Assembly (NCBI GenBank): GCA_025061245.1
Contig: JANZKD010000001.1
Location: forward strand, 1 to 32,214
Length of the DNA: 32,214 nt
Direction: 5' to 3'
Source: Candidatus Culexmicrobium profundum
GTDB lineage: Archaea; Thermoproteota; Methanomethylicia; Culexarchaeales; Culexmicrobiaceae
Part shown: positions 1-32,214 of the stretch, piece after piece
Layout of the letters: each line of letters starts with the position of its first letter
Position numbering within the stretch: the stretch's first letter is position 1
Made by a program: the position numbers and the translations under genes
Notes under the pieces: generated by a model
What the model saw: only the letters and a program-made list of their open reading frames with translations
Told to the model about the DNA's origin: nothing
The model's database searches: none

Positions 1-53
1 TCTCCCCGTTTATGTTATAATTGCTAGTTAAAACCGTAACACTATTTCATCCT

Positions 54-68
54 AAAGCTTATAAATAA
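54..68 (+). promoter_or_regulatory. Candidate archaeal BRE/TATA element upstream of the nuoA-like operon
   Basis: AAAG followed by CTTATAAATAA lies about 40 nt upstream of the TTG start at 108. This is sequence resemblance to an archaeal TATA box only; no transcript data. Confidence 0.3.
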
Positions 69-107
69 TTTTGTAATAAGAACTGAAAGACGTAAGGTGA
101 TTGTAAT

Positions 108-437
108 TTGTGGGTTGAATTGCTGCTCTCAGCTCCTATCACTTTCATAATAATATTCGTAATACTCTACTTGGTTTATTACTCCGGTAAATACACTGCC
201 TTTAAGCATCAGCATACTGAGGCTGAGCTGGATCCATATGCTTGTGGTGAGGGACCTGACAAGTATCCTGCTGAGTATATTCAGATGAATGTCCAGCTGT
301 ATAGATTTGCAATGTACTTTACTATATTTGATGTTGCAGCTTTTCTCCTTGCAGTTTCAGTGAGTTCACCTATTTTGGTGTTAGCATTATACATTGCAGT
401 TATGATTGCTGCATTAATTTTACTTCCGAAAGGGTGA
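108..437 (+). CDS. nuoA: NuoA/ND3-like membrane subunit of a complex-I-like/group 4 hydrogenase complex
   Basis: TTG start preceded by AAGGTGA (94-100). Three hydrophobic helices. DPYACGEGP...YFTIFDVAAFLL resembles the NuoA YECGF...FDVE signature. First gene of a tightly packed operon. Confidence 0.8.
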   Translation: MWVELLLSAPITFIIIFVILYLVYYSGKYTAFKHQHTEAELDPYACGEGPDKYPAEYIQMNVQLYRFAMYFTIFDVAAFLLAVSVSSPILVLALYIAVMIAALILLPKG

Positions 438-441
438 GATT

Positions 442-876
442 ATGGTTTCAATAATTGGGTGGAGTAGGATTAGAAGTCCATGGATCCTCTATATGGGGAC
501 TGGTCATTGTAATGCATGTGATATAGAAGTCCTAGCGGTATTGGCTCCTAGATTTGATGTTGAAAGATTCGGTATCTTATTGAAAGGGAGTCCTAGACAT
601 GCAGATGTCCTTGTTGTTACTGGTGCCGTTTCAAGGCAAACTGCACCAAGACTTAAGAGGATATATGAGCAGATGCCTAATCCTAAATTTGTGATTGCTG
701 TGGGTACCTGTGCTTGTTCAGGTGGTGTTTATTGGGGTTGCTATAATGTCTTAGGAGGAATTGATAAGGTTATTCCTGTTGATGTCTATATACCTGGTTG
801 CCCTGTTAGGCCTGAGGCTGTAATTCAAGGTGTAGCTAAGTTATTGGCTAAACTTCAGGGTGGAGGGAAGAAATAA
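442..876 (+). CDS. nuoB: NuoB-like / group 4 [NiFe]-hydrogenase small subunit (one [4Fe-4S])
   Basis: Motifs GHCNACDIE, GTCACSGG and IPGCPVRPE. The first motif is CxxC as in Mbh/Ech/Hyc small subunits, rather than the tandem CC of complex I NuoB. Confidence 0.9.
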   Translation: MVSIIGWSRIRSPWILYMGTGHCNACDIEVLAVLAPRFDVERFGILLKGSPRHADVLVVTGAVSRQTAPRLKRIYEQMPNPKFVIAVGTCACSGGVYWGCYNVLGGIDKVIPVDVYIPGCPVRPEAVIQGVAKLLAKLQGGGKK

Positions 877-1352
877 TGTCTAAGTCTACTTCGAAGGAAG
901 AATTCATTGCACATGAGCTTAAGAGTAACTTTGGAGATGTAATATCGGAGTTAAAGGTTACTGGGCCGAGGAGAGTTTATGTTACTGTTCCTCCTGAGTC
1001 GCTTCGCGATATTCTACTTTTCCTAAAGAATATGTTTAATGCTAGACATATTGTTACAATTACTGGAATTGATATGATGAAGTCTTTTGAATTAATTTAT
1101 CATATAGCCGTGCCAGGTGAGCATATTAGATCAATTTTAGTTAATGTTAAAACTCATATTCCACGCGATAATCCCACTATGCCTTCAGTTGTTGACATAC
1201 TGCCAGGTGCAACTCTATATGAACGTGAAGTTCATGATTTACTGGGTATTGTTTTTGAAGGACATCCGAATCTTGAAAGATTAATCCTACCTGATGACTG
1301 GCCTGAAGATGAGTTTCCATTAAGAAAGGATTGGAAACCTAAGGAGGTATGA
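876..1352 (+). CDS. nuoC: NuoC-like (30 kDa) subunit
   Basis: YEREVHDLLGIVFEGHPNLERLILPDDWPEDEFPLRKDW matches the NuoC family C-terminal signature. Start overlaps the nuoB stop and its stop overlaps the nuoD start. Confidence 0.85.
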   Translation: MSKSTSKEEFIAHELKSNFGDVISELKVTGPRRVYVTVPPESLRDILLFLKNMFNARHIVTITGIDMMKSFELIYHIAVPGEHIRSILVNVKTHIPRDNPTMPSVVDILPGATLYEREVHDLLGIVFEGHPNLERLILPDDWPEDEFPLRKDWKPKEV

Positions 1353-2533
1353 TGATGTCTATATATAGGATTCCTGTAGGTCCTCAACACCCGGCGATTA
1401 AGGAAGGTTTTCAATGGAACTTTAAATTGGATGGTGAAGTAATCGTTGATGTTACACCTAGATTGGGCTTTGTGCATAGAGGTATTGAGAAGGGAATGGA
1501 GTTAAGGTCATGGGTTCAAGGAATATATCTTGCTGAAAGAATTTGTGGTATTTGCAATACTCCTCACACCACTTGCTATTGTCTTGCAGTAGAGCAGTTA
1601 TATGATGTTGAAGTTCCCAAGAGAGCTCAATATCTAAGAATTATCATCAATGAATTGAACAGGATTCACAGCCACCTTCTCTGGATAGGAGTTTTAGGTA
1701 TGGAAATTGGCTTTATGACGTATTTCATGTATGTATGGAGAGATAGGGAAAGAGTGATGGATATAGTTGAACTAATAACTGGCAATAGAGTTACGATGTC
1801 AATGAACATGATTGGTGGAGTGGTTTACGATATAACTCCGCCAATGGAAGGAATTATTAGAAGGGGACTAGATTATCTTGAGGAAAGAACCAAGTATTAT
1901 AAAGAGGTTCTTTTAAATGAGCCAACTATTCGGGCTAGAACTGAGAATGTAGGTGTGCTTAGTAAGTCTGATGCTATAGATTTATGTGCAGTTGGTCCAA
2001 CTTTGAGAGGTTCTGATGTAAAGAGTGATGCACGTTTTGATGAGCCCTATTCTTCTTATGATGAAATTTCATTTAACTTAGTAACTTACCCCTACTGTGA
2101 TGTTTATGCACGTGCCCTTGTTAGGGCTGATGAGACACTTGAATCAATTAAAATAATTAGAGAATGTCTAGATAAGATGCCTAGTGGGCCAATTAAAGTT
2201 AGATTAAAACGGACTCCTCCTCCTGGTGAAGCTGTAGCAAGAGTTGAAGCTCCAAGAGGAGAATTGCTACATTATGTTAAATCTGATGGGAAGGAAAAGC
2301 CCTATAGAGTTAAAATGAGGACACCGACACTTGCAAATATACCTGCAACCTGTGAAATGTTGAAGGGTTACTATATAGCAGATATCCCTGCAATTATAGC
2401 TAGCATTGATCCATGCTACTGTTGTACTGAACGAATGCTTTTCATAGACATAAATAGTGGCAAAAGTTGGGTATGGACTGATAGTGAGCTTAGGAGGTAT
2501 AGTTTAAAGTATTATCGTGAGAGGAGGAAGTAG
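1349..2533 (+). CDS. nuoD: NuoD-like / group 4 [NiFe]-hydrogenase large subunit with intact Ni-Fe ligand motifs
   Basis: HRGIEKG...RICGICNTPH (aa 64-73, nt 1538-1567) fits RxCGxCxxxH. DPCYCCTER (aa 354-362, nt 2408-2434) fits DPCxxCxx[HR]. A 32-aa tail follows the Arg. Confidence 0.9.
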   Translation: MMMSIYRIPVGPQHPAIKEGFQWNFKLDGEVIVDVTPRLGFVHRGIEKGMELRSWVQGIYLAERICGICNTPHTTCYCLAVEQLYDVEVPKRAQYLRIIINELNRIHSHLLWIGVLGMEIGFMTYFMYVWRDRERVMDIVELITGNRVTMSMNMIGGVVYDITPPMEGIIRRGLDYLEERTKYYKEVLLNEPTIRARTENVGVLSKSDAIDLCAVGPTLRGSDVKSDARFDEPYSSYDEISFNLVTYPYCDVYARALVRADETLESIKIIRECLDKMPSGPIKVRLKRTPPPGEAVARVEAPRGELLHYVKSDGKEKPYRVKMRTPTLANIPATCEMLKGYYIADIPAIIASIDPCYCCTERMLFIDINSGKSWVWTDSELRRYSLKYYRERRK

Positions 2534-3487
2534 ATGATGAATGTTTTGTATTATTTATTTCGAGTTTTGATTTATCCTGGATTTTTGTTTATTTCGGCAT
2601 TGGCATTTGTGTTTGAGTGGATTGATAGGAAAGCTCATGCACACTTCCAAAATAGAATTGGTCCTCTATATGCTGGACCACATGGTTTTCTACAGCCTCT
2701 AGCTGATTTTATAAAGTTAATGGCTAAAGAAGATTTTACTCCAACATGGGCAAATCCAGTATTCTTCAACATTACTCCAGTATTGGCTGCAACACTTCCT
2801 GTTTTTGCTTCATTCTACATTCCATTTACAGGCATGCCTGTTCTGCCTCCGTTTGAAGGGGATCTAGTGCTTGTTTTGACTTTGACTACCTTCTTTACAA
2901 TAACTGCTTTCTTGGCAGGATGGTTTTCATCTAATAGATTTAGCTCTGTGGGTGCTATTAGAGTCGTTCTCCAATTTTTAGGCTATGAAATTCCAATGTT
3001 TATTTCTTTGGGCTCAGCAGCTATTGCTGCTGGCTCTCTTTCAATAACAAAGATTGCTAATAGCCAAGTTATACCATTTGCTATTTTGCAGCCTTTAGGT
3101 TTCGCAATTTACATTATAGCTCTTCAAGCAGAGTTGGAGAAGATCCCATTCGATATTCCTGAGGCTGAAAGTGAAATTGTTGCTGGATGGTTAACTGAAT
3201 TTGCAGGTAGGAAACTGGCTTTCTTTAGGTTATCAGAGGATTTAAGACTAGTTTTAGGTGCTGGCTTGGCAACAGCGGTTTTCCTTGGTGGTGGAAGTGG
3301 TGCTATTCTTCCACCAATAGTTTGGTTCTTGATAAAGATGGTGATAGTAGTTCTTATTGCAACTTCGTTGAGAACTGTTTTCGCCAGGTTGAAGATAGAT
3401 CAGGTTGTTAGAGGTGCATGGAAGTATCTGCTGCCCTTAGCTTTACTTCAATTGTTGATAACTAAAATCTTATTGGTGGTGATGTAG
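2534..3487 (+). CDS. nuoH: NuoH/ND1-like membrane subunit
   Basis: QNRIGPLYAGPHGFLQPLADFIKL and PEAESEIVAGWLTEFAG signatures of NuoH/HycD/MbhM. Multi-TM. Starts immediately after the nuoD stop. Confidence 0.9.
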   Translation: MMNVLYYLFRVLIYPGFLFISALAFVFEWIDRKAHAHFQNRIGPLYAGPHGFLQPLADFIKLMAKEDFTPTWANPVFFNITPVLAATLPVFASFYIPFTGMPVLPPFEGDLVLVLTLTTFFTITAFLAGWFSSNRFSSVGAIRVVLQFLGYEIPMFISLGSAAIAAGSLSITKIANSQVIPFAILQPLGFAIYIIALQAELEKIPFDIPEAESEIVAGWLTEFAGRKLAFFRLSEDLRLVLGAGLATAVFLGGGSGAILPPIVWFLIKMVIVVLIATSLRTVFARLKIDQVVRGAWKYLLPLALLQLLITKILLVVM

Positions 3488-3832
3488 ATGGCGATGCTTA
3501 GGGAGATTTGGAGACATTTCTTTAAAAAGCCTGTAACCGTTAAGTATCCATTTGAAAAACTTGAGCCTGCTGAAAGATATAGGGGAAGGCATGAATTTTA
3601 TATTGATAGATGTGTTGGCTGCGGGTTATGTGCGAAAGAGTGTCCTGCTCTTGCAATAGAGATGGTACCAAGTGATAAGACTGTTGGTGGTAAGAAGCCT
3701 GTTTTCTATTTAGACAGATGTATTTTCTGTCAGCAGTGTGAACGAATTTGCCCTAGAAATGCTATTAAGCTAACGAAGTTCTATGAGCTTGCTGCATATG
3801 ATAAAAGTGAATTGGTACTTGACATTTCCTAG
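3488..3832 (+). CDS. nuoI: NuoI-like 2x[4Fe-4S] ferredoxin subunit
   Basis: Two CxxCxxCxxxCP motifs (CVGCGLCAKECP, CIFCQQCERICP). Starts directly after the nuoH stop. Confidence 0.9.
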   Translation: MAMLREIWRHFFKKPVTVKYPFEKLEPAERYRGRHEFYIDRCVGCGLCAKECPALAIEMVPSDKTVGGKKPVFYLDRCIFCQQCERICPRNAIKLTKFYELAAYDKSELVLDIS

Positions 3833-3898
3833 CTAATGAGGGATAATAGCTAAATATATTCTTTGTTTTAACTTCTATTTATTTGGGAGACTCCTTGG

Positions 3899-5179
3899 AT
3901 GAAGATGATTGCAGATTTACACTTACATTCACATTATAGCGCTGCAACCAGTCCCGATATGACTATCCCTAAAATAGCGTATTATGCCAAAATTAAGGGA
4001 CTGAAAATTATTGGTACAGGTGATGCTTTTAATCCTTCCTGGCTTAGAGAGTTAAAATTAACTTTAGAGGAATCGTCGTATCCTGGGTTGTATTCTCCTT
4101 TAACTCCTGTTGAGGATGTATTTTTTATCATGCAATCTGAGGTTGGAACCATATTTGAGTTTGAGGGTAAGGTTAGACGTGTACATCATGTAATTTTAAT
4201 GCCGAATATTGAAGTTGCAGAGCAGATTTCTGACATTCTATCCTTTTATGGTAACGTTTCTTCTGATGGTAGACCCGTATTTAATATGCATCCTTCAGAG
4301 CTTGTTGAGATCGTCTTGGAGGTAGATGAGAATTGTTTAATATATCCTGCTCATGCGTGGACACCGTGGTGGAGCATTTTTGGTTCCTTTAGTGGCGTGG
4401 ATAGAATGGAGGATTGCTATGGTGACCAAGTTAAAAAGATATACGCATTAGAGACGGGGTTAAGTAGTGATCCGGAGATGAATTGGAGGGTGAGTGCCTT
4501 AGATAAATATGCTCTTGTTAGTGCCTCTGATGCTCATTCTCCATGGCCATTTAGATTGGGGAGAGAGGCCTGTGTCTTTGACTTTAAGAAGCCAAGCTAT
4601 TATGAACTTATTGATGCTATTAAACATAAGGATGCAAGTCGTTTTTTGATGACAATTGAGGTGGATCCTGCGTATGGCAAATATCATTGGTCTGGCCATC
4701 GGAAATGCGGTTTTGGCCCTATACCCCCTTCTGAAGCTGCTAAGCTGAATTACATTTGCCCTATTTGTGGAAGGAAATTAACTAAGGGTGTTGATGATCG
4801 AGTGGAGGAATTAGCAGATAGACCTAAAGGTTTTAGACCTGAGAAGGCAATTCCCTACATAAAATTATTGCCTCTCCAAGAACTTATTGCAACAGTTTTA
4901 GGAATAAGTCCATTCAATGTTAGACGTTTATACACTGGAAAGGTTTGGGAAGAATATCTTAAGCTTATACATAAACTGGGACCGGAATATAGAGTTGTTC
5001 TAGATGCACCATTAGATGAAATTGCAAAGGTTACATCAAGTGGGATAGCTAAGGCAATAGCTAAGCTAAGGAGTAATAGTCTTAAAGTTATTCCGGGATA
5101 TGATGGTGTATATGGTAAAATAATATTTTTTGAGGATAAGGAAGATCAATTAGATTTAAAGAAGTTTATTTCCTATTAG
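3899..5179 (+). CDS. PHP-domain nuclease, probable endonuclease Q (EndoQ) family
   Basis: N-terminal DLHLHSHYS PHP metal motif, SASDAHS, internal zinc-ribbon CPICGRKLTKGVDDRV, and about 426 aa, as in archaeal EndoQ. Assigned from memory of family motifs, not a search. Confidence 0.6.
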   Translation: MKMIADLHLHSHYSAATSPDMTIPKIAYYAKIKGLKIIGTGDAFNPSWLRELKLTLEESSYPGLYSPLTPVEDVFFIMQSEVGTIFEFEGKVRRVHHVILMPNIEVAEQISDILSFYGNVSSDGRPVFNMHPSELVEIVLEVDENCLIYPAHAWTPWWSIFGSFSGVDRMEDCYGDQVKKIYALETGLSSDPEMNWRVSALDKYALVSASDAHSPWPFRLGREACVFDFKKPSYYELIDAIKHKDASRFLMTIEVDPAYGKYHWSGHRKCGFGPIPPSEAAKLNYICPICGRKLTKGVDDRVEELADRPKGFRPEKAIPYIKLLPLQELIATVLGISPFNVRRLYTGKVWEEYLKLIHKLGPEYRVVLDAPLDEIAKVTSSGIAKAIAKLRSNSLKVIPGYDGVYGKIIFFEDKEDQLDLKKFISY

Positions 5180-5841
5180 GATTCTTTCTTTACTAGGAAT
5201 TCTCTCCATCTACCATCTCTTAGTCGTCGGATAACTCCTTTCCATCCTTCTTGATCTACAATGTCTGCGATTATCATCCAATCTATTTTGAGTAGTGCTA
5301 CTGTAATTATTATCAGAAATATTATTGAAGCAATTGCCCCGTATATACTTCCACCCAACATTAATCCTAGGATATTCACAAATGTCTTACCGAATACTGC
5401 TATGAACATGCTTAAAGCTATTTTACCTGCTAGACATGCTATTAGGAATTTGAAGAAACTGTATCTAATTAATCCTAGTGGAATGATTACTATGTCATCT
5501 GGTGATGGTGTAATCGTAAATACGAATACAGCTAATGCTCCATATTTATCAAGTAATTGTCTTAAGCGAGCTATCCTATACTCTTTTTCCTCTCCTATGA
5601 GTTTTCCACTTCCGAAACTGAATATGTATACGATTACTTTACCTACTGTGCCTCCTATTCCGCTAATAATGCCTAGTATTACTGGTTCGACTGGAAGGTA
5701 TGCTGCCATGTAAAATATTGCGACAAGATATGGTATTGGAATAAAGGGTATTAAGTTTCCTAGAACGGACACTATAAATGCGCCTAGGTATCCATGTTCA
5801 ACTACTATTTGTATTAACCATTTCTCTAGATTTTCAAGCAA
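5176..5841 (-). CDS. DedA/SNARE-associated (VTT domain) family membrane protein
   Basis: About 220 aa polytopic protein with a DedA-like layout (GYLGAFIVSVLGN.IPFIP, ITPSPDD). Convergent with the EndoQ-like gene, with a 4-nt overlap. Confidence 0.7.
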   Translation of the reverse strand: MLENLEKWLIQIVVEHGYLGAFIVSVLGNLIPFIPIPYLVAIFYMAAYLPVEPVILGIISGIGGTVGKVIVYIFSFGSGKLIGEEKEYRIARLRQLLDKYGALAVFVFTITPSPDDIVIIPLGLIRYSFFKFLIACLAGKIALSMFIAVFGKTFVNILGLMLGGSIYGAIASIIFLIIITVALLKIDWMIIADIVDQEGWKGVIRRLRDGRWREFLVKKES

Positions 5842-5994
5842 TCAAATTTCACTCCATAACTTCTCCAACGCTGTTTAAATTTGTACTTTATGATATTTAG
5901 CTCTTAATGTTTAAGAGACTGGAAAAGCTTTTAAAGTGTTAAAAGAAACTTCATTATCGCCATGAATCTTTCGTTATAAAGCGGGGGCAGAGAT

Positions 5995-6252
5995 TTGGAG
6001 TTTGCGTCGATTGTATCCTTACTTTTGGGTATACTTATAGTGGCTTTTGCAGTATTGGCTATTGAAATAAAGAACATAACTCATGCAATACTTTCATTAT
6101 GTGCTTTTAGTATAATTATTGCAATAGCCTTCATATTGTTAAATGCTCCATATGTTGCTGTTTTTCAACTTGCAATTTATGCTGGTGCTGTTACTGTTCT
6201 ATTTCTCATTACTATTATGTTAACTAAGAAGGAGGAGGTAGAGTTGCCATGA
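5995..6252 (+). CDS. nuoJ: NuoJ-like subunit, N-terminal part (split nuoJ)
   Basis: TTG start after a GGGGGCAGAG purine run. Three TM helices. VAVFQLAIYAGAVTVLFLITIML resembles the NuoJ Q..VY.GA..VLF signature. Confidence 0.7.
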   Translation: MEFASIVSLLLGILIVAFAVLAIEIKNITHAILSLCAFSIIIAIAFILLNAPYVAVFQLAIYAGAVTVLFLITIMLTKKEEVELP

Positions 6253-6527
6253 AGTTGAATGAAATTATAGGAGCAATTACAGCTCTAATACTTGCCTACT
6301 TTCTAGCTAATCTTCTAACCTCCGGCTTCGCAGAATTAGGGCTCTTTCCCTATGCTGGAAGGGCATTTTGGCTCACACCACCAGGAACAAATTTCTATCA
6401 AATCGGTCAAGCTGTTGGACAGTTTCTATGGAGGCTAAGATCTATTGACGTCTTAGCCCAAGTTCTTGTTCTATTTTCATCGGCACTTGGCGTTGTATGT
6501 TTGCTTAGGGAGGAGAAGGAAAAATGA
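6249..6527 (+). CDS. NuoJ-like subunit, C-terminal part (split nuoJ)
   Basis: 4-nt overlap with the previous ORF. The terminal helix RSIDVLAQVLVLFSSALGVVCLL resembles the last NuoJ helix (FE.aS.LLL.A.iGA). Confidence 0.55.
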   Translation: MKLNEIIGAITALILAYFLANLLTSGFAELGLFPYAGRAFWLTPPGTNFYQIGQAVGQFLWRLRSIDVLAQVLVLFSSALGVVCLLREEKEK

Positions 6528-6841
6528 GTTCTCCACTCTTCACCTTTATGGCTACTTCTGCAGTTTTACTTGCAGTTGGCTTATATGGGCTAATGGTTAA
6601 GAGAAACATGATTAGATTGATAATTTCACTTGAGATTCTAGTTAGTGCTGCGAATTTAAATTTCATAACTTTCTCAGCGTTCAGATCACTGGGTCTAGTT
6701 GATCCACTAGCACATACTTACACAATTATCATCATCTCTATAGAAGCCTGTGTAATTGGTGTAGCCTTGGCTTTCGTTATAAATGCATATAAGCATTATA
6801 AGACTCTTGATGTAACTAAGTTGAAGAAGTTGAGGTGGTAG
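6524..6841 (+). CDS. nuoK: NuoK/ND4L/MrpC-like subunit
   Basis: 105 aa, 3 TM. LYGLMVKRNMIRLIISLEILVSAANLNFI is the NuoK-family signature, including the membrane Glu. Confidence 0.85.
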   Translation: MSSPLFTFMATSAVLLAVGLYGLMVKRNMIRLIISLEILVSAANLNFITFSAFRSLGLVDPLAHTYTIIIISIEACVIGVALAFVINAYKHYKTLDVTKLKKLRW

Positions 6842-8346
6842 CCGTGTTTGCAATAGTTTTGCCTATATTGACTTTGGTTTTCTTTGCAATTGTCACCCCC
6901 TTCCTAAGTAAAATTACTAGGAGTGTTGGTTTAAAGAATGTTGAGAGTTACTGGACAACTTTGGGCTTTTTGCTGGCTTTGATTGTTGATTTCCGTTTGC
7001 TAGGTCCGATTGCTGAGAATAATGTTTTAGTGTACATTCCATACCCTACTTCAAAGCCGCCGGTAGCAGGTTTCTTTGCAGTTGATTGGCTAGGTTTCTT
7101 TGTTTCACTAATTTTCATTTTAGTTGGTTTTCTATCTGCAATACATTCCATCGACTACATGAGTCATGACACTGGTCTTGATCAATATTATGCATTGCTA
7201 TTATTGATGGTTGCTGGAATGGTTGGACTTGCATTTGCAGGTGACTTTTTGACTTTCATTGTTTTCTGGGAGTTAATGAGTATTTCGTCATATTGTCTCG
7301 TTGGCTTTAGAAAGCATCTCTGGGAACCTATAGAGGCTGGATTTAAGTATCTTATAATGAGTGCTTCTGGTTCAGCATTGGTTTTATTTGCCATGTCGAT
7401 ATTATATGGTCTAACTGGTTCACTTAGCTTTGCACATATAGCTTCTTCAATGATGTATGCTGACTCATCACAGCTAATTTACTTAGTGGTGGCTTTACTA
7501 GTTGCTGGTTTTGGAGTTAAGGCAGCTGCTGTTCCATTCCACTTCTGGCTTCCTGACGCTCACCCTGCAGCACCAAGCCCAATTAGCGCTATGCTTTCAG
7601 GTGTTGTAATAAAGACTGGTGTTTATGCGCTTATTAGGACTTTATACCTATTCTTTACTCCCTCACTAGTAGATTTCACCATGATTATGGCAATACTCTC
7701 TGTTGTAACTATGACTGTTGGCAATATTATGGCGCTCCTGCAAAAGGATATAAAGAGGCTACTTGCCTATTCAAGTATTGGTCAAATAGGATATATTCTA
7801 TTAGCAATGTCGTTGGGTACTCCTTTCGGCTTGACTGGTGCTATACTTCACATATTTAACCATGCTCTTATGAAGGGTCTTGCTTTTCTCTGTGCTGGTG
7901 CAATAATTCATGTAGTTGGGACAAGGAATATTGATGAATTAATAGGCGTTGGAAAGAAAATGCCAATTACATCCATTGCATTCAGCATTTCACTATTGTC
8001 CTTAAGTGGTGTGCCATTCCTTAACGGTTTTATAAGTAAATATATGATCTTTGCAGCTGCAATTGAAGCCCACGCCTACCTTCTTACAGTTATCGGTCTT
8101 CTTAATAGCGGGCTGTCTGTTGTATATTACTTAAGGCTGATTCAGCTTTTAATACTTAGAGAGCCGAAGGGTAAAGCCGCTACTGCAAGGGAAGCTTCGA
8201 TTCTAATTTTAATTCCACTCGTAGTTATGGCACTTCTATGTGTTCTGTTTGGAATATGGCCGGAGCCAGTTTACAGGATGGCTGAAGCTGCTGCTAATTC
8301 TGCTTTTGCAAAAATTGAATACATACAATCTGTAATTAAGCCGTGA
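6835..8346 (+). CDS. nuoN: Antiporter-like subunit (NuoN/MrpD/MbhH family)
   Basis: GTG start overlapping the nuoK stop (alternative GTG at 6844). FWELMSISSY (TM5 Glu), GFGVKAAAVPFHFWLPDAH (TM7 Lys), KRLLAYSSIGQIGY. Confidence 0.85.
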   Translation: MVAVFAIVLPILTLVFFAIVTPFLSKITRSVGLKNVESYWTTLGFLLALIVDFRLLGPIAENNVLVYIPYPTSKPPVAGFFAVDWLGFFVSLIFILVGFLSAIHSIDYMSHDTGLDQYYALLLLMVAGMVGLAFAGDFLTFIVFWELMSISSYCLVGFRKHLWEPIEAGFKYLIMSASGSALVLFAMSILYGLTGSLSFAHIASSMMYADSSQLIYLVVALLVAGFGVKAAAVPFHFWLPDAHPAAPSPISAMLSGVVIKTGVYALIRTLYLFFTPSLVDFTMIMAILSVVTMTVGNIMALLQKDIKRLLAYSSIGQIGYILLAMSLGTPFGLTGAILHIFNHALMKGLAFLCAGAIIHVVGTRNIDELIGVGKKMPITSIAFSISLLSLSGVPFLNGFISKYMIFAAAIEAHAYLLTVIGLLNSGLSVVYYLRLIQLLILREPKGKAATAREASILILIPLVVMALLCVLFGIWPEPVYRMAEAAANSAFAKIEYIQSVIKP

Positions 8347-8348
8347 TT

Positions 8349-9278
8349 TTAACTTAATACCTTCTCTTTCAATCTACAAAATGCACATAGGTCTTGCGAA
8401 GTAGGATAGCCACATTTAATACATTCATTAATTTTTTGATCTACCTTGTCTGAATAGTGGCTCTCTAATGCTTTATAGATTTTATTTGTAAAGTTTCTTA
8501 ATAGTGAGAGTTTTGTTCCTGGTCTGATTTCTTCTAGTTGCATTATTATTTTCTTGAATTTTAGTATTGGTGAGTCTTGTGCATAGGGGCATGGTATTTC
8601 AATGTATTTTAAATTATTTATTAGACAGTAGATTTGAGTTTCTAAGTCTGAGATTTCACATAGTGGTTTTATTCTGGCTATTAGTTTTTCATGTATTTTT
8701 GGTAAGTGTGGTTTTCTTTTGAGGAGCATGTTAATGTTTCCGTTGATGTAGTTTAACATTAAAAATGTAACTTCATCATCTAGGGTGTGGCCTGTTGCTA
8801 TTTTGTCTGCATTAATTTCAAGTGCATATTCATTTAATATTCTTCTTTTGATTAATCCGCAAATTGAGCATGGAGGTCTTCTAATTTTTCTTACAGCTTC
8901 ATTGATTGTGAATCCATATTTCTCTTTAATGGAGATAACCTTGTTTTCAATCTTTATTGTTGAGCATATTTGATTGAAGATTTCTCTACTTTTTGTTGAG
9001 TATTCATTGATTCCTAAGTCGATATGCACTGCCATCAACTCGTTGGTATCTTTGAGTATTTCGGTTAATGCATGTAGCATTGCAATACTATCTTTTCCTC
9101 CTGAAACTCCAATTAATATCTTTTCATTGTGTTTAATCATCTGGTATTTCTTTATTGTTTTTGCTACTCTGTTTATGAAGTATGTTTTAAAGTGTTCTTT
9201 GCATAATCTGATGCCTGCATATTTCAGGGATATGAATGCTTTTGACTTGCACATTGAACATTTACTCTTTTTTCTCAT
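8349..9278 (-). CDS. TtuA/NcsA-family tRNA 2-thiolation PP-loop ATPase
   Basis: PP-loop SGGKDS, GHTLDDE, Fe-S ligands PPCSICG and PCPYA, and N- and C-terminal zinc fingers (CSMC...CKEH; CIKCG...CAFC). I start at the internal ATG 9278, which has AGGTGA upstream. The track ORF extends to 9386 through an implausible leader. Confidence 0.8.
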   Translation of the reverse strand: MRKKSKCSMCKSKAFISLKYAGIRLCKEHFKTYFINRVAKTIKKYQMIKHNEKILIGVSGGKDSIAMLHALTEILKDTNELMAVHIDLGINEYSTKSREIFNQICSTIKIENKVISIKEKYGFTINEAVRKIRRPPCSICGLIKRRILNEYALEINADKIATGHTLDDEVTFLMLNYINGNINMLLKRKPHLPKIHEKLIARIKPLCEISDLETQIYCLINNLKYIEIPCPYAQDSPILKFKKIIMQLEEIRPGTKLSLLRNFTNKIYKALESHYSDKVDQKINECIKCGYPTSQDLCAFCRLKEKVLS

Positions 9279-9400
9279 TTGTTTCTCACCTTTCCTTAAT
9301 CTGGTTCTATCCTGATATTTATACTCAAGCGCAAAAATTAAAAGTATCATCATATCCAAAGACATAAGGCACAGGCTGTATAGCATTTGGCGGTGTACCT

Positions 9401-11203
9401 ATGTTTCGTCCAGTTGAAATGAAGAAAATTTACATAGTAACGCTCTCTAGACATTTCAATAAGGTAATGGAAGGTCTAGCTAAGTTAGGAGTTGTACATT
9501 TAGCTGATGCTAGAGAGACATTTGAAAAATTAGAGTCTGTTATTGAAGATTTGAGAGATAGGTTGAGAGAGGTTCCGCTTTTTGTTAATGAGTTGAAGAC
9601 GTTACTAGATAAAGTTGATGTTTTAATGAAAAAATTAGAGGTAGAAGATAAATATGTCAAGTTAAGTAAGTTTAAAGGTTTAAGTGTAGAGGATGCTTTA
9701 AAGGTTATAGAAGAGAGAGTTGATGCAATTAATTCAGAGTATGGGGAATTTGTTAAAAAGGCTGAAGAACTTAGTGAGTTGGAGTCGCGACTGAAGGAGT
9801 TGGAGTCAAAGTTTAAAGAAGTTGAACATTTACCTGACACTTCTTCTGTTAAAGTGAAATTGAGAGAAGAATTAGAGTTGGTTAGTGCAGAATTTCAAAT
9901 GAAGATGCAACTTTTGAGAAACTTTCTTGAGTCATTGAGGGAAAAGCATGCTGATTTCTTACTTGAGGCTAAAACGTTTATTGAAATGTATTTGCCGCTT
10001 GAGGAGTCTAAGGTTTTAACTGTGCATACTCCGCTTTTATCTTTTATTGAGGGATTTGTTCCTGTTACTGAAATGGAGAAAGTGAAGTCAATAGTAGAGG
10101 ACTTAACTGATGGTGAGGTCTTAGTGCTGGTTTCTGATTTAGATGAGCATGAGGAAGCTCCTGTTGTGCTTAGGACTCCAAAGTTCATAAAGCCTTTTGA
10201 AACATTGATTAAGACTTATGATGTTCCTTCCTATCATGAGATTAATCCTTCACTTGTAGTTGCGATAACTTTCCCCCTTATATTTGGGTTGATGTTCGCT
10301 GATGTTGGGCATGGATTATTATTGGCGTTATTTGGCGTAGCTATGATTTATGCTAAAAAGAAGGGTTTACCTCCTTCAGAGATGATTCGACTTATAGCTT
10401 CGGGTGCGGAGGTTTATATACTATGTGGAGTAGCTGCAATGTTTGGTGGATTGATGTTTGGTGAAATGTTTGGTTTCCATATGTATGAGATATTAGGTAA
10501 AGCATTTGAGCATCCTCCATTGGGCTTTATATTGGAGAGCATTCCAGGTATTGGGAAAGTGTTTAGTCCTTTGGAGGATCCAATGAAGATGTTTAAGTTG
10601 TCTCTTATTGTTGGTGCGATACATATTGGAATAGGGTTGACTTTAAGAATTCTAAATGAAGTTCTTCTTGGAGAGTATAAGGAGGCATTCTTTGGCTCTG
10701 TTTGTTGGCTTTGGTTTTACGTGGGGTTCATATATTTGGTTTTGTTTAAATTTAAGCTTAATATAGATTTGTGGATTGGAAACACCATACCCTCTCCTCA
10801 GAATCCTCTTCCAATAGGATTTATTGCAATTGTTCTTCCAATAATCATAATGTTTGCAGGAATGGTGAAGCTTGAAGGTTTCATAGACGGGTTTGCACAT
10901 GTCTTTGAGGCAATGATAAGCTCGTTGTCACATACAGTTTCTTATGGACGTATATTAGCTCTTTCTCTTTCACATGGAATTCTAAGTAAATTGTTGACAG
11001 ATGCTTTCCATGCATTGGGTCTTCTGGGGTATCCTATTTTGGCTATTGGAACAATTTTCATGGTAATGGCATTAGAGGGTTTAGTTTCGTTTACACACGT
11101 ACTTAGGTTGACTTGGGTTGAATTTGGTTTCAAGTATTTCCATGGAGGGGGAATGGAGTTTAAACCTTTATCTTTTGGAGTGAATCTTTATGAAGGTGAA
11201 TGA
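9401..11203 (+). CDS. atpI: A/V-type ATPase subunit I (a), full length
   Basis: 600 aa. N-terminal coiled-coil cytoplasmic domain, PSYHEINPS...FPLIFGLMFADVGHG, and SHTVSYGRILALSLSHG with the essential stator Arg. Confidence 0.9.
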   Translation: MFRPVEMKKIYIVTLSRHFNKVMEGLAKLGVVHLADARETFEKLESVIEDLRDRLREVPLFVNELKTLLDKVDVLMKKLEVEDKYVKLSKFKGLSVEDALKVIEERVDAINSEYGEFVKKAEELSELESRLKELESKFKEVEHLPDTSSVKVKLREELELVSAEFQMKMQLLRNFLESLREKHADFLLEAKTFIEMYLPLEESKVLTVHTPLLSFIEGFVPVTEMEKVKSIVEDLTDGEVLVLVSDLDEHEEAPVVLRTPKFIKPFETLIKTYDVPSYHEINPSLVVAITFPLIFGLMFADVGHGLLLALFGVAMIYAKKKGLPPSEMIRLIASGAEVYILCGVAAMFGGLMFGEMFGFHMYEILGKAFEHPPLGFILESIPGIGKVFSPLEDPMKMFKLSLIVGAIHIGIGLTLRILNEVLLGEYKEAFFGSVCWLWFYVGFIYLVLFKFKLNIDLWIGNTIPSPQNPLPIGFIAIVLPIIIMFAGMVKLEGFIDGFAHVFEAMISSLSHTVSYGRILALSLSHGILSKLLTDAFHALGLLGYPILAIGTIFMVMALEGLVSFTHVLRLTWVEFGFKYFHGGGMEFKPLSFGVNLYEGE

Positions 11204-11275
11204 TTTTTTCTAAATAAGAAGTCTTATAAGGAGATTGAATTTTTTATTGATAGTAGAAAAATGGAGGTGTGATGG

Positions 11276-11743
11276 TTGGACCCAACTCTTATGGGTATGC
11301 TTGGTATAGTATTTGCTAGTTGTGCTTCTATTGGTGGAGCGGCGTATGGAATAATTACTGCTGGTGTGTCTATGGCTGGTGCAGGTACTGAGAGGCCTGA
11401 AATAGTCACTAAGGCTTTATTGGCAGTAGTACTGGCTGAAGCTATTGGTATTTATGGGCTGTTGACTTCAGTAATGTTAATTACTAAGATGGACGTTCTA
11501 ATAGCTTCTTATGATGCTGCTGTTAAGGGGTTTTTTGCTGGCTTAATAATGGGAATCTGCGGCTTAGTTGCTGCATTAGCTATTGGTTATACAGGCTCTG
11601 CTATGGCTGGTGCAGGTACTGAGAGGCCTGAAATAGTCACTAAGGTGTTATTGTCTGTAGTACTGGCTGAGGCATTAGCGATTTATGGATTGTTGATTTC
11701 GATAATGGTGATAAATACCATTGGAGTTGCAGTTCCACATTAG
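11276..11743 (+). CDS. atpK: A/V-type ATPase proteolipid subunit K (c), tandem-duplicated 4-TM form with two carboxylates
   Basis: TTG start 6 nt after GGAGGTG. Two hairpin halves each carry AGAGTERPEIVTK..L..VVLAEA..IYGLL. Confidence 0.9.
   Translation: MDPTLMGMLGIVFASCASIGGAAYGIITAGVSMAGAGTERPEIVTKALLAVVLAEAIGIYGLLTSVMLITKMDVLIASYDAAVKGFFAGLIMGICGLVAALAIGYTGSAMAGAGTERPEIVTKVLLSVVLAEALAIYGLLISIMVINTIGVAVPH
11370..11414 (+). repeat. Copy 1 of a 45-nt perfect direct repeat inside atpK
   Basis: CTATGGCTGGTGCAGGTACTGAGAGGCCTGAAATAGTCACTAAGG is identical to 11601-11645. The offset is 231 nt (77 codons). Confidence 0.95.
11601..11645 (+). repeat. Copy 2 of the 45-nt perfect direct repeat inside atpK
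   Basis: Identical to 11370-11414. The flanking bases differ on both sides, and partial similarity continues downstream. Confidence 0.95.
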
Positions 11744-11763
11744 TGTACTTATAGGTGTAATCA

Positions 11764-12366
11764 ATGGCTTCGCAAAATGCTTCCTCTGAGCGGGATGAGC
11801 GATATTATGGTCTAGTGCTTAGATTAGAGGAGATCGATAGAGAGATAAATGGGACACAGAGACTTGATAAAAGGCGGTTATTGAAGGCTAAGAAAAGGCA
11901 TTTGGGCATTTTTTTGGAGACTATTAGGTCTAGAGAGGAAAACGTGCTGAAGTCTTTACATCTTATCGATCGTCATAAGCGAGTGTTAAGGCGAAAGAAG
12001 CCTGGTTTGTTTTTTAAATTGTCAAGGTCTTTGTATAGGCTTTTTAGACCTATTATTCGATTGTTGTCTAAGTTTGCTTCTATTATTTCTATTCCTTCTC
12101 CTCCTCCTTCTAGCTTTGCAAGGAATTGGTCTTTTACGGAGGAAGAGTTGTACCTTTGGAGTAAAGATTTCTCTATGAATCTTCTTAATAATGTTAAGAG
12201 TAATGCGCTTCTTTTGAGAAGTAAGGCTAAAACTGATCTTCATAAGATGAAGTTGAAGATTAGGAAGGGTAGATTGGGTTGGAAGGAAAAGTCGAAGGGA
12301 ATATTATCTAAGGCTTCTGAGTCTTTGAAGAGGGGAAAAGAAACAGCCTTCAAATATGTGAAGTGA
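11764..12366 (+). CDS. Hypothetical very basic (Arg/Lys-rich), helix-rich soluble protein downstream of atpK
   Basis: ATG 6 nt after AGGTG, 20 nt after the atpK stop, same strand. No TM helices and no motif I recognise. Occupies the operon slot usually held by a stalk subunit. Confidence 0.5.
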   Translation: MASQNASSERDERYYGLVLRLEEIDREINGTQRLDKRRLLKAKKRHLGIFLETIRSREENVLKSLHLIDRHKRVLRRKKPGLFFKLSRSLYRLFRPIIRLLSKFASIISIPSPPPSSFARNWSFTEEELYLWSKDFSMNLLNNVKSNALLLRSKAKTDLHKMKLKIRKGRLGWKEKSKGILSKASESLKRGKETAFKYVK

Positions 12367-12368
12367 GC

Positions 12369-13430
12369 TTAGTAGGTTAGTGATTTTTGTATTTCATTGG
12401 CTGATAATCCATATGACTTCCCATAAATTATTGCTTTTAGGTTTTTTACTTCGAACCATTTGAGTCCTAAGAATGCTACGATTAATCCTATATTGAAAGG
12501 AAACGGTTTTCTCCACAGTGTTTTATAATATCCGTATAGGTATTTGTTTAGTATGATTTCGATGTCCGTTAGCTTATTTTCTCTTGCTAGTTCCCTGATT
12601 TGTTTGAATATCTCTCTGTATTGCTCCGCTAGAGTTATCTTTAGTGCCTCTGTTGTGTCTTTGGTTAGAAAGGCTTTTCTCAGAGTTTTAATGGGTATTT
12701 TGTAGGTTTTTTCAATTAGGTTTTCTGCCATTTCTTCCCAAGGGATATTGAGTATTCTTCCTCTAATGGTGTTTTTTACATTGCAGAGGTCTATTTCTAT
12801 TCCAATGTTTTCTTTAGCAATTTTTTTGTCGCTACCTTTTAGCTTATCTGCACTTTCCTGCATTTCTATATAAATGCTTTTGTCTAGTGCTATTTCCCAT
12901 GAAATTAGGTCCTCGTTGCTTTTTAGTTTGTTGTTTTCTATTAGTTTATTGAGATTTATTATTGAGCCTTTTAGATATAGTCTTTGTAGGAGGTCTTTAA
13001 TGTGTTTTGCTTTGGTGTAGGCGTCTAGGTATTCCTTTGTTGAGAGTCCTAGGGGTATTGGGATTAGATATTGTTCAAGTTTTTGTGCTGGTAACTGGAG
13101 ATATTTGCATCTCATTGCTGCTTTGACGTTTTCTTCTTCAAATTTTGTCAGGTATTTGGCTATGAATGTGTTTACGTTTTTGGGTAGCCATTTAATTATT
13201 TCTTGGATTGTGTCGAACATGCTTTGTATGACTGCTTTTTCTAGTTCTATTGGAGTTGATTGTTCGTTTATGTTTCTTATGTATTGTGCGTAGGCTGTGG
13301 AGTTTAGGTATTTGTATAGTTCTTTGTATGGTCTGTTGAGCAATGCGTTGTAGTCTTCTGTTTTTAATAATCTGTTTTTCATTCCTCTTATCTTTGCACT
13401 TATAAATCCATATCTTGCTACATTGGACAT
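12369..13430 (-). CDS. atpC: A/V-type ATPase subunit C (eukaryotic d homologue)
   Basis: The N-terminus YGFISAKIRGMKNRLLKTEDYNALL is the characteristic AtpC/AC39 start. The 353 aa length fits. Confidence 0.85.
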   Translation of the reverse strand: MSNVARYGFISAKIRGMKNRLLKTEDYNALLNRPYKELYKYLNSTAYAQYIRNINEQSTPIELEKAVIQSMFDTIQEIIKWLPKNVNTFIAKYLTKFEEENVKAAMRCKYLQLPAQKLEQYLIPIPLGLSTKEYLDAYTKAKHIKDLLQRLYLKGSIINLNKLIENNKLKSNEDLISWEIALDKSIYIEMQESADKLKGSDKKIAKENIGIEIDLCNVKNTIRGRILNIPWEEMAENLIEKTYKIPIKTLRKAFLTKDTTEALKITLAEQYREIFKQIRELARENKLTDIEIILNKYLYGYYKTLWRKPFPFNIGLIVAFLGLKWFEVKNLKAIIYGKSYGLSANEIQKSLTY

Positions 13431-13478
13431 TCAAACCGCTCCTAATTTTTTGTTAAAACCCTTATGAACTCATTAAGT

Positions 13479-14045
13479 TCACTTATAAAACCCTTGCCTA
13501 AGGTTTTTGGGTGTTGCCAGTAGGGTGTATGTTATAATTGTGAAGAGCCAAGCTATTATTCCTATGACTATTCCTAAGTTGGCATGTGCTTCGCTATAGA
13601 TTTTTCCAATCATGTATCCTAAAATTATGAAGGGTGCCATAAGTGTGAGGAGGATTGTGCTTCTAAGAAGTATTGTTTTGAATAGTTTTTTGCGTTGCTC
13701 TATTATGTCTTTTTGTTTTTCTCTTTCTTCTATTCTTATTTCATTCTCTACTTTTTCTGCTTCTTTTATCATTTCTGTTTTTTCTTTTTTCTTCTCTGTT
13801 GGTGGTTTTACTAGGACTACTGCGTTTTTTATTGCTTCGCCGAGTGTGCTTGGTTTTTTTCCATGTTGTCGATTGATTTTGCATGCTATACTTATAACGT
13901 CTAGTGGTATCCATTTCTCTCCTTTGATGTATTCTTCTAATTCTTTTTCTGTTGTTTTTGTTTTGGCTAAAAATTCTTCTTTGGTTATAAGTTTTATGGC
14001 CTTTTTCAGTGTTTCTACTACTGTTGGAGTGGGCTCCACATACAT
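13479..14045 (-). CDS. Hypothetical membrane-tethered protein with an XRE-like HTH N-domain, Lys/Glu-rich linker and two C-terminal TM helices
   Basis: ITKEEFLAKTKTTEKELEEYIKGEKWIPLDVISIACKI resembles the XRE HTH pattern. It is followed by an EKKKEKTEMIKEAEKVENEIRIEEREKQK linker, then two hydrophobic helices. Packed between atpI-like and atpC on the same strand. Confidence 0.5.
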   Translation of the reverse strand: MYVEPTPTVVETLKKAIKLITKEEFLAKTKTTEKELEEYIKGEKWIPLDVISIACKINRQHGKKPSTLGEAIKNAVVLVKPPTEKKKEKTEMIKEAEKVENEIRIEEREKQKDIIEQRKKLFKTILLRSTILLTLMAPFIILGYMIGKIYSEAHANLGIVIGIIAWLFTIITYTLLATPKNLRQGFYK

Positions 14046-14068
14046 TACTACTTCCCATTTAGTTATAT

Positions 14069-15460
14069 CTAGTGTGCGAATTTAGATATTTTCCCTGCAA
14101 ATAAAGTGTGTGGCATGCTTAATGCTACTTCGCTGCCTGTGCCTTTATAGAATTTTGAAAACCATTCGACCCACATTAGCCTTGTTGTATGAATGAATAT
14201 CACTAGTCCTTCCAATATCATTACTATAAGTGTTCCTATTGCCATCATTGCAATGTTTCCGCCAGATATTTTTATGAACATGCTACTCATTAGTGAGTGC
14301 GCAAGGTTTAATGCTAATATTCTTCCATAGGAGATTGTGTTGCTAAGTGAGGATATTGCTACTTCAAAGGTCATGGCGAAACCTTCAGCCGGGTCTCCTA
14401 TTATCATTTTTCCAATAAGCATTATTGTTAATGGTGCTAGGATTCCATAAAATGTTAATGGATTTGTGATCCATCGCATTATTTCTAGCTTATTTGTGAA
14501 TATGGAATATATGAAGCTTACATAGAACCATAACCAGCATCCCGGTTCTAAGAATGCCTCCAGGTAGTCTTTTTCTAGTATCTTGTTTATGGTGCTCATT
14601 ACTAATCCTGAGCCTATATGGATTCCTCCGACAAGTATTGATAACTTGAACATGTTCATTGGATCTTCTATTGAGTTTATAGGAAGCGTTATTCCTATGG
14701 GTTGTGGTATTCTCAATTTAAATGGTACCATTTCTATGTGGTGTCCAAAGAATTCTCCGAATAGCAGGCCTGTTACCATGGATGCAATGCCGCAGAATAG
14801 GAATATGCTTGCATTCTCAACTATGTAGCTGGTCAAGTTGAATATACTTTTCATTGATGATTTGATTGTTCTTATTATGAGCTTCACTATAATGTGATGT
14901 GTTTCATCTATTTCTTTTTCTATCCACTTTTCAACTCTTATCAGCCTAACTTCTTTATAGTTTGCTATGAGTGCTGTTAGGCCTAGCAATGTTAGGAGGA
15001 ACCCTTGACCCAGATCTGCGAACATTAGTGAGAATATTAATGGGAAGAACATTGCTAGTATTGGGGTGGGATCTATTTCGTTGTATGCTGGTGTTCCAAA
15101 TGCTCTTACGATATTTTCAAATGGCTTCAGAATTTTGTGGTTTCTTAGTATTGTTGGTGCATTTTCTTCTTCGTGAATTATTTCGAATGTGCAATTGATT
15201 CTATCAAGGCTCTTTAGTTTTTTAGATACTTCTTCTGCACTCTTGGCTGGTATCCATCCCTCTATATAAGTTGCTTCCTTTAATGATAGGCCGCCATGAA
15301 GGGGAAGTAGTTCTTCCCAACCGCTTATATCTTTAATAATGCCTGAGAGATAAAAATGAGCATTTCCATTTAATAGGTCAACTATGTTCTCTAGGTGTTT
15401 TTTCTCAACTAATACTCTAACTTTTAAGAGTCGTAAGGGCCTCATAATATTGTCCCGCAT
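14069..15460 (-). CDS. A/V-type ATPase subunit I paralogue with truncated cytoplasmic N-domain
   Basis: 463 aa. TPAYNEIDPTP...FPLIFSLMFADLGQG and SNTISYGRILALNLAHS (stator Arg) are conserved. The YNEIDP motif is at aa 126, against aa 278 in the 600-aa copy. The start could be M6 (15445), giving an MRPLRLL N-terminus parallel to MFRPVEM. Confidence 0.85.
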   Translation of the reverse strand: MRDNIMRPLRLLKVRVLVEKKHLENIVDLLNGNAHFYLSGIIKDISGWEELLPLHGGLSLKEATYIEGWIPAKSAEEVSKKLKSLDRINCTFEIIHEEENAPTILRNHKILKPFENIVRAFGTPAYNEIDPTPILAMFFPLIFSLMFADLGQGFLLTLLGLTALIANYKEVRLIRVEKWIEKEIDETHHIIVKLIIRTIKSSMKSIFNLTSYIVENASIFLFCGIASMVTGLLFGEFFGHHIEMVPFKLRIPQPIGITLPINSIEDPMNMFKLSILVGGIHIGSGLVMSTINKILEKDYLEAFLEPGCWLWFYVSFIYSIFTNKLEIMRWITNPLTFYGILAPLTIMLIGKMIIGDPAEGFAMTFEVAISSLSNTISYGRILALNLAHSLMSSMFIKISGGNIAMMAIGTLIVMILEGLVIFIHTTRLMWVEWFSKFYKGTGSEVALSMPHTLFAGKISKFAH

Positions 15461-15555
15461 TAAACTGAAATATTATAATATATTAAGTTTTTGGATTGTA
15501 ATTAATCTAGAGTAAATTTATATTTAAATCAATATATCTCAATATGCTAGAATAT

Positions 15556-15583
15556 AATAGAGAGAAAAACTTTTCTCTCTATT
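15556..15583. promoter_or_regulatory. Perfect 13-bp inverted repeat (2-nt spacer) in a divergent promoter region; candidate operator
   Basis: AATAGAGAGAAAA-AC-TTTTCTCTCTATT. It lies 25 nt upstream of the GTG start at 15609 and overlaps a TATA-like AATATAAT. Confidence 0.5.
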
Positions 15584-15608
15584 TACAAACTAATATTATG
15601 GTGATGTC

Positions 15609-16142
15609 GTGGGCAAGATTACTACTATTAAAATAAATGATGATGCATTGGCATATATTGAAGTCGTATTAAAAGGTGGGCGTTTTCGTCATTTGAAGGA
15701 TTTTGTTAACCACTGCTTAACCTTAGCTGCGACCTACACTATGGATGAGTGGGATTTAAACAAAGGTGTATTTTATATTCATCCTTGTAGGATTTGTATT
15801 GTTCCAGCTGATATACTATCTGCATTGCTTGAACTTATTCCTGATGATGCGAAGAAGGATGCTATTGAAAGCATGACTTCTTGTTTGCGTCCTAGACTTC
15901 GTTTTTGGCATATTACACCTAAGAAGCCCGAGGATCGCCGTAAAATTTTAAAGTTGCTGACTTTGCATGGTTTTGGAAGATTCACAATACAAGATGACAA
16001 TACTATTGAAGTTTCTTACCCTGTTCTTCCATATGACATAGTTAAAAGTGTTCTTGAAACATTATTAAAAGTAAGATTGGAAACTTTAGAGTGCTCAAAG
16101 GTTACGTATGTCTTTAAAATTATTGAAGAGCTAAATGAGTAG
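15609..16142 (+). CDS. Hypothetical protein, possible ribbon-helix-helix-like N-terminus
   Basis: GTG start after GGTGA. The N-terminus KITTIKINDDALAYIEVVLKGGRFRHLKDFVNHCL has a beta-strand plus two-helix pattern like CopG/Arc RHH. No other motif recognised. Confidence 0.45.
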   Translation: MGKITTIKINDDALAYIEVVLKGGRFRHLKDFVNHCLTLAATYTMDEWDLNKGVFYIHPCRICIVPADILSALLELIPDDAKKDAIESMTSCLRPRLRFWHITPKKPEDRRKILKLLTLHGFGRFTIQDDNTIEVSYPVLPYDIVKSVLETLLKVRLETLECSKVTYVFKIIEELNE

Positions 16143-16235
16143 TATTTCATTTAATCGTTACTTTTTTATAGCAAAAATTATCCCTAACATAACGAACTCG
16201 CCTTTCAGTTAACCATTGGGCCTCGGGGTGTTATT

Positions 16236-18398
16236 ATGATAATATATTCTCCCTGGCTATGTTGGCTCATACCAATTGTAGGAGCGATGCTAACTCCCTT
16301 TATAGCTAGAATAAGTGAGAAGGCTCGAGATTATACTGCTGTTTTATTTGGTTTTTTAGCTGCTGTTATGGCTGCATCTATGATACCAGCGATAATGGCT
16401 GGTAAATTTTATATTCCAGGTAAGGGTTTGGTTCCGATTCCTGCTGATTGGAAGTATGAGTGGATCATTGTTCCTGGAGCTAAGCTTAATGTTGGTGTGC
16501 TTGTTGATCCATTAAGTGTTTTAGTGGCTAATGTTGTAGCTTGGATTTCCTTTTTAATTCTAATTTACAGCTTGGGCTATATGCATGGAGAGGAGGGTTT
16601 AACTAGGTATTGGTTCTTCATGAACTTCTTTATTGGAAACATGCTTCTCCTCGTAATGTCTGATAATATTCTTCAAATGTTATTTGGATGGGAGGGTGTT
16701 GGTTTATGCAGCTATCAGCTCATTGGTTTTTGGTATAGAGATGAGCGTAAGAGATGGGTTGGAGATGTTCCACCTTCACATGCAGGTATGAAGGCTTTCA
16801 TAATGACTAGGGCTGGAGATGTAGCTCTAATGATTGCTGCTTTCATAATATTTACTCAAGCTAAGACCTTTAATTTCATGGAACTTCAACAAAATCATGA
16901 ATGGATAGTTGAGTTGGCTAAGGTTGGTTTAATTGCACCAGTAGCATTATTTCTTTTTGGTGGTCCTATCGGTAAATCCGCTCAATTTCCATTACATGAA
17001 TGGCTTCCTGAGGCAATGGCTGGTCCAACTCCTGTTTCAGCTCTAATACATGCTGCTACCATGGTTAAGGCTGGTGTCTACTTTACTGCTAGAGTCTTCC
17101 CTATTTTCACTGAGAGCTTTAAGTTAGCTGCTGAGGGAGTTCATAACGGGTTCGAGGGAGTAATACTTACAGCCCAAAATCAATTCTTCCTAACTGTTGC
17201 GTGGATTGGTGCTTTTACAGCTTTTCTAGCTGCTTCTCAAGCTATGGTTGCTAGGGAGTTGAAGAAGGTTTTAGCTTATTCAACTGTTTCACAGATAGGC
17301 TATATGATGCTTGGTTTAGGTGCTGGTGGATTGGCTGGTGAACATGCTGCTAGTGGTTATGTTGCAGGTGTATTTCACTTGATGAGCCATGCTATATTCA
17401 AGGCGCTACTCTTCATGGCTGCTGGATCCGTTTTACATGCATGTGAGACAACTGATATGTTTGAGATGGGTGGTATTAGGAGGGAAATGCCAATTACATT
17501 TGCATGTATGCTCATTGGTGCTTTGTCATTGTCAGGAATTCCACCATTAAGTGGATTTTGGAGTAAGGAGGCTGTTTTTGGTGCATGTATAAAGTCTGGA
17601 CAATATTTATTGTTAGCTTTGGCTGCTATTACTGCTGCAATGACTTTCTTCTATAGTATTAGGATGATTAGTATAACTTTCTTGGGTAAGAAGAGTCATC
17701 ATTTGGAGGAGCTTGAACGTCATGGTCATCATGTACATGAAGTTCCATCTGTAATGTGGATTCCATATTTAATATTAGCTGTTGCTACTATTGGTATTGG
17801 TTTTATGGGTCCTATGTTTGAGCATATGTTAGAAGAGTTTCTTGAGCCATCCATATTCCCTCATCACGGTATACATTCATCGCTTCTCGCAATTTCAACT
17901 ACTGCTGAGCCTGCTGGTCCGCCAACCCAGTTGATGACTATGGTTATAACTGCTTCAATGCTTCTTCTTGGTGGAATTCCTGGTTATCTTATGTATGTTT
18001 CAAGGAGAGTAGATCCAGTAAAATTTGTGGATAGGTATGGTCTAAAGCCAATATATAATTTCTTGTGGAATCGATGGTATATGAACCCTACATACTATAA
18101 GGTCTTTGTATACTCTCTGATTGACTTGAGCTCTGTCCTATTTAAAAATCTCGAGAAGGCTGTGATTGACAAGGTTAACTATGTGGTTGCTAATGGAATT
18201 ATAAAAATGAGTGCAGGGTTGTTTAGAAGTTTAGAAGTGAAGGTAATTGATGGTGCAAATTATGCTTTAGCTAAGGCTGTGGTTGCCTTCTATAGGGTGT
18301 TTCGAAGAATTCAGACTGGAATTCTGTCGTACAATATGCTTGGAATAGTTTTTGGCCTCTTGGTTGTTGGTGCCTTACTTATTTTATTAGGACTATAA
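16236..18398 (+). CDS. nuoL: NuoL/ND5-like antiporter-like subunit with C-terminal lateral helix and anchor TM
   Basis: GWEGVGLCSY (TM5 Glu), GKSAQFPLHEWLPEAM (TM7 Lys), MKAFIMTRAGD. About 105 aa of amphipathic sequence (aa 591-695) is followed by a final TM (aa 696-720), as in NuoL helix HL plus TM16. Confidence 0.9.
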   Translation: MIIYSPWLCWLIPIVGAMLTPFIARISEKARDYTAVLFGFLAAVMAASMIPAIMAGKFYIPGKGLVPIPADWKYEWIIVPGAKLNVGVLVDPLSVLVANVVAWISFLILIYSLGYMHGEEGLTRYWFFMNFFIGNMLLLVMSDNILQMLFGWEGVGLCSYQLIGFWYRDERKRWVGDVPPSHAGMKAFIMTRAGDVALMIAAFIIFTQAKTFNFMELQQNHEWIVELAKVGLIAPVALFLFGGPIGKSAQFPLHEWLPEAMAGPTPVSALIHAATMVKAGVYFTARVFPIFTESFKLAAEGVHNGFEGVILTAQNQFFLTVAWIGAFTAFLAASQAMVARELKKVLAYSTVSQIGYMMLGLGAGGLAGEHAASGYVAGVFHLMSHAIFKALLFMAAGSVLHACETTDMFEMGGIRREMPITFACMLIGALSLSGIPPLSGFWSKEAVFGACIKSGQYLLLALAAITAAMTFFYSIRMISITFLGKKSHHLEELERHGHHVHEVPSVMWIPYLILAVATIGIGFMGPMFEHMLEEFLEPSIFPHHGIHSSLLAISTTAEPAGPPTQLMTMVITASMLLLGGIPGYLMYVSRRVDPVKFVDRYGLKPIYNFLWNRWYMNPTYYKVFVYSLIDLSSVLFKNLEKAVIDKVNYVVANGIIKMSAGLFRSLEVKVIDGANYALAKAVVAFYRVFRRIQTGILSYNMLGIVFGLLVVGALLILLGL

Positions 18399-18404
18399 TT
18401 TTCT

Positions 18405-18425
18405 GTGCAATCTTTTTTATTGCAC
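18405..18425 (+). terminator. Hairpin with T-rich loop just after the nuoL stop
   Basis: GTGCAAT-CTTTTTT-ATTGCAC, a perfect 7-bp stem 7 nt after the TAA. The oligo-T is consistent with archaeal termination signals. Confidence 0.35.
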
Positions 18426-18509
18426 TCTTATTAGCTTTTAATTGGTAACGATAATTAGAGTGAGATTAATGAGATATGTTGAGGTTGAGTAATTTATTTA
18501 CATTGCAGG

Positions 18510-19559
18510 GTGCTTATGATGATTAAAGTTGATGGCTCTATTGGAAGCGGTAGTGGTACAATTTTACGATTATCTCTATTTTTATCTGCTCTTCTTAATG
18601 AGAAACTATACATATTTAATATCCGAGCAAAACGTAAGCCTCCAGGTTTAAAGCCTCAACATCTTAAGGCTGTTTTGGCTGTAGCGAGGCTTTGTAATGC
18701 TAGGATTGAGGGTGCTTCTATTGGTTCGAGAGAGCTTTATTTTGAGCCTGATGGTGTTGGAGGCGGTAAGTTCACTATTGAAATTGGTACTGCAGGCAGT
18801 ATTCCAATGGTTATTCTAACTATTCTTCCAATAAGTGTTTTAGCAGATAAATTAGTTGAAATTAACATTGTTAAGGGTGGGACTGATGTTCGTTTTTCTC
18901 CTACAATAAATTACATAAAGTTTGTGTTATTGTATGTTTTAAGAAAATTTAATGTCAATGCTTCAGTTGAGGTGTTAAAGTATGGTTATTATCCTAAAGG
19001 TATGGGGTGGGTTACCCTAAAAGTTTCTCCTTTGAATAGAATTAAACCTGTGCTTCTTGATAGAAGAGGTACACTTGATTGTATTAGTGGTATTTCTGTG
19101 TGTACTTATCTTAAGGATAGGCATGTAGCTGATCGTCAAGCTAAATCTGCATTAAATCTACTGAAATCTAAAGGTATTGATGTAGATGTTAATATTGATG
19201 TAGTTTATGACTTTTCGAATCCATTACAGAAGGGTAGTTCCATAACTTTATGGGCTGACTTTAGTGAGGGGTGCAGGTTAGGTTCGGATGCTATTGGTGC
19301 TCTTAGAAAGCCCAGTGAGGTGGTTGGTGGTGAGGCTGCTAAGAAGCTTTTAGCTGAGTTGAAGATTAATTCAACTGTTGATGTTCATTTGGCAGATATA
19401 CTAATTCCTTATATGGCTCTAGCTAAGGGTTATTCTTGCTTTCTTGTTAGATCTATAACAGAGCATCTTTCAACTAATATGCGGTTAATGAAAATGTTTC
19501 TTGATGTTAATTTTAAAGTTTCAAAAGTTGGCAATGTCTTTAGGGTTGAATGTTATTAG
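18510..19559 (+). CDS. rtcA: RNA 3'-terminal phosphate cyclase
   Basis: DGS.GSGSGTILRLSLFLSAL, GGTDVRFSPTINY and VDVHLADILIPYMALA (catalytic His region) match the RtcA family. GTG at 18510, or ATG at 18516/18519. Confidence 0.85.
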   Translation: MLMMIKVDGSIGSGSGTILRLSLFLSALLNEKLYIFNIRAKRKPPGLKPQHLKAVLAVARLCNARIEGASIGSRELYFEPDGVGGGKFTIEIGTAGSIPMVILTILPISVLADKLVEINIVKGGTDVRFSPTINYIKFVLLYVLRKFNVNASVEVLKYGYYPKGMGWVTLKVSPLNRIKPVLLDRRGTLDCISGISVCTYLKDRHVADRQAKSALNLLKSKGIDVDVNIDVVYDFSNPLQKGSSITLWADFSEGCRLGSDAIGALRKPSEVVGGEAAKKLLAELKINSTVDVHLADILIPYMALAKGYSCFLVRSITEHLSTNMRLMKMFLDVNFKVSKVGNVFRVECY

Positions 19560-19570
19560 AGGGTGATGGA

Positions 19571-20995
19571 ATGTATAGAGTGAGGATTAGAGGGATTTAT
19601 GCTACTGCGTTGACAAAGATATTTTTGGATGAGAATTTTGAAATTGTTCAGCCGTCAGTTGTAATTGAGGAGAGATTTGACCTGCCTTTTTCATTAAAAC
19701 CTTATGATGTTGATATTTATGATCGAACGGATAAGCAAGGAGTTAGTATTCTTTGCTTACCTGAAATTAAACCTTCTATTGCTTCTATTCTTCATGGAAG
19801 ATTACTGGATGCTATAATTAGATGTTGGAAGCCTCAAGTTGGAGGTATTTATAAAGGGATTGTTAGGGAAGTTGATAAGTCTAGAGGAATATGTTATGTA
19901 GAAATAGAACCTGATGTTTTTGGAATTTTAAAGAGCAGTAATGTTTTTGTCGGTGATGAGCTTATCGTTCAAGTTGATAGAGAGCGTTTTCGTGGTAGAC
20001 ATGCTCTTTTATCCACAGATATTAAGATTGTAGGTAATTACGCGATTTTAATTCCAAAAGAAACTATTAAAATTAGTAGAAAAATTAGAGATCCTGATAA
20101 ACGTTTATTTCTGGTGAAGCTTGGCCAGGAGTTGAGACCTAGAGGTTGGGGTATTATTTGGAGAACGGCTGCTCTTTCAGTTTCTGAGGAGGATTTAAAA
20201 AGTGAAATTTTGAAACTTCTTGATAGATGTAAATTGTTTATTAGTAGAGCAAGTAACGTTAATGGTCCTGCTATTTTGATGGATGGTTTAGTTTTCCTAG
20301 ATGTCGAGTTTCCATCTGAATCCAAAAAGATCCTTGATACTATACGTAGTGAAGTAACTCCTACAGTGCCAGGTCATCACTACTTGAAATCATTTAATAC
20401 TGAACTTTCAGCTTTAGTTGACATGGCAGAGTCTCTTCTTAGAAAGGGTTCTAGTCGTGAGGAAGTATTAAGTCGTCTTAACCAGTTATTATCCATTAAC
20501 TTGCCTCAAGAGGGTGATGACATTGTAATTAAACATGTAAAATTGAATGGTAAGACGATAAATATTGGACCTGCAAGAATTGAACATTTTAATCAATCTG
20601 ATGGTACAATTGTGTTGAGACGTAATATTGTTAGTCCGGGCGTCTATGATGGATTAAATGTAGTGAAATCTCCAGGTGATTATGCTATAACCAGGGCTAA
20701 AATTGGTGAATGGTTTTTAGAGACTAGATATTTTTCATGTGAAGGTAAGTTTAAGGGTGCTTACATCAATATTAATACTCCAATAGAGATTTACTCGAAT
20801 TTTATTAGATATGTTGATTTAGAAGTTGATGTTTGCGTTGATTATAAGGATAATGTTTCTGTTCTGGATAGAGATAAACTTTGTGAGGCACTTAAAATGA
20901 ATATGGTGTCGAAGAGTTTATTCGAAAGGGTTGATGAAATAATTAAACATATTCTTGATGAGAGAATTCCTGTCATTCTAGAGGCTAAAAATTGA
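19571..20995 (+). CDS. Probable ribonuclease FAU-1 (archaeal RNase E/G-like, DUF402 C-domain)
   Basis: MYRVRIRGIYATALTK is the typical FAU-1 N-terminus, and the roughly 475 aa length fits. ATG at 19571 follows GAGGGTGA. The track ORF starts at 19550, inside the rtcA end. Confidence 0.7.
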   Translation: MYRVRIRGIYATALTKIFLDENFEIVQPSVVIEERFDLPFSLKPYDVDIYDRTDKQGVSILCLPEIKPSIASILHGRLLDAIIRCWKPQVGGIYKGIVREVDKSRGICYVEIEPDVFGILKSSNVFVGDELIVQVDRERFRGRHALLSTDIKIVGNYAILIPKETIKISRKIRDPDKRLFLVKLGQELRPRGWGIIWRTAALSVSEEDLKSEILKLLDRCKLFISRASNVNGPAILMDGLVFLDVEFPSESKKILDTIRSEVTPTVPGHHYLKSFNTELSALVDMAESLLRKGSSREEVLSRLNQLLSINLPQEGDDIVIKHVKLNGKTINIGPARIEHFNQSDGTIVLRRNIVSPGVYDGLNVVKSPGDYAITRAKIGEWFLETRYFSCEGKFKGAYININTPIEIYSNFIRYVDLEVDVCVDYKDNVSVLDRDKLCEALKMNMVSKSLFERVDEIIKHILDERIPVILEAKN

Positions 20996-21101
20996 TGTTG
21001 ATTTTATAAATTTGCATCATCTTGTTTAGCATAAATGTTTTATATGGTTAGTATAGACTGCATAATGCAATTAGTTGACGCTTAATTTGGGAGGTTGTCA
21101 T

Positions 21102-22595
21102 GTGACCGGCCCAGCAAATCTACTTGCTCAAATCTTGGTTGTACCCTTAATCTTTGTTCCAATAGCTTATTGCTCTAGTAAGCGTCTTGGTTGGAGAACT
21201 GGTTGGATTGCTTTTCTTCCATTAGCTTACACCACCCTTGTTACATTATACTTAGTGAACTATGTGTCGAAAAATGGAGTTGTTTTAGGAGTTTGGCCAC
21301 TAGCTCCATCAGTAGGTTTAAACTTTGGGTTGATGGCTGATGGTTTAAGTACACCAATTATATTTACAATAGCATTACTTTGTACTGTCGTTGCAATCTA
21401 CTCGATGCCTTATATGGAGCATAAGTTGGGTGAGTGTGGATCTGGTCATGGTGCCTATTATGCATTATATCTCCTGTATGCGGTCGGTATGCTTGGTACT
21501 GCTATGTCAACAAATTTGATTCAGTTTTACTTCTTCTGGGAATTGATGCTGGTGCCTTCGTGGGCTTTAATTAACATTTGGGGTTATGGTGAGAGAGAGA
21601 AGATAGCCCTAAAGTATTTCATTTATACTCATATTGGTGCATTGTCTCTACTTGCAGGTATATTGGCTGTTTATGCGGCCTTTGGAACCTTCGATATACC
21701 AGTACTATTGTCATTGGTTCATGAGGGTTCTCATTCAGTAGGATTTCTACGATGGGTTGTTTTGGCAATGTTTCTTGGATTTGCAGTGAAGATGGCTATT
21801 GTTCCTCTACATACATGGCTTCCCGATGCACATGCAGAGGCTCCTACTCCAATTAGTGCCCTCCTATCTCCTGCTATGATTGGACTTGGAGGCTATGCTT
21901 TAGTTAGATTAGCCTATATATTATTCCCTGAAGTTTTCGAGCAATTTAGCTTGGTATTTAGTGTTTTGGCTTTGATTACTATGATTTATGGTGGCATCAT
22001 GGCTTTGGCTCAGGACGATATAAAGAGATTATTAGCATATTCAAGTGTTTCTCAGATGGGATATTTATTGTTTGGAATTACAAGTAGTTATCCTCAAGGA
22101 ATTAGTGGTTCAATGTTTCACTATGTTAGTCATGGTACGTGTAAGGCTATTCTCTTCATGATGGCTGGTGCAATTATGCTTGAGACCCATGGTATACGTA
22201 GCATTAAGAGGCTTGGTGGCTTAGCTAGTAAAATGCCCTTAACTACGATATTTACTTTGATTGGCTTCTTAGGTATTGCTGGTACTCCTCCTCTTAATGG
22301 TTTTCAGAGTGAATGGTTAATTTTCACTGGGGCCTTTGCTGGAGCTATTGAAGCCCATAATGCAGTTCGATTACTGATAACAATTGTTGCATTGATGGGA
22401 ACTGTTTTGACTGCTGGATATGCCTTGTGGACTATTAGGAGAATATTCTTTGGACCACTACCTGAGCATTTAGATGAAGTTCATGAAGCTCCACTACTTG
22501 TAACTATTCCAATGTTTATCTTAGCGCTTGTCACAGTGGTTTTAGGTATTTATCCAACACCACTATTGAGGCTTCTTTCAATGTTCTTTGGCTAA
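21102..22595 (+). CDS. nuoM: Antiporter-like subunit (NuoM/ND4 family)
   Basis: FFWELMLVPSW (TM5 Glu), GFAVKMAIVPLHTWLPDAHAEAPTP (TM7 Lys), KRLLAYSSVSQMGY. The GTG at 21102 is 6 nt after GGGAGGT; the track ORF begins at TTG 21075. Confidence 0.85.
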   Translation: MTGPANLLAQILVVPLIFVPIAYCSSKRLGWRTGWIAFLPLAYTTLVTLYLVNYVSKNGVVLGVWPLAPSVGLNFGLMADGLSTPIIFTIALLCTVVAIYSMPYMEHKLGECGSGHGAYYALYLLYAVGMLGTAMSTNLIQFYFFWELMLVPSWALINIWGYGEREKIALKYFIYTHIGALSLLAGILAVYAAFGTFDIPVLLSLVHEGSHSVGFLRWVVLAMFLGFAVKMAIVPLHTWLPDAHAEAPTPISALLSPAMIGLGGYALVRLAYILFPEVFEQFSLVFSVLALITMIYGGIMALAQDDIKRLLAYSSVSQMGYLLFGITSSYPQGISGSMFHYVSHGTCKAILFMMAGAIMLETHGIRSIKRLGGLASKMPLTTIFTLIGFLGIAGTPPLNGFQSEWLIFTGAFAGAIEAHNAVRLLITIVALMGTVLTAGYALWTIRRIFFGPLPEHLDEVHEAPLLVTIPMFILALVTVVLGIYPTPLLRLLSMFFG

Positions 22596-23105
22596 TATTT
22601 TTCTTCCTAATATTATTGGTTTTATAGTTAATGTTTCTAGTTTTACTCCTGCTGTATGAAGATTCTTTAATGTCCAGACTGTTGCAATTCCATGGATTTC
22701 TCCCTTCTCTTTATATATTGATCTCCATTTTAGGCTTGTTAATTTACTTCTACTTTTATATGAAATTTTTTGTATATCCTCTGCTCTTACAATGTCAACT
22801 ATTTCTCCGCTTCTTATTTCGAAGCTACCGATAATTTCTCTTTTTGCTGCGTGAACTTTTATTCTTCCTTCAATTTCTGGGAATAGATTTCTTCCACTGA
22901 AGTATTCTGTCATTATGGATGGAAAGTTTCTCGCTATTGCTATTAAGAGGAATTTTCTGAATATGTTTAATGGTAGTATTCCATCGATTTTGAATAGTGT
23001 TTCCTTTTTTATTCTTTCGACATCTCTTTCACTTAAACATTTATTGCATATTTCTTTTTCACTTTCTTTTCCACAATATATACATCTATATTTCTCTGAT
23101 TTCAA
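22578..23105 (-). CDS. Hypothetical protein with N-terminal zinc ribbon
   Basis: CIYCG...CNKC lies within the first 25 aa. It sits 26 nt downstream of speH on the same strand. Its 3' end overlaps the nuoM 3' end by 18 nt. No family recognised. Confidence 0.45.
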   Translation of the reverse strand: MKSEKYRCIYCGKESEKEICNKCLSERDVERIKKETLFKIDGILPLNIFRKFLLIAIARNFPSIMTEYFSGRNLFPEIEGRIKVHAAKREIIGSFEIRSGEIVDIVRAEDIQKISYKSRSKLTSLKWRSIYKEKGEIHGIATVWTLKNLHTAGVKLETLTIKPIILGRKILAKEH

Positions 23106-23131
23106 TGGTTTGCCTCCTAATGTTGAATTGG

Positions 23132-23491
23132 TTAGCTTGATCTATCTGCAAAATATTTTGTGTATTTCTTTGGTTTCAATTTTTCTATTATGTAGTTAAA
23201 AGCTGCGTCCGTATCTGTGTCTCCACAGGTGTATACATCGACTGTTGCATAATTGTGGTCTGGCCATGCATGGATTGCTATATGTGATTCCATCACTATT
23301 GCTATGGCAGCAATATAATTTTCAACATGATATGCTTCAACTTGGCATAAAGTTGCCTTTGCCGCTTTAACTGCTTCAATAACAACTTCTTTAATATATT
23401 CATGGCTACTTAAAAGTTCTCTTGGACAGCCATAGAGGCTTCCATAGATGTGACGACCTACCGCCCTCCCAACCAAGATTTGAGTGTACAT
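23132..23491 (-). CDS. speH: Pyruvoyl-dependent S-adenosylmethionine decarboxylase proenzyme (SpeH type), or its arginine decarboxylase paralogue
   Basis: VMESHIAIHAWPD (Glu-Ser self-cleavage site) and ATVDVYTCG signatures. 119 aa. AGGTGAG lies upstream of the ATG. Confidence 0.8.
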   Translation of the reverse strand: MYTQILVGRAVGRHIYGSLYGCPRELLSSHEYIKEVVIEAVKAAKATLCQVEAYHVENYIAAIAIVMESHIAIHAWPDHNYATVDVYTCGDTDTDAAFNYIIEKLKPKKYTKYFADRSS

Positions 23492-23742
23492 CTCACCTAG
23501 TTTCTTTTAAAGATTCAAACTTACTTAAAAAGCTTTCTACTCTGAAAATTTTCTTTTTAGTTAATTTTCTCACTTTATTTCTTAGTTTTTTCTCTTTTTT
23601 ACTGGTTGTTTTTAAGTTAAATTATTCTCTTGTTTTTATTTTTCATTTTTTCGGAAATTAGCATGCTAAATTTCATTTTCTCTGCTATTTTGTTTCCTTT
23701 TTGAACTAAATTGCTTCTCTAGTCCCTTTTTGTGAGGTGTCT

Positions 23743-24279
23743 TCACCCAAGTTTACTATTGGTTTTGAGGTAGATTAGTGCTATATAGAATATTGACAGA
23801 TATGTTATGCTTAGTAGTATTGAGATACTTTGATATTGAAGATAGTTTATGCCTAAAATTGATTTGCACATGAATAATGTTGAAATGTCATTCATTAAGT
23901 TTAAGAATAGCATTGAAAATGTGAATGCTGGGTATAGAATGCTTATTTTTTCCATTGTTTTAAATTCTCTACTGGAGGTTGACTTGAAGCACATGGCACT
24001 TAAGACTAAGGATATTAGCCAGACCATAATGTATAGGGTTGCGTAAATTGCATTAACTATTAGTGATAGAACTATGGCTTCCGAGGGATTTCTATTAAAT
24101 ATCCATTTGACTGCTGGATTTTCCTCAACTACTGTTCTTGAGTATACTCCAATTATGGTGGTTGTTGAAATTATGAGTAATACGTCGAAGTATATTATCC
24201 ATAGTAGTAGTGCTTTCTTTAAATTTTGGTTAATAGTTTTTATTGCTATTTTTATGATCTTTTTTTCTTTGGCTAGCAT
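23743..24279 (-). CDS. Hypothetical polytopic membrane protein
   Basis: 178 aa with about 5 hydrophobic helices. No motif recognised. Coding status rests on ORF length and hydrophobic periodicity only. Confidence 0.45.
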   Translation of the reverse strand: MLAKEKKIIKIAIKTINQNLKKALLLWIIYFDVLLIISTTTIIGVYSRTVVEENPAVKWIFNRNPSEAIVLSLIVNAIYATLYIMVWLISLVLSAMCFKSTSSREFKTMEKISILYPAFTFSMLFLNLMNDISTLFMCKSILGINYLQYQSISILLSITYLSIFYIALIYLKTNSKLG

Positions 24280-24584
24280 TTTTCCACAGTCTTTAAATAC
24301 GTTTTATGTCTCAAAATTGAGGGGCTAAAATCAATATTAAACTTTCACTATTAATATTCATTTTTTCGATTTCTCTTTTCATTTTATTGTCTATTACGAG
24401 TAATCCATTTATTTTAATTGTGCTGTTGCTTTTCATGTTTGTATTGAAGGTTTTAGATTTTGATTTAGTTTTCTTTCTTATGTGTGTCTATATGTTTGGC
24501 TTGATTATTGGCTTATCAATTAATCCTCCATGGTAATCGGATGTTTTATTTGAGATGTCTTATTTAGACTATGTAGGGTAAAAT

Positions 24585-25973
24585 ATGGCTTTTTCAAGGC
24601 TTTTTGGTACTTCTGGTGTTCGGGGTGAGATTGATAAGTTTTTAACTCCAGAGTTGGTTGTTAAGCTTTCAAAGGCTTTTGCAGTTTTTATTGGCGGATC
24701 CGGAACTGTTGCTGTTGGTAGGGATGTACGCTTGCATTCACGCATGTTATTTGAGGCATGTGTTTCTGGTCTTTTGTCGGGTGGTGTAGATGTTGTTGAT
24801 TGTGGTGTTATACCTACACCTACACTTCTTCATGTCGTTAAAAGCTATAAGCTGGATGGAGCGGTTATGATTACAGCTAGTCATGTTCCACCACAATTTG
24901 GAGGTGTACTTTTCTTTCATGGTGATACTGCTGAGCTAGGTAGGGATGAAAGCAAAATTTTAGAATACTTCACATTTAAAGAGTTTAAATATAATTCATC
25001 TACTAGTCTAGGTAAAGTAGTTGGCCTTAGTGTTGAAGAAATCTTTGAAGTCTACTTAAATTCTGTTACTCGGCTTGTTAATATGAAGCTTGTTAACAGT
25101 TTAGGTTGCCAAGTAATCTTAGATCTATGTAATAGTGCACAATCCATGTTTCTTCCTTTCATTGCTAGGGAATTTGGATGTAAAGTTTTCTGCATTAATG
25201 ATTTTCCTAATGGATATTTTCCTGGACGTGGAGCAGATTTGCACCCTAAATTACTAGAGTCAACTTCAAGGTTATTAACTAAAATTAAGGCTGATTTCGC
25301 TTTGGCTACTGATGGTGATGGGGATAGATGCCTCTTTATTGATGATTTGGGTGTGATTTTGTGGGGTGATATTGCTGGTTGCCTTTTTGCTCGAGAGGAA
25401 TTATTACGTAAAGGTGGTGGAATAATAGTATGTCCAATTAATACTTCAAATCTAATTTTACATGTTACGAAAGAATTGAATGGTAATGTTCATTTTACAA
25501 GAATTGGTCCTCCTGAAATTGCTTCTTCTATTAAGTCTCTAAATAGTTGTGTTTTTGCATTTGAGGAATCTGGGAAATATATTTGGCCAGAAAATATTCT
25601 TTATGGTGATCCTGTACTTGCACTTGGTAAGTTACTTGAAATACTGTCTAAGTATCATACTTTGAGTAGGGCTGTAGAAATGTTTCCAAGGTTTCATCAA
25701 GTTAAGTATAAGGTTTCTTGTCCTAATGAGATTAAAGAGAGAGTGTTAAGTTATCTTAAGGTTAAAGTCTTAGATTTTGATTATAAAGAGATCATTGATA
25801 TTGATGGATTAAAAATTATTTTTGATGATAATAGCTGGCTTTTATTAAGGCCTTCTGGAACTGAGCCTGTGTTTAGAGTTTTTAGTGAAAGTTTGGATGC
25901 AAATTATGCTAAGGAACTTGCGTTAACCGGCTTAAATATGGTTAAAGAAGCAATTAGAAAGTTATCTAAATAA
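24585..25973 (+). CDS. Alpha-D-phosphohexomutase family enzyme (phosphoglucosamine/phosphomannomutase-like)
   Basis: FGTSGVRG, phosphoserine loop ITASHVPPQFGG, metal loop ATDGDGDRCLF, and sugar-phosphate loop RPSGTEP. Confidence 0.85.
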   Translation: MAFSRLFGTSGVRGEIDKFLTPELVVKLSKAFAVFIGGSGTVAVGRDVRLHSRMLFEACVSGLLSGGVDVVDCGVIPTPTLLHVVKSYKLDGAVMITASHVPPQFGGVLFFHGDTAELGRDESKILEYFTFKEFKYNSSTSLGKVVGLSVEEIFEVYLNSVTRLVNMKLVNSLGCQVILDLCNSAQSMFLPFIAREFGCKVFCINDFPNGYFPGRGADLHPKLLESTSRLLTKIKADFALATDGDGDRCLFIDDLGVILWGDIAGCLFAREELLRKGGGIIVCPINTSNLILHVTKELNGNVHFTRIGPPEIASSIKSLNSCVFAFEESGKYIWPENILYGDPVLALGKLLEILSKYHTLSRAVEMFPRFHQVKYKVSCPNEIKERVLSYLKVKVLDFDYKEIIDIDGLKIIFDDNSWLLLRPSGTEPVFRVFSESLDANYAKELALTGLNMVKEAIRKLSK

Positions 25974-26735
25974 GTCTTTTTCTTCAGGGTATATTAGTTC
26001 TTGAGTTGTTCCTTCACCTTTAGGATAGTCGTATCCTTTAATTATTACAACTGGAATGCCGTCTGCTTTTCCCATGGCTAACTCTGCTGCGGCTGCTAAT
26101 TCATCTGCTACTGCCATTTGAGTTACTCTTAAGGTATATCCAAACATATCTGATCGCCCTATGTACTCTTTTATTGGCTTCATTCCCGCTATTCCAATTG
26201 CAAAGTTAACATGTCCTCTTCTCCATGCTCTTCCAAATGTATCTGAAATTATAATTGCAACTTTTTTACCTGTCAGTTCTCCTATACGTTCCATGATTTT
26301 GCGAGCTGAAGCATCTGGGTCCTTTGGTAAGAGCGATACTATTTCTTTTTCACCTTTAACATTTGATCTATCAATACCTGCATTTGCACATACAAATCCA
26401 TGTCTAGTTTCCATAATCAAGTGTCTTCCCTTCATTTTTACGATCTTATTGCTTTCTTGAAGAATTAATTCGACGAGTCTGGGGTCTTTTCCAGTTAACT
26501 CGGCTACTCTAAGTGCGAAGGTTGATGGTGTAACTGTATCTAGATGTATTAGACGTCCTTCAGCTTTAGATACGATTTTGCTGGCAATTACAATTATGTC
26601 TCCATCTTCTATGTCTATGTGCTGTTCCTTTGCCGCATCACATATAATCTTGCCTATGTCGTCTCCTTCTTTTATGATTGGAATACCTCTCAATCCTATA
26701 ATTCTTATTTCTTCATAATTTGATTTCTTCTTCAT
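25962..26735 (-). CDS. cofE: Coenzyme F420-0:L-glutamate ligase
   Basis: GDIIVIASKIVSKAEGR and FVCANAGIDRSNV are CofE signatures. GGAGGA lies upstream of the ATG, inside the end of the preceding gene. Confidence 0.8.
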   Translation of the reverse strand: MKKKSNYEEIRIIGLRGIPIIKEGDDIGKIICDAAKEQHIDIEDGDIIVIASKIVSKAEGRLIHLDTVTPSTFALRVAELTGKDPRLVELILQESNKIVKMKGRHLIMETRHGFVCANAGIDRSNVKGEKEIVSLLPKDPDASARKIMERIGELTGKKVAIIISDTFGRAWRRGHVNFAIGIAGMKPIKEYIGRSDMFGYTLRVTQMAVADELAAAAELAMGKADGIPVVIIKGYDYPKGEGTTQELIYPEEKDLFR

Positions 26736-28311
26736 ATTTAATCCTCCTTAAGACTAGTAATATGATGGCGGCTATAGTTATTATTGTTAATGTTAAAGAT
26801 GTTTTTGCTATTGTTTCTCCAATGGATGCTTTTATTATGGCTGTTTTTAAGTCGCCTTGTCTAAGAGCGTTTTCAGCTTGTTCTAGTAATTTTTTAGCTA
26901 TAAATAGCCATGGCTGAGCTATGGGTAATTGTTCTTCTACTATTTTCTTTCCTTGCTTTATGGCTTCTTGGACTATGTATATATCCACGATGTTGAATCC
27001 CCATTTAGCAAATTTTGATGTTAAATCTGTTTTTGAGCAAGAGCTGAGATAGTGTATCAATGTGTCTATTGTTGTTATGTTTCCTAAACTCTTTATTTTA
27101 TTAAAGAAGCATTTGTAGAACTCTAGTCCTCCGTTTTCTTCTGCTATTTCCTTTACGATGAGGTATGATGCTGCATAATATGCTATAATATTGCTATCCT
27201 GTTTTCCTGGCCGCCATTTTTGAATGAAGCCAAGATTAGGTTTAAGGTTTTCAGCTAGTGCTTCAAGTTCCTCTCTTTTGCTTTCTGCCCCTGTCCATCC
27301 AGCTCTTAAAGTTAGTTCATAGCTTATATATTCTGCTAAGCCTTCATGGAACCAGAGTATGTTTGGTGAAATTCCAGCAGTCCATACGAATTGATGTACT
27401 AATTCATGAATGGCAATTTGTTCCCAGTATCCCACTGCAGTTCTGACAAAGAATAAGTTTAAGTTTATTTCACCTAAATGTGTTCCATTGAATGGTATGA
27501 AACCGGCAATCCATAAATCTTCTAATGTTGGGGCAAAAAATTCTACCTCTACATCACTTAAGTTTACTGCAAAAATTTCAGTCATATTTTCATAAACTTT
27601 CTCATATGCGTGTAATAGTCGCTCAGCTAAGTCAATGTATCTAGTTGGTGTTTTTATATGGAAGATGTCATTTTCAATTATTGTTTTATTTAATGGTTTA
27701 TCTATCGTATACTCGATGGCTATTCTTGCTAAATTTGTTTTTATTTTGAAGGTAACTTCAAAATATTCGTCATATTCAGAGATGGCTTCTGGTTTTGGTA
27801 GCATTGCTTCTTCTTTTAATTTAGCTGATTTAGGGAATCTAACGAAAATTGTTGCTTCATCTTTTGTGCTGAATCCTATTTGGGGTGAGTAGAAGAAGCC
27901 TCTTGGTTCAACTATTATTGATCCATAATTCATATTATATGTGATTAGAAGTTTAAATCCATGTTTTCCAGCAAAGTTGAATGTGAAATTATTATAGAAT
28001 ACATATTTCTCTTCGCTTGATGCATATGCGTCGCTTATACTATAATCTATTATTTCTCCCCTAATTACTTGGTATTCCCATGGGGTGAAGTTTTTTGGTA
28101 CTAGTACCCATGATGTTCCTCTATTCATAGATGTTGAATATTCTATTTCTATATGTGCTTCTCCTTCATCGTTGACTGTTATTGTATAGTTGTATGTTCC
28201 TCCTTTCTGTTCATGTGTTGACAGGTCATTTGCATTTACAATTAGTGGTATAGATGTTAAGATTAAAAGAAGTAGCAATGCTATTGGCAGTATCTCTATA
28301 TTTTTCTTCAT
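26713..28311 (-). CDS. Secreted/membrane-anchored gluzincin-like metallopeptidase (peptidase MA-like)
   Basis: N-terminal signal-like helix. HELVH (nt 27394-27408) is followed by WFHEGLAEY as a candidate third ligand. C-terminal TM anchor then RRIK. Confidence 0.6.
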   Translation of the reverse strand: MKKNIEILPIALLLLLILTSIPLIVNANDLSTHEQKGGTYNYTITVNDEGEAHIEIEYSTSMNRGTSWVLVPKNFTPWEYQVIRGEIIDYSISDAYASSEEKYVFYNNFTFNFAGKHGFKLLITYNMNYGSIIVEPRGFFYSPQIGFSTKDEATIFVRFPKSAKLKEEAMLPKPEAISEYDEYFEVTFKIKTNLARIAIEYTIDKPLNKTIIENDIFHIKTPTRYIDLAERLLHAYEKVYENMTEIFAVNLSDVEVEFFAPTLEDLWIAGFIPFNGTHLGEINLNLFFVRTAVGYWEQIAIHELVHQFVWTAGISPNILWFHEGLAEYISYELTLRAGWTGAESKREELEALAENLKPNLGFIQKWRPGKQDSNIIAYYAASYLIVKEIAEENGGLEFYKCFFNKIKSLGNITTIDTLIHYLSSCSKTDLTSKFAKWGFNIVDIYIVQEAIKQGKKIVEEQLPIAQPWLFIAKKLLEQAENALRQGDLKTAIIKASIGETIAKTSLTLTIITIAAIILLVLRRIKYEEEIKL

Positions 28312-29090
28312 GCTTTCTCCCTCAGAGTTTTCCTTGCAAATATAATATAACCTGTGTGTCCAATCATGCGGGATTCTGGTCTTGTACCACTTGGACTAAC
28401 CATTATTCTTCTCATTAAACATTCCATGCACTCTATTGCTATAAAATCATTTTCCCTTAATGCTTTAACTGTTTTTACTATTTGTTCGATTGTAGGGCTA
28501 AAGCTTACAAAGGTTCCCCATTCAGCTAGAGCTTTACGTGCATGAGGAACCACTAACCATGGTGTCGCTAGATCTAAAAATACTGCATCAACATTTTCTT
28601 CATCTATTCCTTCAGTTATATCCTTTAATTTTAATTCAACATAATTGATGAGACCTGCCTTTTCTAAATTTTTCTTTGCATTTAAGAGAAAATCTTCTCT
28701 AATTTCGTAGCTATAGACTTTTCCAGTCGGTCTAATATAGTGTGCGAGTGCACTTGTAAGTGCTCCTGTCCCTGTTCCAGCTTCAACAACTCTGCTTCCT
28801 GGACCAATACCACTATAAAATATCATCAGTGCAATGTCTTTAGGATATATTATCTGAGTTTTCCTTGTGAATTTTAAGATGTAATCTCTTATTGTAGGTT
28901 TCAATATAATGAAGTCTGTATTTAGATGACTTTTAATTGTTTCACCATATTTTTTCCCTATTAATTCATCAAGTTTAATATATCCTCTATGCGTGTGAAG
29001 AGTTTTATCAGGTTTTACTGTTACAAGGTATGTTCTTTTCTTTGTTAAATACAACAGTACATTATCATTTTCTCTAATAATAGTTTCCAT
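28308..29090 (-). CDS. trmI: tRNA (adenine-N1)-methyltransferase TrmI/GCD14 family
   Basis: VVEAGTGTGALTSALA SAM motif and DAVFLDLATPW. The ATG at 29090 follows GGTGA. The track ORF extends to a TTG at 29117. Confidence 0.85.
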   Translation of the reverse strand: METIIRENDNVLLYLTKKRTYLVTVKPDKTLHTHRGYIKLDELIGKKYGETIKSHLNTDFIILKPTIRDYILKFTRKTQIIYPKDIALMIFYSGIGPGSRVVEAGTGTGALTSALAHYIRPTGKVYSYEIREDFLLNAKKNLEKAGLINYVELKLKDITEGIDEENVDAVFLDLATPWLVVPHARKALAEWGTFVSFSPTIEQIVKTVKALRENDFIAIECMECLMRRIMVSPSGTRPESRMIGHTGYIIFARKTLREKA

Positions 29091-29178
29091 TACATTTTCA
29101 CCATTTAGTATTCTCAATATGAAACCATCGAGTTTAAGCTATAAACTTATTTATTTAGAGAGTGATGGTTTACTTGAC

Positions 29179-30246
29179 ATGTATGATGAAAGTTATTTAA
29201 GGTATCCAACTGTAAGAAAGGCTCTTTTATATGAGTCCAAGCGTAATGATGTTGTACAATGCAATCTATGTGAAAGAAGGTGTAATATTCCTAGAGGAGG
29301 ATTTGGTTTCTGTAGAACTAGGGTTAATATTAATGGGGTCTTGTATACGCTAGTTTATGGTGATTTGAATGCCATTGAGAGTAGACCTATAGAAATAAAG
29401 CCCTTCTTTCATTTTTGGCCTGGATCAACGGCTTTAACTTTTTCCACTTGGAGTTGTAATTTTAATTGTCCTTGGTGTCAAAATTGGCATTTAAGCAAAC
29501 AGCCACCCAATCCTAGAACAGCTTTCTTTGTTTCTCCTGAAAAAATTGTTAGAAAGGCTTTATCTAGTAGAGATGATGGATTATGTGTAAGTTTTACAGA
29601 ACCAACCATGCTATTTGAATTTTCAGTAGATGCCTTTAAGCTTGCATCCAAGTTTTCACTCTATAACACCTATGTGAGTAATGGGTACATGACATTTGAA
29701 GCACTTAAGATTTTGAAGGATAGTGGTCTTAATGGATTGAAAATTGACATTAAGGGAGATGATGAGGTTTATAAAAAATATTGCGGTGGACTTGATGTTG
29801 AGTATGTTTGGAGAAATGCTAGGGAAGCTAAGCAAATGGGTATTCATGTAGAGATGGTGAACTTGCTTATATCTGGTGTTAACGATGATGAAGAATGTAT
29901 TAGATGGATTATTGAGAGACATTTAAAGGAGGTTGGACCTGATACTCCTATACACTTTACACGATATTATCCTGCATATAAGTTTCATAATCCTCCTACT
30001 AAAATTGAAAAATTAGAATTTGCATATAATCTAGCTAAAAAATTAGGAGTGAATTATCCTTATATTGGAAATGTTCCCGGTCATTCATATGAAAATACCT
30101 ATTGCCCTGAATGTGGTGAATTGCTTATAAAGAGGTATGGTTATACTGTTGTAGATTATCGAGTTACTTCAGATAGTAGGTGTCCTAGATGTGGTAGACA
30201 TATTCCTATAACAGGTAAATACATTAAAAAACGAAGATTCATTTAA
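29179..30246 (+). CDS. amrS: AmmeMemoRadiSam-system radical SAM enzyme (PflA-like activase family)
   Basis: CNFNCPWC CxxxCxxC motif, upstream CNLCERRC...GFCRTR, and C-terminal CPECG...CPRCG. Start chosen at M21 (29179) to match the usual spacing to the first Cys and to leave room for a promoter. ATG 29119 is the alternative. Confidence 0.75.
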   Translation: MYDESYLRYPTVRKALLYESKRNDVVQCNLCERRCNIPRGGFGFCRTRVNINGVLYTLVYGDLNAIESRPIEIKPFFHFWPGSTALTFSTWSCNFNCPWCQNWHLSKQPPNPRTAFFVSPEKIVRKALSSRDDGLCVSFTEPTMLFEFSVDAFKLASKFSLYNTYVSNGYMTFEALKILKDSGLNGLKIDIKGDDEVYKKYCGGLDVEYVWRNAREAKQMGIHVEMVNLLISGVNDDEECIRWIIERHLKEVGPDTPIHFTRYYPAYKFHNPPTKIEKLEFAYNLAKKLGVNYPYIGNVPGHSYENTYCPECGELLIKRYGYTVVDYRVTSDSRCPRCGRHIPITGKYIKKRRFI

Positions 30247-30253
30247 TCTTTCT

Positions 30254-30433
30254 TCACTTAGATTCTAGAATTTTATCGAGTTTTTTAATTATTTCATCGA
30301 GCTTCTTATCTATTTCATTTTGTTTTTTAACGATGTGCATTAAAAGTTTGAGTATATCTCCTGTCCAATGCGCGTCGTAGATAAATGGTTCAATTGGAGG
30401 TAGAGGTGGTTCACGAATTCTATCATTCTTCAT
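30254..30433 (-). CDS. Small hypothetical coiled-coil protein
   Basis: ATG at 30433 follows AGGTG. The C-terminal heptad-like KKQNEIDKKLDEIIKKLDKILESK is low-complexity. No homology recognised. Confidence 0.3.
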   Translation of the reverse strand: MKNDRIREPPLPPIEPFIYDAHWTGDILKLLMHIVKKQNEIDKKLDEIIKKLDKILESK

Positions 30434-30481
30434 AATAACACCTAAAAAATTATTGTAATACAAAGTAATTAAAGAATTGGT

Positions 30482-31156
30482 TCAAGTTATCGTCTTAATT
30501 TCTACTACTTTTCCTCCACAGTACTTAGTGATGTTTTCCGCTGCTTTTTCAGTAGCTTCTAAAACTTTTTTCAATGGAACATTGGGTACCCCACAAGCTA
30601 CAATTAAAACATTTTTTGTTTCTCTAGTTATTTTTGTTTCATCTGCATCCCTGTGAGGATAGAGGTTTATTATTTTTTCAGCATCTGAAATTACTAGTTG
30701 TTTCTCAACTTCTTCTTCCTCTTCACCAATTGCCTTAAATTTTTCTCCCGGCTTTGACCATCTTAGAATTAATGGTTCCTTTATTTTGTCAAAATCGTAT
30801 GCTCCAATTGGTATCTGTGTTTCAATTGAAGCTAAATTATAGGCATCTACTGCTGTGTTTATATGTGGAATGTTTTTGCCTCTTAATATTCTTCTAATTA
30901 ATGCTTCTGCGGAAGGTCTTTGCTTTGTGGGGTCAATCTTTATTCTCCAATAAAATTTTCTATACGCTTTAATTAAGGGCATTGCCTTTAAATCTTCGAT
31001 TTTAATTTGCTTTCTAATTTTCTCTTCAATTTCTCTCATTTTTGCTTTCAATTTGTCATTGTCCTTTTCTACGTGGATGTTTTTGATTAAAGCTATTCCG
31101 AGAGAAATGCCTTCAAATTCTCGTTTTACATCTTTGTTTATCTCAATTTCCACCAT
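30482..31156 (-). CDS. B3/B4 tRNA-binding domain protein (PheT B3_4-like stand-alone)
   Basis: NTAVDAYNLASIETQIPIGAYDFDKI...LILRWSKPGEKFKAIG matches the B3_4 domain pattern. AGGGGA lies upstream of the ATG. Confidence 0.7.
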   Translation of the reverse strand: MVEIEINKDVKREFEGISLGIALIKNIHVEKDNDKLKAKMREIEEKIRKQIKIEDLKAMPLIKAYRKFYWRIKIDPTKQRPSAEALIRRILRGKNIPHINTAVDAYNLASIETQIPIGAYDFDKIKEPLILRWSKPGEKFKAIGEEEEEVEKQLVISDAEKIINLYPHRDADETKITRETKNVLIVACGVPNVPLKKVLEATEKAAENITKYCGGKVVEIKTIT

Positions 31157-31389
31157 ATTTTCCCCTATGTTTAGTAAATCTTGATGGATAATATGCTTTC
31201 TATTTTATTGTTAATTTGAGGGGCTCAGCTTTGGTGTCATTCTTCATTGGTTAACTTGGAAATACCAGCCCTCTTCATCGCCCATTATATTACTTGTCTC
31301 CTTTTTCTTAAATTTATCTCAGCTTATTGAACTCGTTTTTACAGTTAACTTTAAATTACTTTCAACTAAATTAGGTTTTAAGGTTTGAG

Positions 31390-32166
31390 GTGTTAGTTGT
31401 GTTTAAGGATGAGCTTAATAGAGTTTCTCTTGAGAAGAATAGTAGAATTATTTTAGCCTTAGATCCTTCAGCATTACCTAGAGATTTAACTCAGGAACAG
31501 TTAAAAAGTAGAGCTATTAAAATTCTTCGAGACGTTAGTCCATATATTTGCGGTGTTAAGATAAATATGCAACTCTTACTTCCACTTGGACTTTATTATG
31601 GAGTTAAAGAGATCATTGATTTAGCTCATAATTTTGGTTTGCCCGTGATAATGGATTGTAAGTTAAGTGATGTTGGGCATACTAATGCATGGGCTACTCG
31701 TCATTATTTTGAGGCTGGTTTTGATGCAATGATTATTAATCCAATAATTGGTTGGGCTCAAGGAGCAGAACCAATATTTCAAGTTGCAAAGGAATATGGT
31801 GGAAGAGGCATTATTTTGCTTGTATATACTACCCATAAAGCTGCTCCTGAAAGCTATGAATTACTTGTTAAGGATCCCGTGTCTGGTAGAGAAATTTTCT
31901 TGTATGAGCTTTTCGCAAGAAGGGCTCTTGAATGGAATGCTGATGGTGCGATTGTTGGTGGAACTTATCCTGAGAAAATTAAAATAATTTCAAGCATTCT
32001 TCAAGGTAAGGTTCCAATATTCTCACCGGGCATTGGAGTACAGGGTGGGAGAATAAAGGCGTGTTTAGAAGCTGGAACAAAATATTTCATTATTGGGCGA
32101 TCCATTTTCAATGCTGAAAATCCAGCAGAGGCTGCTAAATTCTTTAGGGATCTAGCTTTATCTTAA
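31390..32166 (+). CDS. pyrF: Orotidine 5'-phosphate decarboxylase
   Basis: ILALDP, GVKINMQLL, IMDCKLSDVGHTNA and IIGRSIFNAENP are the OMP decarboxylase signature residues. GTG start (a second GTG lies at 31399). Confidence 0.85.
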   Translation: MLVVFKDELNRVSLEKNSRIILALDPSALPRDLTQEQLKSRAIKILRDVSPYICGVKINMQLLLPLGLYYGVKEIIDLAHNFGLPVIMDCKLSDVGHTNAWATRHYFEAGFDAMIINPIIGWAQGAEPIFQVAKEYGGRGIILLVYTTHKAAPESYELLVKDPVSGREIFLYELFARRALEWNADGAIVGGTYPEKIKIISSILQGKVPIFSPGIGVQGGRIKACLEAGTKYFIIGRSIFNAENPAEAAKFFRDLALS

Positions 32167-32214
32167 TTTAGAATACTTTTAATATTATGCCGAATCCCTT
32201 TGTTCTTCCTTCTC

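Follow-up and report, generated by a model that had tools for sequence, protein, structure and literature searches.

The stretch of DNA analysed here, referred to as the window, spans 32,214 nucleotides and corresponds almost certainly to the largest scaffold in the MAG 'Ca. Culexmicrobium profundum' GB-1867-035. It holds twelve intact ORFs, all on the plus strand, that correspond to NuoA, B, C, D, H and I, a split NuoJ, NuoK and three antiporter-like subunits. They lie in four blocks with unrelated genes between, a point not stressed in the original prediction for this locus. The first block encodes a NuoA-like subunit with three TM helices (A, 108–437, 109 aa), the hydrogenase small subunit or NuoB homologue (B, 442–876, 144 aa), a NuoC/MbhK homologue (C, 876–1352, 158 aa), the [NiFe] large subunit, homologous to NuoD (D, 1349–2533, 394 aa), a NuoH/MbhM homologue (H, 2534–3487, 317 aa) and a NuoI/MbhN homologue (I, 3488–3832, 114 aa). 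The second comprises J1, corresponding to the N-terminal half of NuoJ or to MbhD (5995–6252, 85 aa), J2, corresponding to the C-terminal part of NuoJ or to MbhE (6249–6527, 92 aa), a NuoK/MbhG homologue (K, 6524–6841, 105 aa) and the proximal, N-like antiporter-like subunit (6835–8346, 503 aa). The genes for a NuoL/NdhF-type subunit (L, 16236–18398, 720 aa) and a NuoM/NdhD-type subunit (M, 21075–22595, 506 aa) stand 7.9 and 12.7 kb downstream of N, with ATPase, RtcA and FAU-1 genes between. This dispersed synteny recurs in an independent assembly and in a 68%-identical relative. We also see that the arm genes are interleaved with genes for the ATP synthase membrane sector (I, c, C), an arrangement conserved in Culexarchaeia and Asgard archaea.

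The large subunit D matches the Pfam families Complex1_49kDa (E = 1e-76) and NiFeSe_Hases (E = 7e-14). Direct reading gives the motifs RICGICNTPH and DPCYCCTER, followed by a C-terminal extension of 32 residues, which conforms to the RxCGxCxxxH and DPCxxCxx(R/H) pattern of group 4 membrane-bound [NiFe]-hydrogenase large subunits. Both [NiFe] motifs and the C-terminal processing peptide are found in 119 of the 120 closest homologues, and Glu19 is invariant in an alignment of 34 sequences. Among solved structures the best match is MbhL (286 bits), with HycE second (255 bits); against the NCBIfam NuoD equivalog model, D scores 380.7 (cut-off 360). For the small subunit B, matches were obtained to Pfam Oxidored_q6 (E = 9e-36) and to the NCBIfam NuoB subfamily (175.6 bits, cut-off 116). 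Its ligands, C-N-A-C (within GHCNAC), GTCACSGG and GCP, make up one [4Fe-4S] site, and the tandem CC of complex I is absent. This is the CxxC...C...CP arrangement of a NuoB-type small subunit with a single proximal [4Fe-4S] cluster, and the sequence C-N-[AG]-C-D-I-E is common to nearly all relatives. Subunit C matches Complex1_30kDa (E = 5e-34). The NuoI homologue matches Pfam Fer4 families, carries two CxxCxxCxxxCP motifs that indicate two [4Fe-4S] sites, and is probably the ferredoxin docking subunit.

In the membrane arm, H is a clear NADHdh family member (E = 1e-87) that retains the TM5-6 loop 'AELEKIPFDIPEAESEIVAGW', and direct reading shows that E-channel residues are kept in both H and K. 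Subunit K matches Oxidored_q2 (E = 1e-22) and the NCBIfam NuoK model (64 bits, cut-off 57), with both membrane Glu residues in place. Subunit A scores 31.8 bits against Oxidored_q4, for which the cut-off is 23.3; its NCBIfam matches are weak, and its best PDB matches are NdhC, NuoA and Nqo7 (E = 0.003–0.07). It has a 'PYACGEGP' loop and a 'FDVA' motif, in which the Asp is retained and the Glu swapped for Ala. J1 scores higher against Oxidored_q3 (58.8 bits) than against MbhD (42.4 bits) and has 'YAGAVTVLF' in TM3. J2 has no match in the profile library, and its best PDB matches are MbhE and MbsE (E = 0.13–0.21). However, a profile of archaeal J2 orthologues aligns with fused NuoJ-like ORFs of bacteria in their C-terminal part (E = 1e-6 to 1e-9), and J2 occupies an equivalent position in relatives. 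Judged by sequence, the split J is of the Mbh type (MbhD/E) and not of the NuoJ type.

All three antiporter-like subunits match Proton_antipo_M (E = 1e-68 to 1e-77) and all three carry the TM5 Glu, TM7 Lys and TM12 Lys, while the TM8 Lys is absent from M, which has Gly there. Of the three, L and M alone reach the cut-offs of complex-I models: L gives 517 bits with NCBIfam NDH_I_L (cut-off 407.5) and 354 bits with NdhF1 in the PDB, and M gives 356 bits with NDH_I_M (cut-off 264). The N-like subunit falls under the NDH_I_N cut-off, with PRK08376 as its best NCBIfam match, and its PDB matches are MbhH (327 bits), MbsH (236 bits) and NdhB (200 bits); sequence comparison thus assigns this proximal subunit to the MbhH type and not to the NuoN type. 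In an AF2 model of L (pLDDT 85, pTM 0.83), a continuous lateral helix of 75 residues (618–692) lies between TM15 and TM16, with TM16 as an anchor after it, and Foldseek superposes the model on full-length NdhF/NuoL chains. Every subunit of a complex-I-type membrane arm is represented in the window: A, H, J, K, M, N and an L that has the lateral helix, the N slot being taken by an MbhH-type paralogue.

The window ORFs that were scanned with profiles include no electron-input module (NuoEFG or FpoF) and no homologue of NuoE, NuoF or NuoG. The other four ORFs of more than 100 aa show no sign of NuoE/F/G on direct reading, and neither do the Pfam matches of two counterparts in related locus L088. 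Likewise, the scanned ORFs gave no Pfam or NCBIfam match to MrpE/F/G/B, the equivalents of MbhA, B, C and F, and the clusters of relatives contain none either. Much of the original prediction is borne out by these data. The eleven-subunit set is present as intact ORFs at the coordinates given, the assignments of NuoA and NuoJ hold up in profile searches, and NuoE/F/G are missing as claimed; the predicted hydrogenase-type ligands can be read directly in B and D, the TM5 Glu and TM7 Lys are where they were said to be, and the long lateral helix of L is seen in the model. Also supported is the view of the enzyme as a [NiFe] hydrogenase module mounted on an A/H/J/K/N/M/L membrane arm that lacks NuoEFG. 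The subunit typing in the prediction needs revision in part: L and M are of complex-I type as proposed, but the N-like subunit and the split J resemble MbhH and MbhD/E.

The original prediction had also implied that this intermediate architecture was new, and here the data disagree. In a supplementary table, Kohtz 2022 lists D (Ga0190363_10002264, the scaffold's fourth gene) as a catalytic subunit of group '[NiFe]-4g', an assignment based on HydDB. We compared 87 related loci, drawn from Thermoproteota, from Asgard archaea and from numerous bacterial phyla, and 86 of them retain both [NiFe] motifs. They include Endomicrobia, Omnitrophota and Bathyarchaeota, lineages whose enzymes are classed as 4g in the literature. 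Where full flanks were available, 32 of 47 loci have three antiporter-like genes with most or all of A, J and K; some relatives have just one or two antiporter-like genes nearby. Because D is placed in group 4g by Kohtz 2022 and most family members carry the same subunit set, and because related Asgard enzymes were published as complex-I-like in 2024, the claim of novelty fails: the class is widespread and the window gene was already classified in 2022, so the prediction is correct but not new. This goes most of the way to an outcome that the prediction had named as counting against it, a large subunit inside a well-described subgroup whose members share its subunit set; 4g itself is an uncharacterised class and not a well-described one. 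No biochemically or structurally characterised group 4g enzyme is found in the literature; HydDB treats 4g as a putative ferredoxin-coupled class, and the publication that assigned D to 4g also proposes a ferredoxin-to-H2 role with ion transport.

Maturation genes had been proposed as a further check. Neither hyp genes nor an endopeptidase gene occur within the window, and Kohtz 2022 lists hypA, hypC, hypD, hypE, hypF and hycI elsewhere in MAG GB-1867-035, with no row for hypB in the supplement. The genome thus has both Hyp maturation genes and an endopeptidase, but the hyp genes are not specific to the window enzyme, since the same MAG also has 3c and 4b [NiFe] hydrogenases. In a Thermoprotei MAG (GCA_021162845.1, locus L002) the whole set is contiguous, with hypCDEF-hycI directly adjoining.

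Taken together, we consider it likely (probability about 0.75) that all twelve gene products form a single membrane-bound [NiFe]-hydrogenase belonging to HydDB group 4g. In composition it looks like an Mbh-like core from which the Mrp-derived small subunits are absent and to which a complex-I/NDH-type L and M extension has been added. The most likely function is ferredoxin-dependent, ion-translocating H2 evolution, possibly reversible. Gene content and motifs are observed directly and the fold of L is taken from its model, while the electron path and coupling outlined here follow homology to Mbh, FHL and complex I. The NuoI homologue would dock reduced ferredoxin and pass electrons through its two [4Fe-4S] clusters to the single small-subunit cluster, and then to the [NiFe] site of the large subunit, where protons would be reduced to H2. 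Redox chemistry at the D/B/H/A interface would be coupled to ion translocation by way of a complex-I-like E-channel (H, A, split J and K) and a chain of MbhH-type proximal, NuoM-type and NuoL-type subunits, with the lateral helix of L clamping the arm. On thermodynamic grounds, the ferredoxin/H+ couple should supply only about 7–39 kJ per H2, enough for about two ions per H2 at most. The ferredoxin:H+ oxidoreduction foreseen by the original prediction stands as most likely, but its 'up to four ion paths' cannot be read as four ions moved per H2: a driving force this small excludes four ions per turnover, argues against the 4 H+/2e- stoichiometry of complex I and makes four independent pumps unlikely. 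Within this limit, some modules may exchange Na+ for H+, pumping may be sub-stoichiometric, or the enzyme may run in reverse under some conditions. The four-block layout, the missing TM8 Lys in M and the missing conserved Glu in NuoA also speak against this explanation.

The same complex could instead work in the opposite direction, spending an ion gradient on the uphill reduction of ferredoxin by H2; its long arm would then serve to give a high ratio of ions to electrons. In methanogens, Eha, Ehb and Ech perform gradient-driven ferredoxin reduction of this kind. The energy released from ferredoxin to H2 seems insufficient to account for an E-channel and three antiporter-like modules, related Ech-type enzymes are physiologically reversible according to HydDB, and Culexarchaeia have Wood-Ljungdahl genes as well as a 3c Mvh-Hdr, each of which requires ferredoxin in reduced form. 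No sequence feature fixes the direction, however; the MAG authors infer a fermentative, H2-evolving lifestyle, and the solved structures closest to the large subunit are the H2-evolving MbhL and HycE, so we regard reverse operation as the rather unlikely case. The excess of coupling modules over what the ferredoxin/H+ couple can drive also raises the idea that group 4g enzymes are not simple H2-evolving pumps. L and M might act as a Na+/H+ exchanger, or the enzyme as a whole might be a gradient-consuming H2:ferredoxin oxidoreductase, and the interleaving of arm and ATP synthase genes might be the mark of a hydrogenase-ATPase energy unit whose parts are assembled together or closely co-regulated; we judge this unlikely.

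That L and M belong to the hydrogenase at all could be doubted, given the 7.9 and 12.7 kb that part them from N, with ATPase, RtcA and FAU-1 genes between. An Mbh-like enzyme of A-B-C-D-H-I and J1-J2-K-N only, with one antiporter-like subunit, would then leave L and M to another complex or a separate antiporter, and the relatives with one or two antiporter-like genes nearby, such as the Baldrarchaeia locus with two, are compatible with this. However, in loci L002, L013, L020, L021, L036 and L073, L and M form one contiguous run with the core. The window subunits are closest to such versions, with 46–53% identity to the L and M contiguous with hydrogenase cores in L002, L013 and L021, and among the loci compared the closest counterparts of L adjoin hydrogenase cores. 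A lateral helix of 75 residues is sensible only if L spans neighbouring antiporter-like subunits, and the window holds no other Nuo or Mrp core genes; separate use of L and M thus appears quite improbable. The name under which similar 11-gene clusters are frequently annotated suggests instead an Fpo/Nuo-like ferredoxin:acceptor oxidoreductase, reducing quinone, methanophenazine or HdrD, in which the Cys residues are vestigial. D does exceed the NuoD equivalog cut-off (380.7 vs 360), its homologues are called NuoD or NuoL in databases, and Bathyarchaeia clusters have been termed 'fpo-like'. We find this very hard to reconcile with a B that lacks the tandem CC typical of complex I NuoB, with hyp and hycI genes that adjoin the cluster in relatives, and with four [NiFe] Cys, a hydrogenase-type CxxC in B and a cleavable C-terminal peptide that are kept family-wide.

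A group 4g hydrogenase of this composition can be set beside several known systems. E. coli Hyf (formate hydrogenlyase-2, group 4a) resembles the window enzyme in combining a [NiFe] hydrogenase with three antiporter-like subunits, and HycE shares the C-terminal processing peptide with D. Hyf is formate-coupled via FdhF and HycB-like subunits and is not known to have a NuoA or NuoJ homologue, as the original prediction also noted; the window, by contrast, encodes A and J but lacks a formate module. The 11-subunit core of complex I, NDH-1 and Fpo has the same inventory (A, B, C, D, H, I, J, K, L, M and N), the fold of L agrees with NuoL/NdhF over its full length, and contiguous relatives have a nuo-like gene order. 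In complex I and Fpo, however, NuoD has lost the [NiFe] Cys and NuoB has a tandem Cys-Cys for N2, whereas the window proteins retain the Cys, with a [NiFe] site in place of the quinone site and CxxC in B. Complex I also has an NADH or F420 input module where the window has none; the N slot of the window is filled by an MbhH-type subunit, and its M has Lys, not Glu, at TM12 and lacks the TM8 Lys.

Pyrococcus furiosus Mbh (group 4d; PDB 6CFW) offers the best match for D (MbhL), for the proximal antiporter-like subunit (MbhH) and for J2 (MbhE). As in the window, its J is split (MbhD/E). The mbh operon contains the runs mbhD-E-G-H and mbhJ-K-L-M-N, plus mbhI, and the order of the window's two proximal blocks agrees with these runs, with the NuoA-type gene at the place of mbhI. 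Mbh has MbhA/B/C/F (MrpE/F/G/B-like), which the window does not, placing the window enzyme outside the Mrp-linked 4d type. Where Mbh has MbhI, the window has the 3-TM NuoA-type A, and it adds NuoL- and NuoM-type subunits and the long lateral helix; the deposited MbhL chain ends at DPCxxCxxR, while D has a C-terminal extension.

Related group 4 hydrogenases of Asgard archaea, whose genes share a syntenic block with those for ATP synthase, were presented in 2024 as complex-I-like with a full lateral helix, in Freyarchaeia and Atabeyarchaeia (Valentin-Alvarado 2024) and in Heimdallarchaeia and others as subgroups 4j-4q (Appler 2024). Large subunits from Baldrarchaeia and Hodarchaeota are 58–59% identical to D. 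Asgard versions are reported to have two antiporter-like subunits, or to lack one or more, whereas the window has three; the Baldrarchaeia locus has L and N only, plus HdrB-like genes, and no Hdr genes lie near the window cluster. Group 4g homologues from Endomicrobia, Omnitrophota and Bathyarchaeota are members of one family with the window enzyme, with 48–60% identity and the core subunits and motifs in common, although the bacterial loci sampled gave no BLASTP match to A, J1 or K of the window. Nothing essential differs: the window lineage has four dispersed blocks and a split J, and the bacteria have a compact operon and a fused J.

Reading the open reading frames (ORFs) of the window directly gives 12 intact plus-strand genes, which make up an 11-subunit inventory of A, B, C, D, H, I, a split J (J1 and J2), K, N, L and M. 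According to the ORFs and Pfam searches, these lie in four hydrogenase blocks on the plus strand, at 108-3832, 5995-8346, 16236-18398 and 21075-22595, and genes for a PHP-domain protein, DedA, TtuA, the A-type ATPase subunits I, c and C, RtcA and a FAU-1-like RNase are interspersed among the blocks. A, B, C, D, H, I, J1, K and the three Proton_antipo_M proteins exceed their Pfam gathering scores, and the window ORFs that were scanned included no homologue of NuoE, NuoF or NuoG and no MrpE/F/G/B-like small subunit. The subunit set named in the original prediction, which lacked NuoE/F/G, is borne out by the Pfam scores, the ORFs and a profile for J2.

We considered whether J2 is a spurious ORF or a frameshift product. 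It gave zero matches to the Pfam and NCBIfam libraries, and its top PDB matches are MbhE and MbsE. This explanation was rejected, as J2 keeps the same position in related loci and a profile built from orthologous proteins hits the C-terminal portion of fused NuoJ-like ORFs from bacteria; with J1 above its gathering score, the proposed split NuoJ holds. The dispersed gene order might likewise reflect an assembly chimera, but the same order recurs in an independent 79.6 kb ENA contig and in a 68%-identical relative, and this explanation was also rejected. The L and M proteins share 46-53% identity with those encoded contiguously with hydrogenase cores, a point in favour of assigning these scattered genes to the hydrogenase.

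Several of the neighbouring genes have counterparts elsewhere. A PHP-type protein (426 aa) and a minus-strand DedA/VTT membrane protein are encoded between NuoI and J1 (3899-5841), and the same pair occupies this place in a relative (locus L088, 830-2779); the recorded product of the PHP-type gene has Pfam MJ0043_C, while our own Pfam scan of this protein gave zero matches. A-type ATP synthase membrane-sector genes lie between N and L in the window (9401-13430), in L088 (5338-9286) and in a further related locus, L001 (18049-21182). They encode a 600-aa subunit I, a 155-aa c subunit (duplicated, with 4 TM helices and both Glu residues kept) and, on the minus strand, subunit C/d; their order is kept in the 68%-identical relative, and the catalytic A and B subunits are absent from the window. 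A second, divergent subunit I paralogue of 463 aa (14069-15460, minus strand) shares 36% identity with the 600-aa copy; its N-terminal domain is shorter by about 150 residues, and the essential Arg motif SYGRILAL is retained. This paralogue is missing from L088, as are a 177-aa ORF (15609-16142), TtuA (8349-9386) and RtcA (18510-19559). The window further holds phosphomannomutase and radical-SAM genes, and a gene for CofE (F420-0:gamma-glutamyl ligase; 25962-26735, minus strand, E 1e-82) in a lineage described as non-methanogenic; frhB is also among the genes tabulated for this metagenome-assembled genome (MAG) (Kohtz et al. 2022, PMC9723716).

The catalytic subunits carry the hydrogenase-type ligands that had been proposed for them. 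The large subunit D (1349-2533) contains the motifs RICGICNTPH and DPCYCCTER, followed by a 32-residue HycE-like tail, and the small subunit B (442-876) has C-N-A-C where complex I has a tandem CC. Glu19 of D is invariant across a 34-sequence alignment and aligns with MbhL Glu21, the proposed proton donor in Mbh. Identity as complex I or Fpo was weighed against these residues: D scores 380.7 in the NCBIfam equivalog model 'NADH-quinone oxidoreductase subunit D' (cut-off 360), but the [NiFe] cysteines are kept and B has the CxxC, and this identity was therefore rejected. An Mbh-type (group 4d) hydrogenase was also considered, and was rejected because the ORFs scanned include no Mrp small subunits.

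The large subunit (window gene 4) has already been assigned to HydDB group 4g in the description of MAG GB-1867-035 ('Ca. Culexmicrobium profundum', Culexarchaeia; 35.0% GC), where it is proposed to act in ferredoxin oxidation, H2 production and ion transport (Kohtz et al. 2022, PMC9723716). According to the same table, other scaffolds of this genome carry hycI, hypA, hypC, hypD, hypE and hypF; hyp maturation genes and an endopeptidase had been named as a check in the original prediction, and the listed genes remove the objection that the cysteines are vestigial. HydDB treats 4g as a loosely clustered, uncharacterised and putatively ferredoxin-coupled class, a 2024 paper still terms it uncharacterised, and our literature searches turned up neither a solved structure nor a biochemical study of any 4g or complex-I-like hydrogenase. 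The enzyme is therefore already known: the class was defined in 2016, the gene was classified in 2022, and complex-I-like architecture was discussed in 2024. The observation of a [NiFe] site on such an arm was correct and its functional reading reasonable, but the implied novelty of an intermediate between energy-converting hydrogenases and complex I does not stand.

By sequence comparison the membrane arm is a mosaic, some of its parts being Mbh-type and others complex-I-type. N (6835-8346), the antiporter-like subunit in the proximal position, scores 327 bits with MbhH, versus about 200 bits or less with NuoN/NdhB (153 bits for E. coli NuoN), and the split J comprises counterparts of MbhD and MbhE, with J1-J2-K-N in mbhD-E-G-H order. 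The A-B-C-D-H-I block occupies the mbhI-J-K-L-M-N positions, although A itself is not MbhI-like; Pfam and PDB searches identify it as a 3-TM NuoA-type protein, as originally assigned. L and M pass the NCBIfam models NDH_I_L and NDH_I_M, respectively, and the nearest relative of L is cyanobacterial NdhF1 (354 bits, versus 132 bits for MbhH). The complex-I-type assignment thus stands for L, M and A, whereas N and the split J are better described as Mbh-type. An AF2 model of L (16236-18398; pLDDT 85, pTM 0.83) has TM15, a continuous 75-residue helix (618-692) and TM16, in agreement with the predicted long lateral helix. Its fold aligns with full-length chains of NdhF, NuoL and ND5 at TM-scores of 0.74-0.82, and none of its top 50 structural matches is a hydrogenase chain.

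The TM5 Glu and TM7 Lys occur in all three antiporter-like subunits, as had been read, and so does the TM12 Lys; M (21075-22595) has Gly in place of the TM8 Lys ('MIGLGGY'). Across other loci (among them L002, L004, L013, L019, L021, L036 and L065), this TM8 residue is Gly, Lys, Glu or Ser in archaeal M-like orthologues and nearly always Lys in the sampled bacterial members, and its variability hints that the M-like module may not be a canonical pump. E-channel features are kept in three subunits: H has the loop AELEKIPFDIPEAESEIVAGW, K retains its two Glu residues, and J carries YAGAVTVLF.

The enzyme most likely functions as a ferredoxin-dependent, ion-translocating hydrogenase. By homology, electrons would pass from ferredoxin through two clusters in I and one in B to the [NiFe] site, where H2 would be formed, and this chemistry would be coupled to ion movement via the E-channel and the N-M-L chain. 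Ferredoxin has a potential of approximately -450 to -500 mV, and the H+/H2 couple lies at -414 mV at 1 bar and approximately -300 mV at 10 Pa. Computed from standard potentials, the energy yield is approximately 7-39 kJ per H2, and moving one ion against 150-180 mV costs 14-17 kJ, which together give an estimated thermodynamic ceiling of about two ions per H2, compared to four for NADH-to-quinone. The predicted ferredoxin:H+ reaction remains the most likely one, but the 'up to four ion paths' therefore cannot all pump once per turnover. Some modules may exchange Na+ for H+, the pumping itself may be sub-stoichiometric, or the complex may run in reverse, spending the gradient to reduce ferredoxin with H2.

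D has thousands of homologues, the nearest being from Culexarchaeia/'Methanomethylicota' (76-80% identity), followed by Thermoprotei, Bathyarchaeia, Baldrarchaeia and Hodarchaeota (56-62%). Both [NiFe] motifs occur in 119 of the 120 best homologues, and all 120 have a C-terminal extension of 25-41 residues. Scanning one genome per species gave at least 590 relatives. The best locus among the matches listed is 60% identical, and the best 80, which were examined, also contain loci at 48-53% identity from Omnitrophota, Elusimicrobiota, Phycisphaerae, Bacillota, Chloroflexota (among them the isolate Leptolinea tardivitalis) and Aminicenantes. We searched 87 fetched loci with the window's subunits; both motifs are found in 86, and the hydrogenase-type CxxC in B is nearly universal. 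Full 10-kb flanks were available for 47 loci; three antiporter-like genes occur in 32 of these and two in another 10, and such multi-antiporter loci usually also hold J, K, A, B, C, D, H and I. Contiguous archaeal clusters (e.g. L013, L021) follow the nuo order minus EFG, and the Thermoprotei MAG GCA_021162845.1 has the order M, L | A B C D H I J1 J2 K N, with hypD, hypE, hypC, hypF and hycI immediately beside it. In our survey, A/J/K combined with three antiporters is the usual state of the family, which spans many archaeal and bacterial phyla.

Bacterial loci (L024-L087, at least 10 phyla) have a compact operon in common, which runs from three antiporter-like genes (~480, 630 and 480 aa) through a fused J and then K to A, B, C, D, H and I, adjoined in some cases by hyp genes (e.g. 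L050, L085). A cultured carrier, Leptolinea tardivitalis YMTK-2 (L076), has two antiporter-like genes, and an A gene was not detected in its locus. In a Baldrarchaeia locus (L006, 4806-8512), genes for an HdrB-like CCG-domain protein, a ferredoxin-like protein, lipoate-protein ligase and GcvH separate a J1 J2 K L N block from the A-B-C-D-H-I block, with hypE after the I subunit; this arrangement agrees with the Hdr-linked complexes that Appler 2024 reported for Asgard archaea.

Many D homologues (P0003, P0006-P0009, P0019-P0023) carry the public names NuoD or NADH dehydrogenase, and similar 11-gene clusters of Bathyarchaeia have been called 'fpo-like' in the literature. As L013 and other Bathyarchaeia loci retain the [NiFe] motifs, some 'Fpo-like' complexes may be hydrogenases; annotation pipelines routinely misname 4g-type enzymes NuoD/NuoL or 'Fpo-like', as our survey of relatives indicates.

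The window thus encodes no new kind of enzyme, and its remaining interest is modest, resting on an uncharacterised class with relevance to the origin of complex I. For group 4 enzymes of Freyarchaeia and Atabeyarchaeia, the modelling of Valentin-Alvarado et al. 2024 emphasised a full lateral helix, together with L, M and K chains that resemble those of complex I and are encoded in one block with ATP synthase genes, and the interleaving of ATPase and hydrogenase genes in the window recalls the syntenic block of Freyarchaeia. According to Appler et al. 2024, the Asgard subgroups 4j-4q form a bridge between Mbh and complex I. Compared to the Asgard enzymes, the three-module arm encoded here is more complete, and such an arm is also found in many Bathyarchaeia, Thermoprotei, Nitrososphaeria and bacterial members. 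The 4g hydrogenases are probably the nearest living architecture to complex I that still makes or uses H2, and are suited to studying how a quinone-reducing proton pump arose from a hydrogenase and what number of ions a redox reaction of low energy yield can drive through an arm of several modules.

Follow-up and report, generated by a model that had tools for sequence, protein, structure and literature searches.

A NuoD homologue of Candidatus Culexmicrobium profundum is probably the catalytic subunit of a group 4 [NiFe] hydrogenase with a complex I/Fpo-like core

Does the NuoD homologue encoded near the start of this contig of Candidatus Culexmicrobium profundum belong to a quinone-dependent respiratory complex, as an automatic annotation would have it, or is it the catalytic subunit of a [NiFe] hydrogenase? 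Here, we present an analysis of the whole stretch of 32,214 nucleotides (the window), of its flanks, and of related loci. This analysis followed an initial annotation, made from the letters of the sequence, in which the NuoD homologue was suggested to retain both canonical [NiFe] ligand motifs. Altogether, our findings support, with a probability of roughly 85%, that the product of ORF 1349-2533 is the catalytic subunit of an energy-converting, membrane-bound [NiFe] hydrogenase of group 4 and of the Hfo/4g type, which has an 11-subunit complex I/Fpo core and lacks a NADH or F420 module. The features of the large-subunit gene are as follows.

1349..2533, forward strand: [NiFe]-hydrogenase large (catalytic) subunit, NuoD homologue, 394 aa (PF00346, 1.1e-76; PF00374, 7.4e-14)
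1403..1405, forward strand: codon for Glu19, aligned to MbhL Glu21 and invariant in the family
1538..1567, forward strand: L1 motif RICGICNTPH, aa 64-73, with the predicted ligands Cys66 and Cys69 (translation, alignment)
2408..2434, forward strand: L2 motif DPCYCCTER, aa 354-362, with the predicted ligands Cys356 and Cys359 and an additional Cys358 (translation, alignment)
2435..2530, forward strand: C-terminal extension of 32 aa after Arg362 (alignment to the HycE tail)

The gene call of another assembly (P0001) begins one Met later, giving a protein of 393 aa. Based on a six-frame translation of the window, L1 and L2 occur once each, at precisely the residues and nucleotides that the initial annotation had assigned to them, and the counts expected per protein from the large subunit's own composition (2.5e-5 for L1 and 9.5e-5 for L2) rule out that the motifs arose by chance. 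In pairwise HMMER alignments, L1 and L2 occupy the same columns as RMCGICSFSH and DPCLSCTDR in MbhL and RVCGICGFAH and DPCYSCTDR in HycE; thus, all four Cys align with the NiFe ligands of these two solved proteins. Among the solved relatives, the large subunit matches MbhL best (4.1e-84), followed by HycE (9.8e-75), Nqo4 (1.6e-69), and MbsL (1.1e-61). The E-value for Nqo4 is close behind that for HycE. We rejected an identity as a sulfane reductase (Mbs) because MbsL is a weaker match and the large subunit retains all four Cys.

We interpret Glu19 as the Glu that relays protons in group 4 hydrogenases; in NuoD-type relatives, its column holds Gly. According to the initial annotation, a quinone-binding Tyr/His pocket takes the place of the four Cys in genuine complex I subunits; in the alignment, the columns of Nqo4 His38 and Tyr87 hold Ile17 and Gly67 in the large subunit. 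In NuoD-type relatives, these columns read G/T/R/D/Y...V/E/R. An AF2 model of the large subunit has a pLDDT of 88.2 and a pTM of 0.89. A structure search with the large subunit gave a TMq of 0.83 for hydrogenase versus 0.78-0.81 for NuoD; because both proteins have the same fold, such a search does not separate them.

L1 and L2 are kept in all 120 closest homologues (56-100% identity). In an alignment of 50 family sequences (alignment A1; mean column identity, 66%), C66, C69, C356, C359, R64, H73, D354, P355, R362, and E19 are invariant, and the EAPRG motif likewise. The large subunit also groups with Cys-bearing relatives, in agreement with its initial reading as a hydrogenase: none of the four ligands is missing from the best 47 of 150 50%-cluster representatives, and the first NuoD-type sequences do not turn up until about rank 68. 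Neighbour-joining places the large subunit in a mostly four-Cys clade that has MbhL and HycE inside it, and the same clade holds the ligand-less degenerate relatives P0168, P0181, and P0245. Two true NuoD relatives (L006 and L007; 40% identity) have neither the Cys ligands nor the tail. The homologues from Methanomethylicota are 78-80% identical to the large subunit, those from Hodarchaeota and Baldrarchaeia 58-59%, and those from Bathyarchaeia 56-58%; the nearest named genomes are from Culexarchaeia.

The tail of HycE is cleaved by HycI; C-terminal extensions that serve endopeptidase-dependent maturation occur in many group 4 enzymes, although some lack them. In the alignment of the two tails, MLFIDINSGKSWVWTDSELRRYSLK in the large subunit corresponds to MTVVDVRKKKSKVVPYKELERYSIE in HycE. 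A tail of 25-41 aa is present in 120 of the 120 closest homologues, of which 101 have WxW; in NuoD-type relatives, the protein ends at the motif. From this alignment, we predict that, once Ni has been inserted, a HycI-type endopeptidase would cut off the 32-aa tail. The window and the ~10 kb examined on either side, of which the downstream 10 kb were read from an identical contig, contain no hyp or hycI genes. In a related locus with a 61% identical large subunit (L009), hycI, hypF, hypC, hypE, and hypD, followed by nuoM and nuoL, abut nuoABCDHI-J1-J2-K-N, and HypF, HypC, HypE, and HypD all score above the curated NCBIfam cut-offs. HycI and Hyp genes are listed for Culexarchaeia genomes in the supplementary table of Kohtz et al. 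2022 (PMC9723716). We also considered AIRS-domain genes near the cluster in L011 (and L010) as candidates for hypE. The gene in L011 is methanogenesis-marker-2-like by NCBIfam and not HypE, and we therefore count linkage to hyp genes for L009 only.

The other subunits of the putative complex are encoded as follows.

108..437, forward strand: NuoA/FpoA-like membrane subunit, 109 aa, first gene of the operon (PF00507 Oxidored_q4, E = 1.6e-7)
442..876, forward strand: hydrogenase small subunit (NuoB/MbhJ-like), 144 aa (PF01058, E = 8.9e-36)
876..1352, forward strand: NuoC/30-kDa-like subunit, 158 aa (PF00329, E = 4.6e-34)
2534..3487, forward strand: NuoH/FpoH-like membrane subunit, 317 aa (PF00146, E = 1.1e-87)
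3488..3832, forward strand: NuoI-like 2x[4Fe-4S] ferredoxin-type subunit, 114 aa (Pfam Fer4 families)
5995..6252, forward strand: NuoJ N-terminal half/MbhD-like, 85 aa (PF00499, 6.4e-16; PF13244 MbhD, 7.8e-11)
6249..6527, forward strand: probable second NuoJ half/MbhE-like (J2), 92 aa (weak PDB match)
6524..6841, forward strand: NuoK-like subunit, 105 aa (PF00420, E = 1.4e-22)
6835..8346, forward strand: antiporter-like subunit, NuoN/MrpD-like, 503 aa (PF00361; NCBIfam matches)
16236..18398, forward strand: NuoL-like antiporter subunit with a long C-terminal region, 720 aa, solitary (TIGR01974, 517 bits versus a cut-off of 407.5)
21075..22595, forward strand: NuoM-like antiporter subunit, 506 aa, solitary (TIGR01972, 355.8 bits versus a cut-off of 263.8)

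The genes upstream of nuoA are unrelated housekeeping genes (ProRS and PfkB). The small subunit, with MbhJ as its best solved relative (6cfw_J, 3e-47), has Cys23, Cys26, Cys90, and Cys120 for a single proximal [4Fe-4S] cluster. Its GHCNACDIE aligns to GSCNGCDIE of MbhJ and has the same CxxC, whereas complex I/NDH-1 subunits have CC, and a 3-residue gap is required to align them. The stop codon of nuoC overlaps the start of the large-subunit gene. The NuoI-like subunit has two CxxCxxCxxxCP motifs in its translation and is presumed to be the docking and entry site for ferredoxin. The NuoH-like subunit matches NdhA/NuoH at ~2e-45 versus 8e-24 for MbhM and 4e-17 for HycD, while the NuoL-like subunit has NdhF as its best solved relative (6hum_F, 1.4e-104), aligned to aa 635. 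Thus, the catalytic and membrane parts are split in their affinities: the B and D subunits are nearest to Mbh, and the H and L subunits are nearest to complex I/NDH-1.

NuoJ is divided between two genes. The product of the first matches profile positions 1-64 of the 146 in PF00499. The product of the second was without a match in Pfam and NCBIfam searches, and its sole PDB match is weak, although full-length, to MbhE (6cfw_E, E = 0.13); its position is conserved in relatives, and we tentatively assign it as the MbhE-like second half of NuoJ. The NuoN/MrpD-like subunit has FWELMS and GVKAAAVPFHFWLPDAH motifs; its MrpD-like, NuoM, and NuoN matches in NCBIfam are all below the curated cut-offs (285.9 bits versus 332.6 for the NuoN subfamily TIGR01770). 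Counting the weakly assigned J2, all 11 Nuo/Fpo core subunits (A-D, H-N) are encoded in the window, non-contiguously, and neither the window nor its flanks contain NuoEFG, FpoF, or FpoO. Three related loci (L003-L005) have the same synteny, i.e., nuoABCDHI, EndoQ, DedA, nuoJ1-J2-K-N, and TtuA. We infer that the NuoL-like and NuoM-like subunits belong to the hydrogenase complex, for the NuoM-like subunit based on synteny in L009, in which the L-like and M-like genes abut the operon.

The expectation that an automatic annotation would name the large subunit "NADH-quinone oxidoreductase subunit D", and thereby mislead, proved correct: the large subunit scores 380.7 bits with the equivalog model of that name (NF004739), i.e., above the cut-off of 360. 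By contrast, it scores 343 bits with the NuoD model TIGR01962, below the cut-off of 459, and its full-length match to the FpoD model reaches 337.8 bits, below the cut-off of 600. Many close homologues are labelled NuoD or "NADH dehydrogenase subunit" by JGI and NCBI.

The complex most likely functions in ferredoxin:H+ oxidoreduction coupled to ion translocation. According to this model, reduced ferredoxin would dock at the NuoI-like subunit, from which electrons would travel via the one [4Fe-4S] cluster in the small subunit to a NiFe(CN)2CO centre on Cys66, Cys69, Cys356, and Cys359. There, protons supplied via Glu19 would be reduced to H2 in a reversible reaction. The NuoH/A/J/K-like subunits would couple this redox reaction to the antiporter-like N, M, and L subunits, by which H+ (or Na+) would be moved across the membrane. 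The precursor of the large subunit would undergo Hyp maturation, after which a HycI-type protease would trim it after Arg362. As for the physiological direction, we favour H2 evolution during fermentation.

This direction raises an energetic difficulty. Ferredoxin has a potential of about -450 to -500 mV, and the H+/H2 couple is at -414 mV. The energy yield from ferredoxin to H+/H2 is therefore small, and H2 evolution could hardly power the full, four-channel membrane arm of complex I except where H2 is held at a very low level or with a lowered stoichiometry. We consider it rather unlikely that the same enzyme works in reverse, oxidizing H2 and reducing ferredoxin at the expense of the membrane potential. 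On thermodynamic grounds, a long arm with three antiporter-like subunits is a better fit to such an uphill, ion-consuming reaction, and Loh et al. 2021 (PMC7886697) proposed this role for the homologous Hfo of acetogenic Bathyarchaeia. However, the nearest named genomes here are those of Culexarchaeia, for whose 4g enzyme Kohtz et al. 2022 (PMC9723716) predict fermentative ferredoxin oxidation and H2 production, and genes for the Wood-Ljungdahl pathway or CO2 fixation were not found in the window. Alternatively, the active complex may be short (A, B, C, D, H, I, J, K, and N), with one antiporter-like subunit, and nuoL and nuoM may serve another machine or be used conditionally; we consider this, too, a rather unlikely option. 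Unrelated genes lie between nuoL and nuoM as well as between these two and the operon, and the family is modular: L010 is limited to B-D-I and FrhB, and L011 has a HdrB/C-like insert. Nevertheless, the window has no second nuo-like or mrp-like cluster to which L and M could belong, the two genes directly adjoin the operon in L009, the Hfo clusters described by Loh et al. 2021 (PMC7886697) comprise all 11 genes, and the NuoL-like subunit retains the extended C-terminal region with which its complex I counterpart reaches across the neighbouring M and N subunits. A more speculative reading, which we regard as improbable, is that the placement of N in the operon, with L and M solitary, reflects a deliberate uncoupling, by which short and long arms could be built on one NiFe head. 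This would tune the number of ions per H2 to the very small and variable free energy that the step from ferredoxin to H2 provides, or allow the enzyme to alternate between evolving H2 and reducing ferredoxin in an ion-driven manner.

The remaining alternatives concern the catalytic site itself. It is very improbable that the large subunit is a catalytically dead or repurposed, Ehr-like relic in which the Cys are kept for structure or another metal and H2 chemistry has been lost. The ligand-less relatives in its neighbour-joining clade would be compatible with such a history, and at the time of the study by Loh et al. 2021 (PMC7886697), subgroup 4g had no biochemically characterised member. Against it speak the invariance of the four ligands, Glu19, Arg64, His73, and EAPRG in 50 sequences with a mean column identity of 66%, the retention of the tail in all 120 homologues, and the physical linkage of hycI and hypFCED to the cluster in L009. 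That the NuoD label is right, and that the locus encodes a genuine quinone- or methanophenazine-reducing Nuo/Fpo-like complex, we regard as the least probable reading, to be discounted almost entirely: the score with NF004739, the full-length match to FpoD, and the resemblance of the membrane subunits to complex I/NDH-1 would fit it, whereas the replacement of both quinone ligands by Ile and Gly, the lack of the tandem CC in the small subunit, the scores with FpoD and TIGR01962 well short of their cut-offs, and the lack of Cys ligands and tail in the true NuoD relatives argue against it.

Loh, Herve and Brune 2021 (PMC7886697) described Hfo, the "Fpo-like 11-subunit [NiFe] hydrogenase", as HydDB subgroup 4g. 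The complex in the window has the same 11 Nuo/Fpo-homologous subunits, lacks FpoFO and NuoEFG, and has a D subunit that retains L1 and L2. It differs from Hfo in that EndoQ-like and DedA genes split ABCDHI from J1-J2-K-N, in that L and M stand alone at 8 and 13 kb further downstream, and in the split NuoJ. A probable assignment to 4g is suggested indirectly by the large subunit's 79% identical counterpart in Ca. Culexmicrobium cathedralense (L003), on the contig of which a 4g catalytic gene is listed by Kohtz et al. 2022 (PMC9723716), and by the Methanomethylicota homologues of 78-80% identity. The window derives from a metagenome (ENA ERZ27227320), and its source organism is a different one from that of L003. 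Kohtz et al. predict ion translocation together with ferredoxin oxidation and H2 production for the Culexarchaeia 4g enzyme and, in the passages considered here, do not discuss a complex I-like subunit set.

The solved proteins most closely related to the large subunit (MbhL, 42% identity) and to the small subunit (MbhJ) both belong to Mbh of Pyrococcus furiosus (group 4d, 6CFW), with the same ligands, the same Glu, the same CxxC in the small subunit, and a split NuoJ that resembles MbhD/MbhE. In contrast to Mbh, which has one antiporter-like subunit, the window encodes NuoA and three antiporter-like subunits; a Mrp-type module (MbhA/B/C/F, G) was not found in the window, and the NuoH-like and NuoL-like subunits resemble those of complex I/NDH-1 far more than they resemble MbhM/MbhH. 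HycE of the E. coli formate hydrogenlyase (group 4a, 7Z0S) shares L1, L2, and a homologous C-terminal tail; however, HycE has a fused NuoC-like N-terminal domain, and the formate dehydrogenase, the HycB/F partners, and the different membrane arm of formate hydrogenlyase are not encoded in the window. NuoD/Nqo4 of complex I and FpoD share the fold at 30-35% identity, and their complexes share the operon logic, the 11 core subunits, and the most similar membrane subunits; however, the four Cys, Glu19, and the tail are all missing from NuoD and FpoD, in which the His/Tyr quinone site is found, and NuoB has CC in place of CxxC. Appler et al. 2024 (bioRxiv 10.1101/2024.07.04.601786) described analogous "complex I-like" group 4 [NiFe] hydrogenases in Asgard archaea, which likewise combine a NuoBCDI peripheral arm, a catalytically competent NiFe NuoD, and a complex I-like membrane arm. 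The window differs from these in having all three antiporter-like genes, and its operon has no adjacent HdrB/C, GcvH, or FrhB, unlike L011, L010, and Ehd/Ehe. No CCG-domain gene (hdrB/hdrC) is present in the window or its flanks, while L011 has hdrB/C, and we excluded an HdrB-linked Ehd/Ehe identity because hdrB/C are not nearby.

The enzyme type and the 79% identical Culexarchaeia counterpart are already published, and the locus adds one more member; the conceptual value belongs to the published family (Loh 2021, Kohtz 2022, Appler 2024). Our additions are modest and consist of the linkage of hycI/hypFCED and nuoL/nuoM in the 61% identical relative and the catalytic-versus-membrane split. The practical value lies in annotation hygiene: PGAP-type rules and JGI labels name this protein NuoD, and, therefore, an anaerobic archaeon would wrongly be credited with a quinone-dependent respiratory complex, while its H2 metabolism would be hidden. 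More broadly, no other extant enzymes connect energy-converting hydrogenases with respiratory complex I as clearly as the complex I-shaped hydrogenases do, and the latter pose the energetic question of how a full antiporter arm is coupled to a low-energy reaction. If the improbable reading of an adjustable arm were true, the complex would be a living, tunable intermediate between Mbh-type hydrogenases and complex I.

The initial annotation proposed that the NuoD homologue carries both cysteine-ligand motifs of [NiFe] hydrogenases, L1 (RxCGxCxxxH) and L2 (DPCxxCxx[HR]). We found that the open reading frame at 1349-2533 (+) translates into a 394-aa product (the large subunit), in which RICGICNTPH (aa 64-73, nt 1538-1567) and DPCYCCTER (aa 354-362, nt 2408-2434) match these motifs exactly; in a six-frame translation of the whole window, each pattern occurs once, the counts expected from the large subunit's own composition being 2.5e-5 and 9.5e-5. 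Because three ATGs in a row (1349, 1352, and 1355), overlapped by the nuoC stop codon, follow a GGAGG at 1343-1347, the start is uncertain by 1-2 codons and residue numbers could move by 1-2; the identical sequence P0001 from another assembly starts one Met downstream (393 aa). An additional cysteine, Cys358 (nt 2420-2422), directly precedes the fourth ligand, so that the motif reads DPCxCC. Of the 120 closest homologues, 29 share this cysteine (e.g., DPCLCCTGR and DPCFCCMDR), and its column holds Ser in MbhL and HycE.

In a search against all PDB sequences, the large subunit matched MbhL of the Pyrococcus membrane-bound hydrogenase (6cfw_L; E = 4.1e-84), HycE of Escherichia coli formate hydrogenlyase (7z0s_E; E = 9.8e-75), Nqo4 of Thermus complex I (2fug_4; E = 1.6e-69), and MbsL (6u8y_L; E = 1.1e-61). 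The four cysteines occupy the ligand columns, as had been proposed: RICGIC aligns on RMCGIC (MbhL) and RVCGIC (HycE), and DPCYCCTER on DPCLSCTDR and DPCYSCTDR, respectively, while Glu19 shares a column with MbhL Glu21. Nqo4 reads RMDYLH in the L1 columns, and the quinone-site residues of complex I are replaced, with Ile17 in the column of Nqo4 His38 (β1-β2 loop) and Gly67 in that of Tyr87. The 32-residue tail past Arg362 (MLFIDINSGKSWVWTDSELRRYSLK...) aligns with the C-terminal peptide of HycE (MTVVDVRKKKSKVVPYKELERYSIE), which in E. coli is cut off by HycI once nickel has been inserted. AlphaFold2, run on the family alignment, gave a confident model with a pLDDT of 88.2 (below 50 in residues 1-18 only) and a pTM of 0.89. 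Based on Foldseek against the PDB, complex I 49-kDa subunits, HycE, and MbhL match near-equally (TMq 0.78-0.83), and thus the fold cannot tell a hydrogenase from NuoD; among these matches, MbhL is highest in sequence identity (42%).

The alternative that this is a cysteine-containing member of a non-hydrogenase lineage is countered by the behavior of the family. Among the 120 best homologues, which are 56-100% identical and belong to Methanomethylicota, Thermoprotei, Bathyarchaeia, Baldrarchaeia, and Hodarchaeota, every one retains L1 and L2 and ends in a tail of 25-41 aa, with a WxW in 101 of the tails. In a 50-sequence alignment (mean column identity 66%), E19, R64, C66, G67, C69, H73, the EAPRG motif, D354, P355, C356, C359, and R362 are invariant. 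When 1.84 billion cluster representatives were searched exhaustively with HMMER, the 47 best all had the complete E/R-C-G-C-H/D-P-C-C-R pattern; NuoD-type sequences, tailless and reading G, T, R, D, Y ... V, E, R, first appeared at about rank 68. The clade of the query in a neighbor-joining tree consists mostly of four-Cys proteins and includes MbhL and HycE. Two proteins 40% identical to the query, from genome loci L006 and L007, are genuine NuoD, with RTDYLS/DLVIPEIDR and RPNIAD/DYWPVEADR in the motif regions and a sequence that stops at the motif. Altogether, the ligand-column alignments and the family place the cysteines in the ligand columns and the protein apart from non-hydrogenase homologues, and the [NiFe]-hydrogenase reading is supported.

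Several cluster representatives within this clade (P0168, P0181, and P0245) have lost most Cys ligands (FCYF, CGHG, and GGCG) and kept tails of 29-47 aa; from their sequences, they look like independent Ehr-like degenerations. In P0142 and P0159 (about 936 aa), the large-subunit domain lies at the C-terminal end only (query 66-378 = residues 610-923), which suggests multi-subunit fusion proteins. The prediction that automatic annotation would call the large subunit NADH-quinone oxidoreductase subunit D also proved accurate: it scores 380.7 bits against the NCBIfam model of that name (NF004739; cut-off 360), and public labels of close homologues are in part NuoD and in part hydrogenase.

Genes of the window
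108-437, nuoA-like, first in the gene order
442-876, nuoB-like (small subunit)
876-1352, nuoC-like
1349-2533 (+), large subunit
2534-3487, nuoH-like
3488-3832, nuoI-like, 2x[4Fe-4S]
3899-5179 (+), EndoQ-like (TIGR00375 family; Pfam MJ0043_C)
5176-5841 (-), DedA/VTT membrane protein
5995-6252, nuoJ1
6249-6527, probable J2 (92 aa)
6524-6841, nuoK
6835-8346, nuoN-like antiporter subunit
9401-11203 (+), 11276-11743 (+), 12369-13430 (-), 14069-15460 (-), A/V-ATPase genes (two subunit I, c/K, C/AC39)
16236-18398, nuoL-like, solitary (517 bits; cut-off 407.5)
21075-22595, nuoM-like, solitary (356 bits; cut-off 264)
25962-26735 (-), CofE-like, F420-0:gamma-glutamyl ligase (PF01996)
26713-28311 (-), 532-aa protein with N- and C-terminal hydrophobic segments flanking an HELVH motif

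The EndoQ-like and DedA/VTT genes, which are outside the hydrogenase complex, interrupt its operon between nuoI and nuoJ. The best solved relative of the small subunit is MbhJ (3e-47), and its GHCNACDIE corresponds to GSCNGCDIE of MbhJ, whereas complex I/NDH-1 homologues have a tandem CC and a three-residue gap in the alignment. For the membrane subunits, the affinity is reversed: the NuoH-like protein is closer to NdhA/NuoH (about 2e-45) than to MbhM (8e-24), and the NuoL-like protein, including its long C-terminal region, is closer to NdhF (1.4e-104) than to MbhH (2e-37). Therefore, in this complex, a hydrogenase-type catalytic head is joined to a membrane arm of the complex I type. Signature motifs with a Glu in TM5 and a Lys in TM7 can be seen in all three antiporter-like subunits. 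Genes for NuoEFG, FpoF/O, HdrB/C, and FrhB are absent from the window and its flanks.

The nearest species-level genomes are Ca. Culexmicrobium cathedralense (79%), a Guaymas 'Methanomethylicota' MAG (78%; its 3.6-kb contig, L002, spans nuoA to nuoI only), and two archaeal MAGs (76-77%). The split order ABCDHI, EndoQ, DedA, J1-J2-K-N, TtuA is common to three of their loci (L003-L005), including Ca. Culexmicrobium. In a Thermoprotei MAG (L009; large subunit 61% identical), hycI, hypF, hypC, hypE, and hypD, followed by nuoM-like and nuoL-like genes, adjoin nuoABCDHI-J1-J2-K-N, and HypF, HypC, HypE, and HypD each score above the curated NCBIfam cut-off. Among the new indirect evidence, this linkage argues most strongly that members of the large-subunit family mature into real NiFe enzymes and that the L and M subunits belong with the hydrogenase complex. 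Other relatives illustrate modularity. A Baldrarchaeia locus (L011, 5388-8512 and 12738-13751; 59% identity) has HdrB-like (CCG), HdrC-like, LplA, and GcvH genes between J-K-L-M and nuoABCDHI; the AIRS-family gene after its nuoI was considered as HypE and rejected in favor of 'methanogenesis marker 2' (365.3 bits; cut-off 365). A Bathyarchaeia locus (L010, 8247-11334; 57% identity) has B, D, and I only, then an FrhB/FdhB-like gene, without membrane subunits; its product may be a soluble variant of this catalytic module that is linked to F420. NikR is encoded near these B-D-I genes.

Elsewhere in the window, two paralogues of A/V-ATPase subunit I, one of 600 aa and the other, shorter, of 463 aa, are encoded on opposite strands beside a C/AC39 subunit and a c/K subunit with an internal duplication (GAGTERPEIVTK twice), and catalytic A/B genes are absent from the window. 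Apart from weak similarity to peptidase M61/M9, the 532-aa HELVH protein has no matches; it probably represents an unclassified family of extracellular metalloproteases anchored in the membrane. The CofE-like gene indicates that the organism uses F420; despite its presence, no FpoF or FrhB gene lies near the hydrogenase.

The evidence best supports a ferredoxin:H+ oxidoreductase, for which we infer the metal content, ferredoxin partner, tail cleavage, pumped ion, and direction. Electrons from ferredoxin would enter the NuoI-like subunit and pass through the [4Fe-4S] cluster of the NuoB-like subunit to the putative NiFe site, where protons would be reduced to H2 or H2 oxidized; the H/A/J/K subunits would couple this reaction to the antiporter-like subunits N, M, and L. 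The ferredoxin-to-H2 driving force, as judged from standard potentials, is small, which puts the stoichiometry of a three-antiporter arm in question. For the Culexarchaeia subgroup 4g enzyme, Kohtz et al. (2022, PMC9723716) predict H2 evolution in fermentation; for acetogenic Bathyarchaeia, the reverse, ion-driven ferredoxin reduction, has been proposed (Loh et al. 2021, PMC7886697).

Loh et al. (2021, PMC7886697) described Hfo, an Fpo-like 11-subunit [NiFe] hydrogenase, and noted near-identical clusters in Ca. Methanomethylicus and Pyrodictium. The supplement of Kohtz et al. (PMC9723716) lists a 4g catalytic gene on the contig bearing L003, the 79% counterpart, and HycI and Hyp genes in those Culexarchaeia genomes; contig name and position suggest that the listed gene is that of L003. 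In Asgard archaea, complex I-like complexes with a catalytically active NiFe 'NuoD' have been predicted (Appler et al. 2024, bioRxiv 10.1101/2024.07.04.601786). Based on these descriptions, the finding represents a known enzyme type, correctly recognized in one more organism.

Follow-up and report, generated by a model that had tools for sequence, protein, structure and literature searches.

An A-type ATP synthase membrane-sector island with a second subunit I predicted to lack the stalk-anchoring hairpin in a Culexarchaeia genome

We analyzed a 32,214-nucleotide stretch (the window) at the start of contig JANZKD010000001.1 of Candidatus Culexmicrobium profundum, in which six open reading frames form an atp island flanked by hydrogenase genes (Table 1). 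All six ORFs lie where a previous sequence-only reading had placed them, and ORF and Pfam results agree with the arrangement it described: atpI, atpK and a basic ORF (u200) on the plus strand converge on a short atpI paralogue, a membrane ORF (u188) and atpC on the minus strand. The stop codons of the two operons are only 2 bp apart. Short atpI, u188 and atpC are co-oriented and separated by gaps of 23 and 48 bp. A promoter and terminator scan of the window with bacterial models, which say little about an archaeon, found no excess of sites.

Table 1. Genes of the atp island and of the flanking hydrogenase in the window
Feature	Position	Strand	Evidence and remarks
Group 4 [NiFe]-hydrogenase core (NuoA-, B-, C-, D-, H-, I-like)	108..3832	+	Pfam; not part of ATP synthase
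Hydrogenase membrane subunits: MbhD/NuoJ-like, NuoK-like, antiporter-like (503 aa)	5995..8346	+	Pfam; directly upstream of island
atpI, full-length stator subunit I/a, 600 aa	9401..11203	+	Pfam V_ATPase_I, E 1.6e-54
atpK, duplicated c subunit, 155 aa, 4 TM	11276..11743	+	Pfam ATP-synt_C, two stretches, E 1.9e-27
u200, basic soluble protein, 200 aa, 3' of atpK	11764..12366	+	no family match
atpC, subunit C/d, rotor socket, 353 aa	12369..13430	-	Pfam vATP-synt_AC39 (PF01992), E 2.2e-52, full length; NCBIfam AhaC
u188, membrane ORF, 188 aa	13479..14045	-	no family match
Short atpI paralogue, 463 aa (probably 458 aa from Met6, start codon 15445)	14069..15460	-	Pfam V_ATPase_I, E 2.5e-35
u177, divergent neighbour of short I	15609..16142	+	conserved in Culexarchaeia at that place
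NuoL-like antiporter subunit, 720 aa	16236..18398	+	Pfam; directly downstream of island
Further antiporter-like gene	21075-22595		Pfam

The products of atpI, atpK and atpC have the expected features of a membrane sector. In PDB sequence searches, the full-length subunit I (long I) matches V-ATPase subunit a and Thermus subunit I; SYGRILALSLSH aligns with the SYLRLWALSLAH motif of solved a subunits, and this alignment identifies R517 as the essential arginine. Coiled-coil family matches over residues 35-183 mark the hairpin of long I. A C-terminal multi-helix membrane domain and the essential Arg in an SY.R..AL.L.H motif are found both in long I (R517) and in the short paralogue (short I; R380). 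The ion-binding carboxylate of atpK, read directly from the sequence, is kept in both hairpins, VVLAEAIGIYGLL and VVLAEALAIYGLL, where the glutamate sits in an LAEA / VVLAEA motif. The atpC gene is the sole copy listed for the metagenome-assembled genome (MAG) in the supplementary table of PMC9723716. Judged by these features, I, K and C of the window qualify as the membrane sector of an A-type (A1Ao) ATP synthase.

Dispersed atp genes are the usual layout in Thermoproteota-type (TACK) archaea. Pfam scans of the other substantial ORFs revealed no A, B, D, E, F or H gene in the 32 kb; when relatives' A, B, D, E, F and H proteins were searched against all 32 kb with tblastn, nothing significant was detected (the best match, to D at E 0.04, is spurious). 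The claim that the window lacks A, B, D, E, F and H/G genes is thus borne out. To explain it, the sequence-only reading had offered either a split operon with the head encoded elsewhere or an Ao-like module used with alternative stators. The window corresponds to scaffold Ga0190363_1000226 of MAG GB-1867-035; u188 is 100% identical to NDF54_00090 of 'archaeon GB-1867-035', and the gene numbers in the published table match our ORF order exactly, the two atpI genes being 14 and 19, atpK 15 and atpC 17 (PMC9723716, supplementary table). Scaffold 1000443 appears in the same table with single copies of atpB, A, F, E and H (genes 4, 5, 6, 7 and 8), and scaffold 1001067 with atpD; no I, K or C, and hence no further atpI or atpK, is listed for the MAG outside the window scaffold. 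According to this table, then, A, B, D, E, F and H are encoded in the same genome as I, K and C. This is the split operon, and since the head genes are listed on other scaffolds of the MAG, a reading of the island as an Ao-like module with alternative stators and no A1 is not supported. A headless, Ao-only system would have no A1 genes anywhere in its genome, which is not what the table shows.

The split is not a binning artefact, because another MAG, YNP-LCB-24-027, carries the separated sets on one 1.08-Mb scaffold (C, K and I are genes 117, 119 and 120; B-A-F-E-H, 383-387; D, 464; PMC9723716). A and B are listed for six Culexarchaeia MAGs other than GB-1867-035, and E, F and H for most of them (PMC9723716). 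Bathyarchaeia-labelled relatives contain orthologues of all six window genes within complete clusters that have one head gene set; the same genes occur beside single A, B, D, E, F, H, K and C genes in L001, L011, L006/L098, L012/L105, L097, L102, L104 and L106. Type-1 B subunits are 60-82% identical among themselves and 56-59% identical to other types; D subunits are about 30% identical to everything. We conclude that the island very probably encodes the membrane and rotor-socket part (I, K, C) of a single, ordinary A-type ATP synthase whose genes are split over the genome. I, K and C from the window would join H-E-F-A-B and D from the two other scaffolds in a single A1Ao enzyme. For the organism truly to lack A1, with the island a free-standing Ao, the head scaffolds assigned to the MAG would have to belong to another organism. 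The MAG is fragmented (296 contigs, 7.8% redundancy), its head scaffolds are known from the published table alone, and mis-binning could have happened in this one case, but the six other MAGs, the single scaffold that holds both head and I-K-C genes, and the one head set in each orthologous cluster of relatives that is readable far enough make such an origin extremely improbable.

What sets the locus apart is the short I, a conserved second subunit I in which every proton-path residue is kept and the stalk-anchoring hairpin appears to be lost. The public gene call, P0001, starts at Met6 and gives a 458-aa protein (start codon 15445); an exact look-up of the 463-aa form gave no match, as public calls begin at Met6. 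In pairwise alignment, residues 5-54 of short I align with long I 1-60 and residues 64-457 with long I 214-600, so that long I 61-213, about 150 residues comprising the coiled-coil hairpin and distal lobe, has no counterpart. Consistently, a coiled-coil signal is present in long I only. The predicted structure of short I consists of a full membrane domain and a single small beta-alpha-beta lobe (residues 9-121), and its Foldseek matches are a-subunit membrane domains. By alignment and model, a canonical bilobed N-terminal domain with hairpin and distal lobe is therefore absent from short I. The absent part is the one that anchors a peripheral stalk.

R380, H388, E417 and R427 of short I are invariant across 20 family members. 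The family alignment has 54 invariant columns, although members are only 37-45% identical; mean identity to the window protein is 31% in the N-terminal lobe versus 50% in the membrane domain. P8, G68, W69 and P71 of the lobe are conserved in most members. A hydrophobic segment takes the place of the remaining cytoplasmic lobe in one sublineage (P0020, P0021 and L091), and the Arg motif is kept in P0020 and P0021. Short I is monophyletic in a neighbour-joining tree and occurs together with long I in every genome whose region is readable. Bathyarchaeia-labelled clusters have it within the gene set of one complete enzyme, with H-E on one side and I-K on the other; in L007, L010 and L091, it stands apart from the remaining atp genes. 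Neither the loci of relatives nor the published table shows a second K or C dedicated to short I. When GTDB genomes were searched with a profile built from the short-I alignment, the matches listed were mostly long I proteins of many phyla and included none from the genome of the window. On the tree and alignment, short I is an old conserved clade that looks functional. Relatives do share the split, as expected of an ordinary split operon, but the accompanying idea of a single atpI in relatives and a recent paralogue here does not hold, as most have two atpI genes.

The rare accessory genes that accompany short I are u188 with u155 in Bathyarchaeia, and u188 with u177 in Culexarchaeia; otherwise collinear clusters differ by exactly short I, u155 and u188. 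The u188 family is rare (18 clusters in 5.8 billion proteins, none of the 18 with a Pfam domain), and all 14 JGI loci encoding it are in or beside atp genes. The predicted model of u188 (pLDDT 77) comprises an N-terminal five-helix domain resembling XRE-type helix-turn-helix (HTH) proteins (about 90 for residues 1-70), a linker helix of low confidence, and a C-terminal two-TM hairpin. The best Foldseek matches of the N-terminus are consistently XRE-type regulators, at weak scores (E 0.8-3; TM-score 0.5-0.64, target-length normalised). Hence the 'HTH' label previously given to this ORF gains slight backing from the predicted fold and none from Pfam, where u188 has no match. With hhalign, the TM hairpin of u188 matches small two-TM proteins of relatives, L4_u93 and L6_u102, at a probability of 88.5% (E 2.7e-6). 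These small proteins match PF09527 below the cut-off of 26.6 bits (16.5-19.5 bits, E 0.001-0.009); u188 itself does not match. We also considered whether u188 could stand in for the lost hairpin as a rigid, b-like stalk and did not retain the idea, since the linker is proline-rich or deleted in other lineages and modelled with low confidence; a flexible tether is more likely.

The very basic u200 is devoid of hydrophobic segments and has no Pfam or NCBIfam match and only three phmmer matches among 1.8 billion representatives. It is 35% identical to an ORF at the same position in L092 and has a weak motif match to L6_u171, which in turn links to L12_u187, L17_u184 and L20_u177. Judged from these similarities, u200 is a member of a fast-evolving family that occupies this position in clusters of both Culexarchaeia and Bathyarchaeia; it is not a divergent subunit E or H, as E and H have genes of their own in the same clusters of relatives. 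Neither Pfam nor NCBIfam matched u177, which is 98%, 72% and 55% identical to the divergent neighbour of short I in L094, L092 and L091, respectively. The sequence pattern of its N-terminus reads as ribbon-helix-helix (RHH), making u177 a candidate regulator. The possibility that u177 is the detached N-terminal domain of subunit I (a 'split a subunit') was discarded at an hhalign probability of 0.2%. The accessory set of short I, u188, u200 and the divergent RHH-like u177 is lineage-specific.

What might short I do? Tentatively, we favour an alternative stator isoform, which would use the same c-ring and proton path, would offer fewer or different anchoring points for peripheral stalks, and may be expressed under separate control. 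Two observations fit this poorly. If atpC, present as the only copy, forms one operon with short I, that operon cannot be purely conditional; and the hydrophobic segment that replaces the lobe in P0020, P0021 and L091 ill suits a subunit holding a peripheral stalk. The same replacement, with the Arg motif kept in P0020 and P0021, is one reason to consider that short I and the K ring, perhaps together with C and u188, form an A1-free, Ao-like complex acting as a regulated ion leak or as a rotor for another partner. Rotation of isolated Vo is blocked where subunit d is touched by the soluble domain of subunit a, a brake that a version of a without this domain would escape; short I is without hairpin and distal lobe and stands apart from other atp genes in three loci. 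Against this, short I has no dedicated second K or C, Bathyarchaeia-labelled clusters place it inside the gene set of one complete enzyme, and most members keep the N-terminal lobe with its conserved P8, G68, W69 and P71, so that we regard an A1-free complex as unlikely.

We hold it similarly doubtful that short I is no working stator at all, but serves c-ring assembly as a placeholder or chaperone, or is simply a duplicate in decay. Its truncated N-terminal domain and the lower conservation of the lobe compared with the membrane domain would suit this. So would its partner u188, whose TM hairpin resembles small proteins weakly matching AtpZ/ATPase_gene1, a family in which some members have been connected with assembly of the c-ring. 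However, an old, monophyletic clade with 54 invariant columns, including all four proton-path residues, in proteins 37-45% identical is not what decay would leave, and a pure chaperone would not need the catalytic Arg. A broader proposal, to which we also give little credence, is that short I and its partners (u188 plus u155 in Bathyarchaeia, u188 plus u177 in Culexarchaeia) constitute a second type of Ao stator on the same c-ring, working with no A1 head or with a single stalk. If true, these anaerobes would have, next to their normal ATP synthase, a regulated ion conductance or an enzyme with different gearing, and switching between stator isoforms by means of a structurally reduced a subunit would be known for the first time in a prokaryote.

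The closest parallel in the literature is Thermoproteus tenax, also a TACK archaeon, whose atp genes are found at several loci with atpI-1 and atpI-2 and a single set of other subunits (Siebers et al. 2011, PMC3189178); its two copies could be compared with ours by description only. That paper assigns no function to the duplication and does not mention u188, u177 or u200; it alone was found in our literature search for truncated or duplicated archaeal atpI. No Thermoproteus sequence is named among the 120 matches listed for short I. The main text of Kohtz et al. 2022 (PMC9723716) mentions the ATP synthase once and says nothing on two atpI genes, and its table for the same genome already includes both atpI, atpK, atpC and the head genes, whereas the truncation and the accessory ORFs are not described there. 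Eukaryotic V-ATPases likewise combine paralogous a subunits that keep the Arg and membrane domain (yeast Vph1p/Stv1p, mammalian a1-a4) with one set of other subunits to yield alternative enzyme forms, and both window I proteins match eukaryotic a chains; unlike short I, all these isoforms are full length, with a complete bilobed N-terminal domain. Subunit I of Thermus thermophilus and Enterococcus hirae (PDB 6r0z, 5y5x, 8wci) is homologous in the membrane domain and proximal soluble part, short I residues 66-161 aligning with Thermus I 278-377 (Foldseek E 1e-9). These proteins are 650-670 aa long and have about 275 soluble-domain residues before the aligned region, where short I has about 60. 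Like AtpZ/AtpI-type proteins (PF09527, ATPase_gene1) of F- and N-type operons, u188 is a two-TM hairpin protein inside an ATP synthase operon; it differs in its extra N-terminal helical domain, absent from that family, and all family matches are sub-threshold.

The island has the normal dispersed TACK layout, already tabulated in PMC9723716, and the more striking claim of a headless module does not hold. The puzzle lies in why Culexarchaeia and some Bathyarchaeia-labelled MAGs keep a short I with very rare accessory proteins; the same question was posed for T. tenax in 2011, and we found no answer in the literature searched. The clear presence/absence pattern of short I, u155 and u188 provides a defined gene set for testing.

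The large subunit of the flanking hydrogenase (ORF 1349-2533) contains RICGICNTPH and DPCYCC motifs and matches Pfam Complex1_49kDa and the NiFeSe_Hases N-terminus; these motifs and matches mark the flanking genes as a genuine group 4 [NiFe]-hydrogenase. Most likely, following PMC9723716, the enzyme would make ATP from the ion gradient set up by this adjacent hydrogenase. The link previously drawn between the island and the hydrogenase membrane arm finds some support in relatives: antiporter-like genes adjoin atp genes in L001, L004, L006 and L095.

ORF listing together with Pfam scans bore out the gene content that the sequence-only reading had assigned to this island: a plus-strand operon and a minus-strand operon that meet end to end, with a gap of 2 bp. 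In public gene calls short I, the smaller subunit I paralogue, begins at Met6 and is 458 aa long. Neither Pfam nor tblastn with relatives' proteins matched any ORF of the 32 kb to head subunits A, B, D, E, F or H, in agreement with that reading.

Features of the atp island and of the corresponding loci (L numbers) in relatives (sI, short I; > <, convergent; < >, divergent)
Feature	Location	Strand	Basis or remark
atpI, subunit I (long I), 600 aa	window 9401-11203	+	Pfam V_ATPase_I, E 1.6e-54
atpK, c subunit, 155 aa; two ATP-synt_C hairpins, glutamate kept in each	window 11276-11743	+	Pfam
u200, 200 aa, very basic; no family, no hydrophobic segment	window 11764-12366	+	ORF listing, Pfam
atpC, subunit C/d	window 12369-13430	-	Pfam, E 2.2e-52
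u188, 188 aa; two C-terminal transmembrane helices	window 13479-14045	-	ORF listing
Short I, subunit I homologue, 463 aa	window 14069-15460	-	E 2.5e-35
Group 4 [NiFe]-hydrogenase genes, four blocks	window 108-8346, 16236-18398, 21075-22595		
Short I version P0020, 380 aa	L091 5004-6146		arginine motif intact; like P0021
atpC called as two pieces	L093 10616-11675		238 + 120 aa
Second atpK + u200-like pair, divergent	L107 13906-15496		Bathyarchaeia
Zinc-ribbon-like protein	L001 6328-6528; L011 362-559; L097 1606-1788		just upstream of atpA
Zinc-ribbon-like protein	L006 590-838		beside u200-like gene
HAD-family hydrolase	L001 11247-11921; L007 11284-11973; L008 1867-2556; L010 11217-11915; L006 1014-1691		
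u155/u138/u91 family	L012 11296-11763; L007 12104-12520; L006 1961-2386		
atp/antiporter-like adjacency	L001 1-6336; L004 5415-8996 and 13303-20928; L006 11351-14927; L095 31-1524		
Order: A B sI; HAD; u188-like, I K > < C .. D F E H	L001/L011		
Order: K u200-like .. C, A B H E F D u188-like, sI	L006/L098		
Order: F A B D u188-like .. C > < u200-like K I; u155 > < sI; H E	L012/L105, L097, L102, L104, L106		

The u188 protein is identical to NDF54_00090 of archaeon GB-1867-035. This source MAG, Candidatus Culexmicrobium profundum, is a member of the Culexarchaeia from Guaymas Basin sediment, assembled into 296 contigs with an estimated completeness of 96.7% (Kohtz et al. 2022, PMC9723716). A supplementary table of that study provides IMG gene identifiers MAG by MAG; in a single column it lists atpI (Ga0190363_100022614 and _100022619), atpK (_100022615) and atpC (_100022617), and gene numbers 14, 19, 15 and 17 reproduce exactly the ORF order found in the window. 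That column also assigns atpB, A, F, E and H to scaffold 1000443 (genes 4-8) and atpD to scaffold 1001067 (gene 8), and lists no I, K or C beyond the window's copies. Other Culexarchaeia share the three-way split into [I K .. C], [H E F A B] and [D]; since YNP-LCB-24-027 carries all three groups on one scaffold (genes 117-120, 383-387 and 464), the split is real and not an artefact of binning (PMC9723716, supplement). Dispersed atp genes are described as usual in Crenarchaeota (PMC3189178), and the arrangement known from TACK archaea is also that of the genome studied here. We conclude that the window encodes subunits I, K and C of an A-type ATP synthase whose remaining genes, according to the published table, lie elsewhere in the genome. 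With the head genes tabulated elsewhere in the MAG and the same split in relatives, the "membrane-sector-only island" is an ordinary fragment of a dispersed gene set; of the two explanations offered for it earlier, the split operon stands and the headless module falls.

The island also carries a structurally reduced stator paralogue accompanied by a small set of co-occurring genes. Short I has few homologues (21 clusters at 90% identity), and those with names are labelled Bathyarchaeia or Bathyarchaeota. In a rough neighbour-joining tree, which carries no support values, the short forms make up one clade, placed within the long forms (536-600 aa) that the same archaea carry. Short I is an old paralogue, not a recent one. 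In every genome with a readable region it is accompanied by a long I.

Pairwise alignment matched residues 64-457 of short I to 214-600 of long I (36% identity) and its first ~50 residues to the N terminus of long I, leaving ~150 residues of the latter (61-213), which score as coiled coil, without a counterpart. In the AlphaFold model of short I (pLDDT 78.6), just one beta-alpha-beta lobe (residues 9-121) precedes the membrane domain; V-ATPase a subunits and Thermus subunit I are the structures that the model matches best. Alignment of 20 family members gave 54 invariant columns, among them R380, H388, E417 and R427, which we take to be equivalent to R735, H743, E789 and R799 of yeast Vph1p, implicated in proton transport. 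The missing part of the soluble domain presumably carries one of the peripheral-stalk attachment sites seen in Thermus and yeast structures. Given the invariant proton-path residues and the retained membrane domain, with the coiled-coil stretch absent, short I looks like a half-channel in working order that lacks a soluble-domain part with one peripheral-stalk site. A charged helical insertion of ~40 residues (about 165-205) between the first two membrane helices occurs only in the window species and in P0002, a relative's short I that is 74% identical; all other family members are without it.

Reduction goes further in the sublineage of P0020 and P0021, where a hydrophobic segment, probably transmembrane, and an Asp/Gly-rich stretch after it stand in place of the remaining N-terminal alpha/beta lobe; the C-terminal tail is cut and the Arg motif is kept. 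The 13.7-kb contig encoding P0020 (GC 32%), probably from a terrestrial Culexarchaeia lineage, yielded no other atp genes.

On their contigs, the Bathyarchaeia-labelled relatives have an orthologue of each of the six window genes alongside just one set of head genes. Ca. Bathyarchaeum tardum and bin695 (L017, L020) have clusters that are collinear with the L012/L105 type and lack exactly three of its genes, namely short I, u155 and the u188-like gene, a clean presence/absence polymorphism. In the sublineage of the window, the order in which u177 diverges from short I, followed by u188 and an atpC convergent with u200, is kept in L092, where short I is only 56% identical, and in L094, a near-identical Logan contig.

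The u188 family is very rare (18 clusters in 5.8 billion proteins) and has no Pfam domain. All 14 u188-bearing JGI loci lie in or beside atp genes, and in Bathyarchaeia the gene usually follows atpD directly. The model (pLDDT 77) is confident for a five-helix N-terminal domain and poor for the linker after it; a long helix then continues into a two-TM hairpin. The best fold matches of the N-terminal domain are all XRE-type HTH proteins, with non-significant E-values; the hairpin resembles small 2-TM proteins beside atpI in relatives (hhalign probability 88.5%, E 2.7e-6), which themselves score just under threshold against the AtpZ/ATPase_gene1 family. We interpret u188 as a membrane protein associated with the ATP synthase, which may be a subunit or an assembly factor.

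u200 follows atpK in the window and in L092; a single-sequence search returned almost no matches, and it is weakly linked to the ORF in the same position of Bathyarchaeia clusters, including those without short I. It is not tied to short I. In four Culexarchaeia-type contigs u177 lies next to short I in divergent orientation, and it is better conserved than short I; its N terminus, as read from the sequence, has a ribbon-helix-helix pattern, and we treat it as a candidate regulator. A proposed relationship of u177 to the N-terminal domain of subunit I was rejected, the two being unrelated.

In several Bathyarchaeia-labelled contigs, a HAD-family hydrolase gene adjoins short I and stays beside it even where all other atp genes are distant; none lies near short I in the window. 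Small polytopic membrane proteins of the u155/u138/u91 family also adjoin short I in Bathyarchaeia-labelled clusters, with two tandem copies in L102, L104 and L106; they are missing from the collinear clusters without short I, and the window yielded no homologue.

The island is flanked by a true group 4 [NiFe]-hydrogenase, whose large subunit has both NiFe cysteine motifs; between its membrane-arm genes lie the atp island and a number of unrelated genes (a TIGR00375/MJ0043-like ORF, a DedA/VTT protein, TtuA, RtcA and a FAU-1/RNase E-like protein). In Bathyarchaeia-labelled relatives, NuoL/M/N-type antiporter-like genes directly adjoin atp genes, so the linkage of ATP synthase to a complex-I-like membrane arm recurs across classes. 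Gradient-driven coupling of the hydrogenase to ATP synthase has been proposed by analogy with Pyrococcus (PMC9723716); on that analogy, the ATP synthase would be fed by an ion gradient from the neighbouring ferredoxin-oxidising hydrogenase. Short I might serve as an alternative stator isoform, sharing one c-ring with long I, a reading we hold tentatively. It could instead belong to an A1-free Ao complex or act in assembly, and sequence data cannot tell these three roles apart. Two atpI copies, atpI-1 and atpI-2, were reported for Thermoproteus tenax in 2011 (PMC3189178). The published supplement tabulates both atpI copies of this MAG without comment (PMC9723716), and neither the truncation nor the accessory genes were found described in the searchable literature, whose coverage is incomplete.

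Three further observations concern the clusters themselves. Bathyarchaeia-labelled atp clusters repeatedly encode a small zinc-ribbon-like protein (60-83 aa; motif CPYCNR.FC..H). In L107, the additional atpK and u200-like pair occupies the position expected for long atpI. L093, a JGI contig of 33,096 bp covering the same region as the window (u188 100% identical), has atpC called in two pieces, compared with one intact 353-aa ORF in the window; the split is probably an assembly frameshift.
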